Under the pieces are notes generated by a model, which saw nothing but the letters and a program-made list of their open reading frames with translations, had not been told where the DNA came from and did not search any database. A DNA stretch of 64,000 nucleotides, taken from contig OZ244960.1 in NCBI GenBank assembly GCA_965222605.1, positions 1,216,001 through 1,280,000 of the forward strand, written 5' to 3'. The stretch's first letter is position 1; each line of letters starts with the position of its first letter. The position numbers were made by a program, and so were the translations under genes. The stretch comes from Candidatus Latescibacterota bacterium. GTDB taxonomy: Bacteria > Latescibacterota > UBA2968. Shown in pieces: positions 1 through 64,000 of this stretch.

Positions 1-561
1 ACAGATATTCGTCGCCCGAATGCCCGTCTGAATATCCAGCCAGACAAACCCCTTCCAGTACGTATGAACGGGATGGGTTTTGGTGTGATTTTCCAGCGGA
101 TGTTTTGAAATCCAATCGGTCGTCATCTCCACAAATGTTCGGGCGTATTTTTCATCGCGCGTCGCAGCATAAGCCTGTGCGAGCGGTGCAGCCCAATAAA
201 AACGGTACACAGCCGCAACCCACTCAATATCGCCGCGAGGATCCCATTCCCAGTCAAAATCATCGCCATAACGCGCCTCTTCATAAGGCCCCCACTGAAT
301 AATGCGCTGGCATATTTTGTCGGCTGTTGTAAAATCGCCTTCACCAGACGCCTCACCTATTGGATATTTCGCCCGATAATAATCGCGCAATGCTGCAAGC
401 GCGCCACTTCGATCCCCAGCATCCGCAGCCCGTTTTGCCACCTCCAAACCCGTCAGGTCTAATTTTTCCAAAATCCGTCCAGAATCAAACGACTGCAGAG
501 GCATCTCGTGATCAATTTGATCCGCCCCTTTGGGGTACTCCAGTACTGAACTCATAGCCAT
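1..561 (-). CDS. Heparinase II/III family protein, N-terminal part (runs off window start)
   Basis: Not in the ORF track; translated by hand from ATG 561 (RBS GGAGAG), open to position 1: MAMSSVLEYPKG...FDWEWDPRGDIEWVAAVYRFYWAAPLAQAYAATRDEKYARTFVEMTTDWISKHP...WLDIQTGIRATNIC, typical of the alginate-lyase/heparinase alpha/alpha domain. Confidence 0.7.
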   Translation of the reverse strand, partial: MAMSSVLEYPKGADQIDHEMPLQSFDSGRILEKLDLTGLEVAKRAADAGDRSGALAALRDYYRAKYPIGEASGEGDFTTADKICQRIIQWGPYEEARYGDDFDWEWDPRGDIEWVAAVYRFYWAAPLAQAYAATRDEKYARTFVEMTTDWISKHPLENHTKTHPVHTYWKGFVWLDIQTGIRATNIC

Positions 562-599
562 GCTCTCCAATTACTTCACGTTGTGATAGTTTTTGTGAC

Positions 600-2738
600 T
601 TATTTTTCGCTTCTAAACACCAGTTTTATCACCACACTTTGAAAAGGTTGCAATTTCATCGACACACCTTCATCCGTCAGCGCGATACCGGGGCGATCAG
701 AATCCGAGCCATCAAAAAATTCATAAGTATCGTACGCGGGAACCCGATCTATACGCAATAGCAAAACATCTGGCAAGTGATGTATTGGACAAACAACTTC
801 CCTGACAAAACGCGCATCCAAATTGTGAGCCACCAACAATCCCGAATGCCGGGTATAGCGCGTATAGGCAAAAACGCGGTCTTCAGAGTCGGTATTGCGG
901 TGAAAATAAACATGCCCGGTTTGCAACTCAGGACGCTGGCTCACAAATTGACGCAAAGCCTCATAAGCGGCAACAAGCTGTGAATGGGGTTCTCGCTCTG
1001 CCCACTCTGGATGCAACAATGTGGATGCTTCAAAATCAGTGCGCGCCTCCTCGCCCCATTCTGAGCCCCACTCTAAAGCATACGCCAAATTCACATAATG
1101 CGCCGTACCCGCCGTCGCATTGATCAGCGAACACTGGATATTGCACAGCAATGCCAATGCCCGGGAATGATAGCGTTCTCGCCAAATTTTTGTCGCGCGC
1201 GGGCTATCGTGATTCTCAAAATAGGCCATCGCCACAGTGCGGGGGGCAAACGCGCCAGAAGTGCGCTCTAAAAAATCGGCATACTGATTTCCGTATTCAG
1301 CATCCCGATGAAAATCCACTAACAATGCGTAAATCATATCCACCGGAATATCCACTGCCTCACTTAACTCGCACAGAGTTTCGCCCAAAACGAGCGCATC
1401 GGGTTTAACCGCATTGATGCGATTTTTAATCTGCTTCAAAAATGGCCGATCCACAGTTTGGCTCGCGTCAATACGCACCCCATCCAGATCACAAGTACGC
1501 ATCCAAAAAGGCGCGATTCCCGACAAATAATTTTGCAAGGGCCTGTTAAAAGGCAAATCGAGCAACGCCACATCCGAATACACCAGCCAGGCAATCTGAT
1601 GAATTTTTGGCTGCCCCTGCTCATCCATCACATACCAGTCGGGATATTGTTCAATCAACGGACAATCTCGGCTGGTCTGCATCAATACCAGATCAAAAAT
1701 CACCTGCTTACCCAGTGCGTGTGCCCGCCGCGTTAGCGCGCGCAATTCCGCACGCCCAATCAACTGTATCAGCGTATCGCGCCCGACCCAATCAATCAGT
1801 TCTTTGAATGTGCGAAAATTGTTAAAATCATCGACCTTGCGCAACCTCGACAACTGTCGCTCGTGCAATAACATCTGCAAATCCAAATCGACAATCAGCC
1901 CATCCGACACCAGCGAAAGAAAATCCACTTCTTCTGGCGGCGTAACCAGATCGGGATCGATCCGATAAAAATCCCGCACGGCATAAACACTGCCCAACGC
2001 GCCTTTTCGCACATCCTGTCCCGTGTGCAAATCTCCAAATCCGAGTTCAAAAAACGGGAGCAAATACACCACATCTGTCTGCATCTCTTCAATACGCGAT
2101 GTCACATCGCAAAATGTACCACTCACAAATTGCCCATCTGCATCCAGACGCGCACCAACTTTTCGCACGCAGACTTCGGTAATTGAAAGACAATGGCGAA
2201 CCCGTTCGGGGCTGATCGCGATTACTCCATCTCGATTCAGTGCAATATCATTGACCGAGATCCACGCCTTTGAAGCATCCGACAGTGCCTTATCATCAGC
2301 CGAAAACTCGACCGTATAGTGAAAAACACCCGTCTGATCGATCTGAATCACATCCGATTCGAAAACCAGATTATTCCCCGAAAGAACGGGTTGCCCTCCC
2401 CCATCCACAATCATACGCATAGAAACATAAAAGCCTGTACCTGTGCGAAACTCACCCCGCTCATCTACAAAGCCGCGATCATTCACATCGGTCCACAAAC
2501 GAGCTTCTACATCGCCCGTGCGACAGGAGGCGAAATCGATATCCACAACAAATAACTCAGCTCGAACACGCGCTTCTACTGCACGATCAGGCATCATAAA
2601 TGCCCGACCCATCACTGTATCATATCGAATACCATCCAACTCAACCGTCAGATTACCGGCCCAGACATCTGCGTTGTCATACGCCTGAACAGCATATCGC
2701 TCGTGCAATTTGTATTTAAATTCTAAACGCTTATCCAC
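600..2738 (-). CDS. Alpha-amylase family (GH13) glycoside hydrolase with a long N-terminal extension
   Basis: GSVYAVRDFY, VIFDLV, catalytic motifs DGVRIDA, VLGETL, YFENHD. GTG start at 2738 follows GGAGG; the ORF track extends to 2903. Confidence 0.8.
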   Translation of the reverse strand: MDKRLEFKYKLHERYAVQAYDNADVWAGNLTVELDGIRYDTVMGRAFMMPDRAVEARVRAELFVVDIDFASCRTGDVEARLWTDVNDRGFVDERGEFRTGTGFYVSMRMIVDGGGQPVLSGNNLVFESDVIQIDQTGVFHYTVEFSADDKALSDASKAWISVNDIALNRDGVIAISPERVRHCLSITEVCVRKVGARLDADGQFVSGTFCDVTSRIEEMQTDVVYLLPFFELGFGDLHTGQDVRKGALGSVYAVRDFYRIDPDLVTPPEEVDFLSLVSDGLIVDLDLQMLLHERQLSRLRKVDDFNNFRTFKELIDWVGRDTLIQLIGRAELRALTRRAHALGKQVIFDLVLMQTSRDCPLIEQYPDWYVMDEQGQPKIHQIAWLVYSDVALLDLPFNRPLQNYLSGIAPFWMRTCDLDGVRIDASQTVDRPFLKQIKNRINAVKPDALVLGETLCELSEAVDIPVDMIYALLVDFHRDAEYGNQYADFLERTSGAFAPRTVAMAYFENHDSPRATKIWRERYHSRALALLCNIQCSLINATAGTAHYVNLAYALEWGSEWGEEARTDFEASTLLHPEWAEREPHSQLVAAYEALRQFVSQRPELQTGHVYFHRNTDSEDRVFAYTRYTRHSGLLVAHNLDARFVREVVCPIHHLPDVLLLRIDRVPAYDTYEFFDGSDSDRPGIALTDEGVSMKLQPFQSVVIKLVFRSEK

Positions 2739-2856
2739 AGATCCTCCCGGTAAAACAACTGCGTTCTCGCATCCGGACAATATACGAAAGTTTATGGGGT
2801 AAATCTCAATAAACGTACTGATATGTAATACACATTTAACAGATAAGAAACGGTAA

Positions 2857-3264
<408 letters not shown>

Positions 3265-3289
3265 CACAATCACATATCAGGAGAATACA

Positions 3290-4612
3290 ATGATTAAACG
3301 CCATAACATCTTTACCCTGCTCATCGGCCTGGCATTGTTGCTGGCCTTGCCCAACATCGCTCTTGCCGACGAACTCAGCTCAGGCGACACAGCCTGGATG
3401 CTCACCTCAACTGCCCTGGTGCTATTTATGACCATACCCGGCCTCGCCCTCTTTTACGGCGGCCTCGTACGCACCAAAAATGTCCTGTCTGTTCTCATGC
3501 AGTGTTTCGCCCTCACAGCCATCATGACCCTTGTCTGGGTTATCATAGGCTATAGTCTCGCCTTCAACACCGATGGCATGGAAGCTGGCTCGACCAACAT
3601 AAACTCATTTATAGGTGGTTTAGGCACCATGTTCTTATCCGGTGTGACCGCCAGCAGCCTGTCTGGTACCATTCCAGAAACAGTTTTCATCACCTTCCAG
3701 ATGACCTTTGCCATTATCACCCCGGCCCTCATCGTCGGTGCTTTTGCAGAGCGCATGAAATTCTCGGCCATGATTCTATTTTCGATCCTCTGGTCCATGG
3801 TTGTCTATGCACCTATCTGCCACATGGCCTGGAGTGGTGACGGTTCTTTCTTTGGCGATATGGGCGTACTCGACTTTGCAGGTGGCACGGTTGTACACAT
3901 CAACGCGGGCGTCGCAGCCCTTGTCGCGTGCATTGTCATTGGCAAACGCCAGGGCTATCCCAACACGCTTATGGCCCCTCACAGCTTGACAATCACCGTT
4001 ATAGGTGCGTCTATGCTATGGGTCGGTTGGTTCGGCTTTAATGCCGGAAGTGCTGTTGCAGCCGATGGAGCCGCCGGTATGGCCATGCTCGTCACACAGG
4101 TAGCCACCGCATCTGCAACACTGGGCTGGATGGCCGCCGAATGGATCAGACTCGGCAAACCCAGTATCCTGGGTGCAGTCACAGGTGCTGTTGCCGGCCT
4201 CGTCGCCATCACCCCAGCTTCGGGCAGCGTAGGACCGATGGGCGCGATTGTCGTTGGCCTGGCCTCTGGCGTCCTCTGCTTCTGGGCCGCTACCAGTCTC
4301 AAGCGCGCATTGGGTTATGACGACTCCCTCGATGCTTTCGGTGTTCACGGCATAGGCGGTATTGTGGGTGCGCTCCTTACAGGCATCTTTGCCGCTGAAA
4401 GCCTCGGTGGACAAGGACTCAGCGCCGATTCTATCGGCGGACAATTCGTCGTACAGCTCATCGCCGTCGTCTTCACCATTGTCTATTGCGGTGTCTTATC
4501 CTTCATCTTGCTCAAAATCGTCGATGCCATTGTTGGCCTGCGTGTCTCGCAAGACGAAGAAACCGAAGGACTCGATATCTCACTCCACGACGAGCGAGGC
4601 TACAATTATTAA
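3290..4612 (+). CDS. amtB: Ammonium transporter, copy 1
   Basis: FQMTFAIIT, DFAGGTVVHINAG, WFGFNAGS, DDSLDAFGVHG (twin His). ATG 3290 after AGGAG. Confidence 0.97.
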   Translation: MIKRHNIFTLLIGLALLLALPNIALADELSSGDTAWMLTSTALVLFMTIPGLALFYGGLVRTKNVLSVLMQCFALTAIMTLVWVIIGYSLAFNTDGMEAGSTNINSFIGGLGTMFLSGVTASSLSGTIPETVFITFQMTFAIITPALIVGAFAERMKFSAMILFSILWSMVVYAPICHMAWSGDGSFFGDMGVLDFAGGTVVHINAGVAALVACIVIGKRQGYPNTLMAPHSLTITVIGASMLWVGWFGFNAGSAVAADGAAGMAMLVTQVATASATLGWMAAEWIRLGKPSILGAVTGAVAGLVAITPASGSVGPMGAIVVGLASGVLCFWAATSLKRALGYDDSLDAFGVHGIGGIVGALLTGIFAAESLGGQGLSADSIGGQFVVQLIAVVFTIVYCGVLSFILLKIVDAIVGLRVSQDEETEGLDISLHDERGYNY

Positions 4613-4629
4613 AACTGTCAGCCAAACCA

Positions 4630-4662
4630 AAAGAGCGGGCACTATGTGTCCGCTCTTTTTTT
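4630..4662 (+). terminator. Intrinsic terminator after amtB copy 1
   Basis: AAGAGCGGGCAC-TAT-GTGTCCGCTCTT followed by a T-run. Confidence 0.85.
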
Positions 4663-4733
4663 AAAAAGGTACACCTAAACCCTACCGTCAGGTATTTTGC
4701 ATAACAAAAAATGCCGTAGCCATTTCTATCCTC

Positions 4734-4770
4734 AAGCGCACTTCTCCACGAAGTGCGCTTTCTTTTTTTC
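4734..4770 (+). terminator. Second terminator-like hairpin before glnK copy 2
   Basis: AAGCGCACTT-CTCCACG-AAGTGCGCTT followed by TCTTTTTTT. Confidence 0.6.
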
Positions 4771-4864
4771 TTTATATTCCCCAAATCGGGTTTTATAATA
4801 CACTTCTTCTGAAAAGGATCGAAAAGCGATCCCGACCACACACTTTATGAAGGAGGAGTTCAGT

Positions 4865-5203
4865 ATGAAACTCATCACAGCAGTCATCCAGCCCCACAAG
4901 CTGGACGATGTGCGTGCAGCACTCGGCGACATCGGCATCCAGGGCATGACCGTCACGGAAGCACGTGGCTTTGGACGCCAAAGAGGACACCGAGAAGTCT
5001 ATCGCGGTGCCGAATACATCGTCGATTTTCTACCCAAAGCCAAGCTGGAGATAGCCATCGATGACGATATGGTTGATCGCGCTATTGATGCGATAGAGCA
5101 TGCAGCCAAAACAGGCAACGTAGGGGATGGAAAAATTTTTGTTACAGATTTAGGACAAGCTGTTCGCATTCGAACGGGTGAAACCGGACCCGACGCACTT
5201 TAG
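4865..5203 (+). CDS. glnK: P-II nitrogen regulatory protein, copy 2
   Basis: Near-identical paralogue of 2926..3264 with the same RBS GGAGGAGTTCAGT-ATG. Confidence 0.97.
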   Translation: MKLITAVIQPHKLDDVRAALGDIGIQGMTVTEARGFGRQRGHREVYRGAEYIVDFLPKAKLEIAIDDDMVDRAIDAIEHAAKTGNVGDGKIFVTDLGQAVRIRTGETGPDAL

Positions 5204-5232
5204 AACCACAAAATTTTGGAGGAAACACAAAC

Positions 5233-6555
5233 ATGAAACGCCACATTCCCATCTTTGCAAGCCTCATGCTCGTCTTAGGACTCCCAGACCTCGCGCTTGC
5301 CGATGGACACGAACTCAACGGCAGCGACACAGCCTGGCTACTCACCGCAACTGCCCTGGTGCTATTTATGACCATACCCGGCCTTGCCCTCTTTTACGGC
5401 GGCCTCGTACGCACCAAAAATGTCTTGTCTGTCCTCATGCAGTGCTTTGCACTCACCGCAGTCTTGAGCGTCGTCTGGGTCATCATCGGTTATAGTCTCG
5501 CCTTCAACACCAATGGCATGACAGCCGGCATGACCAACCTCAACTCCTTTATCGGTGGTCTGGGCACCGCGTTCTTATTCGGTGTGACAGCCGATAGCCT
5601 CTATAATACGATTCCGGAAACGGTCTTCATCACCTTTCAAATGACCTTCTTCATCATCACACCTGCGCTCATCGTCGGGGCTTTTGCCGAACGCATGAAA
5701 TTTTCAGCCGTACTCTTATTCTCCGTGCTCTGGGGCATTCTCGTTTACGCGCCTATCTGCCACATGACATGGGGCGGCGACGGTTCCCTCTTTGGCGACA
5801 TGGGCGTACTCGACTTTGCAGGTGGACTTGTTGTACACATCAACGCGGGTATCGCAGCACTTGTCGCGTGTATTGTCATTGGCAAACGCCAGGGCTATCC
5901 CGACGCACAAATTTTGCCCCACAGCCTCAGCCTTACGGTTGTTGGCGCGTCCATGCTGTGGGTCGGTTGGTTCGGCTTTAATGCCGGAAGTGCTGTCGCC
6001 GCCGACGGAGCCGCTGGCATGGCCATGCTCGTCACACAGATATCTGCCGCAGTCGCCACCTCCACCTGGATGTTTATCGAATGGATCAAAAACGGCAAAC
6101 CCAGTATCCTGGGTGCGGTCACAGGCACGATTGCCGGATTGGGTGCTATTACACCTGCTTCGGGCAGCGTAGGTCCCCTGGGGGCTATTGTCATCGGCCT
6201 TGCTGCCGGTGCTATTTGCTTTTGGGCATCCACGGTGCTCAAACGAAGATTGGGCTACGATGACTCCCTCGACGTCTTCGGCGTCCACGGCGTGGGCGGC
6301 ATTATTGGCACCTTGCTATGTGGTATTTTTGTCGCCAAAAGTTTGGGCGGCCAGGGATTGGCCGAAGGCATGACCATGGGCAGTCAATTTACCGCCCAAT
6401 TGACCGCGGTCATTATCACCATCGTCTATTGCGGCGTGGTATCCTTCATCCTGCTCAAAATTATCGACGCCACTGTTGGCCTGCGCGTCTCGCAAGAAGA
6501 AGAAACCCAGGGACTCGATATTGCCCTCCACGACGAGCGCGGCTACAATTATTAA
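5233..6555 (+). CDS. amtB: Ammonium transporter, copy 2
   Basis: DFAGGLVVHINAG, WFGFNAGS, DDSLDVFGVHG; paralogue of copy 1. Confidence 0.97.
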   Translation: MKRHIPIFASLMLVLGLPDLALADGHELNGSDTAWLLTATALVLFMTIPGLALFYGGLVRTKNVLSVLMQCFALTAVLSVVWVIIGYSLAFNTNGMTAGMTNLNSFIGGLGTAFLFGVTADSLYNTIPETVFITFQMTFFIITPALIVGAFAERMKFSAVLLFSVLWGILVYAPICHMTWGGDGSLFGDMGVLDFAGGLVVHINAGIAALVACIVIGKRQGYPDAQILPHSLSLTVVGASMLWVGWFGFNAGSAVAADGAAGMAMLVTQISAAVATSTWMFIEWIKNGKPSILGAVTGTIAGLGAITPASGSVGPLGAIVIGLAAGAICFWASTVLKRRLGYDDSLDVFGVHGVGGIIGTLLCGIFVAKSLGGQGLAEGMTMGSQFTAQLTAVIITIVYCGVVSFILLKIIDATVGLRVSQEEETQGLDIALHDERGYNY

Positions 6556-6578
6556 ACCTGCTTAACAAAGCGGATATA

Positions 6579-6609
6579 AAAAAGCGGGCACATTGCACCC
6601 GCTTTTTTT
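6579..6609 (+). terminator. Intrinsic terminator after amtB copy 2
   Basis: AAAAGCGGG...CCCGCTTTTTTT, related to the copy 1 terminator. Confidence 0.8.
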
Positions 6610-6684
6610 ATTGTTGCAATTTATTTAGACACCTTTATTTTTTCACCGACAACAGTCATAATCCACCCATAGAAAGGATTTAAA

Positions 6685-7644
6685 ATGAAAATTGTTTTAC
6701 ACCCCCCCGTTGATGAAGACCTTTGCCAACAAGTTAGAGACACGGCTCCCAATGCCGACGTTGTCATGGCAGATGACCAAAATATCATTGAAGCTGTCGC
6801 AGATGCCGAAATTATATTTGGAAATTTTTCATCTGAAATTGTCCGTGCAGCCCCCAATCTCAAATGGATTCAATCCACAAGTGCCGGCATGGACAAAGCC
6901 CTGATCCCAGAAATCGCCGACAGCGACATCACGATATGCAATGCCAGCGGTGTCCATGCCGTTCAGGTCGCCGAACACGCCTGGGCACTCACCACAGCCC
7001 TCACGCGCGGGCTACACGTTTCTTTTCGCCATCAACTCGACCATGCCTGGAATCGCCCACCACTCGCCGACTTATTGGAAGCCACCATTCTCATCGTCGG
7101 ATTTGGCGGCATTGGTCAATACTATGCACAACTCGCCCAGGGCTATGACGCGCGCCTGATTGCTCTGGATATCCAGGGCGGCGACAAACCCGATTATGTC
7201 GAAGCGATCTGGGACATGGATCGTTTGGATGAAGGTCTGCAAATAGCCGATGTCGTATTTATCGCCGTGCCGTACACACCCGAAACCGAAAAACTCATCA
7301 ATGCCCGCACCCTGAGCCTGATGAAAAACACCGCCTTTCTGGTCAACACCGCACGCGGTCCCATCGTCGATGAAGCCGCTTTGGCCGAGGGCCTCAAAAA
7401 CGGCGAAATCGCCGGCGCTGGCCTAGACGTGTTTGAAAAAGAACCCCTGTCTCCCGACAGCCCACTCTGGGACATGGAAAACGTCATTATCACCCCACAC
7501 GCTGCCGGCGGGTCTCCCAATCGACACAACCGAACCGTTGGATTCTTCTGCCAAAACCTGAAACGCTATCAGGCTGGCGAACCGCTCTTTAACGAAGTTG
7601 ACAAATCCCTCGGATATCCAAAACGGGAACGACGCGTCAAATGA
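6685..7644 (+). CDS. D-2-hydroxyacid dehydrogenase (NAD-binding)
   Basis: GFGGIG Rossmann motif, LVNTARG, GAGLDVFEKEP, ITPHAAG. Confidence 0.93.
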   Translation: MKIVLHPPVDEDLCQQVRDTAPNADVVMADDQNIIEAVADAEIIFGNFSSEIVRAAPNLKWIQSTSAGMDKALIPEIADSDITICNASGVHAVQVAEHAWALTTALTRGLHVSFRHQLDHAWNRPPLADLLEATILIVGFGGIGQYYAQLAQGYDARLIALDIQGGDKPDYVEAIWDMDRLDEGLQIADVVFIAVPYTPETEKLINARTLSLMKNTAFLVNTARGPIVDEAALAEGLKNGEIAGAGLDVFEKEPLSPDSPLWDMENVIITPHAAGGSPNRHNRTVGFFCQNLKRYQAGEPLFNEVDKSLGYPKRERRVK

Positions 7645-7663
7645 GTTAAGGGCTAGGGACTAA

Positions 7664-7891
7664 TTGCTCTGTCAAATAAGTTTCTTGTATTATATCACTC
7701 CTATCAACAGAGCCGTCATTGCGGCATGGTTTTAGCCGCCACGCCGCACGCGAAGCATGGCGTAAGCCCACGCGCAACGAAGTAATCCAGTAGTTTTGCC
7801 TGTCATCACGGCATGATGTTGAGCCGCCACGCGCAGCACAACGCCAGTAATTCAGTCTGAAAAATGTTAGCTAATTTTTTTGAAATACCAC
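7664..7891. mobile_element. MITE-like element, copy A, with two REP-like palindromic units
   Basis: Left end TTGCTCTGTCAAATAAGTTT is 19/20 identical to the reverse complement of the right end of 26605..26756; its degenerate right end matches the other end; shared internal GTCATTGCGGCATGGTTTTAGCCGC. Confidence 0.75.
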
Positions 7892-7903
7892 TGAGGAAAT
7901 TGA

Positions 7904-10678
7904 ATGCGTCTATCGTGGAATGAAATTCGCATCCGTGCGGCTCAGTTTGCTCAAGACTGGAAAGATGCTGGCTACGAGAAGGGTGAGACACAGAGTTTTT
8001 ACAACGAATTTTTTGACATCTTCGACGTGAAGCGGCGTACGGTTGCCCGCTACGAGGAGCACGTCCAGCGGTTGGATAACTCTCGCGGCTTTATCGACCT
8101 ATTCTGGCCGGGGGTGTTGCTCGTTGAGCAGAAGAGCGCGGGGGTCAATCTGGCGGCGGCTCGCAAGCAGGCGGGCACCTATTTCGACGCCCTGCCGGAG
8201 CGCGACCGTCCGCGCTATCAGTTGCTCTGCGACTTTCAGACCTTTGAGCTGCTCGATCGAGACGAGCGCGAGGAAGTCTCCTTCGCCCTCGCCGATTTGC
8301 CCCAACACGTCGAAAAGTTCGGTTTTATCCTCGGCGTCCAAAAGCGCACCTTCCGCGACCAGGATCCGGTCAACATCGAAGCATCCGAGCGCGTCGGTCA
8401 ACTTCACGACGCGCTGGCCGCCTCCGGCTACACAGGCCACGATCTCGAGCAGTTCCTCGTCCGCATTGTTTTCTGTCTGTTCGCCGATGATACCGGCATC
8501 TTTGAGCCACGCGACATTTTCTTTGACTTTTTGGAGAACCGCACGCAAAAAGATGGATCGGACCTCGGCGGCTGGCTGGCGCAATTATTCCAAGTACTCA
8601 ACACGCCCGAAGACCGTCGCTCGACCACCCTGGACGAAGACCTCAACCGTTTTCCCTACATCAATGGCGACCTATTCCGAGATCCCTTGCTCATTCCGTC
8701 GTTTAATTCCGAGATGCGCCAGCGTCTGATCGATGCCTGTACCTTTGATTGGTCGAGTATTTCGCCGGCGATCTTCGGTTCGCTCTTTCAATCCGTCATG
8801 GACAAGGACGAGCGCAGGGCACAGGGAGCGCATTACACCACCGAAAAGAACATCCTCAAGGTCATTGAACCGCTGTTTCTCGATGCTTTGCGTACTGAGT
8901 TCCACCACCTTAAGTCTCGCCGTGACAGTCGGCGCATCCCCGAAATGATTGCCTTTCAGCGACAGCTCGGTGAGTTGCGCTTTTTCGATCCGGCCTGCGG
9001 CTGCGGCAATTTTCTGATCATTGCCTACCGCGAGTTGCGGACGTTGGAAATCGAGGTGCTCAAGGAGATTCGTCCCCGTGGTCAACTCGATGTTCTGGCG
9101 GAGTTGCTTTCTGTTGTCGATGTGGATCAGTTCTACGGGATTGAGTTGGGAGAATTTCCGGCGCACATTGCCGAAGTCGCACTGTGGATGATGGATCACC
9201 TGATGAACAATCGTCTGAGCCTGGAGTTCGGCCAGACTTATGCACGTATTCCGCTGGAAAAATCGCCGCATATTTGGCACGGAGACGCGCTGGAGACCGA
9301 TTGGAACGACCTTCTTCCGTCCGGCGAATGTTCTTATGTGCTGGGTAATCCGCCGTTTGTGGGTGCAAAATACCAATCGCCAGCGCAACGCGAACAGGTC
9401 CGCCACATCGCCGCGTTGGGCAAAAGCGGGGGCACCCTCGATTACGTCACCGCGTGGTTTATCAAGGCTGGTGAATACGTGCAACAGGGCGCGGCACAGA
9501 TCGGTTTTGTAGCGACCAATTCCATCACGCAGGGCGAACAAGTGGCGCAACTCTGGCCGATTCTATTTGACCGTTACAAGCTGGACATCGCCTTCGCGCA
9601 CCGCACCTTTGCCTGGGGATCGGACGCCCGTGGTATGGCGCATGTTCACGTCGTGATTATCGGACTGACCAAATGGGGCGATGCGCCGCGAGAGAAGCGT
9701 TTATTTTCCTACGACCATCCCAAAGGCGAGCCACACGAGAGCCGCCACGCGGCCCTTTCGCCCTACCTGTTCGACGCGGGCGGACTCGCCAATCCGCGCA
9801 TTGTGGTAAAATCTGAACACCGGCCGATTAACGGACTGCCGAGATTGATTACCGGCTCCAAGCCCATCGATGGCGGACACTACATTTTCGACACCGATGA
9901 ACGCGCTGCCTTCCTGAGCGAAGAACCTAATGCCGAGCCGTATCTGCGCCCCTTCGTGGGAAGCCGCGAGTTTTTGCAGGGCGGAAAACGTTGGATATTG
10001 CGCTTGACCGATGTGCCACCCCAAGTCCTGAGAACGCTACTGAAAGTCCGCGAGCGCATAGCTTCCGTCCGCGTCTATCGGTTGGCGAGCAAAAGCAAGC
10101 CCACCCAAGCTCTCGCCGAGACGCCGACGCTCTACCACATAAACGTTATTCCCACCACGCCGTTTTTGGTCGTGCCAGAGGTCAGTTCCGAACGGCGGGA
10201 GTATGTGCCGATTGGATGGCTGGAGCCACCGGTAATTCCGAGCAATCTCGTCCGCATTATGGAAAACGCCAGCAAACCTCTATTCGCCTTGCTCACTTCT
10301 GCCATGCACGTAAGTTGGCTGCGCTACATTGGTGGGCGACTAAAAAGCGATTACCGATACTCCATCGGCCTTGTGTACAACACCTTCCCCCTCCCCCCTG
10401 TCCCCGCAGACCGACTGCAACGCCTCGCGCTCTATGCCGAAGCTGTACTCGCCGCCCGCGCCGCCCACCCCAACGCAACCCTTGCAGACCTCTACGACCC
10501 CGACCTCATGCCGGTCAATCTCCGCAAGGCACACCAGGCCCTTGACCGTGCGGTTGACCACCTGTACCGCCGTTCCCCATTTCCCTCTGACCGTGAGCGT
10601 GTCGAACATCTGCTCGTCTTATACGAAAAAATGATCGCCCCCCTCTCCGCCCCAAAACCAAAGCGAAGACGAAGGTGA
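7904..10678 (+). CDS. MmeI/YeeA-like type IIL restriction-modification enzyme (N6-adenine methyltransferase + endonuclease + TRD)
   Basis: N-terminal FIDLFWPGVLLVEQKS (PD-ExK), GAHYT, FFDPACGCGNF (motif I), GNPPF (motif IV), C-terminal GGRLKSDYRYS and TLADLYDP. Confidence 0.93.
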   Translation: MRLSWNEIRIRAAQFAQDWKDAGYEKGETQSFYNEFFDIFDVKRRTVARYEEHVQRLDNSRGFIDLFWPGVLLVEQKSAGVNLAAARKQAGTYFDALPERDRPRYQLLCDFQTFELLDRDEREEVSFALADLPQHVEKFGFILGVQKRTFRDQDPVNIEASERVGQLHDALAASGYTGHDLEQFLVRIVFCLFADDTGIFEPRDIFFDFLENRTQKDGSDLGGWLAQLFQVLNTPEDRRSTTLDEDLNRFPYINGDLFRDPLLIPSFNSEMRQRLIDACTFDWSSISPAIFGSLFQSVMDKDERRAQGAHYTTEKNILKVIEPLFLDALRTEFHHLKSRRDSRRIPEMIAFQRQLGELRFFDPACGCGNFLIIAYRELRTLEIEVLKEIRPRGQLDVLAELLSVVDVDQFYGIELGEFPAHIAEVALWMMDHLMNNRLSLEFGQTYARIPLEKSPHIWHGDALETDWNDLLPSGECSYVLGNPPFVGAKYQSPAQREQVRHIAALGKSGGTLDYVTAWFIKAGEYVQQGAAQIGFVATNSITQGEQVAQLWPILFDRYKLDIAFAHRTFAWGSDARGMAHVHVVIIGLTKWGDAPREKRLFSYDHPKGEPHESRHAALSPYLFDAGGLANPRIVVKSEHRPINGLPRLITGSKPIDGGHYIFDTDERAAFLSEEPNAEPYLRPFVGSREFLQGGKRWILRLTDVPPQVLRTLLKVRERIASVRVYRLASKSKPTQALAETPTLYHINVIPTTPFLVVPEVSSERREYVPIGWLEPPVIPSNLVRIMENASKPLFALLTSAMHVSWLRYIGGRLKSDYRYSIGLVYNTFPLPPVPADRLQRLALYAEAVLAARAAHPNATLADLYDPDLMPVNLRKAHQALDRAVDHLYRRSPFPSDRERVEHLLVLYEKMIAPLSAPKPKRRRR

Positions 10679-10827
10679 TCATAGAACCACGGCGCCAGCT
10701 ACATTAAGTACTCAAGAGATGGCGATTTTACGGTTTGTTTTTTCATATCATTTTGATATTTTTTGAAGGTGATATGCCATGTGTGAGAGCGATGAATGTC
10801 GTAAACTTCCACTGAAAGGACTGTATA

Positions 10828-11937
10828 ATGGCTGACCAGACTGCTAAGACAAACACTGTGGAAGAGGAAATAGAGGGTCTTGATGACAATGAAGACGAGG
10901 CGTGGAAAGACTATCCAATAGACACGCTACTAATTCGAAACGAGAATCGCACAATTTATGAGGTTCTACGAAGAATCGGGCAGAATGCTTATATCATGGA
11001 CCCGGACTTTCAAAGAGATTTTATCTGGCCGGAAGACAAACAGAGCAAACTCATTGAGTCCGTACTGATGCGGGTCCCCCTCCCGGTTTTCTATTTGGCT
11101 GAGGACGATCAAGGGCGCATGGTAGTCGTAGATGGATTGCAACGCCTTTCGACATTCAAGCGTTTCGTCAATGGCGATTTGTGCTTAACCCTTCCGAGCC
11201 AGGAAGAATTGCACAACAAGCGATTCGGCGATCTATCCCCCAAGCTCAAAAACCGTGTCGAAGACTGCAATCTGATCTTTTACATTATGGACGCTAAAGT
11301 ACCAGATCGGGCCCGATTGGACATATTCGAGCGCGTAAATGGCGGGGTTCCTCTTACCCGGCAACAAATGCGCAATAGCTTGTACATGGGCGCGGCGACC
11401 CGTTTTCTCAAAACTGAGGCAGGTACGAATATTTTTTTGAACGCCACAGGACGTAGCCTGAATAAGGATACGATGCGAGATCGAGAGTTTGTCAATCGAT
11501 TTTGTGCGTTCCAACTTCTCGACCTTGATGAATACAAGGGAAATATGGATGATTTTCTCGCACAAGTACTAAAAAAAATGAACGATATGACACAGGAAGC
11601 CTTATCACGTCTATCAAAGGAATTTCGGAGAGGTCTTGCAAACAATCACAAAATTTTCGGCATACATGCTTTCAGAAAACACAGCAGTGGACAGGAAAAA
11701 CGCGGTGTACTCAATGCTTCGCTTTGGGATGTGATGTCAACCGGATTGTCGCGCTACCCGGAAAAAGTAGTAGAATCCCGTATGGAGGCCCTTAAAAATA
11801 AGTTTTATCCCTTAATGGACGACGAGGAGTTCGTTGCATCCATCACTTATGGCCCCAGTAGTACGGGAAAAGTTAGACGCCGGTTTAGCATTGCCAACGA
11901 GATGTTTGAGGAGGTGTTCTGTGCTCACACAACTTGA
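10828..11937 (+). CDS. DUF262 (GmrS-like, ParB/Srx fold) protein
   Basis: PDFQRDFIW, SKLIES, VVDGLQRLST, IFERVNGG. Confidence 0.9.
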   Translation: MADQTAKTNTVEEEIEGLDDNEDEAWKDYPIDTLLIRNENRTIYEVLRRIGQNAYIMDPDFQRDFIWPEDKQSKLIESVLMRVPLPVFYLAEDDQGRMVVVDGLQRLSTFKRFVNGDLCLTLPSQEELHNKRFGDLSPKLKNRVEDCNLIFYIMDAKVPDRARLDIFERVNGGVPLTRQQMRNSLYMGAATRFLKTEAGTNIFLNATGRSLNKDTMRDREFVNRFCAFQLLDLDEYKGNMDDFLAQVLKKMNDMTQEALSRLSKEFRRGLANNHKIFGIHAFRKHSSGQEKRGVLNASLWDVMSTGLSRYPEKVVESRMEALKNKFYPLMDDEEFVASITYGPSSTGKVRRRFSIANEMFEEVFCAHTT

Positions 11938-12280
11938 TTTGCGGCATTTCAAGTGTTTTGAATTGCTTCATCTTCCGTTGCGTTCGCTGACGTTATTGGC
12001 GGGTACCAATGCGAAGGGAGAACGCACTGCCGAGGGACATAAAATCTATCAGAAGCACTTCGCTGGTCAACGCGCATGGTTTTCCGATTCATCAGATACT
12101 GAGAAGCGCGATTTCCAAAACAATCTGACCTTTCTCCTGAACGACGGGACCTCGTTATTTTGTCCATGGCATGGGAAGGTGAATTTTCACCCTCCACTCC
12201 GCATTCATTTTTCGTGGCCCGTAACAGCGGTTGATCCATTGTATATAGTGTATGTTGGCCCTAAACTCACACTACAATAA
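11921..12280 (+). pseudogene. In-frame deletion chimera: first ~31 aa of an ABC/AAA_21 ATPase fused to the C-terminus of a downstream putative nuclease gene
   Basis: GTG 11921 after GAGGAGG: MLTQLDLRHFKCFELLHLPLRSLTLLAGTNA breaks off inside Walker A (GxNxxGKS expected) and continues as ...FSDSSDTEK...FCPWHGK...RIHFSWP...YIVYVGPKL. Confidence 0.7.
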
Positions 12281-12377
12281 TGGTAACCAAACTCCTTTCT
12301 CGCAACTCAGTCTGCCGCGCATGGTCGTCGTGCAACCAATGTGTTGTAACGTAATCCCTACCATTGGAGAAAACACT

Positions 12378-13976
12378 GTGACAAACCCCAATATCATCGT
12401 CATTCTCGTAGATGACATGGGCTATTCGGATCTCGGTTCTTATGGTGGCGAGATCCGAACGCCCAATCTGGATCGCCTATCGGCAAATGGCCTGCGATTC
12501 ACGCAAAGTTACAACTCTGCCCGCTGTTGTCCTTCGCGGGCTTCCCTGCTCACAGGGCTGTATTCTCATCAGGCTGGAATCGCCAATTTTACGGGAAAAG
12601 ACCAAACCGCCGAATTGGGACCGGCCTATTTGGGTCGGCTAAACAACAACTGCGTGACATTGGCAGAAGTCCTCAAAACCGCGGGCTACAGCACCTATGG
12701 CGTGGGGAAATGGCACGTTGGCGATCAAAGTAACCCAACAGACCGGGGATTTGACGAATACTACGGATTCATCAAAGGCCACAGCGCGCCGCAATGGGAC
12801 CCGTCTTATTATCATCGCTATCCCGAAACTCGAACACCCGAACTTTCTTTTACCGACGATGCATTCTACGCAACAGAAGCATTCAACGATTACGCCGTAG
12901 AATTTATCGATCAGGCACAACAAAAAGACAATCCCTATTTCCTCTACCTCGCCCACTCGGCTCCGCATTTTCCCTTACATGCGCCAGCAGAAACCCGCGA
13001 TTCATATATCGATATTTACCGTCGCGGTTGGGATGTATTGCGCCGTGAACGCTACGCACGCCAGCAGGAATCCGGCATGGCAACAGAAAACTGGCAATTC
13101 ACACCGCGTTCAATTGTCCCCATCGAAGAAAATGATGCCATAGCAAATGGGTATAGCGGCAAACAGAATCCCGCGTGGGAAGATCTATCACATGACCGAC
13201 GAGAGGACCTCGCCTACCGCATGGCGGTCTTTACGGCCATGATCGAGCATATCGATCGCGGCATAGGCAGAATCATTGACCACCTGGAAGAAACAGAAGA
13301 ACTGGACAATACACTCGTCCTATTTACAAGCGACAATGGCGCGTGTTACGAATGGGGACCTTTTGGATTTGACGAGCGCAGCAGATTGGGTGTCACCCAT
13401 CTCCATACAGGAGAGGACCTGAAAAAGATCGGAGGACCGGACACGTATCACTCTGTGGGCAGCGCGTGGTCCTGCTTGAGCAACACACCGCTGCGCATGT
13501 ACAAACACTACAACCACGAAGGCGGAAATTGCAGCCCATTCATCGCCCATTGGCCCGAAGGGATTGTGCAACCCGACCGCTGGGTCCGCACCCCCATGCA
13601 CCTGTTTGACATCATGCCAACCCTGTGCGAAATTACAGAAGCCGAATATCCCGAAACACATAATGGAGAACACATTCACCCGCAAGAAGGGACGAGCCTC
13701 GTACCCCTATTCAACGCCCAAAGCCTGCCCGAACGCAGCCTGTGTTTCGACCACTTTGACGCCAGTGCCATACGCAGGGGAAAATGGAAATTGCTAAAGG
13801 GAAATACCCGATATCCCAACAGAGATTGGGAACTCTACGATATGGAAAAAGACCGCTGTGAAACCAGCGATCTATCAGCAGAACATCCCAAATTGGTAAA
13901 ATCACTCGCGCGAGAATGGACCGAATGGGCCGTACGAGTCAAGGTGCATCCTTATTACAAGGAGGGACCAAAATGA
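12378..13976 (+). CDS. Arylsulfatase (formylglycine-dependent, Cys type)
   Basis: PNIIVILVDDMGY, CCPSRASLLTG, GKWH, SDNG. GTG 12378 after GGAG. Confidence 0.95.
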   Translation: MTNPNIIVILVDDMGYSDLGSYGGEIRTPNLDRLSANGLRFTQSYNSARCCPSRASLLTGLYSHQAGIANFTGKDQTAELGPAYLGRLNNNCVTLAEVLKTAGYSTYGVGKWHVGDQSNPTDRGFDEYYGFIKGHSAPQWDPSYYHRYPETRTPELSFTDDAFYATEAFNDYAVEFIDQAQQKDNPYFLYLAHSAPHFPLHAPAETRDSYIDIYRRGWDVLRRERYARQQESGMATENWQFTPRSIVPIEENDAIANGYSGKQNPAWEDLSHDRREDLAYRMAVFTAMIEHIDRGIGRIIDHLEETEELDNTLVLFTSDNGACYEWGPFGFDERSRLGVTHLHTGEDLKKIGGPDTYHSVGSAWSCLSNTPLRMYKHYNHEGGNCSPFIAHWPEGIVQPDRWVRTPMHLFDIMPTLCEITEAEYPETHNGEHIHPQEGTSLVPLFNAQSLPERSLCFDHFDASAIRRGKWKLLKGNTRYPNRDWELYDMEKDRCETSDLSAEHPKLVKSLAREWTEWAVRVKVHPYYKEGPK

Positions 13977-15271
13977 ACATAACCCAATTTACAATGGAAG
14001 AGGTGCGTTGTTTTGCCGAACGTCAGCAATTTGACATTCGGCCTCTAACTTTCCTGGTCGGAGAAAACAGCACTGGCAAGACAACAGCACTGGCGTGTTT
14101 TCAGGTGTTGGCAAATTATTTGAAAAGTGGAGAAGTCGATTTCAATTCAGAGCCTTACTCAATGGGCATCTTTCGGGATATTGTGAGAAATAGCAGACCA
14201 AAAGGCAACGCTTTTAAGTTGGGTTTTACTTTTACTGGTGATCAGGAAGATGTCGAATATACCGTTGAATGTGTTCAAAAAAAGGATGGACTTGAGCCTA
14301 CCGTCGAGTCCGTAACAATAAAATTCACCGACGGGGAGATCGTTTTTCAAGTTTTTCAAAAAAAAGAGACATCAGGAAAGGGTATATATTTAGCCTCTTT
14401 TGATGAAGATCGTAATCAATATTATGTAGATGTAGCCTTTTTAGATCAGGTCCCTCTCTCCTTACTTCTAAATTATTGTACTAACATAATAGAACGGCAA
14501 TCTGAGGGCGAAAATCCTTTAGCAGAATATGTACTGAAAAAGTATAAAGATATTGGACGCCTGGGAAACCTCCGCGACATATCCGTATTTAGTACATCAC
14601 CGGTTCGCTCACGACCCAAACGGACTTATGATCCGACACGAGAATTTAATGACCCCGAAGGAAGCGATGTGCCCATGCGACTCATGCGGATACAAACGAT
14701 GAAAAAAAAGGAATGGGAAGACTTGAAACAGCGGTTGGTCGAATTTGGGAAGGGTTCTGGGTTATTTCAGAATATAGAAATTAAAAACTTCGGCGGGTCT
14801 ATGGGGGACCCTTTTCAACTGAAAATCAAGGTAAGAGGGCCTCATGCCAATATCATTGATGTGGGCTATGGTATCAGTCAAATTTTGCCAATTCTGGTGC
14901 ATATTTTAAGTCCTTCTCCTCTTTCTCAATGGCAGAAGACCTACTTCTTATTACAACAGCCTGAAGTCCATCTACACCCAACGGCGCAAGCCCAACTCTC
15001 TTCTTTACTGGCGTCATCTGCAAGCCATGGTGATCAGTCTTTCATCGTTGAAACACATAGCGACTACATGATTGACCGCGCACGCATTGAAATCAGGAAA
15101 GGCACCATCAGCCCCAAAGATGTGTCGTTGATCTATTTGGAACCCAAGAGACGCTTTGTTAAGGTGCATAATATCGGTTTTGATAAGATGGGTAATATGG
15201 TTGGTGTGCCGACGCATTACAGAGGATTTTTCATAAAAGAATACCGTCGGCTCATGGGTTTTGAGGAATAA
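13973..15271 (+). CDS. ABC-type AAA_21/DUF3696-like ATPase
   Basis: Walker A GENSTGKT, signature DVGYGISQ, LLQQPEVHLHP, H-loop VETHS; ATGA overlap with the sulfatase stop. Confidence 0.88.
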   Translation: MNITQFTMEEVRCFAERQQFDIRPLTFLVGENSTGKTTALACFQVLANYLKSGEVDFNSEPYSMGIFRDIVRNSRPKGNAFKLGFTFTGDQEDVEYTVECVQKKDGLEPTVESVTIKFTDGEIVFQVFQKKETSGKGIYLASFDEDRNQYYVDVAFLDQVPLSLLLNYCTNIIERQSEGENPLAEYVLKKYKDIGRLGNLRDISVFSTSPVRSRPKRTYDPTREFNDPEGSDVPMRLMRIQTMKKKEWEDLKQRLVEFGKGSGLFQNIEIKNFGGSMGDPFQLKIKVRGPHANIIDVGYGISQILPILVHILSPSPLSQWQKTYFLLQQPEVHLHPTAQAQLSSLLASSASHGDQSFIVETHSDYMIDRARIEIRKGTISPKDVSLIYLEPKRRFVKVHNIGFDKMGNMVGVPTHYRGFFIKEYRRLMGFEE

Positions 15272-15273
15272 TT

Positions 15274-15695
15274 ATGTGTGTTATTTTGGACGCAATATGT
15301 TTGGCGAATTTAAGGATCAAGACAATGGAGATATGCAACCCGTGTGGAATTGGTTAGAAAAAAAGAATGGCAAAATAGCTTATACCAATACCAGGAAATT
15401 TGATGAAGAATGGGAAAGAGGTGGCGTAACTGATTTGATAAAACTATTGAAACAAGCTGAGAAACTCAAAGAGATACCTGCGCCAGATGTGCAACAAAAA
15501 GAGAATGAACTGACAGGTAAAATAGAATCTGATGACCCGCATATTATTGCATTAGCTATTGTCGCAGACGTAAAAGTACTGGTCTCCAGCGACCGGGCAT
15601 TGCACCAGGACTTTAAGAATCGCAATCTGGTCGGTGGCAAAGTATATCAAAACAAAAAACATGCACGCTTGCTAAAAAAAGATACCTGTCCTTAG
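15274..15695 (+). pseudogene. PIN-domain nuclease with a 1-nt frameshift near codon 8 (real, or a sequencing error)
   Basis: ATG 15274 reads MCVILDA then leaves frame; one extra A in GACGCAATATG restores MCVILDANMFGEF...SDDPHIIALA...VLVSSDRAL, which has PIN acidic motifs. Confidence 0.75.
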
Positions 15696-15701
15696 TTGCC
15701 T

Positions 15702-16748
15702 TCATCTTACTTTCTCAACAAACGGCCACATAAGATCGCTATAGAAACGGTGGCCTGCGGCGCCGTAGTGGTGTTCGATATGGTCGGGCACGCCAGCGAT
15801 CTCGTAGAGACGCGCGATACCTTTGACCGCGCGATCGACTTCGGGCACGGGAAATAGCCTATCCTGTTTCCCATTCACAATACAGAGATGGCGCGGAGCA
15901 ATAAGACCCACAACATCCCAGATCTCACCAAAGCGCAAAATGCCGGGCACCGCATTGCAATCGCAATGGTGAATCAAACCGCTGGCACCCACAAGCGTGC
16001 AAAAAGAACAACTCGGAACAGCAATGGTAACGCGGGGATCAACTGCGGCTACATAACAGGTAATAACCCCACCGCCAGAATTGCCCATAACCAGAATCGT
16101 AGATGTATCGATTTCGGGCATATCCTGTGCCCAATCAATAAGGCGCATCACATCCCACACGCGCTCACCCGTCGCAGTGCGCCCGGCGAGCAAAGCGTGC
16201 ATAAACTGGCTGCGGCAATCGCGGTCGCCGTGGCGCTTGTTAATATCGGGAATAGCTGTGGTACTCGTACCGCGTGCAGCAGGAGCAATGGCGGCAAACC
16301 CGCGCTTGACCGCCTGAACAGCAACATCGCGGTCTTCCGCCTCGATCTTTTTGCGATGATCGTCATCGCTCGCTTTTCCAATATACGTATCCATCCCGTA
16401 TTTATCGTGCCCGTGTGGCAAAACAGCGAGTGGAAAAGGGCCATCGCCCCTGGGTTGGAGATACCAGAACGGCAAACCAAAATGCGGTTCGGTAGTAATA
16501 ACACCCGGCTGCAACGTATAATCGCCCATATCTTGCGCTGCACCGAGTTGCACCTGAATCGTGTGATCGCCCAGAGACGCACCAATACTTTCGAGACCCA
16601 GCATGTGCTGAAGCACCGGACGCGCCTCCTCTTGCCATTGCAGAAAAGATTCGCGATCAGTTGCTCGACACGCGACATAGCGCAGTTCGTCGGTATAAAG
16701 ATAGTCGAGATAGGTGCGAACAGCACCACTGTGTTCGGGATGTTCCAT
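15702..16748 (-). CDS. Alpha/beta hydrolase (dienelactone hydrolase/acetylxylan-esterase-like)
   Basis: PHGH, GERVWD, nucleophile elbow GNSGGG, GKQD, GHRFY. Confidence 0.88.
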   Translation of the reverse strand: MEHPEHSGAVRTYLDYLYTDELRYVACRATDRESFLQWQEEARPVLQHMLGLESIGASLGDHTIQVQLGAAQDMGDYTLQPGVITTEPHFGLPFWYLQPRGDGPFPLAVLPHGHDKYGMDTYIGKASDDDHRKKIEAEDRDVAVQAVKRGFAAIAPAARGTSTTAIPDINKRHGDRDCRSQFMHALLAGRTATGERVWDVMRLIDWAQDMPEIDTSTILVMGNSGGGVITCYVAAVDPRVTIAVPSCSFCTLVGASGLIHHCDCNAVPGILRFGEIWDVVGLIAPRHLCIVNGKQDRLFPVPEVDRAVKGIARLYEIAGVPDHIEHHYGAAGHRFYSDLMWPFVEKVR

Positions 16749-16773
16749 ATTGAATACCTTTCAAGGAAAAAAA

Positions 16774-17538
16774 ATGGCAGACACACTGCGTGAAGTACTG
16801 GATTTTGCAACAGATGCCGCCTGGCAAGCCGGACGGATCACGCTGCGATATTTTCAGACCGGCGTCGAGGTAGAAGAAAAGGCCGATGAAACACCTGTAA
16901 CGGCTGCAGACAGAGGGGCCGAGACAAAATTGCGAGAATTGATTGAAGCGCGTTTTCCCAACGACGGCATTGTGGGAGAAGAGCACGGAGAGAAAAAAGG
17001 AACAACCGGACGGCGATGGATTTTAGACCCCATTGACGGCACAAAATCATTTGTACACGGCGTACCGCTCTACGGAGTACTGGTCGGCGTGGAGGTCGAG
17101 GACGAACCCGCCGTTGGCGTCGTTCATTTTCCAGCACTAAATGAAATGATTTGTGCTGCCAAAGGATTGGGTTGCACGTGGAATGGTCGCCCCGCGAGGG
17201 TATCTGATATATCGGATATCCGGGACGCGACCGTGATCTTGACCTCTCCTGTGCATAAACACGGCCGAGACGAAGCCATGAACCGGATTTGCTCACGCGC
17301 CAAACTCGTGCGCGGCTGGGGCGATTGTTATGGTTACATGCTCGTCGCAACCGGGCGTGCAGAAATCATGCTCGACCCTATTATGAACGTATGGGATTGC
17401 GCCGCCCTCGCACCCATCTTAGAAGAAGCGGGCGGCACATTCACAACGTGGAGCGGCGAAGCGACCATCTGGGGCAACGAGGCCGTGGGCACAAATGGGG
17501 CGTTATTTGAAGAAGTGATGGCCTTGATAAAGGGTTGA
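16774..17538 (+). CDS. hisN: Histidinol-phosphatase / inositol monophosphatase family
   Basis: PVTAAD, GEE, WILDPIDGTKSF, RGWGDCYGY, WDCAAL. Confidence 0.8.
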   Translation: MADTLREVLDFATDAAWQAGRITLRYFQTGVEVEEKADETPVTAADRGAETKLRELIEARFPNDGIVGEEHGEKKGTTGRRWILDPIDGTKSFVHGVPLYGVLVGVEVEDEPAVGVVHFPALNEMICAAKGLGCTWNGRPARVSDISDIRDATVILTSPVHKHGRDEAMNRICSRAKLVRGWGDCYGYMLVATGRAEIMLDPIMNVWDCAALAPILEEAGGTFTTWSGEATIWGNEAVGTNGALFEEVMALIKG

Positions 17539-17543
17539 TCGTT

Positions 17544-18743
17544 TTACCCCGCAAATATCGAGCGATTCGATATGCCGCAGATATAATCTTCGCGCATGAA
17601 TCCAGGCACAAATTGGGCGGTTCGACCAGAAGGTGCCACGCCTGTATAGTAGCCCGAGAATTGTTCATTAAAAGTAGTCAAACGATCGCGCGAAGCCTCA
17701 CTACTTTCCGCAGCGACAATGTACGCATTATTAAAAACTCCATTTTCTTTTAGCCCTGTGCCGCCTGCTGCTTTGATATAACCATCAACCGTATTGAGAA
17801 TAGCGTCTGCATCATCGCCGCCAACGCCGCTTACGAGCACCTCGGATACCCCCTGTCGCCGAATGGCCGTCCATGTACTGAAACCATCGACTATATCTCC
17901 CGAGCGATCAAGGGCGACATCGCCAGTGACACAGCGCGGTTGGGGTTCAACAATGCCATCGAGATTGGGAATGCGCGAGACCGGATAAATTCTACCGGCG
18001 GGACGGTGGTCGCCAAAATAATCGGCAATTACTTCGCGCACGGTTTCAATGCGCGTCCAGGTTGCCGAAGGATTGTCATCAATCGCGACCAGAACCTCGA
18101 GATACGCGGTTTGCGTTTTGAAATCCACATTGTCAGCCGCGAGCTTTTTTTCGTACTGTTCTACGAGCACAAACTCCATCTCTTGTTTGAGATCGTCGCC
18201 GAGTGTCGTAACAGTATTGCCTCCGGCATCGGTGTGCATCACCGACGCGCCACTGGGTTGGTGATCGGTCCACGCACCGTATTCGATCTTCCCATCGCCA
18301 AAGGAAATATCCTCGCCTTTGACCGCTTTAATTTCCACCTCAAAAAGTGCCCTGGGATCTGGAAATCCTTCTCCATGGGTAAAACGCGCCATGCGATTGG
18401 ATTTGAGTTCGCACCCCGTCACAGCATCAATCATAGAGCCATATACGGCATTAAACGCATCTCGGTAAGCCTCGCAGTCGTCACGGCTATCGGATGGCGT
18501 CGTCCACAGGACATCGGTTTTGTACACATCACCCCAATTCGCGCCTCCGCGAGCAAGACCCAGACTCAGGTTTTCAATAGTGCCAAACCACTCTGATCCG
18601 AGTTCATTGGGATACTGCGTACCCACATTGCCGCTGGGTTCAACGAGACGCACGACCTGATCGTCGTCATAGGTCATAACGACTTCGGCTGTGCTACAAA
18701 AAATGGGAATGGGCTTGTGACGGATGATATTGACGCTTGCCAT
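17544..18743 (-). CDS. Protein with three tandem, divergent RidA/YjgF/UK114-like domains
   Basis: Domain 1 ENLSLGLARGGANWGDVYKTDVL..AFNAVY..ARFT..PRALFEVEIKA; domain 2 VREVIADYFGDHRPAGRIYPVSRIP..IVE; domain 3 FNEQFSGYYTGVAPSGRTAQFV. RBS AAAGGA before ATG 18743. Confidence 0.6.
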   Translation of the reverse strand: MASVNIIRHKPIPIFCSTAEVVMTYDDDQVVRLVEPSGNVGTQYPNELGSEWFGTIENLSLGLARGGANWGDVYKTDVLWTTPSDSRDDCEAYRDAFNAVYGSMIDAVTGCELKSNRMARFTHGEGFPDPRALFEVEIKAVKGEDISFGDGKIEYGAWTDHQPSGASVMHTDAGGNTVTTLGDDLKQEMEFVLVEQYEKKLAADNVDFKTQTAYLEVLVAIDDNPSATWTRIETVREVIADYFGDHRPAGRIYPVSRIPNLDGIVEPQPRCVTGDVALDRSGDIVDGFSTWTAIRRQGVSEVLVSGVGGDDADAILNTVDGYIKAAGGTGLKENGVFNNAYIVAAESSEASRDRLTTFNEQFSGYYTGVAPSGRTAQFVPGFMREDYICGISNRSIFAG

Positions 18744-18767
18744 AGTGAGAAATCCTTTGTGTTGGGG

Positions 18768-19475
18768 TTACCAGATATCGCTGAGATCCAATACAAATCC
18801 CGGTAAAATGGGATCGGCGGATAGAGAATTGGGATTTTCGAGGACTTCAACAGGTACCTGCGAGCGGTAAATATAGACGGTTTTTTGCGGTGGCACAATG
18901 AGCCAGCCGAGTTGCAGACCGTTTTCGATATACTCTTCCATTTTCTCTTTTAAGACGGGAATACGGTCAGAGGGCGATTTGAGTTCAATAATAAAATCTG
19001 GACAAAGGGGCAGAAAACGCTCTTGTTCCCTATCGGTCAATTCATCGTAACGCCACCGCAACACCCACGAGGCATCCGGTGATCGAGTGGCCGTATTGGG
19101 CAAATAAAATCCGGTCGAAGAATCAAATGCAATGCCCGTGCCATCTCGTTTTGCCCATAAATGCAACTGCGTTGTAAGCTCTGCATTTCGATTGCCCGTT
19201 GCTCCTCCGGCTGGTGGCATAATGAGTATTTCCCCTTCTGCATTGCGCTCAATACGCACATCGTGGGTGCGCTGGCAAAATACAAAGAATTGATCTTCTG
19301 TCATATCGATAAAAGGCGTTACATTGGTCTCCATTGTCGATGCCTCTGATGGTATAAGAACGATCTCGCTATCTGCATTGCACGCAATACGCATCTCGCC
19401 ATTGTGCTCCCAGATTTGAAAAAATTGATCTTCTGTGAGTTCCAGAACGGGCTTTGTGTCGAGTGTGGTTGCCAT
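18768..19475 (-). CDS. Uma2/DUF820 family endonuclease with duplicated N-terminal segment
   Basis: FDSSTGF, RSPDASW, CPDFIIELKSPSD, KMEEY, LGWLI. ATG 19475 after GGAGG. Confidence 0.92.
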   Translation of the reverse strand: MATTLDTKPVLELTEDQFFQIWEHNGEMRIACNADSEIVLIPSEASTMETNVTPFIDMTEDQFFVFCQRTHDVRIERNAEGEILIMPPAGGATGNRNAELTTQLHLWAKRDGTGIAFDSSTGFYLPNTATRSPDASWVLRWRYDELTDREQERFLPLCPDFIIELKSPSDRIPVLKEKMEEYIENGLQLGWLIVPPQKTVYIYRSQVPVEVLENPNSLSADPILPGFVLDLSDIW

Positions 19476-19549
19476 TGTAAATACCTCCAGTGTGCTCTCT
19501 TTTCCAAAAGATAGAGCCAAAAATACGCGATGTCAATGTACGCGGAAGA

Positions 19550-20302
19550 TCAGCCACCTTTAGATTGAAAAAACGCCCGCGCTTTGGCGAGAGATTCGCG
19601 ATTGCCAATATCGAGAACGCCGCCTTCAATATTGTACGCATAAACGGTTTCGCATGCGTGCAACCACTCCAAAAAATGCCCGGGCGCATCGGGATTGCCT
19701 CCGTTATCGACGTATTCTTTGAAACGGGGCAGTATCGAAGCAGGATAAATATAAACGGGCGATGCCGACCACTCGGATATGGGTCTATCGGGTTTTTCAA
19801 TAAATTGCAAAACGCGATTATCTTCGTCTAACTGGACATTGCCCCTGCGCTTGCGGTCATCGTAGTCGGGATTGTGGCGCACAGCAATATGAGATGCGGG
19901 ATTGGATTTGAATGTATTGACCAATTTTTGGAGAGAAAACAGCAGAATATTATCCGCAGCGAGAACGAGAACATCGTCGGCAATATCGCGCGCTTCAATC
20001 GCAAACTGGATATCGCCCACAGCACCCAAACGGTCGTCGTTGGACGTCGTACCATCGTCGAGTATCTCAGTCTCCAACCCTGTATGTATCGCTCTATTTG
20101 CACGCGCCCAATCGGCAAAGCGCCCGTAAAACCGGTGATTGGTCACCACATAAGCACCATCGATATCTGCAATAGTTTTAATCTGTTCAATCAGATGATC
20201 GAGAATCGTCTTGCCACCCACTTCGAGCAGAGGCTTGGGAAAGTTTTTGGTGAGAGGATACAGCCGCGTGGCGTATCCCGCCGCGAGAATAATAGCTTTC
20301 AC
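19550..20302 (-). CDS. Sugar-1-phosphate nucleotidyltransferase
   Basis: ILAAGYATRLYPLT..PKPLL, LAADN, EKP, DIG; start overlaps the stop of the upstream kinase. Confidence 0.92.
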   Translation of the reverse strand: MKAIILAAGYATRLYPLTKNFPKPLLEVGGKTILDHLIEQIKTIADIDGAYVVTNHRFYGRFADWARANRAIHTGLETEILDDGTTSNDDRLGAVGDIQFAIEARDIADDVLVLAADNILLFSLQKLVNTFKSNPASHIAVRHNPDYDDRKRRGNVQLDEDNRVLQFIEKPDRPISEWSASPVYIYPASILPRFKEYVDNGGNPDAPGHFLEWLHACETVYAYNIEGGVLDIGNRESLAKARAFFQSKGG

Positions 20303-21480
20303 AGAATCCTAACTCCAGCGTCGGGTTGACAAATAAAGACCGGGGCATTTTTTGATAAATCGGGATGTTTGGCTCCATAAGCCGATTGAACCTGTTCAAT
20401 CGCTGCACTGGATTTTTTGGGATTGACCAGCGCAACACAACAGCCCCGGAACCCGGCGCCGCTAAACCTGGCACCGTAAATCCCATCGGTTTCAATGAGA
20501 ATACGATAGAGATCTATAAGGGGTTTGCTGCCGCATTCGTAATTCTCAATAGAACTGCGCCCCGACTCGGCGATCAGCCTGCCAAACGTCTTGAGATCGC
20601 CAGCACGCCAGGCATCAATACCCAGACGTACGCGCTCAGATTCCAAAAAAAAATGTCTGGCGCGTTTGGCAAGGGCGCCGCTCAACAGGTGTTTGTGCGT
20701 TTCGTATTCTTCAAAGGTAATATTGCCGAGCAGTGGTTCTCGATCAGAACGCCCCACGGCATTGAGCAATATTCGCGCTGCACGGGCGCATTCATCTACC
20801 CGCGTGTTATACCCCGTCGAAACCAGAGCCTCGCGCAAGCCCGATTGGGCAATCAGAATATCAAAGTCTGGCATAATATTGGACCGGGGGATCAATTCGT
20901 GCGTAGCCGAAGCGCAATCAATCACCGCGAGAAAGCCCTTTTGCGACAACAGAATCGCCGATTGATCCAGAATGCCATTTCTGAGACCGAGATAGCCATT
21001 TTCAATCGCCTGATCGAGCCGAATATTATCTGCGGGCGACAGGGACAAATCATTGGCATATTCATAAGCGAGCAAATACGCCACGCCAATAGCGGCCGAA
21101 GAACTCAAGCCCCCTTCGTTCATTCTGCCCGCCGTAAGCCCCGTAATTCCGCACGTGAGTTTATGGCCTTCTTGCTGCAATGCGCGCACTGCACCGCGCG
21201 GGAAATTGCCCCAATCCCCATCTATTTTGTCGGGTACATCGTCCAGTGCAAAAGAGACCTCACCCTCAAAAGTAAGACTCTGAAGATGCGTATTGGCATC
21301 GCCCGATGGCGCAAAAGCGAGGTACACAGCCTGATCAATAGCCATAGCCGTAACCTGCCCGAGTTGGTGATCAATATGCGCGCCAAGCGGACATATCCGA
21401 TAGGGCGATCGCACAACGCGCACATCGGTAGGCGCAATACCAAATCGGCGATACATCTCGGTTTTGAGCTGGTCTGTCAT
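20299..21480 (-). CDS. GHMP sugar kinase, plant galacturonokinase (GalAK)-like
   Basis: PYRICPLGAHIDHQ, GLSSSAA, IENGYLGLRNGILDQSAILLS, SSIENYECG, YGARFSGAGFRGCC. Confidence 0.85.
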   Translation of the reverse strand: MTDQLKTEMYRRFGIAPTDVRVVRSPYRICPLGAHIDHQLGQVTAMAIDQAVYLAFAPSGDANTHLQSLTFEGEVSFALDDVPDKIDGDWGNFPRGAVRALQQEGHKLTCGITGLTAGRMNEGGLSSSAAIGVAYLLAYEYANDLSLSPADNIRLDQAIENGYLGLRNGILDQSAILLSQKGFLAVIDCASATHELIPRSNIMPDFDILIAQSGLREALVSTGYNTRVDECARAARILLNAVGRSDREPLLGNITFEEYETHKHLLSGALAKRARHFFLESERVRLGIDAWRAGDLKTFGRLIAESGRSSIENYECGSKPLIDLYRILIETDGIYGARFSGAGFRGCCVALVNPKKSSAAIEQVQSAYGAKHPDLSKNAPVFICQPDAGVRIL

Positions 21481-21541
21481 AAGAAGTCAGTTGTCTGTTG
21501 TCAGCAATCAAATACATTACCAAAAAAGGAGAACAACCGCA

Positions 21542-22570
21542 ATGCCACAAATCAAAATAGGCAAGGGTATTGGCGATATCTCAGAACAGACATTGCGCTT
21601 TTATCGGCAAATTGGGGTCGATGCGGTATCGATACCAACGCGATGGCGCACAGAACCGGGAACTGGCGAACGCAAACTGGTACCGCCGACACAGACGGGA
21701 CCTAAAGGCGCGCAAGGAGGGATATGGGATGAGCGGGAATTGCAACGCATCAAAGCGAGAATCGAATCGTATGACCTGACGCCTCTCATCGCGGGATTGG
21801 GTATTTCAGGGCGCGTATTAATGGGACAACCGGGCAGGGAGGACGATTTAGAAATTATAAAAGCCAATATCGAAATCGCAGGGCGGCTGGGACTTCGGGC
21901 ATTGAATTACAGTTTCACAGCCCTCAGAGCATCAGAAGGATATGCGGCGCAGCGAGGTGCAGGACGCGGCGGTGCAGATTTGCGGGATTTTGACAACGAG
22001 CGGATAGCCAATCTACCACCTCTCAATTCAATCGGGCAAATTGGGATGGATGAAATGTGGGACAATCTGACCTATTTTTTGGAAAATGCGATTCCAACAG
22101 CAGAAAAAGCGGGTGTACAATTGGCCGCACATCCCAATGATCCACCAGTTCCAGAATATCGCGGCGTTGCCCAACCCCTGGGCGACATCGCGGGCATGCA
22201 ACGGTTGATCGAAGTGATAGATAGCCCATCAAATTGCATTTTTTACGACACGGGCGTAATGACGGAAAAAGGTGCAGATGCCGCCGAGATGATTCGCTAT
22301 TTTGGATCGCGGAATCGCATTGGAACCGTGCATTTCCGAAATGTGAAAGTGGAGATACCCCGATTTAAGTATATCGAGACCTTCCACGATGACGGCGAAT
22401 GCGATATGTTTGCCTGTGTTCAGGCATTTCAAGAGGTGGGTTATAACGGCATGATTGACCCCGACCACACGCCGGGCATCCTGGGCGATACACCAGATAC
22501 GCGCATTGGCTGGGCATATGCCATTGGTCAAATGGTGGCGATGCGAAATGCCGTAGAAAGAAACAGATAA
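21542..22570 (+). CDS. uxuA: Mannonate dehydratase (UxuA) family protein
   Basis: MWDNLTYFLENAIPTAEKAGVQLAAHPNDPP, VHFRNV, ETFHDDG, PDHTP, YAIG. ATG 21542 after AAGGAG. Confidence 0.75.
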   Translation: MPQIKIGKGIGDISEQTLRFYRQIGVDAVSIPTRWRTEPGTGERKLVPPTQTGPKGAQGGIWDERELQRIKARIESYDLTPLIAGLGISGRVLMGQPGREDDLEIIKANIEIAGRLGLRALNYSFTALRASEGYAAQRGAGRGGADLRDFDNERIANLPPLNSIGQIGMDEMWDNLTYFLENAIPTAEKAGVQLAAHPNDPPVPEYRGVAQPLGDIAGMQRLIEVIDSPSNCIFYDTGVMTEKGADAAEMIRYFGSRNRIGTVHFRNVKVEIPRFKYIETFHDDGECDMFACVQAFQEVGYNGMIDPDHTPGILGDTPDTRIGWAYAIGQMVAMRNAVERNR

Positions 22571-22603
22571 AAAAAAGCCCCAACGCGGAAAAGCGTTGGG
22601 GCT
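22569..22603. terminator. Hairpin terminator between convergent uxuA and the small ORF (U-tract on the minus strand)
   Basis: AAAAAAAAGCCCCAACGC-GGAAAA-GCGTTGGGGCT. Confidence 0.8.
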
Positions 22604-22620
22604 ACGTGTGATATTGTGTG

Positions 22621-22746
22621 TCAGAAATTGAGAATGCCATAAACCAGAGTAACCACAAAAATTACGCCTATAATGCCCATGGCGACTTTGAATTGCAAGC
22701 TGATTCTATCTTCTTCCCGGTCGCGCAGTTCGTTGAAAGTCTGCAT
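22621..22746 (-). CDS. 41-aa single-pass small membrane protein
   Basis: MQTFNELRDREEDRISLQFKVAMGIIGVIFVVTLVYGILNF; RBS AAAGGGGGAGAG; upstream TTGACT and an AT-rich -10; terminator downstream. Confidence 0.65.
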   Translation of the reverse strand: MQTFNELRDREEDRISLQFKVAMGIIGVIFVVTLVYGILNF

Positions 22747-22909
22747 GGCTCTCCCCCTTTGAGTAGTGCGAACGGATATGCTTTATATAAATAAAACTAA
22801 TTTTTTATATTAAGTCAATAGACAAAATACGACTCTTGACAATTTATACAGGTAAATCTATCGTTTGCGGTAGCTTTTGCATGAATGTCATACTCGGAGA
22901 AATATACCC

Positions 22910-23226
22910 ATGAAGCGCGCATATCGAAATCTGATGCCAGCTAATATTGAATCTATTGTCGCTTATGTGCGTACATTGGCACCCGTTGACCATATTCCAC
23001 CATAGAAACGGGAATTGGGCACTGGCAAAAGCAGTATTTCATCGGGCGTTTCAGGCAATTTGCCGGGGCAAAAGCAAAGCACATTCTATTGCAGGATGGC
23101 ATGAACAGCGTGATGCCCTGGACGATGTACGCGGGCATGACAGACGAAGACCTCAGCACCATCTACGACTATCTGAGCACTGTTGCGCCAATCCGAAATG
23201 CCGTTGAACGGTTTGCAGAACAGTAA
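22910..23226 (+). pseudogene. Decayed cytochrome c gene (haem-binding segments deleted)
   Basis: Fragments YRNL..NIESIVAYVRTLAPV* and ETGIGHW...FIGRFR...NSVMPWTMYAGMTDEDLSTIYDYLSTVAPIRNAV; no CxxCH remains. Confidence 0.7.
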
Positions 23227-23280
23227 AGAGGAAAATGGGGCTGGGCGGTTGGACTGGCTGACCCCTGACTGCTGATCACT

Positions 23281-23320
23281 AAAAAAAAGAATGGCCGCGA
23301 TCCCTGTTATCGCGGCCATT
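23281..23320 (-). terminator. Intrinsic terminator of the candidate RNA
   Basis: Minus strand AATGGCCGCGAT-AACAGGG-ATCGCGGCCATT-CTTTTTTTT. Confidence 0.9.
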
Positions 23321-23630
23321 TATGTACTACAAGTCATAGAACCTCCTATGTCAGCCGATCGGGTGAGAGGTCCTAACACCCGACCGCTGGGTACAGATTG
23401 GTGGCATAGTAACCTCCTCTTGTGAGTATTGCGGCCCGTCACACCCACCCGCGGTTCGATGAACTTTCTATGCCCTATGTGTTTGTGCGGTGGCCTTTGC
23501 AGAAATTGCTTTCCAAGTCGGGTTACCGAATGGCGGTAACGAGTCCGACGCGCAAAAGAGACCAGATTAAAACACGCGGGCGAGAACCCTCTCGAGCGGA
23601 ATGCCGCCTGACGATTCATATCGCCTGTTA
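23281..23630 (-). ncRNA. Candidate ~350-nt structured RNA of unknown family
   Basis: Bounded by a sigma70-like promoter and an intrinsic terminator; many hairpins and long-range helices; no convincing protein ORF. Confidence 0.6.
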
Positions 23631-23634
23631 TTGA

Positions 23635-23664
23635 AATATAACCCGATAAATTGTGGGATGTCAA
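23635..23664 (-). promoter_or_regulatory. Sigma70-like promoter
   Basis: TTGACA (23664-23659), 18 bp, TATATT (23640-23635). Confidence 0.65.
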
Positions 23665-23771
23665 GAGCCAATTTGAAACTTTTTTTTACTATTGTTAGGA
23701 ACAATTATGCACTATATATCAGTATCCAATCCGCGCTAATCATTTTAGCCATAAAATAGGAGAACGCAGAT

Positions 23772-25361
23772 ATGGGATATGGCAGACAAGAAGATCCGAA
23801 ATTATTTAACGACGAGCAAATGCGTCAATTTATCGCAGACGGGTACGTAATTTTTAAGCCAAATGTGCCCGATAACCTGCACGAGACCATCAGGCAAAAA
23901 CTGCAATTTATGGTAGATGAAGAGTTCAATTACGGTAACAATGTGCTGCCTCGCGTTCCCGAGATGGATCGCATCTTGAACAGCCCAGAAGTGCGGGGCG
24001 CGCTCATAAGCGTACTCGGCCCGGGATATATCGAACACCCACATCGGTTTTGTCACTACATCACATCCGACGCAACACAAAGAACACTCGCCCAAAATTG
24101 TCATCAAGATTCTTACACACCCCTGGGACGCCCGCGACAACACTACCCTCGCTTTGCGCGCATCATGTACTATCCGCAGGATTCACCCGTTGGAATCGGT
24201 CCCACGCACGCGATTCCCGGCACACATTATCACAAGCGATTAACCGATAAAGACCGCCAAAACGCCATTCCAATAGCCGGTAAAGCCGGCACAGTATCAA
24301 TCACGCATTTTGATATAGGACACGCCGCAGGCATCAACGCGCTTCGTCAACCCCGGCATATGATTAAATTCATTTACGTGCGCGCAGAAGAACCGACCGA
24401 ACCCTCGTGGGATTGTCAGGATCATATCTGGCAAAATCCCGAGACATACAAAGCACCACATGATCTGCACCTGATCTGGTCGCATATATGGGATTGGCTA
24501 TGTGGCAAAAAGGATCGATACGAAAGTTTTCGCGCATCAGACCCCGCAATTTGTGAATTAGAAGACTTGCATCACGACAACCTGGACAAACAACTCGCAG
24601 CTATGCATTCAATAGCTGCAACAAAAAATGCCGATGCAATTCCAGCACTGATTCACAAGCTCAATTCCGACGACCAGTGGACGCGCCTCGCGGCTGTATA
24701 TACCCTGGGCGCAATAGGTCAACCCAAACCCCTAATAGAGGCACTCTTGGATGCTGCCGCACACAAAGACGATGATCCCGTACCCCAATCATGGAATGAA
24801 GGCTCCATATCGATGGAAGATGCTGCCCATGCACTTGTTGCCATAGGCACACCTTCACTAAATGCGCTGATTGAATTGCTGGACAATCAAAGCGAATGGG
24901 CACGCATCAACGCGGCCTTCGCACTCGGTGAAATGGATTCTCTGGCGAAGCAAGCCCTGCCTGCACTCACGCGCTGTTTGGACGATGCGTCTCACTGCGT
25001 TGTGCGAACAGCCACAGATGCGCTGGGCAGTATTCGGCGCAACAGCGAAGAATATATACCCGTACTCGAGAGGCTACTCAAAGTCGGACGTCCCGAATGG
25101 CAAATGCCCGACCGACGCAACTGGACGCCCTATGATCAGGTCCGCATCAACGCCGCAATGGCATTTACGCGCCTGGGCAAAGATGCCGCATCTGCCGAAG
25201 CCCTCCTGCTCGACACATTATCCGACCCCAACGGTCACGTCGCTGCATTTGCCTTAGAAGCATTGCGGCGGATAGGCACGCCCTCGGCAATGGATGGCGT
25301 CCTGGAATATTTGATGACGCGGCGGTGGGATGAAAACATTGAGAAAGGAAGACTATTTTGA
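23772..25361 (+). CDS. Phytanoyl-CoA dioxygenase (PhyH)-like 2OG-Fe(II) domain fused to PBS-lyase HEAT repeats
   Basis: QFIADGY, HQD and distal H (DIGH), GPTHAIPGTH; C-terminal repeats RLAAVYTLGAIG, RINAAFALGEM, RTATDALGSI. Confidence 0.85.
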   Translation: MGYGRQEDPKLFNDEQMRQFIADGYVIFKPNVPDNLHETIRQKLQFMVDEEFNYGNNVLPRVPEMDRILNSPEVRGALISVLGPGYIEHPHRFCHYITSDATQRTLAQNCHQDSYTPLGRPRQHYPRFARIMYYPQDSPVGIGPTHAIPGTHYHKRLTDKDRQNAIPIAGKAGTVSITHFDIGHAAGINALRQPRHMIKFIYVRAEEPTEPSWDCQDHIWQNPETYKAPHDLHLIWSHIWDWLCGKKDRYESFRASDPAICELEDLHHDNLDKQLAAMHSIAATKNADAIPALIHKLNSDDQWTRLAAVYTLGAIGQPKPLIEALLDAAAHKDDDPVPQSWNEGSISMEDAAHALVAIGTPSLNALIELLDNQSEWARINAAFALGEMDSLAKQALPALTRCLDDASHCVVRTATDALGSIRRNSEEYIPVLERLLKVGRPEWQMPDRRNWTPYDQVRINAAMAFTRLGKDAASAEALLLDTLSDPNGHVAAFALEALRRIGTPSAMDGVLEYLMTRRWDENIEKGRLF

Positions 25362-26602
25362 ATGCACGACACTTGATTTCGGCGCAGGGATCGGACCGCG
25401 GCACGGGATATAACATGAGCGGGAAACTGATTCGGCGCGACGGCAAATTATTCATCGGATGGTTGGATGCCCCGCCAGCAAAGGGCACACAGGCGAGGAT
25501 CATGATAGGCGTTTGTGACGAAGTATCTGGCGAGATGCATCGGGCATTTCAAATTGGCGAAGGCATTGACAACCACTGTGGCCCCGCCCTGGTACTGGAC
25601 GGCAACGGGCGATTGCACGCCCTCGTCGGAGCGCATCACGGACCGTTTTTTTATCGGTGGTCAGACAACCCGGAGGACCCGAATACCTGGAGTGAAGCAG
25701 AGGCATTGGGCACATTGGGCACATATCCCAGTTTCGCAGTAGATCAGCAGGGAACACTTCACCTCGCACATCGCGAGCGCGGGGACAGATGGGCTATGTG
25801 GTACCGAAGAAAAAAATCAAAGTGGGAACCACCGCGTGCGATTGCCGTAAGTCCGGTCGCAGGATACAACCATTTCATGCAATCTCTGACAACAGGACCA
25901 GACGGAACCCTGCATCTGATATTTCAATTTCACTTTGCGGAATCTGGTAATGCAGCAGACTGCCGAGGACGCGCAGCAGTACATGCATATTCAGAAGACG
26001 GCGGCGACACATGGTTTAACGAAGGCACGCGCTTTGAAGACCCATTGACAATGGAAACAATGCGAGCCGTTTGTCACGACCCGCAGGGCGGAGATGGTCA
26101 GCACAGTGTGCGCGTGGGCAATCACGTAGTAGATGCAAACGATCAACCGTGGTTCTTCTGCTCATATCCCGGGTATCAAAGCGGCGTATTGTGGCATCGC
26201 AACGACGCGGGATGGGAGCCTGTGGATCTATCCCCAGTTCTCAATGGCTTGAACATGGAAGGGGGACGCGCGACATCGCTATCCCGAGATCACAAAGGCA
26301 GATTGCACTTTGCATTTGCAACACATCCGCGTAAAAAACGTTGTGAATGGTTCAGCCCCGAACTGGAATTATTTTATGCAATACTCGACGAAAAAGGCGC
26401 GTTGATTTCCTTAGACCAACTCACGGAAACCGACGGCGCGGCAGCAAACTGGTTACCCGCACTGGAGCAATGGGACTGGACGCGTTCCCATCAAAAGTTC
26501 GATAATGGTCACTGGACAATGTACACACGCGGCTTAAATGCCGGCGGCATTGGCGGCGACAATCAAAGTGCGTTGAAGACAGAAATTTATTTGACCCGAT
26601 GA
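25358..26602 (+). CDS. BNR-4 repeat / Asp-box beta-propeller protein
   Basis: DNHCGPAL, HALVGAHH, TYPS, Asp-box SEDGGDTW. Confidence 0.75.
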   Translation: MNARHLISAQGSDRGTGYNMSGKLIRRDGKLFIGWLDAPPAKGTQARIMIGVCDEVSGEMHRAFQIGEGIDNHCGPALVLDGNGRLHALVGAHHGPFFYRWSDNPEDPNTWSEAEALGTLGTYPSFAVDQQGTLHLAHRERGDRWAMWYRRKKSKWEPPRAIAVSPVAGYNHFMQSLTTGPDGTLHLIFQFHFAESGNAADCRGRAAVHAYSEDGGDTWFNEGTRFEDPLTMETMRAVCHDPQGGDGQHSVRVGNHVVDANDQPWFFCSYPGYQSGVLWHRNDAGWEPVDLSPVLNGLNMEGGRATSLSRDHKGRLHFAFATHPRKKRCEWFSPELELFYAILDEKGALISLDQLTETDGAAANWLPALEQWDWTRSHQKFDNGHWTMYTRGLNAGGIGGDNQSALKTEIYLTR

Positions 26603-26604
26603 CC

Positions 26605-26756
26605 TTGGTCTGTCAAAAAAATTTAATAACATTTGTTGTTTTACCTGATAGACTGGATTGCGGCTAAAACCATGCCGCAATGACACCCGTCATTCGTCAC
26701 TCCGGCGAACGCCGGAGTCCAGTGGATTAAAACAATAAACTTATTTGACAGACCAA
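26605..26756. mobile_element. MITE-like element, copy B, with 13-bp perfect terminal inverted repeats and two REP-like units
   Basis: TTGGTCTGTCAAA (26605-26617) / TTTGACAGACCAA (26744-26756); internal GACTGGATTGCGGCTAAAACCATGCCGCAATGAC and GTCACTCCGGCGAACGCCGGAGTCCAGT. Confidence 0.8.
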
Positions 26757-26778
26757 TCTGCCATGCAATAAAAAAAGA

Positions 26779-26845
26779 TTGACATACAAGACCATTTACT
26801 CTATTTTCTTAATTAACTCTAAAAAATAGAGAACTCTAAAATCCT
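26779..26845 (+). promoter_or_regulatory. Promoter with a putative operator for the wHTH/TonB operon
   Basis: TTGACA-17-TATTTT; three ACTCTA boxes and an inverted repeat CTCTATTTT...AAAATAGAG overlapping the -10/TSS. Confidence 0.55.
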
Positions 26846-26861
26846 TTAAAGAAGAAATCAA

Positions 26862-27437
26862 ATGCAACCCACGCAAAAATTTGAAGAGGACGTAGCCTTC
26901 GTCCGCGAGGCTGTTGAAAAGCGCGATCGAATGCAATACAATTCCATTGCCATAGCCGTGCTCTGGGCCATCATCCTCGCCACCGGTTACGCGCTCAACG
27001 ACTTTCGTCCCGAAGTGAGCCATCTTTTTTGGCCCATTGCGACCTTTATCGGATTCCTGCTCAGTTTCTGGATCGCCAATCGGGCAATGCGGGCGAGAGG
27101 CATCACAAAACGCGGCGGTGGGGCCAAATACGGCTGGCACTGGGGCAGTTTATTTGTCGTTATTCCCGTTGTTGTATTCATTGGTGTGCGGCACGGTATG
27201 GCCCTGGAACCCTTATTGATAAACCAGTTCATCACTCTGATCGTTGGTATCACCTGCTATTTTGCCGGGCTGCACCTGGACCGCCGCTTTATTCTGCCCG
27301 GCATCGTACACATCGTGGGTGCCCCTGCTGCTGACTATCTCGCGCCCTACCCCTGGACCATGGTAGGCCTGGCCATCGCCGCCAGCCTGATCATCAGCGC
27401 CTTATGGATGAAACCTCATGACAAAACCGCCCTCTGA
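26862..27437 (+). CDS. Integral membrane protein (about 6 TM helices)
   Basis: Alternating hydrophobic segments; coupled to the wHTH gene. Confidence 0.8.
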   Translation: MQPTQKFEEDVAFVREAVEKRDRMQYNSIAIAVLWAIILATGYALNDFRPEVSHLFWPIATFIGFLLSFWIANRAMRARGITKRGGGAKYGWHWGSLFVVIPVVVFIGVRHGMALEPLLINQFITLIVGITCYFAGLHLDRRFILPGIVHIVGAPAADYLAPYPWTMVGLAIAASLIISALWMKPHDKTAL

Positions 27438-27747
27438 AAACACCTCCGATAGCCTTGCCCAACTGGACAAACTACTGGAACACCGATCGCGACTCGGCGT
27501 CTGCGTGCTCCTCGCCGATACCGATGCCATAACCTTTAGCAGTTTGAAACAATTATTAAAAGAAACCGACGGCAACATGGGCGCGCACTTGCGAAAACTG
27601 GAAGACATGGGCTACGTCGATATAGATAAGCGATTCGAAAACCGAAAACCCGTCACCTGGTACAGCCTCACAGAAAAAGGCCGCATGTCTTTAACCACAC
27701 ACTTAAAAGCCTTACAAACCTTAATCCGCAGTGCCGGCATCGACTGA
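27418..27747 (+). CDS. Winged-helix transcriptional regulator (HTH_34/ArsR-like)
   Basis: RLGVCVLL, FSSLKQLLKETDGNMGAHLRKLEDMGY, TWYSLTEKG. Confidence 0.9.
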   Translation: MTKPPSENTSDSLAQLDKLLEHRSRLGVCVLLADTDAITFSSLKQLLKETDGNMGAHLRKLEDMGYVDIDKRFENRKPVTWYSLTEKGRMSLTTHLKALQTLIRSAGID

Positions 27748-27761
27748 TAGGCGTACAGAAC

Positions 27762-29996
27762 ATGAAACACATCCCCACATCCACAGCGCGATGGACAAAG
27801 GTCATCGTCCTCCTCTGTTTCGCTATGCCCACCTTTGCACAGAACCAGGCCTTTGTCCAGGGCCAGGTGCTCGACGAAACGGGCCGCCCAATGGCCTTTG
27901 TCAACGTGCAAATCACGGGCACGCTCGACGGCGCAATCACCAATCGCGACGGCCTCTTTGCCTTTTCCACGCAGCACATGGGCAAATGCAAACTGCATGC
28001 ATCCTTCATCGGCTTTGATCCAGCTCAGCAGGCCCTGTATCTAACGCCCGGTGATACTACAATCGTTCGCCTGATCCTGCGCCCCACCCTCATCCAACTC
28101 GACGAAACCATCGTCACGGGCAGCACCTATACCACTGGGGAAGACGAAACCGTAACCCTCTCCCCTCTGGACGTCGTAACAACACCCGGCGCTTCCGCAG
28201 ATATTTTCCGCGCATTCAAAACCTTCCCAGGCGTTGCGACCGTTGACGACGGCGCCGGCCTCTTTGTGCGCGGAGGCGACGTAAGCGAAACCGTCATATT
28301 GCTCGGACAAGCCACAGTGGTACATCCCTACAAATACGAATCGCCCACCGGTGGCGTCTTCGGCACCATCTCCCCCTTTATGGTACAGGGCACGACCTTC
28401 TCCACCGGCGGATTTCCCGCACGCTATGGCAACGCGCTTTCCGCTGTGCTGTCCATGGAAACCCAGAACATGCCCGTGCAAAAAAGCTACACACTCAACC
28501 TGGGCCTCGCCGCCGGCTCTCTCGGCCTCCACCTGCCCCTTGTGTCCGACAAACTCGGCGTACGCTTCACGGGCAATCTCAGCTTTACCGATCTATTGTT
28601 TCGCGTCAACCGTCATAGCAGCACATTCACCACCACGCCACGCGGGCACGACGCCAACCTCAATTTGATCTACCAGTACTCGCCGACTGGACGCCTCAAA
28701 TTCTTCAATTTCAACGCGAGCGACCGCCTCGGCGTGCGCGTCACAGAACCCTCCTTTGACGGCATTTACAAAGGCAGCACCAATAGCGCATTGCACAATC
28801 TCCAGTGGACGGACGTATTCGCCAATTGGATCATACAGACCAGCGCCTCGCTCAACCACCACACAGCGCGAAAACAACTGGGCAATCTGGATATCTCGCC
28901 CCGCGACCTGACCCTCAAACTTCGCACAGACATAGAACGCGCCCTCACCGCATCTGGATTCTTGCGCCTCGGTGGCGAAATCGAACACACGGACAACCGA
29001 ATCGTCGGCAGCATTCCTCAAGGCGATATATTCGACCCCCAGGCAGAGGTCTTTGAACTCGACACATCCTACGGAGCAAGGCGTGCGGGTGCCTACTTTG
29101 AAATCGACTTTGAGCCTGCCCACCGCATCGTCGTCAATCTCGGCACGCGTGCCGATCACCACAACCTGGCCGACCAGTTTGTCATAGACCCGCGCGTATC
29201 TGCGCGCTACCAGTTCACCAAGCACACAGATGCACGCCTTGCCTGGGGCATCTATCACCAATTTCCCGACCCGTCCAAATACAATTCCACCAGCGGCAAT
29301 CCCGACCTTGAACCTCAACGCGCACAACACAGGATCATAGGCCTGCACCACGAACGCGACCAGTTCATGATGCGGCTGGAAGCATACCACAAACCCTACC
29401 GCAACCTCGTACTGGATCATCCCGACCTGAACCTCGCAAACAACGGCAAAGGCAGTGCCTCTGGCTTAGATTTCTTTCTCAAACGCGGCGATTTTCTCAG
29501 CACGCGCTTCAGCGGATGGATGGCCTACAGCCTGCTGAGATCGCACCGCTTGCAGGTGCGCCACATCGGATCAGAGATGCACTACGAAGAAGCCCCATCG
29601 CCTTATGACATCACGCACAACCTGACACTGGTCGCAAAAATGCGGCTCATAGACGACCTCAGCGGCGGCCTGACCCTGAGATATGCCACCGGGCGTCCCA
29701 TCACCCCAATCGTGGGTGCAATTCCCGTAGCAGATCAGAACTACTACCTGCCCATTGAAGGGCGCGTCGGCTCAGAACGACTGCCGTCCTTTCAGCAAGT
29801 GGATGGGCAACTGAGCTATTTGCTACCCTTTGGTGCAAATCACCAGGTCATCTTCTATCTGGCGATCAACAATTTGTTCAACCGTGCCAACGTGCTCGAC
29901 TATGATTACTCTCTGGACTACAGCCAACGTCAGCCCCGCACCACTACCTTTCGCCGATCCATTTACTTCGGTGCTACCGTTATCTTAAACCCATAA
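27762..29996 (+). CDS. TonB-dependent outer-membrane receptor with an N-terminal carboxypeptidase-regulatory-like domain
   Basis: Signal peptide, GQVLDETG..VNV, plug LFVRGG and GGFPARYGNALS, C-terminal AINNLFNRAN..YFG. Confidence 0.92.
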   Translation: MKHIPTSTARWTKVIVLLCFAMPTFAQNQAFVQGQVLDETGRPMAFVNVQITGTLDGAITNRDGLFAFSTQHMGKCKLHASFIGFDPAQQALYLTPGDTTIVRLILRPTLIQLDETIVTGSTYTTGEDETVTLSPLDVVTTPGASADIFRAFKTFPGVATVDDGAGLFVRGGDVSETVILLGQATVVHPYKYESPTGGVFGTISPFMVQGTTFSTGGFPARYGNALSAVLSMETQNMPVQKSYTLNLGLAAGSLGLHLPLVSDKLGVRFTGNLSFTDLLFRVNRHSSTFTTTPRGHDANLNLIYQYSPTGRLKFFNFNASDRLGVRVTEPSFDGIYKGSTNSALHNLQWTDVFANWIIQTSASLNHHTARKQLGNLDISPRDLTLKLRTDIERALTASGFLRLGGEIEHTDNRIVGSIPQGDIFDPQAEVFELDTSYGARRAGAYFEIDFEPAHRIVVNLGTRADHHNLADQFVIDPRVSARYQFTKHTDARLAWGIYHQFPDPSKYNSTSGNPDLEPQRAQHRIIGLHHERDQFMMRLEAYHKPYRNLVLDHPDLNLANNGKGSASGLDFFLKRGDFLSTRFSGWMAYSLLRSHRLQVRHIGSEMHYEEAPSPYDITHNLTLVAKMRLIDDLSGGLTLRYATGRPITPIVGAIPVADQNYYLPIEGRVGSERLPSFQQVDGQLSYLLPFGANHQVIFYLAINNLFNRANVLDYDYSLDYSQRQPRTTTFRRSIYFGATVILNP

Positions 29997-30012
29997 ACTC
30001 AGGAGAAAAACC

Positions 30013-30873
30013 ATGCAATACATTTTACTCGCATTCGTCGTCTCCCTCATCATCTTCACCAAACTCGGATATGCGGCTGCACGGCAACCAGCTAATGAAC
30101 AAAATCCCGACCTCACCGAGCCGGCTGTTGCATCTGACGAACTTGCACAACCCGCCGCCAATCTCCTCATCAGCGGCAAGAATATCCTGCAACAGGGCGT
30201 AAATGAGGGCAACCTCGACGCAATGTACGCCGCTCGGGCGACATTTGAACGCGCTCTGGCCGATAAAAACCTATCGGCATGGAGCCATTACTACATCGCC
30301 CTTACCGACTACCGCATCGCCAACTATCTATTAGCTCAAGGAAAAAAGAACAAAGACCAGGCCTCTAAACACCTCAAGGAAGCGGCTGAGCATTTGGAAG
30401 AAGCTACCCGGAAAGATGTCACCCGAGAAGATACCAAAGCGATCGCTGCCGAAGTCTATGCACTGCTCTCAAGCGTGTACGGACGGCAAATCAGCCTGAG
30501 TGGAATCAAAGGCATGTTCCTGGGACCTAAATCTGGCAATCTCTTAAAAAAAGCCGAGCAACTCGCGCCCGACAATCCGCGTGTGGTCCTGAGCGCAGCC
30601 ATCAGTGCTTTTAACACACCCAAAATGTGGGGCGGAAGCAAGGAAAGGGCGATGGAAGGATTCCAGCGCGCCGCATATCTCTTTGCCCAAGAAAAACCGA
30701 CCGATCCCATCCATCCCGTTTGGGGACACAGCGAGACCTATGCCTGGCTGGGCATCGCTTATCTGGACAGGGAGGAAAGGGATGAGGCGCGAGCGGCTTT
30801 TGAAAAAGCACTCGAGATTGATCCAGATAATGGCTGGGTCAAATATGAGCTATTGCCGAAGGTCACAGAATAG
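30013..30873 (+). CDS. Exported TPR-repeat protein
   Basis: N-terminal hydrophobic leader; AEQLAPDNPR; AWLGIAY...AFEKALEIDPD. Confidence 0.85.
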   Translation: MQYILLAFVVSLIIFTKLGYAAARQPANEQNPDLTEPAVASDELAQPAANLLISGKNILQQGVNEGNLDAMYAARATFERALADKNLSAWSHYYIALTDYRIANYLLAQGKKNKDQASKHLKEAAEHLEEATRKDVTREDTKAIAAEVYALLSSVYGRQISLSGIKGMFLGPKSGNLLKKAEQLAPDNPRVVLSAAISAFNTPKMWGGSKERAMEGFQRAAYLFAQEKPTDPIHPVWGHSETYAWLGIAYLDREERDEARAAFEKALEIDPDNGWVKYELLPKVTE

Positions 30874-30890
30874 CATGAGCAACGCATTGT

Positions 30891-30936
30891 AAAAAAAATG
30901 ACCGCGAATCGAAATATCTCGCGGTCATTTTTTTTA
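30891..30936. terminator. Bidirectional intrinsic terminator
   Basis: AAAAAAAATGACCGCGA...TCGCGGTCATTTTTTTT. Confidence 0.88.
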
Positions 30937-31025
30937 GAAATCGGTTGACAGTATCTTCAATCGCCTATTACATTTGATCTCTTCCAAACAGAAATGGCGA
31001 AAACTCAACCCACAAAGGAACGCAC

Positions 31026-32117
31026 ATGTCCAACGACAACATCATTCGCGTCGCCATCGGCGGCCAGGGTCGCAGTGGATACAACATCCATGCCAACCAA
31101 TTGCGCCAGATGCCCGACAAATTCAAAATTGTGGCTGTAGCAGATCAATTGCCCGAGCGTCGGCGCGATGCCCGCGAACAATTTGGAGCCGAAGCTTATG
31201 AAGACTGGCAAGACATGATCAAAGCGGGTGGATTTGATCTCTTTGTCAATGCCCTGCACCAGCCTCTACACCCCGTCGCCAGCATTGCCGCTCTCAAAGC
31301 GGGTGGCCATGTCGTATGCGAAAAACCCACCTGCAAAACCGTGGCGCAATTCGACGACATTGTTCAGACAGCCAGAGACAACAACCGCGTCTTTGCCCCC
31401 TTTCAGAACAACCGGTTGCAGCCCTACTTTGACAAAATACAGGAAATCATCAACTCGGGCGTTTTGGGCAAAATTGTGTACATCCGATCATCCTGGGGCG
31501 GTTTTTCGCGGCGCTGGGACTGGCAAACCCGTCAGGAAAACTGGGGCGGCGGCCTGCTCAACACAGGTCCCCATCCCGTTGATCAAGCCCTCTGCCTCTT
31601 TGGCTTTGACCACACACCCAGCGTCTTTGCCCGAATGGACTGCAACAACCCCTTTGATGGCGATGCCGACGATCACTGCACCGTCACATTGTACGACCCC
31701 GAACGGCAGGCACCCCAAATCGACATCGTCGTGAGCAACTACCTGCATTATCCGCAAAACGACACCTACACCATTAACGGCACCTGCGGCGGTCTCACAG
31801 GGGGATCATCAGCACTCAAATGGCGTTATTTTGACCCCGAAAAAGCACCCAAACACGACATGTGGACATGGTCGGTAAATCGACAATACACCCGCGAAGA
31901 ACTCGACTGGACCGAAGAAACGTGGACACTGGAAGAAGAAAAGAAAAACAACAGTTCTCCCTCCGTCTCACTCGAAAGCGGTCCCGAACGCTTCTACAAC
32001 AACATCTACGACGTCCTCAAAAACAACGGCCAACTCCTCATCACACCCGCGCAGGTACGCCAACAAATCGCCGTGATGGAAGAATCCCATCGGCAAAATC
32101 CACTTCCCACAAAATAA
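31026..32117 (+). CDS. Gfo/Idh/MocA family oxidoreductase
   Basis: GGQGRSG, HVVCEKP, GGGLLNTGPH. Confidence 0.92.
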   Translation: MSNDNIIRVAIGGQGRSGYNIHANQLRQMPDKFKIVAVADQLPERRRDAREQFGAEAYEDWQDMIKAGGFDLFVNALHQPLHPVASIAALKAGGHVVCEKPTCKTVAQFDDIVQTARDNNRVFAPFQNNRLQPYFDKIQEIINSGVLGKIVYIRSSWGGFSRRWDWQTRQENWGGGLLNTGPHPVDQALCLFGFDHTPSVFARMDCNNPFDGDADDHCTVTLYDPERQAPQIDIVVSNYLHYPQNDTYTINGTCGGLTGGSSALKWRYFDPEKAPKHDMWTWSVNRQYTREELDWTEETWTLEEEKKNNSSPSVSLESGPERFYNNIYDVLKNNGQLLITPAQVRQQIAVMEESHRQNPLPTK

Positions 32118-32138
32118 GGTGCAGCAAAGGAAAACCCC

Positions 32139-32990
32139 ATGAGCATCCCCATCTTAGACACCCATCAACACCTCATCTATCCGAGCAAATATCCCTATTC
32201 GTGGACCGATGGCCTACCGCCACTCAAAGGCAATGCCTTCCACATCGAAGACTATTTGACCGTCACAAAAGGCAGCGGCATCACGCGCACCATTTTCATG
32301 GAAGCCTCGCCCAATGACCCCCACTGGCATGACGAAACGCAATTTGTTTATGAACTATCCGAACAACCCAATGCCATAATCGAAGGCGTCATCGCCAACT
32401 GCCGTCCCGAATCCCCCTCTAAATTTGAAGCCTATATCGAATCTGTCCAGCACCCCAAACTCGTCGGCTTCCGCCGCATCCTGCACACCATGCCCGACGA
32501 CCTTTCCCAATCGGATCACTTCGCGGCAAACATCCGCCTCCTCAAAAAATTCAACCTCACCTTCGACCTCTGCTTCCGCGCCGACCAACTACCCATCGCC
32601 CGCGATCTCGCGCAAAAATGTCCAAACGTCCAATTCATCCTCGACCACTGCGGCGTGCCGGATATTGCAAACAACGAGACAGATCCCTGGCGTGACCACA
32701 TCGCGCAAATGGCCGCCCTCCCCAATGTCGCCTGCAAAATCTCGGGCGTCCTGGCTTACTGCGCCGAGGGAAATGCCACCACCGAAGCGGTACGCCCCTA
32801 TGTAGAACACTGCATCGCCAGCTTCGGCTGGAATCGCGTGGTCTGGGGCAGCGACTGGCCCGTTTGCAACACGCGGTCTGATCTTCCAGCCTGGGTCCAA
32901 ATATCGCGCGAAATCGTCGCCAATGCCGACGAGGCAGACCAAGAAAAACTCTTCCACAAAAACGCAGAACGCATCTACCTAAAAAAATAA
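32139..32990 (+). CDS. Amidohydrolase-2 family (sugar lactonase-like)
   Basis: DTHQH, ILDHCG, CKISG, WGSDWP, NAERIY. Confidence 0.9.
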   Translation: MSIPILDTHQHLIYPSKYPYSWTDGLPPLKGNAFHIEDYLTVTKGSGITRTIFMEASPNDPHWHDETQFVYELSEQPNAIIEGVIANCRPESPSKFEAYIESVQHPKLVGFRRILHTMPDDLSQSDHFAANIRLLKKFNLTFDLCFRADQLPIARDLAQKCPNVQFILDHCGVPDIANNETDPWRDHIAQMAALPNVACKISGVLAYCAEGNATTEAVRPYVEHCIASFGWNRVVWGSDWPVCNTRSDLPAWVQISREIVANADEADQEKLFHKNAERIYLKK

Positions 32991-32996
32991 TAACGA

Positions 32997-33794
32997 TCAC
33001 CCAACACGCGCGCTCAATCCCCCATCCACCGGAAGCAAAACGCCCGTAATATACTTCGCCTCATCTGAAGCGAGGAATAACGCAGCGGCAGCCACATCCC
33101 AGGCCGACCCCATCTTTTGTTCAAGAGGCACCTGTGCAGCGCGCTCCTGGCGAAGCGCATCCCGGTTGACACCCTGATCTTGAACGCGGGATTCAATCGC
33201 CATAGGCGTATCCATCAGACCGGGCAAAATCGCATTTACCCGAACACCATAAGGCGCGTTTTCAAGCGCGAGACTCTGCGTGAGCGCATTGATCCCCGCC
33301 TTGGCGATTTTGTACGCAAGCGTCCTGGGGCGAAAGCACACAGACGCCGTAGAAGAAATATTGATAATAACGCCATTTTTCTGCGCGCGCATAACGGGAA
33401 GTACATATTTACAGGTCAGGAACAGCCCTTTGAGATTGATATCCATAAGTCTCTGCCAGTCTTCACTACTCAGGCCAACAGAACCACCGTCGCCCCTCAA
33501 CGTACCGACATTATTGTGCAAAATATCGATACGCCCATAGCGATGGACGCAAGTCTCGGCAATAGCCTGACAATCATCTTCAATTGTAATATCCGCGCCG
33601 AGTACATAAGCGATCCCATCCTCTTGTAAAATCATCCGCGCGGTCTCCCCAGCAGACGCGATGTCTTTATCTACCAGAAGCACCCGCGCCCCCGCCCTGG
33701 CAAAACGAATGGCCGTTGCCCGTCCATTGCCAATGGTCTCGCCCGCCGACTGCCCTGCGCCAACGACAATCGCTATTTTGTCTTTAAGCTGCAT
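32997..33794 (-). CDS. Short-chain dehydrogenase/reductase
   Basis: IGNGRA, HNNVG, NISS, YKIAK (YxxxK), NAILPG, VDGG. Confidence 0.93.
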   Translation of the reverse strand: MQLKDKIAIVVGAGQSAGETIGNGRATAIRFARAGARVLLVDKDIASAGETARMILQEDGIAYVLGADITIEDDCQAIAETCVHRYGRIDILHNNVGTLRGDGGSVGLSSEDWQRLMDINLKGLFLTCKYVLPVMRAQKNGVIINISSTASVCFRPRTLAYKIAKAGINALTQSLALENAPYGVRVNAILPGLMDTPMAIESRVQDQGVNRDALRQERAAQVPLEQKMGSAWDVAAAALFLASDEAKYITGVLLPVDGGLSARVG

Positions 33795-33796
33795 AT

Positions 33797-35044
33797 TCAC
33801 TCTACCGCGCACGCATGCACAACATCCGACGCCATATTGATAAACGTATTCCCTTCAATCACCGTTCCGCGCGCTTCTCGCTCGATCGCAATCCCCACCT
33901 TCTGCCTTTCTGCTCCCGTATCCTCAATCCGATTATCCCGAATCTCCACATTGTATGTCGTACCGCGAATCTCAATCCCATATCCATTCTCGGCAAAACC
34001 ATTATCGCGAATCACACACGAATGAATCGCATTCCTGTGCGCTCCTCGAAACTCGGATAAAGGCGTCCGAAACAAAATGCCGACCTTGTGATTACCCACA
34101 ATCTCGCAATTGACAATGCGGTTATCCGTATCTCTGTGCCCAATTGAAATACCAAAATCCCGATTGTCCAAACACGCGCAATCCTCGGCGATGCCATCCG
34201 ACACCCCCCAACAAAAGAAAATACCCTGACTATTGCCCGTTGACCGACACAGACGAAACTGCGGCCGCTGCGATCCACTTCCCGGATGAAACCCCAGATT
34301 GGCATTGTTCTTCGACACACAATTTTCAAAAACAAAATCATCACAAACCTGAAAACTGAACCCATCGCCATTGTAATTGCGCGCCGTCACATTCCGAAAC
34401 GTATAGCGGTGGCAACGCTGCAAAAACACCGCACCTGAATAATTCCCATTGATCTCTTCATTCTCTTCCATATTGCCATCCAGAACTATATTTTCAATAT
34501 TTACATCGCAAACCCCTTCTTCCGCCGTCAAAATGGGGAAAATCGTCGCCAGCGTCGCCCGTTCATCCAACCACATATTTTTATACACGCGCTTGCTAAG
34601 CGAAATCACCCGCCCCTCAATCGCCGTCACAGTATCTTTCACCACCGTCATCCCGGACTTGCCATAAGACCGCAACATCACCCCGCATCCCACGCTGAAC
34701 CCGCTTGTGTCCTCCACCTCAACCTGCGCCTCATACCAATCGGAATCCCGCACCAAAGGGGTAACAACCCCCTCCGCCTTCTTCAGCACCGTCGCACTAC
34801 CCAACCCGCGCACAGTCAAATTTGGATGCAAATAAAGCGCGTTGCGCATCGTATATATCCCCGGCAAAATCTGCAAAACACCGCCGCCCAGACGGTGCAA
34901 ATAATCCACACCAGCCTGCAAAATCCTATCATCGCCCCCCTGCAAATCCCCCTCGCCCTGCCCCACCGTCAACACCATATCCCGCCGTGTTGTCATAGGC
35001 CGATTAGCAGAAAAATCCGACATGTCGAAGCTCCTCAAATTCAT
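33797..35044 (-). CDS. Right-handed parallel beta-helix (pectin-lyase fold) protein
   Basis: LQAGVDY..GGGVLQILPG, then stacked repeats NYNGDG, NNANLG, GNSQG, DNRDFG, GNHKVG. Confidence 0.82.
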   Translation of the reverse strand: MNLRSFDMSDFSANRPMTTRRDMVLTVGQGEGDLQGGDDRILQAGVDYLHRLGGGVLQILPGIYTMRNALYLHPNLTVRGLGSATVLKKAEGVVTPLVRDSDWYEAQVEVEDTSGFSVGCGVMLRSYGKSGMTVVKDTVTAIEGRVISLSKRVYKNMWLDERATLATIFPILTAEEGVCDVNIENIVLDGNMEENEEINGNYSGAVFLQRCHRYTFRNVTARNYNGDGFSFQVCDDFVFENCVSKNNANLGFHPGSGSQRPQFRLCRSTGNSQGIFFCWGVSDGIAEDCACLDNRDFGISIGHRDTDNRIVNCEIVGNHKVGILFRTPLSEFRGAHRNAIHSCVIRDNGFAENGYGIEIRGTTYNVEIRDNRIEDTGAERQKVGIAIEREARGTVIEGNTFINMASDVVHACAVE

Positions 35045-35181
35045 AAGTTATCTCACACGCACAAATCCAAAGATAAGAATGGATTATCCTGCATCCAAAG
35101 ACAATGTGTAATGTCAGATAAAAAACAAAAAGCTCCGGTACAACACCAGAGCTTTTCTGTTCCACTTGTCCAGAAAACGCG

Positions 35182-35367
35182 ACTATTTGGTCAAGAACGG
35201 CTCACTCGTTACCACGAGCAGGATCAGATCTTTCAGACCATAGCCCTGTGATTTCAACTCATGTACGATGCGTTCTACCTCGGCGCGGTCGGTGGCTTCC
35301 AATGTGCGACCTGTCGCATAGGTCAGCATCTTTTCGGTCAGGCAGTGGGCAAATTGATCCTTCTTTT
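35182..35367 (-). pseudogene. C-terminal fragment of a DUF1585/DUF1592-type (planctomycete PSD) protein, abutting the IS
   Basis: Manual translation KKDQFAHCLTEKMLTYATGRTLEATDRAEVERIV...YGLKDLILLVVTSEPFLTK*. Confidence 0.75.
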
Positions 35368-36560
35368 CAATACCTTCGCCAAAAAAGTATAGTTAAAGGC
35401 CATCTCTGCGTGTATGTTTAAAGCATTTTTTGGATTCCTCGGCCTGCTATATTTTGGCTGGCGATGAGGTTGTAGTGACCAAATCAGGGAAGCAGACCTA
35501 TGGTTTAGGTCGGTTTTTCTCGTCGCTTTACAAGCGTGCCGTGCCCGGCGTATGCTTTTTTTCATTCGCGCTGATCAATACACAGACGCGGCGTGCCTAT
35601 CCTGTGCTATGCCAACAAGTGCTATCGGATAAAGATAAGGATGAACAGACCACCCCGTCAAAGAAAAAGCAAGCAGAAGCAGAAAAAGCCTCAAAAAGTC
35701 CCAAGAGGAAGCCCGGCAGACCCAAAGGGAGCAAGAATAAAGACAAAAGAAACCCCGACTTGTCACCCTATTTGCGCTTTATCCAGACCCACCTTAAAGG
35801 ACTCATACAACGCATGGGCACAGCCTTACCTTTCACCTATCTCGTCTTGGACGGTGCCTTTGGACACAATGATGCCCTCCAAATGACCCGACAATGCAAG
35901 ATGCATCTCATCTCCAAACTCAAAAGCAACTCGGCCTTGTATTTCCCCTATCAAGGCCCTCAAAAAGAGAGAGGCCAAAGACGCATATACGGCGATAAAA
36001 TAGATTACGACAACATACCGCATACCGATTTGAAAAACACAACCTATCAACAGGCCATTCAAACCCAAATTTATCACCTGATCTTGCGACATCAAAGCTT
36101 TGCCGACCCCATAAATGTCGTGCTCATCGTCAAAACGCATCTCGAAACACACAGAAAAGCCCACGTTGTCTTATTCAGCAGTGATCTTAACCTATCCTAT
36201 GAGACACTCATGGACTACTACGCTTTGCGCTTTCAAATTGAGTTCACCTTCCGCGATGCCAAGCAGTTTTGGGGCTTGGAAGATTTTATGAACATCACAC
36301 AAACTGCCGTCCATAATGGCGCCAATCTCGCTTTCTTCATGGTCAATATCGCACACATTATCCTGCAAAATGTGCGACAAGACACCGGCATAACCGATTG
36401 GAGTGTCCAAGACCTCAAGGCGCGGTTCACTGGCCTAAAATATGTCCGCGAAACATTAAAATTGCTTCCGAAAAAACCACATCCTATTTTTATTCGCCAT
36501 ATTAACACACATATCGCCACATTAGGGGCTATTCGCGCCGCTTAAATGGCGAAGGTATTG
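35368..36560. mobile_element. Insertion sequence (IS4/IS701-like DDE), 1193 bp, internally deleted
   Basis: 14-bp perfect TIRs CAATACCTTCGCCA (35368-35381) / TGGCGAAGGTATTG (36547-36560). Confidence 0.9.
35430..36545 (+). CDS. DDE transposase, N-terminally truncated
   Basis: LAGDEVVVTKSGK, LVLDGAFG, YALRFQIEFTFRDAKQFWG; the first catalytic Asp lies only ~12 residues after the ORF start. Confidence 0.85.
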   Translation: MDSSACYILAGDEVVVTKSGKQTYGLGRFFSSLYKRAVPGVCFFSFALINTQTRRAYPVLCQQVLSDKDKDEQTTPSKKKQAEAEKASKSPKRKPGRPKGSKNKDKRNPDLSPYLRFIQTHLKGLIQRMGTALPFTYLVLDGAFGHNDALQMTRQCKMHLISKLKSNSALYFPYQGPQKERGQRRIYGDKIDYDNIPHTDLKNTTYQQAIQTQIYHLILRHQSFADPINVVLIVKTHLETHRKAHVVLFSSDLNLSYETLMDYYALRFQIEFTFRDAKQFWGLEDFMNITQTAVHNGANLAFFMVNIAHIILQNVRQDTGITDWSVQDLKARFTGLKYVRETLKLLPKKPHPIFIRHINTHIATLGAIRAA

Positions 36561-36919
36561 TTCAAGAGCGGATCATTTATGCAATAAGTAGCATAAGGGA
36601 AGTCTGCGATTGATAAACGGCTGTTTGTGGCCTGAATAAAGGCTCTGTAAGTCCTATGTTTATTTGTATCGGGACAGAATTCGGAATTCGGCAACAGCAT
36701 CCAAAGCGGGGTAACTCCACATTCGTGGCGTAAGTCATGCCCCATATATAGAGAGTTTTCCATTCTCTGCAAGAGACAAGTTGTCCACTAAAATAGTTCA
36801 ATCCGTCCACGTCACCGTTACAGTGAATGTTTGGCTGGATGGTACCCCCTCATCAGGGGTCACTGTCACTGTGATCATTGCATTGCTCGCACTCATTGGC
36901 GTGATTGCCACGACTGAAC

Positions 36920-39900
36920 CTACCTGGTCCACCACCACACCCTCACGGGAATGGTCTGCGTAGCCGTTGTGCCATCCGTAGAGGTCGCTGTCACTATGAT
37001 CTGGCACTCCTTTATAAAAGGTTGTATCACCAGATCAGGGGGAACCTCGCTCGTCGCCTGGATTGTCACGTTTGAACCGCGCACTCTCACCGTGGCAACG
37101 TCTTCATCGGATGACGTTGCGCTGTAGGCGTCTATACGCTTGTTATACTTCACTTCGAAGTAGTCCGACATGTCCACAGTTGCCTCACTACTGAACCCTG
37201 GAAATGGCGATCTCACATGTAGGAGCACCCTATCAATGCTGTTCTTAGACAAAACAGTTGGCACTGAAAGCAACCACGTACCTTTAAGTGTTTGCCACTC
37301 TGATTTAAGATTATCAAGCCAAGCCGGAACGTTACCAAGACGCAATTCGAGTTGTGCTTCAAAAAGCGATTCGGGTTTAACCGCGCTGCCGTTGGATTCG
37401 AGAACTTCGAGGGTGCTTTCTCTAAAACTGGCTGAATCGCCGTGAAAACCAACAATAATAGGTTTCACATAATAACCATAACTTCCAGAACTCGGCCAAA
37501 AATTATAATATTTTTCACTACTGACATCATGCGTGAAATTCCAGATCACCAGATGCCTGTAGTGGTTTGGCATATCCTTTTCAGCACCACCACTTCCGTC
37601 CAGTTTGCCGCGATTAATGCGATCATACAGATTGGCATAGGGTCGGGAAGCATGGCAATCAATTGGCTGATCTCTACTCTGATCAGCACGCCAATAAACA
37701 TCACCAGTCGTGGAAGACATCACATTTATGCCATGGATGTGATCTGCGAGGTCTTCTACAAGCCCAAACCATATACCGTAATTACCCACAGACCTCATAG
37801 AATAATGGGCATCATTGCCTGCTGTCGTGACCTGATAAACGGAGATGGCTGCACTATCCTTAACTTGAAGAGCGCGATTGACGTTGACAAAGGAGAGACG
37901 CCGCGCCCAAGAATTGACGCATCCGCGAAACAAGACCAAACTCCAGCCACTATTATGCCTGTCATTTTTGTGATGTTCAAAATCCTCCAACCACGAACCG
38001 TGAAAACTGATGTCTTCAACCCCAACTTCCTCGAGAAGAGGCGAATAGTCCCGCACCGTCCAACCATGATCTGCTTCGATCCGAAGGGTATGTATAGGTT
38101 CATTCAGGCGCACCCGATTGTCCCGAATTTCGGCAATGCTGTGCTTTTCAGTCACAGCAACGTCACCCCATGAGTCGCGTTTCGAATATGGGGCAAAAAA
38201 CTCATTAGTGACTGTGTTACTTCTCATACTCAGCACAATCCACTGATCCACCCTGAGTTGGGACGTGTTCGCCACTGTGATCCAGAAGGTTTCTCGAGCA
38301 GCATCTTCTGTAATCCTGGCTAACTCGGTGCTCGTCTCGTTCCATTTTACCCAGTAACTGTGCGGCCAATTAGAGGGCTTAAAAGTGAACATATAGGGAT
38401 TTGTGTAAAGTGTACCGGGAATGGATGGGGGCAGGTGGTTTACCTGTCGTATGACCGTGCCTCCACTTTCACGGCCGCTTCCCCTCAGAACGATATTACT
38501 CTTGCCAATGTAGATGGGTTTGTTGATCATATTGCCTTCGCCATCATCTTCTTTATCAGTATTGGTACTGACCAAAAATTCACCGGGTGGAAAAAAGATA
38601 ATACCACTGCCGTTGGCCTCTGCCGCATCAATGGCAGCCTGAATAGCACTCTGGTCAGACATATTATCATTGGGTACAGCACCATAATCTGTGACGGCGA
38701 ACTGTTGATGCGTGACATTGGGAACAGGTCTTTCAAAATAGTGATATCCCGAGTAGGAAAAATCGGGTAAAATGGGTTGTCTCTTATTCTTTTTGGCCTC
38801 CATAAAATCTGCCCAGGTGAACGATATATCATCTGCTGAAACCGAATGGTTTTGCGCCCATTCTCTGGCGAGTACCTCTTTTTCACGCTGATTGCCAAAT
38901 TCCTCCCAAGTAACACTTTCATCACCATTGAAGTCCGCTTTCAAGACGGGTAATTGGTCCGATGTCCCAAAGGTCCAGGGGGCGTCAGTGTTACCATCAT
39001 TATCTACATCTTCATCGTCCCAGGTCACGTAAATGGTCGGGTTCGCATCGGTCGGAGATCTCATCTCTGATAGCCACTTCCGCCATATTTCTATTGCTGT
39101 TCCATCACCAACGCCATCCGATCTGTAGCCATTTCTTTCCTGCCAGTAGTTGTCGCTAAAAGTTGTTCCTGAACGGGGATCACTCGCCCCGCCGAAAAAT
39201 CCACCAACACGACCACTCCTATTATCCCACACCCTACAAGTCGTGTAGCATATTCTGACGGTGCCAGTATCATTGTTCCACCCAACTAAACCACCAGCGT
39301 TCCTTGAGGTATTCACTATCCCCGTTGAATAGCATGCCATCAAAGTACCGTCATTCTGCCCAACCAGCCCACCTCCGTTCTCGGCATTGTCCACACTCAC
39401 ATTTGCATAGCTCGTGTAAATTCTGCCTTCGTTAAACCCTACCAGACCACCAACCACCCCACCACCCCCCACTTGTCCCGTCACATAACACACAAAAACC
39501 TTACCAGTCATATGACCGACCAAGCCACCAACCCATTGGCGGCCCGTCACATTGACCCCGACGAGTCCCACGTTTTTGATCTCGCCTGACGACTTGCCAA
39601 ACAAACCTGCTTCGTAGCTGTCTCGTTGAATGAACAGATGGGAAATGGTATGACCATTCCCGTGAAACGTAGTCGTGAATAAGTCTGAAGCGGTCCCTAT
39701 TGGCTCCCATCCATCACTTGATTTTATGGTCCAATCTGTGTTCACACTCCCTGAAGCATAGCTATCTGAGTCATTGAAATCCAAATCCTTCGTTAGTTCG
39801 TAGCCCGTGCAGATAGACGGACAGCCCATCCCAGAAGGCGCAAGGGGAAATGCCAAATCATAACTATTCGCATTGTTCGCATCGTCAACTGCGCCGTTAC

Positions 39901-42900
39901 CATCCAGGTCATAGCGGATGGCGTTTAGCTGCTCCAGGTTGGATACCTCAATGAGGCCATCATCGTCATCGTCGTAGTCGTCAAATAACGTCGCTCCTTC
40001 CAGTTCAGACCATTCTCCCTGCCCTTCTCCATTCGTTGCCCGCACCTGAACATCATATTCCGTAGCTGCATCCAAATCAATGAGTGTCAAGTACGCAGCC
40101 TTACCTGTATAATTCCCATTAGAAAACACACCCAATCTACGGAATCTATATTGCACTTCGTAATCGGCAATATCAGCCCAATGAATTGTATTTGTAACAT
40201 CGTCCGTCCAATATATCCTATACCTTCCGCCATCGAGAACAATATCCTGCGAAGATAAAAGTTCTGAGGTAATAAAATCTTCAACATTGCTTCCGTCAAG
40301 ATCAGCACGCCGAATTACATTTCTATTGCTACGGTCCGTCCAATACACCTTATCCCCGAACAAGTCCAATGCAATTTTATCTGCATTTATTCTACCTGAT
40401 CCGCCCGCATCGTTGCTCATAACAATATCTTCGATATTACTCCCATCAAGGTCAGCACGTCGAACTTTCCGATCAATATGATTATTCGTCCAGTAAATCT
40501 TGCCCCCTGAAACATCCAACGCAATATCCCGTGGAAAACCAACATCAAGGATAATTTCACTATTACTCCCATCAAGGTCGGCACGTCGAACACCATTCAC
40601 GATGTTCAAACCCTCGCTATGTGTCCAATAAATCTTGCCCCCTATAATATCCAATGCGATGTTCGCCACAACAGTTGGCCACCCTGTAGGCACAATATCT
40701 TCGATATCGCTTCCGTCAAGGTCAGCACGTCGAACTTTACCCGCTTCTGTCCAGTAAATCTGGCCCCTTACAAAATCCACCGCAATGTCTCCAGGACTAT
40801 TCAACCCCGTAGTAATAATGTTTTCAATATTGCTTCCGTCAAGATCAGCGCGTTGTATTCTGCTTCCGCCACTATCTATCCAATATATTTTATTTTTCAA
40901 CAAATCCAACGCAAGATCACGCGGCTCAGCCAGCGGAGTAGATAACTCATACGCCATAGCCATCATCAAGCTATTCCAAGTTGACCCCGTTACCTTCAGT
41001 TCACTAAGCGCAGGTGCCGTCACATCCGAAACAGTAACGGTAATCGCCTGTTCTGTCGTCAATGATTGATCCCCTAAATTATTTGTCGCCGTGACCTCAA
41101 CGATATATGAGTTATCCATATTATCATCCGACGCCATTTCATAGTCCGGTGCAGTCTTGAAGGTCAACAAATCTATATCTGAAAAAAATGAAAACTTATC
41201 CGCATCAACTCCACCCGTAATGGCGTAACTACTCGCATTACTCGCGGATACTATACCCACAAAAGGATTGTTTTCACCTACATCAAAACTCGTAACATTG
41301 AAAGACGGCGAAACCCTTTCTCTCGTCATACCTTCACCCGATTGAGACCATCCACCCTCCGCTTCCGAACTCACTACACGCACCTGTATATCATACTCAG
41401 TATTGCCATCCAAACCTACAATCGTCATAGTGTTATCCGTACCCATATAATCCGCATCGGCAAATGTATTCGCCCCACTAATGCTATATTGCACATCATA
41501 GTCAATATCAAGATCAGCACGTCCAATCTTACGCGTCCCACCATCCGACCAGTATATCTTGTTCCCCGCAACATCCAACGCGATACCCCGTGGATTATCC
41601 AACCCCATAGTGATAACATCTTCAACATTGCTCCCGTCAAGATCAGCACGTCCAATCTTACGCGTCCCACCATTCGACCAGTATATCTTGTTCCCCGCAA
41701 CATCCAACGCGATACCCCATGGATTATCCAACCCCATAGTGATAACATCTTCAACATTGCTCCCGTCAAGATCAACTTTCCGTATCTTATCTGTCCCAAC
41801 ATCCAACCAGTATATCTCACCATGCAATATATCCAACGCGATACCCCGTGGATTATCCAACCCCATAGTGATAACATCTTCAACATTGCTCCCGTCAAGA
41901 TCAGCATACCGAATCTTATTTGCATTACTATCCGTCCAATATATTTTTCCCCCTGCAATATCCAATGCAATACCCTTCATAGAACCCGACGTAACAATAG
42001 TTTCCACATTACTCCCATCAAAATCGGCTCTCTGTATTCTATTCGGACTGGTCTCCGCCCAGTATATCTTCTCCTCAGAAGTATCCAACGCAATATCCAG
42101 TAGATATCTATCACCGATAACCTCTTCAACATTACTCCCATCAAAATCAGCTCTCCATATTCCCGATAATCCGTCCGCCCAGTATATCTTCTCCTCAGAA
42201 GTATCCAACGCAACCGCAAGCAACCCCTGAGCCTGAGAATCAAATTCAAATTTTGCGGTCTCCCATGTTACCGTCACACTGCTTGGCGTTGTCTCCGTAA
42301 CTATTGGGGCATTCGGTATCTCCGGCACATGGCGCACATCCACAACGACAACTTCAATCGTATCCGTCGCGGTCAGTGTCCGAACACCCGCACCACTTGT
42401 CGCCATAACCACCACTATATATTCATTGTCTTCTACACCACTAACAGGCATAATGCTTTCAACATCTGTGGGTAACTCATAATTTGGAGCAACTTTAAAT
42501 CGTAATGCACCTGTACCTGAAACAATTGAGAAATGGTCTTGATCAGCACCGCCAACAATCGCATAACCTGTAACGCTATCCTCACTATCAGCATCATCAG
42601 CGACGACTACACCCACATTTATCTTATTTTCCAGTATGTCGAACCTCGCGATACTGGTGAAAGACGGTGCGCTGTTCTGCGTTGTTATCCCTTCAACTGT
42701 ATCTGACCACGCACCTGTACCTTCATCATTCTCTGCGCGCACCTGTATATCATAGCCCTTGTTCTGCGCCAAGCTACTAATCGTGTATTCAAGACTGCCA
42801 CTTGTCCAGGCATCTGTAACCACTGTCCACCTGGTATCATCTGCTTTATCTGTTGCACTTGCATTACTGGGAATATGGCGCACATCATAGGCACTGATCG

Positions 42901-45900
42901 CTGGCCCTGTATTATCAGGTACTGTCCAACTCACCTTCAGACTGTTAAGCGTCACTGCTGCTATCGTCGGAACAGATGGCTTACCTGGTGCTTCGTTCAC
43001 ATCACTCACTGTCACAGTAAGCGTCTGTGTCGTTGTCAGAACACGATCACCTGCCCCACCCGTCGCTGTAACGATCACGATGTATTCATTGTTATTGGCT
43101 GCATTGGCTGGGTCTGCGCTGACAACATCCTCTGGACGTTCATAATCCAGCGCAGTCTTGAAGCTCAACACGCCCGTATTTGAAACAATCTCGAACTGAT
43201 CCTTATCTACACCACCTGTGATAGCATAGCCTGTGATAGTGTCATCACTATCGGCATCTGTCGCTGTCACTGTCACAACCGATGTGCTGTTCTCATTCAC
43301 GGAGATCGCTGATACGCTTGTGAACACGGGTGCTACATCGGCCTTTGTCGTCCCTGCAACGGAGGTTGACCATCCACTCGTCCCTTCATCATTACTCGCA
43401 CGCACTTGAATATCATAACCTGTGTTCTGACTTAGGCTGCCAATCGTGTATGCAAGATTACCTCCATTATTACTCGTCCACGCATCCGCAACCTCTGTCC
43501 ACTTCGTATCATCTGCCTTATCAGAGGTACTGGCACTACTGAGGATGTAGCGCATGTCATAACTACTAATATCAGGACCTGTGTTCGTCGGCGCGCTCCA
43601 CTGCACCTTCAGGCTATTCAATGTTACTTCTGCCACTGTCGGGGTATCAGGCACACCGGGTGCTTCGTTCACATCACTCACTGTCACCGTAAGCGTCTGT
43701 GTAGCGGTCAACGCACGATCACCTGTACCACTCGTCGCTTCTACCACCACAATGTACTTATTATTCTTCTCAGCATTGGCTGGGTCTGTGCTGACAACAT
43801 CCTCTGGACGCTCATAGTCCAGCGCAGTCTCGAAGCTCAACACGCCGGTCTGGTCATCAATCTCAAACTGGTCCTTATCTACACCCCCCGTAATCGCATA
43901 GCCCTTGATGCTATCATCGTTATCAACATCTGTCGCTGTCACTGTCACAATAGCACCTGTGCTGTTCTCATTCACGGAGATCGCTGATACGCTTGTGAAC
44001 ACGGGCACTACATTGGCCTTTGTCGTCTCTGCAACCGACGACGACCAACTACTCGTCCCTTCATCGTTCTTTGCACGCACTTGAATATCATAGCTTGTAT
44101 TCTGACTCAGACTACCAATCGTGTATGCAAGATTACCTCCATTATTACCCGTCCACGCATCCGCATCCACCGTCCACTTGGCGTCATCTGCCTTATCTGT
44201 CTCACTGGCACTGCTGAGGATATAACGCACATCATAAGCACTGATCGCAGGTCCCGTGTTCGTCGGGGCTGTCCAACTGATCTTTAAACTATTAAATGTC
44301 GCCTCTGCTACTGTCGGTGCTGAAGGCGTGCCAGGGACTTCTGTCTCATCTGTCACCGTCACGGTAAGCGTCTGCGTCGCTGTCAACGCACGATCACCCG
44401 CACCACTCGTCGCTTCTACAATCACGATGTATTCATTATTACCCGCTACATTGGCTGGGTCTGCAACCGCGACATCAGTGGGCGACTCATAGTTCGGGGC
44501 CACATTGAACGTCAGCACACCGGTTGCTTCCACAATAGAGAACGCTGACCCATCTGCGCCACCTGTAATCTCATACCCTGTGATCGTATCATCTGTATCT
44601 GCATCCGTCGCACTCACCGTGACAATAACCCCTGTGATGTTCTCACTGACTGACAGAGGCTGGACAACCACGAAGACTGGGGCCTGATTCTGCGTGGTCA
44701 TACCAGCCTTTGTAGCTGACCAATCACTGGTCCCCTCATCATTCTCTGCGCGAACCTGCACATCATAGCTTGTGTTCTGACTCAGACTACCAATCGTGTA
44801 TTCCAAAGAACCACTCGTCCACGCATCTGTCACCTCTGTCCAATTGCTATCATCTGTTTTATCTGTGTCACTCGCACTGGTCAAGATATAACGCACATCG
44901 TAGGCACTAATATCAGGACCCGTGTTCGTCGGCGCACTCCAACTGATCTTCAAGCTGTTAAACGTCGCTTCTGCTATCGTCGGTGCAGCAGGCGCAGCAG
45001 GCGGTTCAGTCACATCTGTCACTGTGATGGTAAGCGTCTGTGTTGCTGTCAGTTCCCGATCACCTTCACCACTCGTCGCTTCAACGAACACAATGTATTC
45101 ATTGTTGTCCGCATTATTCTCAGGATCAGTTACTGCTACATCCTTTGGATCCTCATAATTGGGCACTGCCTTGAACGTCAGCACACCGGTAGATGCTCCA
45201 ATAGAGAACTGCTCCCCATCCGCGCCAGTAGCAATCCCATAACTTTCTATATCATCACCCGTATCTGCATCACTCGCCGTCACCGTCACGATATCCGCCG
45301 TGCTGTTCTCACTCAGAGTGAACGATGATGCACTCGTGATAACTGGTGCGACATTGGCCTGTGTCATACCTGCAACAGTATCTGACCAACCACTGGTCCC
45401 TTCATCATTCTCTGCACGCACCTGCACATCGTAGCTTGTGTCCTGGTCCAGACTGCCAATCGTGTATTCGAGATTACCACCATTACCACTTGTCCACGCA
45501 TCCTCAACCTCTGTCCAGTTGGCATCTACATTCTCATCTGCACTGGTCGGAATGTAGCGTATATCATAACTACTGATCGCAGGTCCCGTGTTCGTCGGCG
45601 CACTCCAACTCACCTTCAGGCTATTAAATGTGGCTTGTGCTATCGTCGGGGCTGCGGGCTTACCGGGTGCCTCATTGTCCTGATCCGTCACGGTGATGGT
45701 AAGCGTATCTCTTGCCGTCAACGCTCGGGCATTCTCCCCACCTGTCGCTTCAACAATCACGATGTATTCATTATTATCCGCTGCATTGTCATTATCTGAA
45801 TTGTTCGCATCAGTAAAAGCCACATCCTCAGGATCCTCATAGTTTGGGGAGGACTTGAACGTCAATACACCGGTCGCTTCACCAAGAGAGAACTGTGACC

Positions 45901-48900
45901 CATCTGCACCAGTAACAATAGCATAGCCGGTGATATTATCATCACCATCTGCATCCGTCGCAGTGACTGTCACAATGGCTCCTGTGCTGTTCTCATTCAC
46001 TGACTGCGGCTGGACAACCACGAAGACTGGGGCCTGATTCTGCGTGGTCATACCAGCCTTTGTAGCTGACCAATTACTTGTCCCTTCAGCATTCTCTGCG
46101 CGCACTTGTACATCATAGCTCGTGTTCGAAGACAGGTTCTCTATTGTGTAGGTCAGATCACCACTCGTCCACGCATCATCCTCCACCGTCCAGTTGGCGT
46201 CCACGTTCTCATCCTCACTGCTGAGGATATAACGCACATCATAAGCAGTGATAGATGGTCCTGTGTTCGTCGGCGCACTCCATTGCACTTTTAGGCTATT
46301 AAATGTCGCTTCTGCTATCGTCGGGGTGGCAGGCGTGCCTGGTGCTTCGCCAGCCACATTACTCACTGTCACTGTAATCGTCTGCGTTGCCGTCAACTCA
46401 CGATCACCCACACCACTCGTCGCTTCTACAATCACGATATACGCGTTATCCGTATCACTATCCCCTGGACGCTCAAAGTCCGGCGCAGTCTTGAAAGTCA
46501 ACGCACCGGTCTGGTCATCAATCTCAAACTGAGACTCATCTGCGCCACCTGTAATCTCATACCCTGTGATATTGTCGTCCGTATCACTGTCTGCTGCTGT
46601 CACTGTGACAACATCTGCTGTGCTGTTCTCACTCACTGAAATCGTTGACGTACTCGAGATGACTGGTGCGACATTGGCCTGTGTCACACCTGCAACAGTA
46701 TCTGACCAGCCACTGATCCCTTCATCATTCTCTGCACGCACTTGCACATCGTAGCTTGTGTTCTGGTCCAGGCTACTAATCGTGTATTCGAGATTGCCAC
46801 CATTACCACTTGTCCACGCATCCTCAACCTCTGTCCAGTTGTTGTCATTTGCTTTATCTACGTCACTTGCACTACTGAGGATGTAACGCACATCATAAGC
46901 AGTTATAGATGGTCCTGTGTTCTCAGGGGCGGTCCATTCTACCTTCAGGCTATTAAACGTCGCTTCTGCTATCGTCGGCGTAGCAGGCACACCGGGTGCC
47001 TCTGTCTCCACATCACTCACTGTCACGGTAAGCGTCTGTGTTGCTGTCAGTTCCCGATCACCTGCACCACTCGCCGCTTCTACAATCACGATGTATTCAT
47101 TATCACCCGCTCCACTTGCTGGGTCTGCAACCGCGACATCAGTGGGAGACTCATAGTTCGGGGCTACATTGAACGTCAGCACACCGGTTGCTTCCACAAT
47201 AGAGAACGCTGACCCATCTGCAGCGTCAACTATCCCATACCCTGTGATGTCGTCCTCAGCATCATCGTCCGTCGCACTGACTGTCACAATGGCTGTGATG
47301 ATGTTCTCACTCACGGTGATCGGCGCGACAGCAGCGAAGACCGGTCCCTGGTTTTCTACCGTCACCCCTGCAACAGTATCTGACCAGCCACTTATGCCTT
47401 CATCATTCTCTGCGCGAACCTGCACATCATAGCTTGTGTTCTGGTCCAGGCTGCCAATCGTGTATTCCAAAGAACCACTCGTCCACGCATCTTCTACCAC
47501 CGTCCAGTTGGCGTCATCTGTCTCATCTGCATTCGTCAGGATATAACGCACATCATAGGCACTAATATCAGGACCCGTGTTCGTCGGCGCACTCCATTCC
47601 ACCTTCAGACTATTAAACGTCGCTTCTGCTATCGTCGGCGTAGCTGGCTGATCCGGTGCCTCATTCACATCCGTCACGGTCACTGTAATTATCTGTGTTG
47701 TTGTCAACTCACGATCACCCGCACCACCCGTTGCTTCAACGAACACAATGTATTCATTGTTGTCCGCATCATTCTCAGGATCAGTTACTGCTACATCCTT
47801 TGGATCCTCATAATTGGGTGATGCCTTGAATGTCAGCACGCCCGTCGCTTCAACGATGGAGAACTGTGACCCATCTGCACCGGTAATGATCGCATACCCT
47901 GTGATGCCGTCATCCTCATCTGCATCTGTTGCTACTACTGTGCCAACTGTTGTGGCTGTCGTGATGTTCTCCGATACGGTGAACGATGAGACACTTGTAA
48001 TGACTGGCGCCTGGTTCTGTATCGTTGTCCCTGTCACCGATGAAGACCACGCGCTTGTCCCTTCATCACTCTCTGCACGCACTTGCACATCGTAGCTTGT
48101 GTTCTGGTTCAGGCTGCCAATCGTGTATTCCAAAGAACCACTCGTCCACGCATCTTCAACCTCTGTCCACTTCGTATCATCTGTCTCATCTGCACTGGTT
48201 AGAATGTAGCGTATATCATAAGCACTGATCGCAGGTCCTGTGTTCGTTGGGGCGGTCCAACTGTTCTTTAAACTATTAAACGTCGCCTCTGCTATCGTCG
48301 GTGTAGCAGGCTGACCCGGCGCCTCGGTCACATCGCTCACAGTGATCGTCAGTGTATCCCTTGCTGTCAGCGCTCGACTATCCGCACCACCCGTCGCCTC
48401 AACGAACACAATGTATTCATTGTTGTCCGCATCATTCTCAGGATCAGTTACCGCTACATCCTTTGGATCCTCATAGTTGGGGGCTACCTTGAAGGTCAAC
48501 ACGCCAGTAGATGCACCAATAGAGAACGCTGACCCATCTGCACCTGTAGCAATCCCATAACTTTCTATATCATCATCTGTATCAGCATCACTCGCCGTCA
48601 CCATCACGATATCTGCTGTGCTGTTCTCACTGACTGTAAACGATGATGCACTCGTAATGACCGGAGCCTGATTCGCACTCGTTGTCCCACTGACCGTATC
48701 TGACCATGCACCCGTCCCTTCATCATTCTCTGCGCGAACCTGCACATCGTAGCTTGTGTTCTGGTCCAGACTGCCAATCGTGTATTCCAAAGAACCACTC
48801 GTCCACGCATCCTCAACCTCTGTCCAGTTGGCGTCATCTGTCTCATCGGCACTGGTCAGAATGTAGCGCACATCGTAGGCACTAATCGCAGGTCCCGTGT

Positions 48901-51900
48901 TCGTCGGTGCGTTCCACACTACCTTTAAGCTATTAAACGTTGCTTCTGCTATCGTCGGTGCTGAAGGTGTGCCAGGGACTTCTGTCACATCTGTCACTGT
49001 CACGGTAAGCGTCTGTGTTGCTGTCAGTTCCCGATCACTTGCACCACCCGTCGCAGAGACCACCACGATATATTCATTATTACCCGCTACATTGGCTGGG
49101 TCTGTAACCGCGACATCAGTGGGCGACTCATAGTTCGGGGCCACATTGAACGTCAGCACACCGGTTGCTTCCATAATAGAGAACGCTGACCCATCTGCAG
49201 CGTCAACTATCCCATACCCTGTGATGTCGTCCTCAGCATCATCGTCCGTCGCACTGACTGTCACAATGGCTGTGATGATGTTCTCACTCACGGTGATCGG
49301 CGCGACAGCAGCGAAGACCGGTCCCTGGTTTTCTACCGTCACACCTGCAACAGTATCTGACCAGCCACTTATGCCTTCATCGTTCTCTGCGCGCACTTGC
49401 ACATCATAGCTTGTGTTCTGACTCAGACTGCTAATCGTATATTCAAGAGTACCACCATCACCACTTGTCCACGCATCCGCATCCACCGTCCACTTGGCGT
49501 CATCTGTCTCATCTGCACTGGTCAGAATATAGCGCACATCATAGGCACTAATATCAGGACCCGTGTTCGTCGGCGCACTCCATTCCACCTTCAGACTGTT
49601 AAATGTCGCCTCTGCTATCGTCGGGGCATCGGGTGTGCCGGGAGCCTCTGTATCCACATCCATCACTGTCACCTTGATCGTATCCATTGCCGTCAGTGCG
49701 CGCGCACCTGCACCACCCGTCGCAGAGACGATTACGATATATTCATTATTGCCTGCAACATTGTCATTGGCAGAATTGTTCGAATCGGTAAATTGAACAT
49801 CCTCAGGAGCCTCATAGTTGGGGGCAGTCTTGAAGGTCAACACGCCAGTAGATGCACCAATAGAGAACTGTGCCCCATCTGCATCGTCAACAATAGCATA
49901 GCCGGTGATATTATCATCCTCATCTGCATCCGTCGCAGTGACTGTCACAATGGCTCCTGTGCTGTTCTCATTCACTGACTGCGGCTGGACAACCACGAAG
50001 ACTGGGGCCTGATTCTGCGTGGTCATACCAGCCTTTGTAGCTGACCAATCACTGGTCCCCTCATCATTCTTCGCGCGTACCTGCACATCGTAGCTTGTGT
50101 TCTGGTCCAGACTGCCAATCGTGTATTCCAAAGAACCACTCGTCCACGCATCCTCAACCTCTGTCCAGTTGGCGTCATCTGTCTCACTTGCACTCGTAAG
50201 AATGTAACGCACATCGTAGGCACTAATGGTAGGACCCGTGTTCGTCGGTGCGTTCCACACTACCTTTAAGCTATTAAACGTTGCTTCTGCTATCGTCGGT
50301 GCTGAAGGTGTGCCAGGGACTTCTGTCTCATCTGTCACTGTCACGGTAAGCGTCTGCGTTGCCGTCAACTCACGATCACCCACACCACTCGTCGCTTCTA
50401 CAATCACGATGTATTCATTATCACCCGCTCCACTTGCAGGGGCTGTGCTAACAACATCAGTAGGTGCCTCATAGTTGGGTGCTACCTTGAAAGTCAACAC
50501 ACCCGTCGCTTCAACGATGGAGAACTGTGACCCATCTGCACCGGTAATGATCGCATACCCTGTGATGCCGTCATCCTCATCTGCATCTGTTGCTACTACT
50601 GTGCCAACTGTTGTGGCTGTCGTGATGTTCTCCGATACGGTGAACGATGAGACACTTGTAATGACTGGCGCCTGGTTCTGTATCGTTGTCCCTGTCACCG
50701 ATGAAGACCACGCGCTTGTCCCTTCATCACTCTCTGCGCGAACCTGCACATCGTAGCTCGTGTTCTGGTCCAGGCTACTAATCGTGTATTCGAGATTGCC
50801 ACCATTACCACTTGTCCACGCATCCTCAACCTCTGTCCAGTTGGCGTCATCTGTCTCATCCACACTGGTCAGGATATAACGCACATCATAACCACTAATA
50901 TCTGGTCCTGTGTTTGTCGGTGCTGTCCATTCTATCTTCAAGCTGTTCACCGTTGCTTCTGCTATCGTCGGGGCAGCAGGCGTGCCAGGGACTTCTGTCA
51001 CATCACTCACCGTCACTGTAAGCGTCTGCGTTGCCGTCAACGCACGATCACCCACACCACTCGTCGCTTCTACAATCACGATGTATTCATTATTACCCGC
51101 TACATTGGCTGGGTCTGCAACCGCGACATCAGTGGGCGACTCATAGTTCGGGGCTACATTGAACGTCAGCACACCGGTTGCTTCCACAATAGAGAACGCT
51201 GACCCATCTGCAGCGTCAACTATCCCATACCCTGTGATGTCGTCCTCAGCATCATCGTCCGTCGCACTGACTGTCACAATGGCTGTGATGATGTTCTCAC
51301 TCACGGTGATCGGCGCGACAGCAGCGAAGACCGGTCCCTGGTTTTCTACCGTCACCCCTGCAACAGTATCTGACCATGCACCCGTCCCTTCATCATTCTC
51401 TGCTCGCACTTGCACATCATAGCTCGTGTTCTGGTCCAGGCTGCCAATCGTGTATTCGAGATTGCCACCATTACCACTTGTCCACGCATCCGCATCCACC
51501 GTCCATTTAGAATCATCTGCCTTATCTGTCTCACTTGCACTGCTGAAAATGTAACGCACATCATAAGCACTAATATCAGGACCCGTGTTCGTTGGCGCAC
51601 TCCATTCCACCTTCAGACTATTAAATGTCGCCTCTGCTATCGTCGGTGTAGCTGGCTGACCCGGCACCTCGTCATCCTGATCCGTCACGGTGATGGTCAG
51701 TGTATCTCTTGCCGTCAACGCTCGGGCATTCTCCCCACCTGTCGCTTCAACGAACACAATGTATTCATTGTTGTCCGCATTATTCTCAGGATCAGTTACT
51801 GCTACATCCTTTGGATCCTCATAATTGGGCACTGCCTTGAACGTCAGCACACCGGTAGATGCTCCAATAGAGAACTGCTCCCCATCCGCGCCAGTAGCAA

Positions 51901-54900
51901 TCCCATAACTTTCTATATCATCACCCGTATCTGCATCACTCGCCGTCACCGTCACGATATCCGCCGTGCTGTTCTCACTGACTGTGAACGTTGATGCACT
52001 CGAGATGACTGGTGCGACATTGGCCTGTATCACACCTGCAACAGTATCTGACCAATCACTTATCCCTTCATCATTCTCTGCGCGAACCTGCACATCGTAG
52101 CTTGTGTTCTGGTCCAGGCTACTAATCGTGTATTCGAGATTACCACCATTACCACTTGTCCACACCTCCTCAACCTCTGTCCAGTTGGCATCTACATTCT
52201 CATCTGCACTGGTCGGAATGTAGCGTATATCATAACTACTGATCGCAGGTCCCGTGTTCGTCGGGGCTGTCCAGTTCACCTTCAGACTGTTAAACGTTGC
52301 TTCGGCTATCGTCGGGGCAGCAGGCGCAGCAGGTGGTTCAGTCACATCCGTCACCGTTACTGTCAGCGTATCTCTTGCTGTCAACGCTCGGGCATCCTCT
52401 CCGCCTGTGGCCTCAACATACACGATATATTCATTATCACCCGCTCCACTTGCTGGATCACTCACCAAAACATCAGTAGGTGCCTCATAGTTCGGGGAGG
52501 CACTGAAGGTCAACACGCCACTATCTGCCCCAATAGAGAACTGCCCTCCATCTGCACCTGTAGCAATGCCATAACTCTCAATGTCATCACCCGTATCTGC
52601 ATCACTCGCACTGATCGTCACGATATCACCCGTGCTATTCTCTGCCACACTAATCGCATCAATTAACGTAATAACTGGTGCAACATTCTCTGTAGTCATA
52701 CCCTCAACACTGTCCGACCAGCCACTTGTCCCCTCATCACTCTCAGCAAAAATCTGAACATCATACTCTGTATTCTGAGCCAATGGACTGATCGTATATT
52801 CAAGCGCGCCACCAGTACCACTCGTCCAGGCATCTTCTACCTCTGTCCACTTCGTATCATCTGCTTTATCTGTCTCACTGGCACTGCTGAGGATATAACG
52901 CACATCATAGGCACTGATCTCTGGTCCCGTGTTCGTCGGGGCTGTCCAACTCACCGTCAGGCTGTTAAATGTCGCCTCTGCTATCGTCGGTGCTGAAGGC
53001 GTGCCAGGGACTTCTGTCTCATCTGTCACCGTGACGGTAATCGTCTGCGTTACCGTCAACTCACGTGTACCTGTTCCACTCGTCGCCTCAACCACTACGA
53101 TATACTCATTATTGCCCGATGCATTCACAGGATCTGCACTAACAACATCCCCTGGATGCTCAAAGTCCGGCGCAGTCTTGAAAGTCAACGCACCGGTCTG
53201 GTCATCGATCTCAAACTGTGACCCATCTGCGCCACCTGTAATCTCATACCCTGTGATATTGTCGTCCGTATCACTGTCTGCTGCTGTTACAGTGACAACA
53301 TCTGCTGTGCTGTTCTCACTGACTGTGAACGTTGATGCACTCGAGATGACTGGTGCGACATTGGCCTGTATCACACCTGCAACAGTATCTGACCAATCAC
53401 TTATCCCTTCATCATTCTCTGCGCGAACCTGCACATCGTAGCTTGTGTTCTGGTCCAGGCTACTAATCGTGTATTCGAGATTACCACCATTACCACTTGT
53501 CCACACCTCCTCAACCTCTGTCCAGTTGGCATCTACATTCTCATCTGCACTGGTCAGAATGTAGCGTATATCATAAGCACTGATCGCAGGTCCCGTGTTC
53601 GTCGGAGCCGTCCATTCTACCTTCAGACTGTTAAACGTTGCTTCTGCTATCGTCGGTACAGCAGGCGCAGCTGGCGGTTCAGTCACATCCGTCACAGTGA
53701 TGGTAAGCGTATCCCGTACCGTCAACACTCGGGCATTCTCTCCACCTGTCGCTTCAACAATCACGATGTATTCATTATTATCCGCTGCATTGTCATTATC
53801 TGAATTGTTCGCATCAGTAAAAGCCACATCCTCAGGATCCTCATAGTTTGGGGAGGACTTGAACGTCAATACACCGGTCGCTTCACCAAGAGAGAACTGT
53901 GACCTATCTGCACCAGTAACAATGGCATACCCTGTGATACTATCATCTGCATCGGCGTCTGTCGCACTCACTGTGCCAACCGTTGTGGCTGTCGTAATGT
54001 TTTCACTCACGGTGAACGACGATGTGCTTGTAATCACTGGGGCCACATTCACACTCGTCATCCCTTTAACCGTATCTGACCAATCACTTGTCCCTTCATC
54101 ACTCTCAGCAAGAATCTGAACATCATACTCTGTATCCTGAGCCAATGGACTGATCGTGTATTCCAGCGCGCCACCAGTACCACTCGTCCAAGCATCTGTT
54201 ATCACCGTCCAGTTAGCATCATCTGTCTCATCGGCACTCGTCAGGATATACCGCACATCATAAGCACTAATAGCAGGTCCCGTGTTCGTCGGCGCTGTCC
54301 AGTTCACCTTCAAGCTATTAAATGTCGCCTGTGTTATCGTCGGGGCATCGGGTGTGCCGGGAGCCTCTGTATCCACATCCATCACCGTCACTTTGATCGT
54401 ATCCATTGCCGTCAGAACACGCGCACCTGCACCACCCGTCGCAGAGACGATTACGATATATTCATTATTGCCTGCAACATTGTCATTGGCAGAATTGTTC
54501 GAATCGGTAAATTGAACATCCTCAGGAGCCTCATAGTTGGGGGCAGTCTTGAAGGTCAACACGCCAGTAGATGCACCAATAGAGAACTGTGCCCCATCTG
54601 CATCGTCAACAATAGCATAGCCGGTGATATTATCATCCTCATCTGCATCCGTCGCAGTGACTGTCACAATGGCTGTGATGATGTTCTCACTCACGGTGAT
54701 CGGCGCGACAGCAGCGAAGACCGGTCCCTGGTTTTCTACCGTCACCCCTGCAACAGTATCTGACCATGCACCCGTCCCTTCATCACTCTCTGCACGCACT
54801 TGCACATCATAGCTTGTGTTCTGGTCCAGGCTGCCAATCGTGTATTCGAGATTGCCACCATTACCACTTGTCCACGCATCTTCAACCTCTGTCCACTTCG

Positions 54901-57886
54901 TATCATCTGTCTTATCAGAGGCACTGGCACTGGTCAGAATGTAGCGTATATCATAGATAGAGATAGAGGGCCCTGTATTCGTCGGGGCTGTCCAACTCAC
55001 CTTCAGGCTGTTAAATGTGGCTTGTGCTATCGTCGGGGCTGCGGGCTTACCGGGTGCCTCATTGTCCTGATCCGTCACCGTGATCGTCAGCGTATCTCGC
55101 GCTGTCAACGCTCGACTATCCGCACCACCCGTTGCTTCAACGAACACAATGTATTCATTGTTGTCCCCATCATTAGCCGGGTCTGTAACCGCTACATCGG
55201 TAGGTGCTTCATAGTTGGGTGCTACCTTGAAAGTCAACACGCCCGTCGCTTCAACGATGGAGAACTGTGACCCATCTGCACCGGTAATGATCGCATACCC
55301 TGTGATGCCGTCATCCTCATCTGCATCTGTTGCTACTACTGTGCCAACTGTTGTGGCTGTCGTGATGTTCTCCGATACGGTGAACGATGAGACACTTGTA
55401 ATGACTGGCGCCTGGTTCTGTATCGTTGTCCCTGTCACCGATGAAGACCACGCGCTTGTCCCTTCATCACTCTCTGCGCGAACCTGCACATCGTAGCTCG
55501 TGTTCTGGTCCAGGCTACTAATCGTGTATTCGAGATTGCCACCATTACCACTTGTCCACGCATCCTCAACCTCTGTCCAGTTGGCATCTACATTCTCATC
55601 GGCACTGGTCAGGATATAACGCACATCATAACCACTAATATTTGGTCCCGTATTCGTCGGTGCTGTCCAGTCTATCTTCAAGCTGTTCACCGTTGCTTCT
55701 GCTACTGTCGGGGCAGCAGGCGTGCCAGGGACTTCTGTCACATCACTCACCGTCACTGTAAGCGTCTGCGTTGCCGTCAACGCACGATCACCCACACCAC
55801 TCGTCGCTTCTACAATCACGATGTATTCATTATTACCCGCTACATTGGCTGGGTCTGCAACCGCGACATCAGTGGGCGACTCATAGTTCGGGGCTACATT
55901 GAACGTCAGCACACCGGTTGCTTCCACAATAGAGAACGCTGACCCATCTGCAGCGTCAACTATCCCATACCCTGTGATGTCGTCCTCAGCATCATCGTCC
56001 GTCGCACTGACTGTCACAATGGCTGTGATGATGTTCTCACTCACGGTGATCGGCGCGACAGCAGCGAAGACCGGTCCCTGGTTTTCTACCGTCACCCCTG
56101 CAACAGTATCTGACCATGCACCCGTCCCTTCATCATTCTCTGCTCGCACTTGCACATCATAGCTTGTGTTCTGGTCCAGGCTGCCAATCGTGTATTCGAG
56201 ATTGCCACCATTACCACTCGTCCAGGCATCCGCATCCACCGTCCACTTGGCGTCATCTGTCGCATCTGCACTGGTCAGAATATAGCGCACATCATAGGCA
56301 CTAATATCAGGACCCGTGTTCGTCGGCGCACTCCATTCCACCTTCAGACTGTTAAATGTCGCCTCTGCTATCGTCGGTGTAGCTGGCACACCGGGTGCTT
56401 CGCCAGCCACATTACTCACTGTCACCGTAATCGTCTGCGTTGCTGTCAACGCACGATCACCCACACCACTCGTCGCTTCTACCACCACGATATACGCGTT
56501 ATCCGTATCACTATCCCCTGGACGCTCAAAGTCCGGCGCAGTCTTGAAAGTCAACACACCTGTACCTGACACAATCTCGAACTGTGACTCATCTGCGCCA
56601 CCTGTAATCTCATACCCTGTGATATTGTCGTCAGTATCACTGTCTGCTGCGGTCACTGTGACAACATCTGCTGTGCTGTTCTCACTGACTGAAATCGTTG
56701 ACGTACTCGAGATGACTGGTGCGACATTGGCCTGTGTCACACCTGCAACAGTATCTGACCAACCACTGGTCCCCTCATCATTCTCTGCGCGAACCTGCAC
56801 ATCGTAGCTTGTGTTCTGACTCAGGCTACCAATCGTGTATTCCAAAGAACCACTTGTCCACGCATCTTCAACCTCTGTCCAGTTGGCATCTACATTCTCA
56901 TCCGCACTGGTCAGGATATAACGCATATCATAACCACTAATATCTGGTCCCGTGTTCGTCGGGGCTGTCCAGTTCACCTTCAGGCTGTTCACCGTCGCCT
57001 CTGCTATCGTCGGGGCAGCAGGCGTGCCAGGGACTTCTGTCTCATCTGTCACTGTCACTGTAATCGTCTGCGTTGCCGTCAACTCACGTGTACCTGTTCC
57101 ACTCGTCGCCTCAACCACTACGATATACTCATTATTGCCCGATGCATTCACAGGATCTGCACTAACAACATCCCCTGGACGCTCAAAGTCCGGCGCAGTC
57201 TTGAAAGTCAACGCACCGGTCTGGTCATCAATCTCAAACTGAGACTCATCTGCGCCACCTGTAATCTCATACCCTGTGATATTGTCGTCAGTATCACTGT
57301 CTGCTGCTGTTACAGTGACAACATCTGCTGTGCTGTTCTCACTCACTGAAATCGTTGACGTACTCGAGATGACTGGTGCGACATTCGCACTCGTGGTACC
57401 ACTCACGGTATCTGACCAGTCACCCGTCCCTTCATCGCTCTCTGCTCGCACCTGTATATCATACCCTGTATCAGGCTCTAATGAACCAATCACATATTCA
57501 AGATTACCACCAGTACCACTCATCCAGGCATCTTCCACCTCTGTCCAGTTATTGTCATCTGCCTTATCTGTCTCACTGGCACTGCTGAGGATATAACGCA
57601 CATCATAAGCACTGATCGCAGGTCCCGTGTTCGTCGAGGCTGTCCAACTGATCTTTAAACTATTAAATGTCGCCTCTGCTACTGTCGGTGCTGAAGGCGT
57701 GCCAGGGACTTCTGTCTCATCTGTTACTGTCACTGTAAGCGTCTGCGTTGCCGTCAACCCACGATCACCCGTGCCACTCGTCGCTTCTACAATCACGATG
57801 TATTCATTATCACCCGCTCCACTTGCAGGGGCTGTGCTAACAACATCAGTAGGTGCCTCATAGTTCGGGGCTACCTTGAAAGTCAA
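36920..57886 (-). CDS. Giant surface protein, C-terminal part: tandem FN3-cadherin units, two YWTD beta-propellers, GLUG-like region, DUF4955-like beta-helix, Ig-like domain
   Basis: Repeating SW.APTNTGP.I.AYDVRY...SYDVQVRAEN.EG..WS (FN3) and NxAP..SVSEN..ATDAD..LTFK.APNYE (cadherin); IYWxD blades; GGLVG repeats; ILPDFSYSGY, FPPGEF. Confidence 0.92.
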   Translation of the reverse strand: MTFKVAPNYEAPTDVVSTAPASGAGDNEYIVIVEATSGTGDRGLTATQTLTVTVTDETEVPGTPSAPTVAEATFNSLKISWTASTNTGPAISAYDVRYILSSASETDKADDNNWTEVEDAWMSGTGGNLEYVIGSLEPDTGYDIQVRAESDEGTGDWSDTVSGTTSANVAPVISSTSTISVSENSTADVVTVTAADSDTDDNITGYEITGGADESQFEIDDQTGALTFKTAPDFERPGDVVSADPVNASGNNEYIVVVEATSGTGTRELTATQTITVTVTDETEVPGTPAAPTIAEATVNSLKVNWTAPTNTGPDISGYDMRYILTSADENVDANWTEVEDAWTSGSLEYTIGSLSQNTSYDVQVRAENDEGTSGWSDTVAGVTQANVAPVISSTSTISVSENSTADVVTVTAADSDTDDNITGYEITGGADESQFEIVSGTGVLTFKTAPDFERPGDSDTDNAYIVVVEATSGVGDRALTATQTITVTVSNVAGEAPGVPATPTIAEATFNSLKVEWSAPTNTGPDISAYDVRYILTSADATDDAKWTVDADAWTSGNGGNLEYTIGSLDQNTSYDVQVRAENDEGTGAWSDTVAGVTVENQGPVFAAVAPITVSENIITAIVTVSATDDDAEDDITGYGIVDAADGSAFSIVEATGVLTFNVAPNYESPTDVAVADPANVAGNNEYIVIVEATSGVGDRALTATQTLTVTVSDVTEVPGTPAAPTVAEATVNSLKIDWTAPTNTGPNISGYDVRYILTSADENVDANWTEVEDAWTSGNGGNLEYTISSLDQNTSYDVQVRAESDEGTSAWSSSVTGTTIQNQAPVITSVSSFTVSENITTATTVGTVVATDADEDDGITGYAIITGADGSQFSIVEATGVLTFKVAPNYEAPTDVAVTDPANDGDNNEYIVFVEATGGADSRALTARDTLTITVTDQDNEAPGKPAAPTIAQATFNSLKVSWTAPTNTGPSISIYDIRYILTSASASDKTDDTKWTEVEDAWTSGNGGNLEYTIGSLDQNTSYDVQVRAESDEGTGAWSDTVAGVTVENQGPVFAAVAPITVSENIITAIVTVTATDADEDDNITGYAIVDDADGAQFSIGASTGVLTFKTAPNYEAPEDVQFTDSNNSANDNVAGNNEYIVIVSATGGAGARVLTAMDTIKVTVMDVDTEAPGTPDAPTITQATFNSLKVNWTAPTNTGPAISAYDVRYILTSADETDDANWTVITDAWTSGTGGALEYTISPLAQDTEYDVQILAESDEGTSDWSDTVKGMTSVNVAPVITSTSSFTVSENITTATTVGTVSATDADADDSITGYAIVTGADRSQFSLGEATGVLTFKSSPNYEDPEDVAFTDANNSDNDNAADNNEYIVIVEATGGENARVLTVRDTLTITVTDVTEPPAAPAVPTIAEATFNSLKVEWTAPTNTGPAISAYDIRYILTSADENVDANWTEVEEVWTSGNGGNLEYTISSLDQNTSYDVQVRAENDEGISDWSDTVAGVIQANVAPVISSASTFTVSENSTADVVTVTAADSDTDDNITGYEITGGADGSQFEIDDQTGALTFKTAPDFEHPGDVVSADPVNASGNNEYIVVVEATSGTGTRELTVTQTITVTVTDETEVPGTPSAPTIAEATFNSLTVSWTAPTNTGPEISAYDVRYILSSASETDKADDTKWTEVEDAWTSGTGGALEYTISPLAQNTEYDVQIFAESDEGTSGWSDSVEGMTTENVAPVITLIDAISVAENSTGDIVTISASDADTGDDIESYGIATGADGGQFSIGADSGVLTFSASPNYEAPTDVLVSDPASGAGDNEYIVYVEATGGEDARALTARDTLTVTVTDVTEPPAAPAAPTIAEATFNSLKVNWTAPTNTGPAISSYDIRYIPTSADENVDANWTEVEEVWTSGNGGNLEYTISSLDQNTSYDVQVRAENDEGISDWSDTVAGVIQANVAPVISSASTFTVSENSTADIVTVTASDADTGDDIESYGIATGADGEQFSIGASTGVLTFKAVPNYEDPKDVAVTDPENNADNNEYIVFVEATGGENARALTARDTLTITVTDQDDEVPGQPATPTIAEATFNSLKVEWSAPTNTGPDISAYDVRYIFSSASETDKADDSKWTVDADAWTSGNGGNLEYTIGSLDQNTSYDVQVRAENDEGTGAWSDTVAGVTVENQGPVFAAVAPITVSENIITAIVTVSATDDDAEDDITGYGIVDAADGSAFSIVEATGVLTFNVAPNYESPTDVAVADPANVAGNNEYIVIVEATSGVGDRALTATQTLTVTVSDVTEVPGTPAAPTIAEATVNSLKIEWTAPTNTGPDISGYDVRYILTSVDETDDANWTEVEDAWTSGNGGNLEYTISSLDQNTSYDVQVRAESDEGTSAWSSSVTGTTIQNQAPVITSVSSFTVSENITTATTVGTVVATDADEDDGITGYAIITGADGSQFSIVEATGVLTFKVAPNYEAPTDVVSTAPASGAGDNEYIVIVEATSGVGDRELTATQTLTVTVTDETEVPGTPSAPTIAEATFNSLKVVWNAPTNTGPTISAYDVRYILTSASETDDANWTEVEDAWTSGSLEYTIGSLDQNTSYDVQVRAKNDEGTSDWSATKAGMTTQNQAPVFVVVQPQSVNENSTGAIVTVTATDADEDDNITGYAIVDDADGAQFSIGASTGVLTFKTAPNYEAPEDVQFTDSNNSANDNVAGNNEYIVIVSATGGAGARALTAMDTIKVTVMDVDTEAPGTPDAPTIAEATFNSLKVEWSAPTNTGPDISAYDVRYILTSADETDDAKWTVDADAWTSGDGGTLEYTISSLSQNTSYDVQVRAENDEGISGWSDTVAGVTVENQGPVFAAVAPITVSENIITAIVTVSATDDDAEDDITGYGIVDAADGSAFSIMEATGVLTFNVAPNYESPTDVAVTDPANVAGNNEYIVVVSATGGASDRELTATQTLTVTVTDVTEVPGTPSAPTIAEATFNSLKVVWNAPTNTGPAISAYDVRYILTSADETDDANWTEVEDAWTSGSLEYTIGSLDQNTSYDVQVRAENDEGTGAWSDTVSGTTSANQAPVITSASSFTVSENSTADIVMVTASDADTDDDIESYGIATGADGSAFSIGASTGVLTFKVAPNYEDPKDVAVTDPENDADNNEYIVFVEATGGADSRALTARDTLTITVSDVTEAPGQPATPTIAEATFNSLKNSWTAPTNTGPAISAYDIRYILTSADETDDTKWTEVEDAWTSGSLEYTIGSLNQNTSYDVQVRAESDEGTSAWSSSVTGTTIQNQAPVITSVSSFTVSENITTATTVGTVVATDADEDDGITGYAIITGADGSQFSIVEATGVLTFKASPNYEDPKDVAVTDPENDADNNEYIVFVEATGGAGDRELTTTQIITVTVTDVNEAPDQPATPTIAEATFNSLKVEWSAPTNTGPDISAYDVRYILTNADETDDANWTVVEDAWTSGSLEYTIGSLDQNTSYDVQVRAENDEGISGWSDTVAGVTVENQGPVFAAVAPITVSENIITAIVTVSATDDDAEDDITGYGIVDAADGSAFSIVEATGVLTFNVAPNYESPTDVAVADPASGAGDNEYIVIVEAASGAGDRELTATQTLTVTVSDVETEAPGVPATPTIAEATFNSLKVEWTAPENTGPSITAYDVRYILSSASDVDKANDNNWTEVEDAWTSGNGGNLEYTISSLDQNTSYDVQVRAENDEGISGWSDTVAGVTQANVAPVISSTSTISVSENSTADVVTVTAADSDTDDNITGYEITGGADESQFEIDDQTGALTFKTAPDFERPGDSDTDNAYIVIVEATSGVGDRELTATQTITVTVSNVAGEAPGTPATPTIAEATFNSLKVQWSAPTNTGPSITAYDVRYILSSEDENVDANWTVEDDAWTSGDLTYTIENLSSNTSYDVQVRAENAEGTSNWSATKAGMTTQNQAPVFVVVQPQSVNENSTGAIVTVTATDADGDDNITGYAIVTGADGSQFSLGEATGVLTFKSSPNYEDPEDVAFTDANNSDNDNAADNNEYIVIVEATGGENARALTARDTLTITVTDQDNEAPGKPAAPTIAQATFNSLKVSWSAPTNTGPAISSYDIRYIPTSADENVDANWTEVEDAWTSGNGGNLEYTIGSLDQDTSYDVQVRAENDEGTSGWSDTVAGMTQANVAPVITSASSFTLSENSTADIVTVTASDADTGDDIESYGIATGADGEQFSIGASTGVLTFKAVPNYEDPKDVAVTDPENNADNNEYIVFVEATSGEGDRELTATQTLTITVTDVTEPPAAPAAPTIAEATFNSLKISWSAPTNTGPDISAYDVRYILTSASDTDKTDDSNWTEVTDAWTSGSLEYTIGSLSQNTSYDVQVRAENDEGTSDWSATKAGMTTQNQAPVFVVVQPLSVSENITGVIVTVSATDADTDDTITGYEITGGADGSAFSIVEATGVLTFNVAPNYESPTDVAVADPANVAGNNEYIVIVEATSGAGDRALTATQTLTVTVTDETEVPGTPSAPTVAEATFNSLKISWTAPTNTGPAISAYDVRYILSSASETDKADDAKWTVDADAWTGNNGGNLAYTIGSLSQNTSYDIQVRAKNDEGTSSWSSSVAETTKANVVPVFTSVSAISVNENSTGAIVTVTATDVDNDDSIKGYAITGGVDKDQFEIDDQTGVLSFETALDYERPEDVVSTDPANAEKNNKYIVVVEATSGTGDRALTATQTLTVTVSDVNEAPGVPDTPTVAEVTLNSLKVQWSAPTNTGPDISSYDMRYILSSASTSDKADDTKWTEVADAWTSNNGGNLAYTIGSLSQNTGYDIQVRASNDEGTSGWSTSVAGTTKADVAPVFTSVSAISVNENSTSVVTVTATDADSDDTITGYAITGGVDKDQFEIVSNTGVLSFKTALDYERPEDVVSADPANAANNNEYIVIVTATGGAGDRVLTTTQTLTVTVSDVNEAPGKPSVPTIAAVTLNSLKVSWTVPDNTGPAISAYDVRHIPSNASATDKADDTRWTVVTDAWTSGSLEYTISSLAQNKGYDIQVRAENDEGTGAWSDTVEGITTQNSAPSFTSIARFDILENKINVGVVVADDADSEDSVTGYAIVGGADQDHFSIVSGTGALRFKVAPNYELPTDVESIMPVSGVEDNEYIVVVMATSGAGVRTLTATDTIEVVVVDVRHVPEIPNAPIVTETTPSSVTVTWETAKFEFDSQAQGLLAVALDTSEEKIYWADGLSGIWRADFDGSNVEEVIGDRYLLDIALDTSEEKIYWAETSPNRIQRADFDGSNVETIVTSGSMKGIALDIAGGKIYWTDSNANKIRYADLDGSNVEDVITMGLDNPRGIALDILHGEIYWLDVGTDKIRKVDLDGSNVEDVITMGLDNPWGIALDVAGNKIYWSNGGTRKIGRADLDGSNVEDVITMGLDNPRGIALDVAGNKIYWSDGGTRKIGRADLDIDYDVQYSISGANTFADADYMGTDNTMTIVGLDGNTEYDIQVRVVSSEAEGGWSQSGEGMTRERVSPSFNVTSFDVGENNPFVGIVSASNASSYAITGGVDADKFSFFSDIDLLTFKTAPDYEMASDDNMDNSYIVEVTATNNLGDQSLTTEQAITVTVSDVTAPALSELKVTGSTWNSLMMAMAYELSTPLAEPRDLALDLLKNKIYWIDSGGSRIQRADLDGSNIENIITTGLNSPGDIAVDFVRGQIYWTEAGKVRRADLDGSDIEDIVPTGWPTVVANIALDIIGGKIYWTHSEGLNIVNGVRRADLDGSNSEIILDVGFPRDIALDVSGGKIYWTNNHIDRKVRRADLDGSNIEDIVMSNDAGGSGRINADKIALDLFGDKVYWTDRSNRNVIRRADLDGSNVEDFITSELLSSQDIVLDGGRYRIYWTDDVTNTIHWADIADYEVQYRFRRLGVFSNGNYTGKAAYLTLIDLDAATEYDVQVRATNGEGQGEWSELEGATLFDDYDDDDDGLIEVSNLEQLNAIRYDLDGNGAVDDANNANSYDLAFPLAPSGMGCPSICTGYELTKDLDFNDSDSYASGSVNTDWTIKSSDGWEPIGTASDLFTTTFHGNGHTISHLFIQRDSYEAGLFGKSSGEIKNVGLVGVNVTGRQWVGGLVGHMTGKVFVCYVTGQVGGGGVVGGLVGFNEGRIYTSYANVSVDNAENGGGLVGQNDGTLMACYSTGIVNTSRNAGGLVGWNNDTGTVRICYTTCRVWDNRSGRVGGFFGGASDPRSGTTFSDNYWQERNGYRSDGVGDGTAIEIWRKWLSEMRSPTDANPTIYVTWDDEDVDNDGNTDAPWTFGTSDQLPVLKADFNGDESVTWEEFGNQREKEVLAREWAQNHSVSADDISFTWADFMEAKKNKRQPILPDFSYSGYHYFERPVPNVTHQQFAVTDYGAVPNDNMSDQSAIQAAIDAAEANGSGIIFFPPGEFLVSTNTDKEDDGEGNMINKPIYIGKSNIVLRGSGRESGGTVIRQVNHLPPSIPGTLYTNPYMFTFKPSNWPHSYWVKWNETSTELARITEDAARETFWITVANTSQLRVDQWIVLSMRSNTVTNEFFAPYSKRDSWGDVAVTEKHSIAEIRDNRVRLNEPIHTLRIEADHGWTVRDYSPLLEEVGVEDISFHGSWLEDFEHHKNDRHNSGWSLVLFRGCVNSWARRLSFVNVNRALQVKDSAAISVYQVTTAGNDAHYSMRSVGNYGIWFGLVEDLADHIHGINVMSSTTGDVYWRADQSRDQPIDCHASRPYANLYDRINRGKLDGSGGAEKDMPNHYRHLVIWNFTHDVSSEKYYNFWPSSGSYGYYVKPIIVGFHGDSASFRESTLEVLESNGSAVKPESLFEAQLELRLGNVPAWLDNLKSEWQTLKGTWLLSVPTVLSKNSIDRVLLHVRSPFPGFSSEATVDMSDYFEVKYNKRIDAYSATSSDEDVATVRVRGSNVTIQATSEVPPDLVIQPFIKECQIIVTATSTDGTTATQTIPVRVWWWTR

Positions 57887-58990
57887 CGCACCGGTCTGGT
57901 CTCAAACTGAGACTCATCTGCGCCACCTGTAATCTCATACCCTGTGATATTGTCGTCAGTATCACTGTCTGCTGCTGTTACAGTGACAACATCTGCTGTG
58001 CTGTTCTCACTCACTGAAATCGTTGACGTACTCGAGATGACTGGTGCGACATTGGCCTGTGTCACACCTACAACAGTATCTGACCATCCACTGGTCCCCT
58101 CATCATTCTCTGCGCGAACCTGCACATCGTAGCTTGTGTTCTGACTCAGGCTACCAATCGTGTATTCCAAAGAACCACTTGTCCACGCATCTTCAACCTC
58201 TGTCCAGTTGGCATCTACATTCTCATCCGCACTGGTCAGGATATAACGCACATCATAAGCACTAATATTTGGTCCTGTGTTTGTCGGTGCTGTCCAGTCT
58301 ATCTTCAAGCTGTTCACCGTTGCTTCTGCTATCGTCGGTGTAGCAGGCGTGCCAGGGACTTCTGTCTCATCTGTCACTGTCACTGTAAGCGTCTGCGTTG
58401 CCGTCAACTCACGATCACCCACACCACTCGTCGCTTCTACCACCACGATGTATTCATTGTTATTGGCTGCATTGGCAGGGTCTGTAACCTCAACATCTGC
58501 AGGTGCCTCATAGTTGGGTGCCACCTTGAAAGTCAACACACCCGTTTGATCACCAATCTCGAACTGTGACCCATCTGCATCATTAACAATGCCATAACCC
58601 TCTATGCTGTCATCACTATCACCGTCTGTCGCTGTGACTGTACCAATGTCCCCTGTGCTGTTCTCACTGACTGAGATCGCCGATACATTCGTGAACACAG
58701 GTGCCTGATTCTGCTGCGTCGTCCCCATAACCGATGAAGACCACACACCTGTCCCCTCGTCATTCTTCGCTCGCACCTGTATCTCATAACCCGTGTTCTG
58801 CTCCAGGCCCGTGATCGTGGCACTCAAACCCGTGCCATCGTGAGGCCAAGAAGTGAAGTCACCACTGTTGCCGACCCGATACTGCACATCGTAAGCTGTG
58901 ATCGCAGGTCCCGTATTCGTCGGCGCTGTCCAACTTATGGTCAAGCTATTTAGCGTTGAGGCTGATACTGTCGGTACTGCTGGCTGACCC
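42340..58990 (-). repeat. Array of ~25 coding tandem repeats of ~640-690 bp (FN3 + cadherin)
   Basis: The TNTGP-type FN3 motif recurs about every 667 bp from ~58910 to ~42905; several long blocks are near-identical at DNA level. Confidence 0.92.
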
Positions 58991-61704
58991 GGCACCTCGG
59001 TCACATCGGTCAAGGTGATCGTCACATCTATGCTTGCACGCCCACCTTGACCATCCGCCACACGCACCACCACTGAATAGCTATCTTTCACCTCATAGTT
59101 ATACGTCACACCGTCCGTCGTCTGAAGCTGCCCACTCGTTGAAACAATGGCAAAACTCGCTGCATCAGCCCCTTCCAGGCTATAGGTCAATGTCCCACCG
59201 TCACTGTCTGTCGCAACTACCGCGTCCCCTATATTCTCCCCCGCCACCGTGTTCTCAGCAAAACTGCGCGCTAGATCGACCTCGCTGAATATCGGAACCT
59301 GATTGGCCGATTTCACCTCTATGGAGAATATGAGTTCGGCACTGTTCCCGGCGCCATCCCTCGCTTGCCATTTATATTCCCTTGCCTCTGTTGCAACCCT
59401 CGGCGTGCCGCTAATCGTACGGGTTCCTACATCTATGATCAGACCATCAGGCAATGCCGGCGTGAGGGTATAGCCAATCGCAACATAGCCACCCGTCGCT
59501 TCGGGCAGTTGGAGATCGGTAATCTGTGTCCCTACTGTGTAAGTCTGATCCGGTAATGTCGCACCATCAAAACTCAGTTTCACATCCGCCTTGTTCACCG
59601 TCACTGCAATAGTCTGCTCGGCAGTCTGATTCGAGCCTGCTACATCTCGCGCAATCACTGTAATCGTCGCCGTGCCCTCAGCCACAGGTGTGATCGTCAC
59701 TACAGAACCCGACACATCCACCTTTGCAATGGCGTCATCACTCGACGCTGCCACGTATGTCAAATCATCGCCATCAGGATCAGAAAACCTGGCCGATACA
59801 TCTATTTTCAAGGCTTCGTCACCCATCTTCAGCGTCTGTGCCGCAAACCTTCCCACCGCCACAGGTGCGCGGTTGACACGCACGCCGCCAACCCCAAAGA
59901 GAGAGAACATATCGGTATAACCGCAGACCTCATCACCAGCCACACGCTGCCGCTCAAGCATTTCCCAGGCACTCTCGTAATGGACAATGACAGGATCAGA
60001 AATATTCTCAGGCACAGTCAGACAAATCTCCACAGATGCTTGCAACGCATCGCCGATATCAACATCCTGGTTATCGACCTGAGCCTTCAGGTCTATATCA
60101 AAAAGGGATGAACTGGCAGGAATGGCAAAACCCGCCTGAGCAGATACATCCGGGGCATCGGAAACCGCTATCTTGCCGACTTCTGCGAAGACGCCCTCGA
60201 TCTCCTCATGCGGGATACTAACAGGAAGAGCGGCGCGAGTGACAATGATTCTGCCCCCTTCACCTGTAAAAGGAGACAGGTCAATAACCGCATATGCTCT
60301 ATCGCCCTCACCCTGAAATTGTGCAAGCTTCGGTTCCTCTTTAGGTGGCTCATAGACCGGCGTACCCGAAACAGGCTCAGACCAATCGCTTGCGCCATCA
60401 CTGTTCCATGTGCGAACACGAACCTGATACAATTGACCATTGATCAAGTAGGGATCGTGATAACGAGGAACTTTTAACTCATGATAATAAACAGAGGTAT
60501 TGGTACGACCATAGATAGTCTTTCGATCCCCCCAGATGCCGTCTTCACCCTTGCGAATCTCGGCATGATACCCCCTTACTGGCGGTCTCCCACGCTCATC
60601 AGGCACCGTAGCGTAGTGGACGGTGAGGGACTCGTTGGCCGGAATAACCAGAAAATTCGACGGCGGTGAAGAGGGCGGTTCTTTCAAATCGTTAATTTTG
60701 ATGATCACCAAAAGGCGCGCTGTCCCCCCCTGACCATCGCTCACCTCAACAATCACGGAGTAGGTCGTCCGATATTCATAGTCATACGTGATGTCTTCCC
60801 GCGTCTGAAGCTGACCCGTGCGTGTGTCAATGGCAAAAAGATCGACATCCGTACCGCTGAGGTGGTAGGTCACAATATCGCCGTCAGCATCGGTCGCAGA
60901 GATAGGACTACCTATCAGTTCACTCCCCGGCGTGTTCTCATCTATAAAGTGTGTCACATAAGTCTCTGACGTGAAGACCGGTGCGTGATTTATCCATTTG
61001 CCATAGCTCTTGATAAAAATCAAGAAATCGTCTAACCCAATCTCACCATTCCCATTCAGGTCGTATTTTGCCTCATACTGCTCTTGACCTTCTTGATAGC
61101 CATACAACCCGATCAACAAAGAAAAGTCTTGAAAATCCACAAACCCACTCCCATCAAAATCCGGGGAAGGTGCTACAGCGACCTGTAGCACGACACGTAT
61201 GTTCAACATCACACTTTCAACTTGCCCACTGCGGCTAAGTTCGGCACGCACCAATAGAATCTCGGTCTGTGAAAAGGCATCTGTCGTGCGAAAGCGAATC
61301 GTGCCAACAAGACCGCTGTTGACCGTTGCAGACCCACTCAAAGAAGCTATGTTGATCTGCACAGAGCTTGGATTTGTACCCTCTGATACCCTCATATCAG
61401 GATTGGGCAATACATCACCTGCATCAAAATCCGTGTAAACAACCTGAGTGACATCGTATTCAAAACGTGCGGAAAGACCGCTCGCATTTTGAATATCTGT
61501 GCCAAAAATCTGAATGGAAACATCTTGATTGGGGGATACATCGAGAGAGTGGATACCCTGATCACCTTCAGAACCATCCAAACTTAGAGAAAGGGAAAAA
61601 CTGCTCGTCTGTGTGGATACAGACCACGGAGACATCAAGAGCATATAGCCCAGTAGGCTGGTAATACCAAGCGCGAAAGAGAGCGATTTAACCTGGAGTG
61701 TCAT
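57883..61704 (-). CDS. Giant surface protein, N-terminal part: signal peptide, cohesin-like, dockerin/EF-hand-like, cadherin, FN3 and Ig-like domains; frameshifted at 57900/57901
   Basis: Hydrophobic leader; PDFDGSGFVDFQDF..YDLNGNGEIGLDDF; ends mid-cadherin where 7 bp present in sister repeats are missing. Confidence 0.88.
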   Translation of the reverse strand: MTLQVKSLSFALGITSLLGYMLLMSPWSVSTQTSSFSLSLSLDGSEGDQGIHSLDVSPNQDVSIQIFGTDIQNASGLSARFEYDVTQVVYTDFDAGDVLPNPDMRVSEGTNPSSVQINIASLSGSATVNSGLVGTIRFRTTDAFSQTEILLVRAELSRSGQVESVMLNIRVVLQVAVAPSPDFDGSGFVDFQDFSLLIGLYGYQEGQEQYEAKYDLNGNGEIGLDDFLIFIKSYGKWINHAPVFTSETYVTHFIDENTPGSELIGSPISATDADGDIVTYHLSGTDVDLFAIDTRTGQLQTREDITYDYEYRTTYSVIVEVSDGQGGTARLLVIIKINDLKEPPSSPPSNFLVIPANESLTVHYATVPDERGRPPVRGYHAEIRKGEDGIWGDRKTIYGRTNTSVYYHELKVPRYHDPYLINGQLYQVRVRTWNSDGASDWSEPVSGTPVYEPPKEEPKLAQFQGEGDRAYAVIDLSPFTGEGGRIIVTRAALPVSIPHEEIEGVFAEVGKIAVSDAPDVSAQAGFAIPASSSLFDIDLKAQVDNQDVDIGDALQASVEICLTVPENISDPVIVHYESAWEMLERQRVAGDEVCGYTDMFSLFGVGGVRVNRAPVAVGRFAAQTLKMGDEALKIDVSARFSDPDGDDLTYVAASSDDAIAKVDVSGSVVTITPVAEGTATITVIARDVAGSNQTAEQTIAVTVNKADVKLSFDGATLPDQTYTVGTQITDLQLPEATGGYVAIGYTLTPALPDGLIIDVGTRTISGTPRVATEAREYKWQARDGAGNSAELIFSIEVKSANQVPIFSEVDLARSFAENTVAGENIGDAVVATDSDGGTLTYSLEGADAASFAIVSTSGQLQTTDGVTYNYEVKDSYSVVVRVADGQGGRASIDVTITLTDVTEVPGQPAVPTVSASTLNSLTISWTAPTNTGPAITAYDVQYRVGNSGDFTSWPHDGTGLSATITGLEQNTGYEIQVRAKNDEGTGVWSSSVMGTTQQNQAPVFTNVSAISVSENSTGDIGTVTATDGDSDDSIEGYGIVNDADGSQFEIGDQTGVLTFKVAPNYEAPADVEVTDPANAANNNEYIVVVEATSGVGDRELTATQTLTVTVTDETEVPGTPATPTIAEATVNSLKIDWTAPTNTGPNISAYDVRYILTSADENVDANWTEVEDAWTSGSLEYTIGSLSQNTSYDVQVRAENDEGTSGWSDTVVGVTQANVAPVISSTSTISVSENSTADVVTVTAADSDTDDNITGYEITGGADESQFETRPVR

Positions 61705-61947
61705 CTATCGATATCTTCAAAGAAGGGCTACTTGTAATGAGCACGATGTGGTTTACGTTGTGCATTTGGATCGAACGGGATTTGTCTGGGGTTGTTTGGC
61801 AGAACCTGTGAGACTTCGATAAGACAATCGTTTGTAGTCAATTATACAAACGACTGTCTTAGATCAAAATATATATATAGGAACGTCAGGTGTGTCTTTC
61901 TCAATAGTGTGACTCCTGATGAATGAGGCAAATAGTGCGCTACAAAT

Positions 61948-61984
61948 AAGAAAAACCGAGTGCCATCACCTATGACACCCGGTT
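61948..61984 (-). terminator. Intrinsic terminator of the candidate RNA
   Basis: Minus strand ACCGGGTGTCAT-AGGTG-ATGGCACTCGGT-TTTTCTT; the G-U pairs only work on this strand. Confidence 0.85.
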
Positions 61985-62148
61985 GATTCATTGTTTATGC
62001 CGGTCAAATGCCACAGGCTGTTAGACTCTCTCTATAGCTCAGATTGAGTTCGGTCCTTTCGGAAACCGAAACCATAGCATTTAACCGGCTGGAAATAGAT
62101 CAAATTATACCTGGTTCTTTCCAGCCGGAGCTATAAATAGAGTCTAAC
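61948..62148 (-). ncRNA. Candidate ~200-nt structured RNA or leader upstream of the giant gene
   Basis: Predicted TSS coincides with the first base of a ~19-bp closing helix; two internal hairpins; ends in an intrinsic terminator. Confidence 0.6.
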
Positions 62149-62154
62149 GATCTT

Positions 62155-62183
62155 ATATTACAAAATTTAAATAACGTTTGCAA
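62155..62183 (-). promoter_or_regulatory. Sigma70-like promoter
   Basis: TTGCAA (62183-62178), 17 bp, TAATAT (62160-62155). Confidence 0.6.
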
Positions 62184-62213
62184 GAGGAAAATTACCCATA
62201 AGACAAATTGCCC

Positions 62214-62246
62214 TAAAAAAATACCCGGCGAGAACCGGGTATTTTA
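62214..62246 (-). terminator. Intrinsic terminator after the DUF1961 gene
   Basis: AAAATACCCGG-TTCTCG-CCGGGTATTTTTTT on the minus strand. Confidence 0.88.
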
Positions 62247-62271
62247 GCACGTAAAAATAGTCTGTAAGTCT

Positions 62272-62958
62272 TTATACCTGAGCACTGACCTCACACACCT
62301 TCAAATTCGCATATTCGCCAATCAAAGGTGCCATCTGTCGAAAACCAATCTTGCCACCGCCCAGCAAAGGTCCATACGTCTGACCATCATCAACCCAGTG
62401 GAAAATCTTCAAATCGCGAATATAAAAAACAACCTCTGATCCGCATTTGATCAGCGTAATCGGGTATGGCGGTCTGGCATCGTCAACTGAAGGTAGAGGA
62501 TCGGCACCTTGACAGACCATGTGAAAACCATAACTCTTGCGCAAATTGCAAACCTGAAAAGCGCGTTCCTTGAGAGCCTTTCGCCGAAAATAAGACACGT
62601 GCAACGCATTGATATCGCTGCTGTGATACTGCTTGTATTCGCCAGCCCGCGGCGCCAATGACGAATCAAACACATCTTCACCCCCTCGCCCCAAAGCAGA
62701 AAAAAACAAAATGCACAACCCCGGCTCGCGCACCGGCCAAAAATCCCACGTCACGGCAATATCCGCTGGAAAATCTTCAGGACACCAGAAAACAAAATTT
62801 GCCGCCTGCCCTTCCCCGGGATCGCGGCGGTTCTCCATTCGCATGCGACCATTTGGAAAAGTGATTGCAGCATCTCCCTCCATCCGAAACCCTTCAATAT
62901 CTGACGCTGAAGACAGGGGATTGTCGTAAAGCAATTCGCCAAATTCAAAATTATCCAT
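62272..62958 (-). CDS. DUF1961 / YesU-like protein (frame open to 63123 with a Tat-like leader)
   Basis: LYDNPL...FRMEG, NFVFWCPEDFP, ALHVSYFRR, CNLRKSYGF, GGKIGFRQMAP. ATG 62958 after AGGAG. Confidence 0.8.
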   Translation of the reverse strand: MDNFEFGELLYDNPLSSASDIEGFRMEGDAAITFPNGRMRMENRRDPGEGQAANFVFWCPEDFPADIAVTWDFWPVREPGLCILFFSALGRGGEDVFDSSLAPRAGEYKQYHSSDINALHVSYFRRKALKERAFQVCNLRKSYGFHMVCQGADPLPSVDDARPPYPITLIKCGSEVVFYIRDLKIFHWVDDGQTYGPLLGGGKIGFRQMAPLIGEYANLKVCEVSAQV

Positions 62959-63126
62959 AACACCACTCCTGATGCGTTGACGTATTGGGTTCTTCGCCGC
63001 ATGAACAGCCTGCCTCAAAAACAGCGGCGCACTGCCAAAAGATACAGAAAACAATACCATATTGCTGCATTTTATAAACGCCCTGCGCGTCCATTCCATC
63101 ATTTTATCTCTCGTGTTATTCAAATA

Positions 63127-64000
63127 TCACTTTGGAAGTGGGGTCTTGCGAAGCGTTTCCCATTCTTTGTGCAGCGTATTTAGCCAGATAGGCAGCTTTC
63201 CAAGACGCAAAGCGAGTTGGGCCTCGAAAAGAGATTTCGGCTCAACTGGACTACCGTTGGATTCGAGAACCTCAAGCGTATTTTCATTGAAGGTGACGGG
63301 ATTGCCGTGAAATCCCACAACAATCGGATGCAAAAATCGAAGATACCCCTGCCAAAAATCGTAGCGCGTATCATCCCCCCCGTGATTGAAATTCCAAAAC
63401 ACAAGATGCCTGAGATGGTGTGGCTGAACGCCGGCACCGCTGCTGCCATATAGCCTGCCGTTATTCACGCGATCGTACAAATTGGCATAGCTCGGTTTGG
63501 TCTTATGGATATCGAGCGACTGTTTGGAACCCATATCAAAGCGATAAACCACATTGCCGGTCGTGCTATGGCTCATGCCCACGCCATGGAGTTGATTTGC
63601 CAGGTCTTCCGAAAGTCCAACCCATATCCCGTAACTGCCCTGACTCTTAATCGCATAATGCCCCTTATTGCCCGCCACCGTGACTTGATAAACGGACACG
63701 GCTGCACTGCTGAGTATGTCAAGAGCACAACTGATATTAATGAAAGAGATGCGCCGAACCCATGAATTAACGCATCGGTTAAATTCGATCAAACTATAGC
63801 CCCCATCGTGGATGGCATTTTTGTGATGGACAAATTCCTCCAGGAACGAGCCGTGAAAGCTAATGTCTTCAACACCGACTTCCTCGAGATGCGGATAGAC
63901 GCGCACACGCCATTTATGCGCGGGATTGACATGCGCGTGCAGGGGTTCATTGAGACGAATTCGGTTGCCCTGAATTTCGGCAATACGGTGTTCTTCATCT
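63127..64000 (-). CDS. DUF4955-like beta-helix protein, C-terminal part (runs off window end)
   Basis: Frame open to the window edge; LEEVGVEDISFHGS, HHKN, NSWVRR, YANLYDR, HLVFWNF, PKSLFEAQL; clear paralogue of the giant protein tip. Confidence 0.8.
   Translation of the reverse strand, partial: DEEHRIAEIQGNRIRLNEPLHAHVNPAHKWRVRVYPHLEEVGVEDISFHGSFLEEFVHHKNAIHDGGYSLIEFNRCVNSWVRRISFINISCALDILSSAAVSVYQVTVAGNKGHYAIKSQGSYGIWVGLSEDLANQLHGVGMSHSTTGNVVYRFDMGSKQSLDIHKTKPSYANLYDRVNNGRLYGSSGAGVQPHHLRHLVFWNFNHGGDDTRYDFWQGYLRFLHPIVVGFHGNPVTFNENTLEVLESNGSPVEPKSLFEAQLALRLGKLPIWLNTLHKEWETLRKTPLPK

What the first reader, a model, noticed from the sequence alone, without database searches (positions are those of the whole stretch)
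23281..23664. Orphan ~350-nt multi-domain structured RNA with two sequestered SD-AUG motifs
Seen (minus strand): promoter TTGACA-18-TATATT and a strong terminator. Three short 5' hairpins are followed by a CCCGCG/CGCGGG helix (23580-75 with 23453-48) enclosing a multibranch domain: GUGUUU/AAACAC, UGGUCU..UUUGC/GCAAAGGCCA, GUCGG..GUUACCG/CGGUAAC.CCGAC and a GCAA tetraloop stem. GGCAUAG (23474-68) pairs with CUAUGCC (23409-03) as a pseudoknot, and a long CAGCGGUCGGGUG hairpin follows. The motif AGGAGGUU(A)CUAUG occurs twice, opening ORFs of 18 aa (23407-23351) and 5 aa (23337-23320), with both AUGs base-paired. It lacks the hallmarks of tmRNA, RNase P, SRP, 6S and the riboswitches I know. Inference: a new ncRNA class, a ribosome/CsrA-binding decoy, or a structured micropeptide mRNA.
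Basis: partly seen in the sequence, partly recalled or inferred. Interest (0 to 1): 0.78.

Follow-up and report, generated by a model that had tools for sequence, protein, structure and literature searches.

The report
Abundant unclassified RNA with Pro-Pro micro-ORF
This is a real, very highly expressed RNA gene of about 345 bases from uncultured Latescibacterota bacteria; it matches no described RNA family and joins a conserved folded rod to a tiny Met-Pro-Pro reading frame placed exactly in front of a hairpin, which suggests a device read by the ribosome.

Summary
The element is real. It has a near-consensus promoter, a strong terminator and one copy in the genome. In the two best-matching metatranscriptome runs its contig depth is about 545, against 0-13 for the flanks.

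It matches no Rfam 15 family. RNase P, tmRNA and SRP RNA lie elsewhere in the genome.

Relatives occur in 52 of 132 genomes of the same class (19 of 31 genera). They were not found in 36 genomes of ten other families of the phylum.

The enclosing CCCGCG/CGCGGG helix and two of the 5' hairpins fail in relatives. Three long-range helices (P1-P3) with many compensatory changes take their place.

Family invariants:
- the P1-P3 rod with a conserved asymmetric loop;
- a strong Shine-Dalgarno (SD) site;
- a start codon followed by two proline codons;
- a GC-rich hairpin, usually a terminator, beginning exactly 21 nt after the start in 37 of 43 modules.

In sister genera the micro-ORF/terminator module sits in front of genes. 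In this genus no same-strand gene follows.

Best reading (inferred, about 0.4): a ribosome-gated attenuator or riboregulator that has become a stand-alone RNA. The family itself is new.

The parts
23659..23664 (-). -35 box TTGACA
   Evidence: 11 of 12 matches together with the -10 box. Invariant in the 21 sequences of the genus.
23635..23640 (-). -10 box TATATT
   Evidence: Invariant, with the preceding GGGT, in the 21 genus sequences.
23281..23632 (-). Transcript of about 345 nt. The 5' end is near 23628-23634; the 3' end lies at the U-tract.
   Evidence: RNA-run contigs cover 23316/23317 to 23596/23613/23628 at depth about 545, against 0-13 in the flanks (X13, X14). In X20 the summed depth reaches 5.5e5 against 15-70 in the flanks. 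The ends are inferred from contig ends plus the promoter and terminator.
23610..23625 (-). P0, 5' hairpin GGCGAU/AUCGUC (genus-specific)
   Evidence: 88% of cells paired in A1. Absent in L022 and L050.
23603..23607 (-). P1, 5' strand GCGGC
   Evidence: Pairs with 23431-23435. 99% paired in A1 and 93% across 15 lineages, with 3 pairs changed on both sides.
23431..23435 (-). P1, 3' strand GCCGC
23593..23599 (-). P2, 5' strand CCGCUCG
   Evidence: Pairs with 23445-23451. The middle three pairs occur in at least 6 different compensating versions across lineages.
23445..23451 (-). P2, 3' strand CGGGUGG
23584..23588 (-). P3, 5' strand GGUUC
   Evidence: Pairs with 23453-23457. 100% paired in A1 and 98.6% in A5; 4 of 5 pairs changed on both sides.
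23453..23457 (-). P3, 3' strand GAACC
23436..23444 (-). Conserved asymmetric internal loop, 3' side: GUGUGACGG (family pattern G-W-G-U-N-R-N-G-G)
   Evidence: Kept in all 14 well-aligned lineages. Kept even in the minimal versions L088 and L155.
23472..23581 (-). Distal domain, helices P4-P9. Variable in the family: about 140 nt here and 25 nt or absent elsewhere.
   Evidence: Helices P4-P9 are 85-100% paired within the genus. Replaced by unrelated inserts in other genera.
23412..23419 (-). SD1, GAGGAGGU
   Evidence: AGGAGG is invariant in 14 of 14 lineages.
23351..23407 (-). ORF1: AUG CCA CCA ..., 18 codons plus UGA (MPPICTQRSGVRTSHPIG)
   Evidence: Start codon plus two Pro codons in 43 of 43 modules. 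Synonymous changes at both Pro codons; start is ATG 40, GTG 2, TTG 1.
23356..23386 (-). Hairpin 1 (CGGUCGGG/CCCGAUCG), inside ORF1. Its GCGG begins 21 nt after the A of AUG. No U-tract follows it here.
   Evidence: 99.5% paired. Homologous to the terminator hairpin of other genera. Spacing.
23366..23371 (-). Anti-SD ACCUCU in the loop of hairpin 1
   Evidence: Pairs with 23341-23346. 97.8% paired; C-G changed to U-A in L022 and L050. GACCUCC:GGAGGUC in L156.
23341..23346 (-). SD2 GGAGGU, the pseudoknot partner of the hairpin-1 loop
   Evidence: GAGGU is kept even where ORF2 has been lost (L019-L021).
23320..23337 (-). ORF2: AUG ACU UGU AGU ACA UAA (5 codons). Its stop codon abuts the terminator.
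   Evidence: Present in 18 of 23 sequences and lost in L016 and L018-L021. GGCC of the terminator begins 21 nt after this AUG (read).
23281..23320 (-). Intrinsic terminator: 12-bp stem, 7-nt loop, U8
   Evidence: 93.7% paired, with 3 pairs changed on both sides.

Best explanation
The feature is a stand-alone, very abundant RNA gene of about 345 nt. It belongs to an undescribed RNA family found in one class of Latescibacterota.

The family has four parts in a fixed order:
1. A rod of three helices (P1-P3) with a conserved asymmetric internal loop, capped by a variable distal domain.
2. A strong SD site.
3. A start codon followed by two proline codons.
4. A GC-rich hairpin whose GCGG starts exactly 21 nt after the A of the start codon. 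In most members this hairpin is an intrinsic terminator.

Proposed mechanism (inferred). The element is ribosome-gated. A ribosome that starts on the micro-ORF and pauses with Pro-Pro in its P and A sites has its leading edge right at the foot of the hairpin and leaves the hairpin intact. A ribosome that moves on melts it. The hairpin, and so termination or the RNA's conformation, would then report how well ribosomes initiate and pass Met-Pro-Pro (EF-P or Pro-tRNA status). The rod would set access to the start site through an unknown ligand or protein.

In this genus the device is doubled. Hairpin 1 has lost its U-tract, and its loop holds SD2 in a pseudoknot. Translating ORF1 would free SD2, and a ribosome ending ORF2 would sit on the real terminator.

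No same-strand gene follows here. The output is therefore probably the RNA itself (acting in trans or as a decoy) or read-through into the convergent neighbour.
For: SHOWN.
- Promoter and terminator; single copy in the genome.
- Expression: contigs of two RNA runs at depth about 545 over 23316-23613, against 0-13 in the flanks. A third run reaches a summed depth of 5.5e5, against 15-70 in the flanks.
- No Rfam match.
- Distribution: present in 20 of 20 other genomes of the genus, 28 of 31 genomes of the family and 52 of 132 of the class, in 19 of 31 genera.
- Covariation: within the genus plus two sister genomes, 14 pairs changed on both sides against 4.7 +/- 1.5 in shuffles. Across 15 lineages, 37 against 20.4 +/- 2.6, with slid controls at 10-12.
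- Module statistics over 43 distinct modules: 43 of 43 have start-Pro-Pro. The first Pro codon is CCA or CCG and never CCC or CCU. The second is any of the four. GCGR sits at nt 21-24 in 37 of 43 and within 1 nt in 42 of 43, while the 11 nt between vary.
- The module alone, with a U-tract terminator, stands before same-strand genes for a CBS pair, a redoxin and a PTPS-family protein (all at 45-150 nt) and, further off, a DegT aminotransferase; before ABC ATPase genes the module hairpin has no U-tract.
- The pseudoknot between the hairpin-1 loop and SD2 covaries.
- EF-P is encoded in the genome.

FROM PAPERS.
- In E. coli a ribosome following the polymerase prevents the pyrL terminator hairpin from forming. 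An engineered polyproline stall upstream of it raises termination in cells lacking EF-P (PMC5021804; passages read).
- CCC and CCU are disfavoured in Pro-Pro pairs, and the abstract links codon choice to frameshifting (PMC8129111; passages read).

RECALLED, NOT TESTED. A ribosome protects roughly 15-17 nt downstream of the first base of its P-site codon.
Against: - No experiment or read-level data show that the micro-ORF is translated, that ribosomes pause on it, or that termination responds.
- CCNCC could be conserved simply because it pairs with GGAGG of SD1. That helix never varies and N is always a purine, so an RNA-only constraint also fits.
- In one module (L088, first copy) a 1-nt deletion changes the peptide to MHRPDT.
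- In this window hairpin 1 is not a terminator and no same-strand gene follows, so attenuation has no evident target here.
- Downstream genes elsewhere are heterogeneous.
- The A5 alignment was fitted to the model's structure, which inflates pair counts.
- Contig depths cannot give strand or exact ends and may sum several strains.
Confidence: 0.42

Rival explanations
1. An orphaned riboswitch-type leader. The P1-P3 rod is an aptamer for an unknown small molecule and controls the SD site or the terminator. The micro-ORF is secondary. In this genus the regulated gene was lost and the terminated leader merely accumulates.
For: - The full element lies directly before CBS-pair genes in genera g2, g3 and g5.
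- Conserved nucleotides concentrate in the internal loops between covarying helices.
- G000 has no orthologue of that CBS-pair protein; the best match is 31% identity inside larger proteins.
- The AUAG:CUAU pairing to the start codon shows 2 compensatory changes.
Against: - Strongly conserved in 21 of 21 genomes of the genus although no same-strand gene follows. In the 12 of 21 loci whose flanks I listed, the next gene is convergent.
- Stand-alone also in g6, g10, g13, g16 and g19.
- Downstream genes where present are unrelated to one another: CBS, epimerase, AlaDh/PNT, 2-hydroxyacid dehydrogenase, sigma-70.
- The rod shrinks to P1-P2 in L155.
- The micro-ORF features are at least as conserved as the rod.
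Confidence: 0.2
2. An mRNA for micropeptides. The product that matters is the peptide (MPPICTQRSGVRTSHPIG, and perhaps MTCST), and the long structured 5' part is its untranslated region.
For: - Strong SD at a proper distance. Only valid start codons occur (ATG, GTG, TTG).
- Synonymous variation at both Pro codons, and an open frame in 43 of 43 modules.
- A 3-nt indel in L018-L021 keeps the frame, and the stop codon stays in place.
- Very high RNA level.
Against: - Only Met-Pro-Pro is conserved.
- ORF length runs from 6 to 32 codons; 9 is the commonest (13 of 43).
- Residues 8-9 are dictated by the GCGGYYG stem, which is present whether or not the ORF reaches it.
- Within the genus, changes at codons 5-7 and 11-15 are mostly non-synonymous.
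- ORF2 is lost in 5 of 23 sequences.
Confidence: 0.1
3. An abundant protein-binding RNA, either 6S-like (binding RNA polymerase) or a sponge for an RNA-binding protein or for 30S subunits. The rod or the SD motifs would be the binding sites.
For: - Abundance typical of housekeeping ncRNAs.
- Rod-like fold with internal loops.
- The Rfam 6S model finds nothing in G000 or in any of 53 genomes of the order, so the 6S RNA of this group is unidentified.
- Mostly one copy per genome, with its own promoter.
- Two AGGAGG motifs.
Against: - The 6S model is insensitive: it rings in only 4-5 of 14 control genomes. Its silence also covers genus g7, which lacks this RNA (0 of 15).
- There is no conserved large central bubble. 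The only big loop (2 nt opposite 14-18 nt) is genus-specific.
- The rod is reduced to about 45-75 nt in L155 and L088.
- Only two GGA motifs, against many in CsrB-type sponges (the latter is recalled).
- The family always keeps the start-Pro-Pro-hairpin module, which a 6S RNA would not need.
Confidence: 0.1

Closest known systems
pyrBI (pyrL) type ribosome-mediated transcription attenuation in E. coli, and the engineered polyproline/EF-P version of it (PMC5021804; passages read)
   Same: A short leader ORF runs into an intrinsic terminator, and a ribosome close behind the polymerase physically prevents the terminator hairpin. In the engineered reporter, a Pro-rich stall upstream of the hairpin raises termination when EF-P is missing.
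   Different: - Here the stall motif would be natural and minimal: fMet-Pro-Pro at codons 1-3.
- The spacing to the hairpin is fixed at 20 nt.
- A conserved structured rod precedes the SD site.
- Many members, including this one, have no same-strand gene downstream.
- Nothing has been tested experimentally.
Salmonella mgtA and mgtCBR leaders with proline-codon micro-ORFs (mgtL, mgtP). This is recalled; of PMC5299641 and PMC8092293 I saw only the search listing and the start of the abstracts.
   Same: A long structured leader combined with a very short ORF rich in Pro codons, whose translation decides between alternative RNA structures and termination. EF-P and proline status feed in.
   Different: Different phylum and no sequence or structure similarity (no Rfam hit). 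Those are always leaders of Mg2+ transport or virulence genes. This family is often stand-alone and uses exactly two Pro codons right after the start.
Orphan mid-size structured ncRNAs of unknown function with their own promoter and terminator, such as the raiA motif RNA (recalled; a raiA model is, as I recall, in Rfam, and nothing in Rfam 15 matched)
   Same: Abundant and independently transcribed, with a covarying multi-helix structure, a lineage-restricted distribution and a loose, inconsistent association with neighbouring genes.
   Different: No similarity to them. This family carries an obligatory SD-start-Pro-Pro micro-ORF and a hairpin at fixed spacing.
6S RNA
   Same: High abundance, a largely double-stranded rod and one copy per genome. 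No other 6S candidate is detectable in these genomes.
   Different: No conserved central bubble. The rod can shrink to 45-75 nt. About 345 nt here against about 185 nt. It contains translation signals.
Riboswitch or leader elements that also act as sRNAs, and dual-function sRNAs that encode a small peptide (e.g. SreA/SreB, SR1, RNAIII; recalled)
   Same: A leader-type architecture released as a discrete, abundant, terminated RNA. A coding and a structural part lie on one small transcript.
   Different: No ligand, target or peptide function is known here. Relatives in other genera do sit in front of genes, which suggests descent from, or parallel use as, a cis element.

Membership tests
Any Rfam 15 family (4227 models) | Score at or above the family's gathering threshold | tested here: not met
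   0 matches in the whole window. With permissive filters on 23150-23850 only 3 chance-level matches appeared (E 2.7-7; 12-16 bits against gathering scores of 48-80). In 8 relatives' loci, 3 weak leader-terminator matches (E 0.04-0.47) lay elsewhere in those loci, not on the element.
RNase P RNA / tmRNA / SRP RNA | It would be the genome's copy of that housekeeping RNA | tested here: not met
   All three are found elsewhere in G000 above their cut-offs: RNase P 316 bits, tmRNA 190.5 bits, SRP RNA 76 bits.
6S RNA | A match to the 6S covariance model | tested here: not met
   No match in G000 or in any of 53 genomes of the order. The model rings in only 4-5 of 14 control genomes, so this test is weak.
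6S RNA | A conserved long rod with a large central bubble that mimics an open promoter, about 185 nt (feature recalled) | tested here: not met
   The conserved part is P1-P3 at the base. The distal part varies from about 140 nt to 25 nt (L088) or is absent (L155). No conserved two-sided bubble appears in the consensus.
Leader-peptide transcription attenuator | SD site and start codon of a short ORF | tested here: met
   AGGAGG is invariant in 14 of 14 lineages. Starts are ATG 40, GTG 2 and TTG 1 of 43 modules.
Leader-peptide transcription attenuator | Conserved regulatory codons in the ORF | tested here: met
   Two Pro codons at positions 2-3 in 43 of 43 modules, with synonymous variation (CCA or CCG, then any of the four). 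One extra degenerate copy in L088 reads MHRPDT.
Leader-peptide transcription attenuator | The ORF overlaps or abuts an intrinsic terminator, so that ribosome position decides hairpin formation | tested here: met
   The hairpin starts 21 nt after the A of the start codon in 37 of 43 modules, and a T-rich tail follows it in most one-module members. In the window itself hairpin 1 lacks the U-tract, and ORF2 (stop at 23320) abuts the real terminator.
Leader-peptide transcription attenuator | A regulated gene downstream on the same strand | tested here: not met
   Not met for the window: the next minus-strand ORFs are short and overlap a plus-strand ORF. In the 12 of 21 genus loci whose flanks I listed, the neighbour is convergent. 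Met in other genera: CBS, redoxin, PTPS, ABC, DegT.
Leader-peptide transcription attenuator | Termination or read-through responds to translation of the leader | not testable with these tools
   This needs coupled transcription-translation assays or reporters.
Riboswitch | A conserved, covarying aptamer-like domain upstream of an expression platform | tested here: met
   P1, P2 and P3 are 93%, 88% and 98.6% paired, with 3, 3 and 4 pairs changed on both sides across 15 lineages. The internal loops are conserved.
Riboswitch | Consistent association with genes of one pathway | tested here: not met
   Downstream genes are CBS pair, epimerase, AlaDh/PNT, 2-hydroxyacid dehydrogenase, sigma-70, or none/convergent.
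Riboswitch | Binding of a specific ligand | not testable with these tools
   No ligand can be inferred. This needs in-line probing or similar.
CsrA/RsmA-sequestering sRNA | Many GGA motifs presented in hairpin loops (feature recalled) | tested here: not met
   There are only two AGGAGG motifs (23419-23412 and 23346-23341). One pairs with a hairpin loop rather than lying in one.
Ordinary protein-coding gene (114-aa TTG ORF, 23664-23320 minus) | Frame preserved among relatives and similarity to a protein family | tested here: not met
   No Pfam match. The ORF would start inside the -35 box. Relatives carry 1-, 2- and 4-nt indels along it.

The most novel reading that the evidence does not exclude
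A new class of riboregulator in which the sensor is the ribosome itself. A minimal fMet-Pro-Pro pause site sits exactly one ribosome half-footprint in front of a hairpin, and a conserved rod domain is fused to it. It is used both as a general attenuator before unrelated genes and as a stand-alone RNA that is among the most abundant transcripts of Latescibacterota in the sponge-labelled RNA runs laid here. As a free RNA it could report or buffer the cell's capacity to translate Pro-Pro (EF-P or Pro-tRNA state), for instance by trapping ribosomes or by switching its 3' end.
Probability: 0.25. Interest if true: 0.85.

Novelty: new variant of a known kind. Interest (0 to 1): 0.72.

Why it matters
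Latescibacterota are uncultured, and I found no paper that mentions any noncoding RNA in them.

This RNA is conserved across a whole class of the phylum. It matches no curated family. In the metatranscriptomes examined, its contig depth is about 40-fold (two runs) to several thousand-fold (summed, one run) above that of its neighbouring genes.

Its invariant parts are unusually explicit for an uncharacterised RNA: SD, start, Pro-Pro, a 20-nt spacer and a hairpin. They make a concrete hypothesis directly testable in vitro without culturing the organism, namely that ribosome pausing at Pro-Pro gates an RNA hairpin.

If the hypothesis holds, this would be a natural counterpart of the engineered polyproline/EF-P attenuation reporter. 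It would also be an example of a cis-regulatory module that became, or also serves as, a free and abundant RNA.

If it fails, the covarying P1-P3 rod remains a candidate ligand- or protein-binding domain of unknown specificity.

Tried and rejected
- **BLAST-level search.** It reached only the genus plus one partial hit; covariance models were needed to go further.
- **Exact-pattern scan of genome contigs.** It returned 38 stretches, of which 20 are true relatives. I looked at 6 of the other 18 (L057; L047, L048, L058, L026, L051); they are coding sequence that matches the pattern by chance. The remaining 12 I judged only from their lack of BLAST similarity.
- **DNA alignment as a genome query.** Not accepted.
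- **Full-length covariance model.** Forecast too slow. I trimmed to 288 columns (R1) and later built a sequence-only model of the 3' half (R2).
- **A mixed 'core' model with structure.** Not built, because model-fitted alignments of diverse members exceeded 400 columns.
- **Anti-terminator idea.** The P1 3' strand pairing with the hairpin's 5' arm, and the likeness of the P1 5' strand to that arm (GGCGGC in L086, GUGCGGC in L096): read by eye. I saw no consistent covariation and made no count, so I dropped it.
- **Alternative pairing of GGCGGCAU (P1 5' strand) with AUGCCACC.** It appears in the single-sequence MFE fold (-129.2 against -120.9 kcal/mol for the fold constrained to the consensus). 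G35 changed to A in L022 and L050 breaks it while P1 compensates, so it is not adopted as the conserved fold.
- **K-turn or loop-E reading of the conserved loop.** Compared from memory only. It did not fit, and I make no claim.
- **Other copies in the genome.** A scan for SD + start + Pro-Pro gave 39 hits. By eye, only the window's element has the GCGG hairpin at +20.
- **6S replacement test.** Uninformative, because the model finds nothing anywhere in the order.
- **Parts of the window without RNA contigs.** These are not evidence of silence.
- **Runs X17-X19.** Small word shares. Only X17 was laid, and it gave one contig at depth 4.6. I draw no habitat claim from them.
- **Literature.** Four searches found no description of this RNA. 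Paper supplements are closed and were not consulted. Supplementary motif lists of the ncRNA-discovery papers listed could hold a related motif that I could not see.
- **The search of earlier findings.** Closed.
Full report
**What is in the window.**

On the minus strand there is a near-consensus promoter, TTGACA-18-TATATT, at 23664-23635 (11 of 12 positions). There is also a strong intrinsic terminator at 23320-23290, with a 12-bp stem, 7 G-C pairs and a T8 tail.

Between them lie two AGGAGGU-AUG motifs. They open an 18-codon ORF (23407-23351) and a 5-codon ORF (23337-23320).

The 355-nt stretch folds to -129.2 kcal/mol. Dinucleotide shuffles give -108.7 +/- 5.5, so z is -3.73 and 0 of 100 shuffles fold as well.

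A 114-aa TTG ORF spans the region. It would start in the -35 box, has no Pfam match and is broken by 1-, 2- and 4-nt indels in relatives. It is not a gene.

The flanking genes are on the plus strand. A PhyH + HEAT-repeat protein gene (23772-25361) is divergent. A short plus-strand ORF and a UxuA-like gene are convergent.

**It is not a known RNA.**

Rfam 15 gives no match at gathering thresholds anywhere in the 64-kb window. With permissive filters on the region it gives only chance-level matches, E 2.7-7. Eight relatives' loci gave nothing on the element.

The genome (6.34 Mb, one contig) has its RNase P RNA, tmRNA and SRP RNA elsewhere. The Rfam 6S model finds nothing in this genome or in any of 53 genomes of the order. 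It rings in only 4-5 of 14 control genomes, so its silence says little.

**It is expressed, discretely and at a very high level.**

The run search listed 20 runs that hold at least part of the stretch, 6 of them on record as RNA. I laid four RNA runs, all kept as assembled contigs.

- X13 and X14 each have one contig covering 23317-23613 and 23316-23596 at word depth about 545. The flanks have depth 0-13.
- X20 has 405 laid pieces. Their summed depth reaches 5.5e5 over the element, against 15-70 over the neighbouring genes.
- X17 has one piece at depth 4.6, ending at 23628.

The 5' ends of these contigs (about 23628-23634 after allowing for a variant 5' hairpin in X13) fit a start a few bases downstream of the -10 box.

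The contigs stop at the foot of the terminator hairpin. That may be an assembly break at an inverted repeat.

Contigs give neither the strand nor exact ends, and depths may sum several strains. The strand assignment rests on the promoter, the T-tail and the many G-U pairs in conserved helices (for example 21 of 23 at P2 pair 42:205). Those pairs would be C-A mismatches on the other strand.

**Who has it.**

True relatives recovered from the named genome collection all carry titles of Candidatus Latescibacterota or Latescibacteria MAGs.

| Search | Query | Group | Genomes with a match |
|---|---|---|---|
| 1 | BLAST | other genomes of the genus | 20 of 20 (73-92% identity) |
| 2 | model R1 (270 positions, 58 pairs) | family | 28 of 31 |
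| 3 | model R1 | order | 31 of 53 |
| 4 | model R1 | even sample of the phylum | 39 of 151 |
| 5 | model R2 (sequence only, 3' half, 14 lineages) | class | 52 of 132; 19 of 31 genera |

In the phylum sample all matches fall in four families of one class. None were found in 36 genomes of ten other families. One genus (g7) has none in 15 genomes with either model. Most genomes have one copy.

These are samples searched at limited sensitivity. The correct wording is 'not found in those searched'.

In 23 sequences (21 of the genus plus two of genus g6), RNAalifold and my curated structure pair the 5' segment with a distant 3' segment:

| Helix | 5' strand | 3' strand |
|---|---|---|
| P1 | GCGGC, 23607-23603 | GCCGC, 23435-23431 |
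| P2 | CCGCUCG, 23599-23593 | CGGGUGG, 23451-23445 |
| P3 | GGUUC, 23588-23584 | GAACC, 23457-23453 |

These three helices enclose a distal domain, P4-P9.

- On that alignment 95.4% of cells pair. Fourteen pairs have changes on both sides, against 4.7 +/- 1.5 in shuffles (0 of 500 reach it) and 3-9 in slid controls.
- Across 15 lineages from four families, aligned to the model (which favours its structure), 37 pairs change on both sides. Shuffles give 20.4 +/- 2.6 and slid controls 10-12.
- In that set P1, P2 and P3 are 93%, 88% and 98.6% paired.
- The middle of P2 alone occurs as GCU/RGU, AUU/GGU, AUC/GAU, GUC/GAC, GCC/GGC and GAU/AUC.

His second and third 5' hairpins pair in 67.9% of cells, against 66.0% in shuffles.

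His local helices inside the distal domain and the long ORF1 hairpin hold within the genus.

His pseudoknot is ambiguous. The AUAG:CUAU part shows U-A changed to C-G exactly in the two sequences whose start codon is GUG, but it is broken in four others.

The distal domain is not conserved beyond the genus and its closest relatives. It is replaced by unrelated inserts, reduced to a 25-nt cap (L088) or absent (L155).

The base of the rod is what is conserved. It has an asymmetric internal loop (3 nt opposite G-W-G-U-N-R-N-G-G) and a four-purine loop ARAR opposite a single G.

**The invariant 3' module.**

I collected 43 distinct modules from the loci fetched, removing duplicates on the first 60 nt.

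- **Start and prolines.** All 43 have an SD-like GGAGG, then a start codon (ATG 40, GTG 2, TTG 1), then two proline codons.
- **Codon choice.** The first Pro codon is CCA (29) or CCG (14) and never CCC or CCU. The second is CCG, CCU, CCA or CCC.
- **Spacer.** The next 11 nt vary (column entropies 0.95-1.99 bits).
- **Hairpin position.** A GC-rich stem then begins with GCGR at nucleotides 21-24 counted from the A of the start codon. This holds in 37 of 43 modules, and within one base in 42 of 43.
- **ORF length.** It is 6, 9 (commonest, 13 of 43), 10, 12, 18-19, 22 or more codons. The stop may lie at the foot of the stem (UA-G, sharing the G of GCGG), in its 5' arm, or just past its 3' arm.

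So the stem position is fixed whether or not the frame reaches it. Beyond Met-Pro-Pro the peptide is not conserved.

In most one-module members a T-rich tail follows the stem, which makes it a terminator.

**Cis and stand-alone uses.**

The module without the rod, with a U-tract terminator, stands in front of same-strand genes:

- a 145-aa CBS-pair protein (L091);
- a redoxin (L109);
- a PTPS-family protein (L110; L089 and L092 carry the same module, but I did not identify their downstream genes);
- a DegT-family aminotransferase (L117).

Before ABC-transporter ATPase genes (L114-L116) the module is also present, but its own hairpin has no U-tract; a separate terminator lies further downstream.

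The full element (rod plus module) stands directly before CBS-pair genes in g2, g3 and g5 (L158, L159, L086, L087, L088).

Elsewhere it is followed at 110-600 nt by unrelated genes: an epimerase in g20 and g14, AlaDh/PNT in g17, a 2-hydroxyacid dehydrogenase in g9 and sigma-70 family genes in g8 and g2. Or it is followed by a convergent gene, in g1, g6, g10, g13, g16 and g19.

In the window's genus the upstream PhyH-HEAT gene is syntenic in 17 of 21 loci. The downstream neighbour differs and is convergent in the 12 of 21 loci whose flanks I listed.

G000 has no orthologue of the CBS-pair protein. It also has no second module of this kind: of 39 SD-start-Pro-Pro hits, only this one has the hairpin at +20, judged by eye.

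**The two-stage layout in the window.**

Here hairpin 1 (23386-23356) corresponds to the terminator of other genera but lacks a U-tract. ORF1 ends (UGA, 23353-23351) just past it.

Its loop ACCUCU (23371-23366) pairs with the downstream GGAGGU (23346-23341). This pairing holds in 97.8% of cells, with C-G changed to U-A in L022 and L050. As GACCUCC:GGAGGUC it also occurs in L156.

GAGGU is kept even where ORF2 has been lost.

ORF2's stop codon touches the real terminator, whose GGCC again begins 21 nt after ORF2's AUG.

Two-module versions also occur in g9, g10 and g11.

**How it most likely works (inference).**

The fixed 20-nt spacer fits the size of a ribosome's downstream footprint; that size is recalled, not tested.

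With fMet-Pro in the P site and the second Pro codon in the A site, the leading edge would lie at about nucleotide 19-20. That is at the foot of the stem. The next translocation would begin to open it.

A ribosome that initiates and passes Pro-Pro would thus prevent the hairpin or terminator. One that does not initiate, or that pauses, would leave it intact.

This is the logic of pyrBI attenuation and of the engineered polyproline reporter, in which loss of EF-P increased termination at the pyrL hairpin (PMC5021804; passages read).

The absence of CCC and CCU at the first Pro codon, which is followed by C, agrees with selection on translated Pro-Pro pairs as described for E. coli (PMC8129111; passages read). 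EF-P is encoded in G000.

The rod would modulate access to the start region through an unknown ligand or protein.

In the window, translating ORF1 would open hairpin 1 and release SD2. A ribosome terminating ORF2 would then cover the terminator's 5' arm.

**What argues against.**

No step of this mechanism is shown.

CCRCC may be conserved because it pairs with GGAGG of SD1. That helix never varies and keeps a purine-A mismatch.

One degenerate copy reads MHRPDT.

The window's element has no gene to attenuate. Its conservation in 21 of 21 genomes of the genus and its very high level argue that the free RNA has a function of its own.

I put about 0.42 on the ribosome-gated reading. I put 0.2 on an orphaned riboswitch-type leader, 0.1 on a micropeptide mRNA and 0.1 on a protein-binding or 6S-like RNA. 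The rest is open.

That this is a real, expressed and previously undescribed RNA family I hold at about 0.9.

**Novelty.**

No Rfam family matches. Four literature searches found no description, but supplements could not be read.

The kind of element is known: a leader-peptide attenuator, or a structured small RNA. Four things together are new:
- the minimal Met-Pro-Pro motif at fixed spacing;
- the conserved rod;
- the parallel use of the module before unrelated genes;
- the abundant stand-alone form.

I therefore file it as a new variant of a known kind. There is a 0.25 chance that it is a new class of ribosome-sensing riboregulator.

Noticed in passing
window 23415-23628 (run X17, table 5): One low-depth (4.6) RNA contig of a diverged relative joins position 23415 (inside SD1) back to 23628 (the RNA's 5' end): 'goes back 214'. 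This could be an assembly artefact, a tandem copy in that strain, or a circularised or ligated rod-domain fragment.
   Followed up: no
G000:C1 near 3278, 170885, 2372536 and 6302537: At least four near-identical copies of a gene start AGAAAGGAGACCCACT-ATG encoding MPPTRPPYP(P/S)ELKRQIVELVRAGRS... This looks like a multi-copy insertion-sequence transposase; one copy is truncated by a stop.
   Followed up: no
L119 (G118:C3), about 1316-1404 in my oriented copy: A tandem array of at least four copies of a hairpin-plus-T-run unit (TGTCACCYGATCRGGTGA + TTTTTC). The covariance model hit it weakly (E 0.008). It is not a member of the family.
   Followed up: no
L114 (G121:C30), L115, L116: In genus g24 the Met-Pro-Pro module (duplicated in tandem in L114) opens a different conserved RNA of about 250 nt. 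That RNA ends in its own terminator just upstream of an ABC-transporter ATPase gene.
   Followed up: partly
L111, L113, L118, L149: In genera g19 and g20 the element lies immediately downstream of a ferritin-like gene on the same strand, with its own promoter-like TTGAC box. This is a second recurring neighbourhood besides the CBS-pair genes.
   Followed up: no
L147 (G042) and L090 (G021): In two different families a sigma-70 family gene lies 350-600 nt downstream of the element on the same strand.
   Followed up: partly
order-wide, 53 genomes: The Rfam 6S model detects no 6S RNA in any of the 53 genomes of this order, so the 6S RNA of these bacteria, if present, is still unidentified.
   Followed up: partly
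window 23601-23607 versus 23400-23407: In the single-sequence MFE fold, GGCGGCAU (P1 5' strand plus loop) pairs with AUGCCACC (start plus Pro-Pro codons) instead of forming P1. The MFE is -129.2 kcal/mol, against -120.9 for the fold constrained to the consensus. This may be an alternative conformer within the genus; changes in L022 and L050 do not support it.
   Followed up: partly
window 22570-23280: Compared with most relatives, this genome lacks an esterase-like gene of about 260-285 aa between the RNA terminator and a conserved cytochrome-c-like gene. What remains is a stretch of about 700 nt holding only short ORFs.
   Followed up: partly

Follow-up and report, generated by a model that had tools for sequence, protein, structure and literature searches.

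How are the animal-like domains and glycosaminoglycan-degrading genes of sponge-dominant lineages put together into proteins? Genome surveys (PMC8163846) report an abundance of such domains in these lineages, cadherin and FN3 among them, together with many genes for glycosaminoglycan degradation, and no description of their arrangement into proteins was found in the literature searched. The locus considered here lies in a window of 64,000 nucleotides, the whole stretch of Latescibacterota DNA that was analysed, and gives this question a concrete form: whether one gene encodes a giant stalked enzyme, how its product would be held at the cell, and on what it would act. A first-pass annotation had read positions 36920..61704 as a single protein of about 8,260 residues. 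The coordinates are correct, with the ATG at 61704 and the stop codon at 36920-36922 on the minus strand in the ORF list of the window, but a break in the frame had been overlooked: as given, the window holds two minus-strand ORFs in different frames, 57883-61704 (ORF A, 1273 aa) and 36920-57886 (ORF B, 6988 aa). Read-through across the break yields 8263 aa (~874 kDa), with the following features and upstream neighbours.

61609..61704, minus strand: signal-peptide-like N-terminus, ORF A residues 1-32, with a hydrophobic core and then a conserved S-x-Q in 15 aligned paralogs
61180..61608, minus strand: cohesin-like domain, residues about 33-175, from Pfam Cohesin and AF2/Foldseek
60970..61173, minus strand: dockerin-like domain, residues about 178-245, with two calcium-loop/helix segments
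58708..60957, minus strand: irregular proximal stalk, in Pfam order cadherin, FN3, a 155-aa unassigned stretch, Big_9, He_PIG, cadherin, FN3
57899-57901, minus strand: frame break, 7 bases absent relative to sister repeats (ORF A stop at 57883-57885; ORF B opens at 57886)
42302..58707, minus strand: regular array in which a unit of one cadherin-like and one FN3 domain (211-231 aa) recurs about 24-25 times, from motif counts and Pfam
41267..42301, minus strand: YWTD beta-propeller 1 (six blades, 41477-42259) nested in an FN3 domain behind the first strands of that domain
40982..41266, minus strand: divergent cadherin-like domain between the propellers, from Pfam Cadherin stretches in the C-terminal piece
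39932..40981, minus strand: FN3 domain with YWTD beta-propeller 2 inserted, propeller at 40127-40954
38912..39931, minus strand: GLUG-motif region, about 340 aa long, with 6 of the 11 Cys in the whole protein
37322..38911, minus strand: PL29-like parallel beta-helix, the putative enzyme tip, with an N-terminal Pect-lyase_RHGA_epim part and a C-terminal DUF4955 part
36923..37321, minus strand: C-terminal Ig-like module, internal in relatives and not a secretion tail
62272-63123, minus strand: DUF1961 gene (Pfam), just upstream
63127 onward, past the window edge at 64000, minus strand: free-standing 563-aa PL29-like paralog (NF058554, 363 bits)

The head offers the first clue to how such a protein might be held. 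A Sec-type N-terminus, read by eye in the 15-paralog alignment, bears out the signal peptide proposed earlier, and the cohesin-like and dockerin-like domains proposed behind it are likewise recovered. Pfam Cohesin (PF00963) scores 22.7-23.8 bits against a cut-off of 24.1, reaching 24.1 once in-frame neighbours count, and Dockerin_1 (PF00404) scores 19.7-23.6 bits against 22.9, accompanied by EF-hand matches. The domain-wise AlphaFold/Foldseek check on the head returned a cohesin fold, a nine-stranded jelly-roll: with a model of pLDDT 80.8, the top Foldseek matches are all cohesins (TMt 0.6-0.78, e.g., 5nrk at 0.73 and 2vo8 at 0.78), and the top matches 3kcp and 4fl4 are cohesin-X-dockerin chains. 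The dockerin part shows the duplicated calcium-loop and helix segment of a type I dockerin, with two helices in the model (H163-171 and H196-205) and two D-x-D/N-G-x-G loops kept in the 15 paralogs. The modelled fold thus points to a cohesin followed by a dockerin, the Pfam scores lying at or under the cut-offs.

Overlooked by the first-pass annotation, this head is the shared module of a paralog family with interchangeable tips. It is common to 14 other large ORFs of the same genome at 52-62% identity, giving a 15-member family in which its position is constant (residues about 33-180), and the C-termini behind it vary among LRR, M8 peptidase, GSDH, CARDB and the PL29-like tip; most members bear LRR tips and no enzyme. 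Public assemblies contain 363 head-bearing proteins, and GTDB genomes yielded 79 head loci, almost all of them under a Latescibacterota title. The 8263-aa protein is the longest member of this Latescibacterota "tip on a stalk" family.

Potential partners of the head are encoded elsewhere in the genome, which has 80 dockerin matches. Five proteins (1560, 1329, 280, 268 and 268 aa) combine a cohesin with a following T9SS type A sorting domain, and two small proteins of this kind adjoin head- or dockerin-bearing genes. Judged from sequence, such T9SS-anchored cohesins, also overlooked at first, could receive the dockerin of the head and are candidate receptors; a complex prediction pairing this dockerin with the cohesin of the 1560-aa protein (score 0.02, mark 0.32) speaks neither for nor against such binding. 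Farag 2017, as cited in PMC7081726, reported "cellulosome-affiliated enzymes" in Latescibacteria, and in the literature searched no paper connected the cohesin-dockerin pair to Latescibacteria, to Poribacteria or to sponge symbionts.

At the opposite end, the tip belongs by sequence to the glycosaminoglycan-lyase family of BT3328 (PL29), and a lyase function is predicted at the level of the family. It matches NCBIfam NF058554, the BT3328 family, with an E value of 2.5e-94 and 317 bits, the alignment covering the catalytic region (positions 305-840 of the 840 in the profile); the equivalog cut-off of 1100 bits also counts the N-terminal 300 residues of BT3328, and the score falls far below it partly because that domain is missing, so that the match denotes family membership only and the BT3328 substrate is not transferable. 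Pfam adds PF12708 at 37.9 bits and PF16315 (DUF4955) at 144.1 bits, and no papers on DUF4955 were found in the literature searched. The AF2 model of the tip (pLDDT 80.1, pTM 0.80, residues 30-565 confident) is a beta-helix ending in DUF4955 and matches beta-helix depolymerases and lyases in Foldseek, in keeping with the DUF4955-like beta-helix described from the sequence at first. Neither sequence nor fold searches with the tip found a PL29 structure in the PDB, the sequence search reaching no further than the initial turns of the beta-helix in AlgE epimerases and similar proteins. Conservation is high: of 149 columns with at least 90% conservation across 48 relatives, the tip keeps 138, and it has all 12 of the charged or His residues invariant among 49 aligned homologs, R223, E272, E316, D317, H330, R354, R355, H386 and H410 (numbered on the 680-aa query) being among the invariant residues. 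Some relatives carry fused chondroitinase-B domains. BT3328 itself is a surface endo-lyase acting on chondroitin sulfate and hyaluronan, according to PMC6994673 and PMC9067506. The adjoining GLUG-like region, another feature of the earlier description, scores 24.6 bits for Pfam Glug (cut-off 20.5) in two stretches and is 38% identical to the Glug-bearing paralog L018, and the C-terminal Ig-like module is modelled poorly (pLDDT under 50). The original picture of an "enzyme on a stalk" accordingly stands at family level, the stalk and binding modules being real, with the enzyme family that can be named having been missed.

Between head and tip lies the stalk, for which about 25 acidic FN3-cadherin pairs had been proposed; the count is borne out by 25 cadherin and 25 FN3 signature motifs and by 26 Pfam-matched stretches of each domain, summed over four pieces of the protein; about 26 pairs make up the stalk of the whole protein. 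With a pI of 4.05-4.10 and a net charge of about -900 the protein is acidic, and the array has a pI of 4.05 and zero Cys in 5200 aa. An FN3 domain separates each cadherin-like domain from the next, so the calcium sites classically formed between neighbouring cadherins need not be present. Tandem Repeats Finder detected only the 129-base YWTD blades, missing the stalk units because its longest period was 500 and the units span ~670 bases. The two YWTD propellers noted at first are also present: Ldl_recept_b matches at 183 bits in two blocks with 6 and 5 YW motifs, those of propeller 1 lying at ORF B 5240-5450, and propeller 2 is 48% identical to propeller 1. The insertion of propeller 1 within its FN3 domain was read in the sequence, and the cadherin, FN3 and YWTD modules all have Pfam profile matches.

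Taken together, these elements lead us to favour, with moderate confidence, a single gene for a secreted protein of ~8263 residues that is held at the surface by its head and carries a lyase tip acting away from the cell. Sec export would come first, followed by passage to the cell surface by some further route. The dockerin of the head would then dock onto T9SS-anchored outer-membrane cohesin proteins, fixing the N-terminus at the cell and leaving the head's own cohesin free to accept further dockerin proteins. By our own estimate of about 4 nm per beta-sandwich domain, the stalk would measure roughly 200 nm and keep the propellers and the lyase at that distance, where the tip may cleave, by beta-elimination, a polysaccharide that is acidic, contains uronic acid and is probably sulfated. 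The genome holds 154 sulfatase matches, and the 563-aa PL29-like paralog beside the gene is 56% identical to the giant's tip.

The step across the outer membrane is the least defined part of this route. A SprA-like gene, SprA-like proteins being T9SS translocons, and a PorU-like gene were found in the genome; a secretin gave no match, the best TpsB/ShlB match (20.7 bits) fell under the cut-off, and GldM gave no match, an absence that is weak because the control genomes for these T9SS families included no organism with a T9SS motor. The survey of secretion systems suggested earlier produced T9SS parts, and with no secretin, above-cut-off TpsB or GldM found, surface exposure is an assumption. 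In the giant, searches of the C-terminal 150-800 residues with E values of up to 1 found no T9SS sorting domain (TIGR04183/PF18962 or type B), the six PF18962 matches of the genome all lie outside it, the 16 giants tested have no common C-terminal domain, and no other recognisable outer-membrane export signal was found. Since there is no T9SS tail, outer-membrane export stays unexplained, as the first-pass annotation had left it. That annotation also saw neither an RTX motif nor an autotransporter barrel, and Pfam scans of all pieces of the protein agree, with no RTX or autotransporter family and no barrel family at the C-terminus. Three familiar routes were considered and rejected: T9SS cargo, as there is no sorting domain and the last module is an ordinary Ig domain, internal in relatives; a type I RTX adhesin, as there is a Sec-type N-terminus instead of an RTX family; and autotransport or two-partner secretion, as there is neither a C-terminal barrel nor a TpsB over the cut-off.

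It is tempting to carry the cohesin-dockerin scheme further, and this we do tentatively. The head may define an undescribed surface-display system of diderm bacteria, in which T9SS-anchored single-cohesin proteins serve as sockets for dozens of dockerin plugs and the head itself is possibly an export signal. Such a system might, with similar reserve, span Latescibacterota and relatives in Poribacteria and Gemmatimonadota, with plugged fibres of 600 to >8,000 residues. Just as speculatively, giants that have no tail of their own may cross the outer membrane by riding a cohesin partner that bears the sorting domain.

Against the favoured reading of a surface-held lyase stands first that of a pure adhesin or matrix scaffold, in which the tip binds glycan without cutting it and the heads cross-link fibres and dockerin proteins into an extracellular mesh. 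GH88 and GH105 enzymes process unsaturated products, the customary step after a glycosaminoglycan lyase, and this step is missing here, since no GH88/GH105 match exceeds the cut-off in the 98.7%-complete genome (best match 21.5 bits). Beta-helix adhesins exist, one of them, pneumococcal PfbA, being a fold match of the tip; every head combines socket and plug, which would permit chains, and the prevalence of LRR tips among the paralogs fits as well. We nevertheless regard a non-catalytic scaffold as unlikely, given that the tip keeps every invariant charged or His residue of a family with a proven lyase, that other members of the head-bearing family carry clear enzymes such as the M8 peptidase, and that dedicated receptors joining a cohesin to a sorting domain exist.

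The frame break suggests a different challenge to the surface-held lyase, namely that the 7-base deletion is real and the gene a pseudogene. Only a secreted 1273-residue fragment, comprising the head and first stalk domains, would then be made, and the 6988-residue remainder, having no signal peptide, would not be exported. The deletion is present in the deposited single-contig assembly, the next 375 bases after the stop codon lead to a transposase gene, and large repeat genes are prone to decay. Yet the 20,967 bases past the break are still fully open, and the 7 bases absent near 57900 are present in three sister repeat copies. A contig from run X4, which comes from another study, covers 57794-57975 (189 nt, depth 73) and contains the 7 bases at this very copy. 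In X1 and X2, the two runs that best contain the locus, the unitigs measure 69 nt and stop at 57901, leaving 3 letters unaligned; simulated at k=31, an intact allele gave 69 nt and a deleted one 94 nt, so that length and ending are exactly those predicted for the intact allele and are compatible with that form only, although no X1 or X2 contig bridging the break was found among the pieces listed. Among the 10 runs listed, no RNA run containing the locus appeared. A programmed frameshift was also rejected: no slippery heptamer was seen by eye in the 16-base overlap of ORF A and ORF B, which makes such a frameshift unlikely, and the reads differ by an indel instead. With the downstream frame open, intact forms at hand and no slippery site, the deletion, if real, would be very recent. 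On the evidence of the X4 contig and the X1/X2 unitigs, the gene is therefore most likely one 8263-aa ORF, and the break most probably reflects an error in the consensus or a minor allele rather than the state of the population; decay of the gene appears improbable. The claim of a single giant protein thus survives on read-through, supported by intact public contigs, with the proviso that the window itself presents two ORFs.

Finally, an array whose length is false, its units having been collapsed, expanded or mis-joined in assembly, is very improbable: some 25 related units that reach 95% identity in places and one consensus error already within the array invite the suspicion, but DNA identity among 23 units averages only 73% (minimum 64%, maximum 95%) and is easily resolved by long reads, the ORF B frame is open over 6993 codons, the genome was assembled as one 6.34-Mb contig, and in independent genomes of the genus three ORFs (5845, 6392 and 6525 aa) run without a break and a frame of 8739 aa is open, the 6392-aa ORF (congener G014) having a 75% identical N-terminus and the same Glug, Pect-lyase and DUF4955 tip.

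Comparison with known systems sets the surface-held lyase among several precedents. LapA, MpIBP and SiiE leave the cell by type I secretion, with an RTX region and signal at the C-terminus and a retention module at the N-terminus; they form very long acidic rods of Ig-like repeats with ligand-binding modules at the cell-distal end. The giant is likewise a long acidic Ig-like rod with distal binding modules, but differs in its Sec-type N-terminus and in having no RTX family in Pfam scans. SprB of Bacteroidota is a giant, repetitive T9SS adhesin of several thousand residues that starts with a Sec signal and ends in a T9SS sorting domain; the diderm FCB-group bacterium, the Sec signal, the repetitive giant and the T9SS parts in the genome recur here, whereas the sorting domain does not. 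With cellulosome scaffoldins (C. thermocellum CipA, 3kcp and 4fl4; OlpA/OlpC, 3ul4 and 4dh2) the protein shares cohesin and dockerin folds on one chain, and the genome shares an excess of dockerins over few cohesins, some of the latter on candidate cell-anchored proteins. Unlike in cellulosomes, the bacterium is diderm, the cohesin-dockerin pair is N-terminal, directly behind the signal peptide, the candidate anchors bear a T9SS sorting domain instead of SLH or sortase, and the cargo consists of giant fibres tipped with a lyase, a protease or LRR instead of cellulases. With BT3328 it shares the catalytic-domain family and the DUF4955 C-terminus, as well as the principle of keeping the enzyme off the cell by a non-catalytic N-terminal spacer (PMC6994673). 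BT3328, of about 840 aa, has a spacer of about 300 aa and lies in a SusC/SusD locus, whereas the giant has a spacer of about 7,600 aa, no SusC/D, and an N-terminal cohesin-dockerin head without a lipobox Cys, its NF058554 score remaining far below the equivalog cut-off.

The locus offers a concrete architecture, in which members of the family share a plug-and-socket head, the stalk can vary in length, the tip can be exchanged (lyase, protease, LRR) and candidate receptors sit on the cell. It bears on the binding partners of the many "orphan" dockerins in Gram-negative bacteria, on the way a cell acts on a polymer about 0.2 micrometre off, and on the exit of such large proteins from a diderm cell without a known signal. 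If the tentative surface-display system built on the head were real, a cellulosome-like scheme would have been re-used for reaching and digesting animal matrix glycans.

The gene of the giant putative surface protein (36920-61704, minus strand) is presented in the window as two open reading frames, ORF B being offset from the frame of ORF A by one base:

57883-61704, minus strand: ORF A (P0001), from ATG 61704 to the stop at 57883-57885, 1273 aa
36920-57901, minus strand: ORF B, open between 57901 and its stop at 36920-36922, 6993 codons stop-to-stop, 6988 aa from TTG 57886
37322-38911, minus strand: PL29-like tip (PF12708 and DUF4955 in Pfam)
62272-63123, minus strand: DUF1961 gene (329 bits; no NCBIfam name)

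The break lies within a cadherin-like repeat copy, which in alignment lacks 7 bases present in three sister copies within the gene and otherwise agrees with its sisters at every position over ~60 bases before the gap and 27 bases after it. Read through the break, the product has 8263 residues, in agreement with the size of about 8,260 aa proposed by the first-pass annotation, whose description of the protein stands apart from this break, which it had missed. Contigs of four public sequencing runs were aligned to 57300-58500. Run X4, from a study other than that of the best-holding runs, provides a 189-nt contig at depth 73 that covers 57794-57975, including the unique flank of the broken copy, carries 7 extra bases behind 57899 and is the intact form. 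Runs X1 and X2 represent one sample (0.88 of sampled words), from which the assembly may derive; among their contigs listed, 355 pieces aside, none bridges the break, and contigs lose rare variants. A 69-nt X1/X2 unitig covers 57836-57901 and ends in 3 non-fitting letters. When k=31 unitigs were simulated on the window, the deleted form gave a 94-nt unitig (57836-57929) and the intact form a 69-nt unitig from 57836 with 5 letters beyond 57899, two of them matching the reference by chance; the X1/X2 unitigs fit the simulated intact form exactly. It is thus probable that the population carries an intact gene. That the 7-base deletion marks a true pseudogene, with the gene broken in this strain, appears unlikely.

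Every module named in the first-pass annotation was recovered. Pfam, run on the protein in four pieces, detects Cadherin and fn3 in 26 stretches each, and signature motifs count 25 cadherin and 25 FN3 domains in units of 211-231 aa. The DNA identity among these units is 64-95% (mean 73%), so the array is not simply an artefact of collapsed repeats. With a pI of 4.05-4.10 and a net charge of about -900 the protein is strongly acidic, and its array is free of Cys over 5200 aa. Two six-bladed YWTD propellers (Ldl_recept_b, 183 bits; 39932-42301) are each inserted in an FN3 domain after its first strands, so that they would project sideways off the stalk. The GLUG region exceeds its Pfam cut-off (24.6 versus 20.5 bits), and the final 133 residues form an Ig-like module, which relatives carry at internal positions. 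The 155 residues between the first FN3 and Big_9 (ORF A residues 451-605; 59890-60354, minus strand) matched no Pfam family.

The tip is PL29-like. Against the NCBIfam profile NF058554 (“BT3328 family hyaluronic acid endo-lyase”) it scores 317 bits (E 2.5e-94), aligning to positions 305-840 of 840. BT3328, the founding PL29 enzyme, is described in passages of PMC6994673 and PMC9067506 as an endo-lyase of the cell surface whose substrates are chondroitin sulfate and hyaluronan, with an N-terminal spacer of its own of ~300 aa. An AF2 model of the tip (49 sequences; pLDDT 80.1, pTM 0.80) is a parallel beta-helix, whose nearest solved folds, at low TM-scores of 0.2-0.5, are phage tailspike depolymerases, a capsule lyase, AlgE epimerases, GH110 and GH28; the PDB copy searched held no PL29 structure. 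Compared with 48 relatives, the tip keeps 138 of 149 columns conserved at ≥90% and has lost none of the 12 invariant D, E, H or R residues. Relatives of the tip are often dockerin-tip-YWTD proteins of 1000-1170 aa, and some sit behind FN3/cadherin stalks (2000-3000 aa). A free-standing 563-aa PL29-like paralog, 56% identical to the tip, lies directly upstream of the giant, with the DUF1961 gene between them. The source genome, G000, has 154 sulfatase matches (E up to 1e-10) but no GH88/GH105 over cut-off, an odd combination given its six PL29-like domains, that of the free-standing paralog among them; the GH88/GH105 result disfavours a classical glycosaminoglycan pathway there.

The head is a cohesin-dockerin module. 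Its AF2 model (pLDDT 80.8) matches only cohesins, the top hits 3kcp and 4fl4 being cohesin-X-dockerin chains. Within G000, 14 further ORFs (527-3090 aa) share residues 1-250 with the giant at 52-62% identity, and an HMM built on the cohesin recovers in this genome only these 15 ORFs and two fragments or weak hits, always with the cohesin at residues ~33-180. Distal to the head, the paralogs bear cadherin/FN3 stalks and varied modules, including LRR arrays, YWTD with a PL29-like tip (2904 aa), a leishmanolysin-like M8 peptidase, a GSDH propeller, CARDB and GLUG; they have no C-terminal domain in common. No other ORF of G000 comes near the giant in length, the next having 3644 aa. Outside G000, 363 head-bearing proteins of 700-2228 aa were found, and a pattern scan of GTDB genomes gave 79 loci, nearly all titled Latescibacterota, with one Gemmatimonadota and one Poribacteria. 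Two congeners carry uninterrupted ORFs: 6392 aa (same tip as the giant) and 5845 aa (LRR tip) in G014, and 6525 aa in G001. A head-like match near G014:C1 6318163 falls within an 8739-aa open frame of different make-up, with subtilase and ABC-transporter domains at its far end.

A DDE transposase gene (DDE_5, DDE_Tnp_1; 35430-36545, plus strand) lies 375 bases past the stop codon of the giant, and the giant seems not to be truncated by it, since the G014 ortholog has the same terminal modules. Elsewhere in the window, a restriction-modification enzyme of the MmeI type, complete in that it has each of the five MmeI Pfam domains, with a GmrSD-like endonuclease behind it (7904-11937, plus strand), and an AAA_15/AbiEii-like ATPase (13916-15271) look like a small defence island. 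A tandem pair of ammonium transporter genes (394 and 397 bits) occupies 3188-6555 on the plus strand.

Dockerins are abundant in G000 (80 Dockerin_1 matches, 61 over cut-off) and cohesins few. In five proteins a cohesin is joined to a T9SS type A sorting domain, which forms their very C-terminal end: one of 1560 aa (TIGR04183, 44.3 bits), one of 1329 aa, and three near-identical small copies of 268-280 aa (92-95% identity):

G000:C1:2787078-2787884: small cohesin-sorting-domain protein
G000:C1:6190360-6191166: small cohesin-sorting-domain protein
G000:C1:85724-86566: small cohesin-sorting-domain protein

Two of these three genes adjoin head- or dockerin-bearing genes, and the small proteins are candidates for minimal anchoring scaffoldins. 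Of T9SS parts, G000 has a translocon resembling SprA (101.7 bits) and a PorU-like protein that at 237 bits stays below the equivalog cut-off; secretin, TpsB and GldM were not found. In the simplest model, T9SS-anchored cohesins would serve as sockets for the dockerins of G000, that of the giant's head included. The giant itself, at ~874 kDa and without a T9SS tail, would have to cross the outer membrane, the weakest step of this explanation.

The literature searched describes neither the giant's architecture nor its head family. For these lineages, PMC8163846 reports adhesion domains of animal-like type and the use of glycosaminoglycans, and cellulosome-type enzymes are reported in Latescibacteria in work cited within PMC7081726. 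The earlier picture of a long tether projecting binding modules and a glycan-cleaving tip into host matrix is supported in outline and is sharpened by the PL29-like tip, the cohesin-dockerin head and family membership. The giant is the extreme member of a tip-on-a-stalk family; that it is active, on which substrate, that calcium stiffens it, that it lies on the surface and that it meets a host are all inferred.
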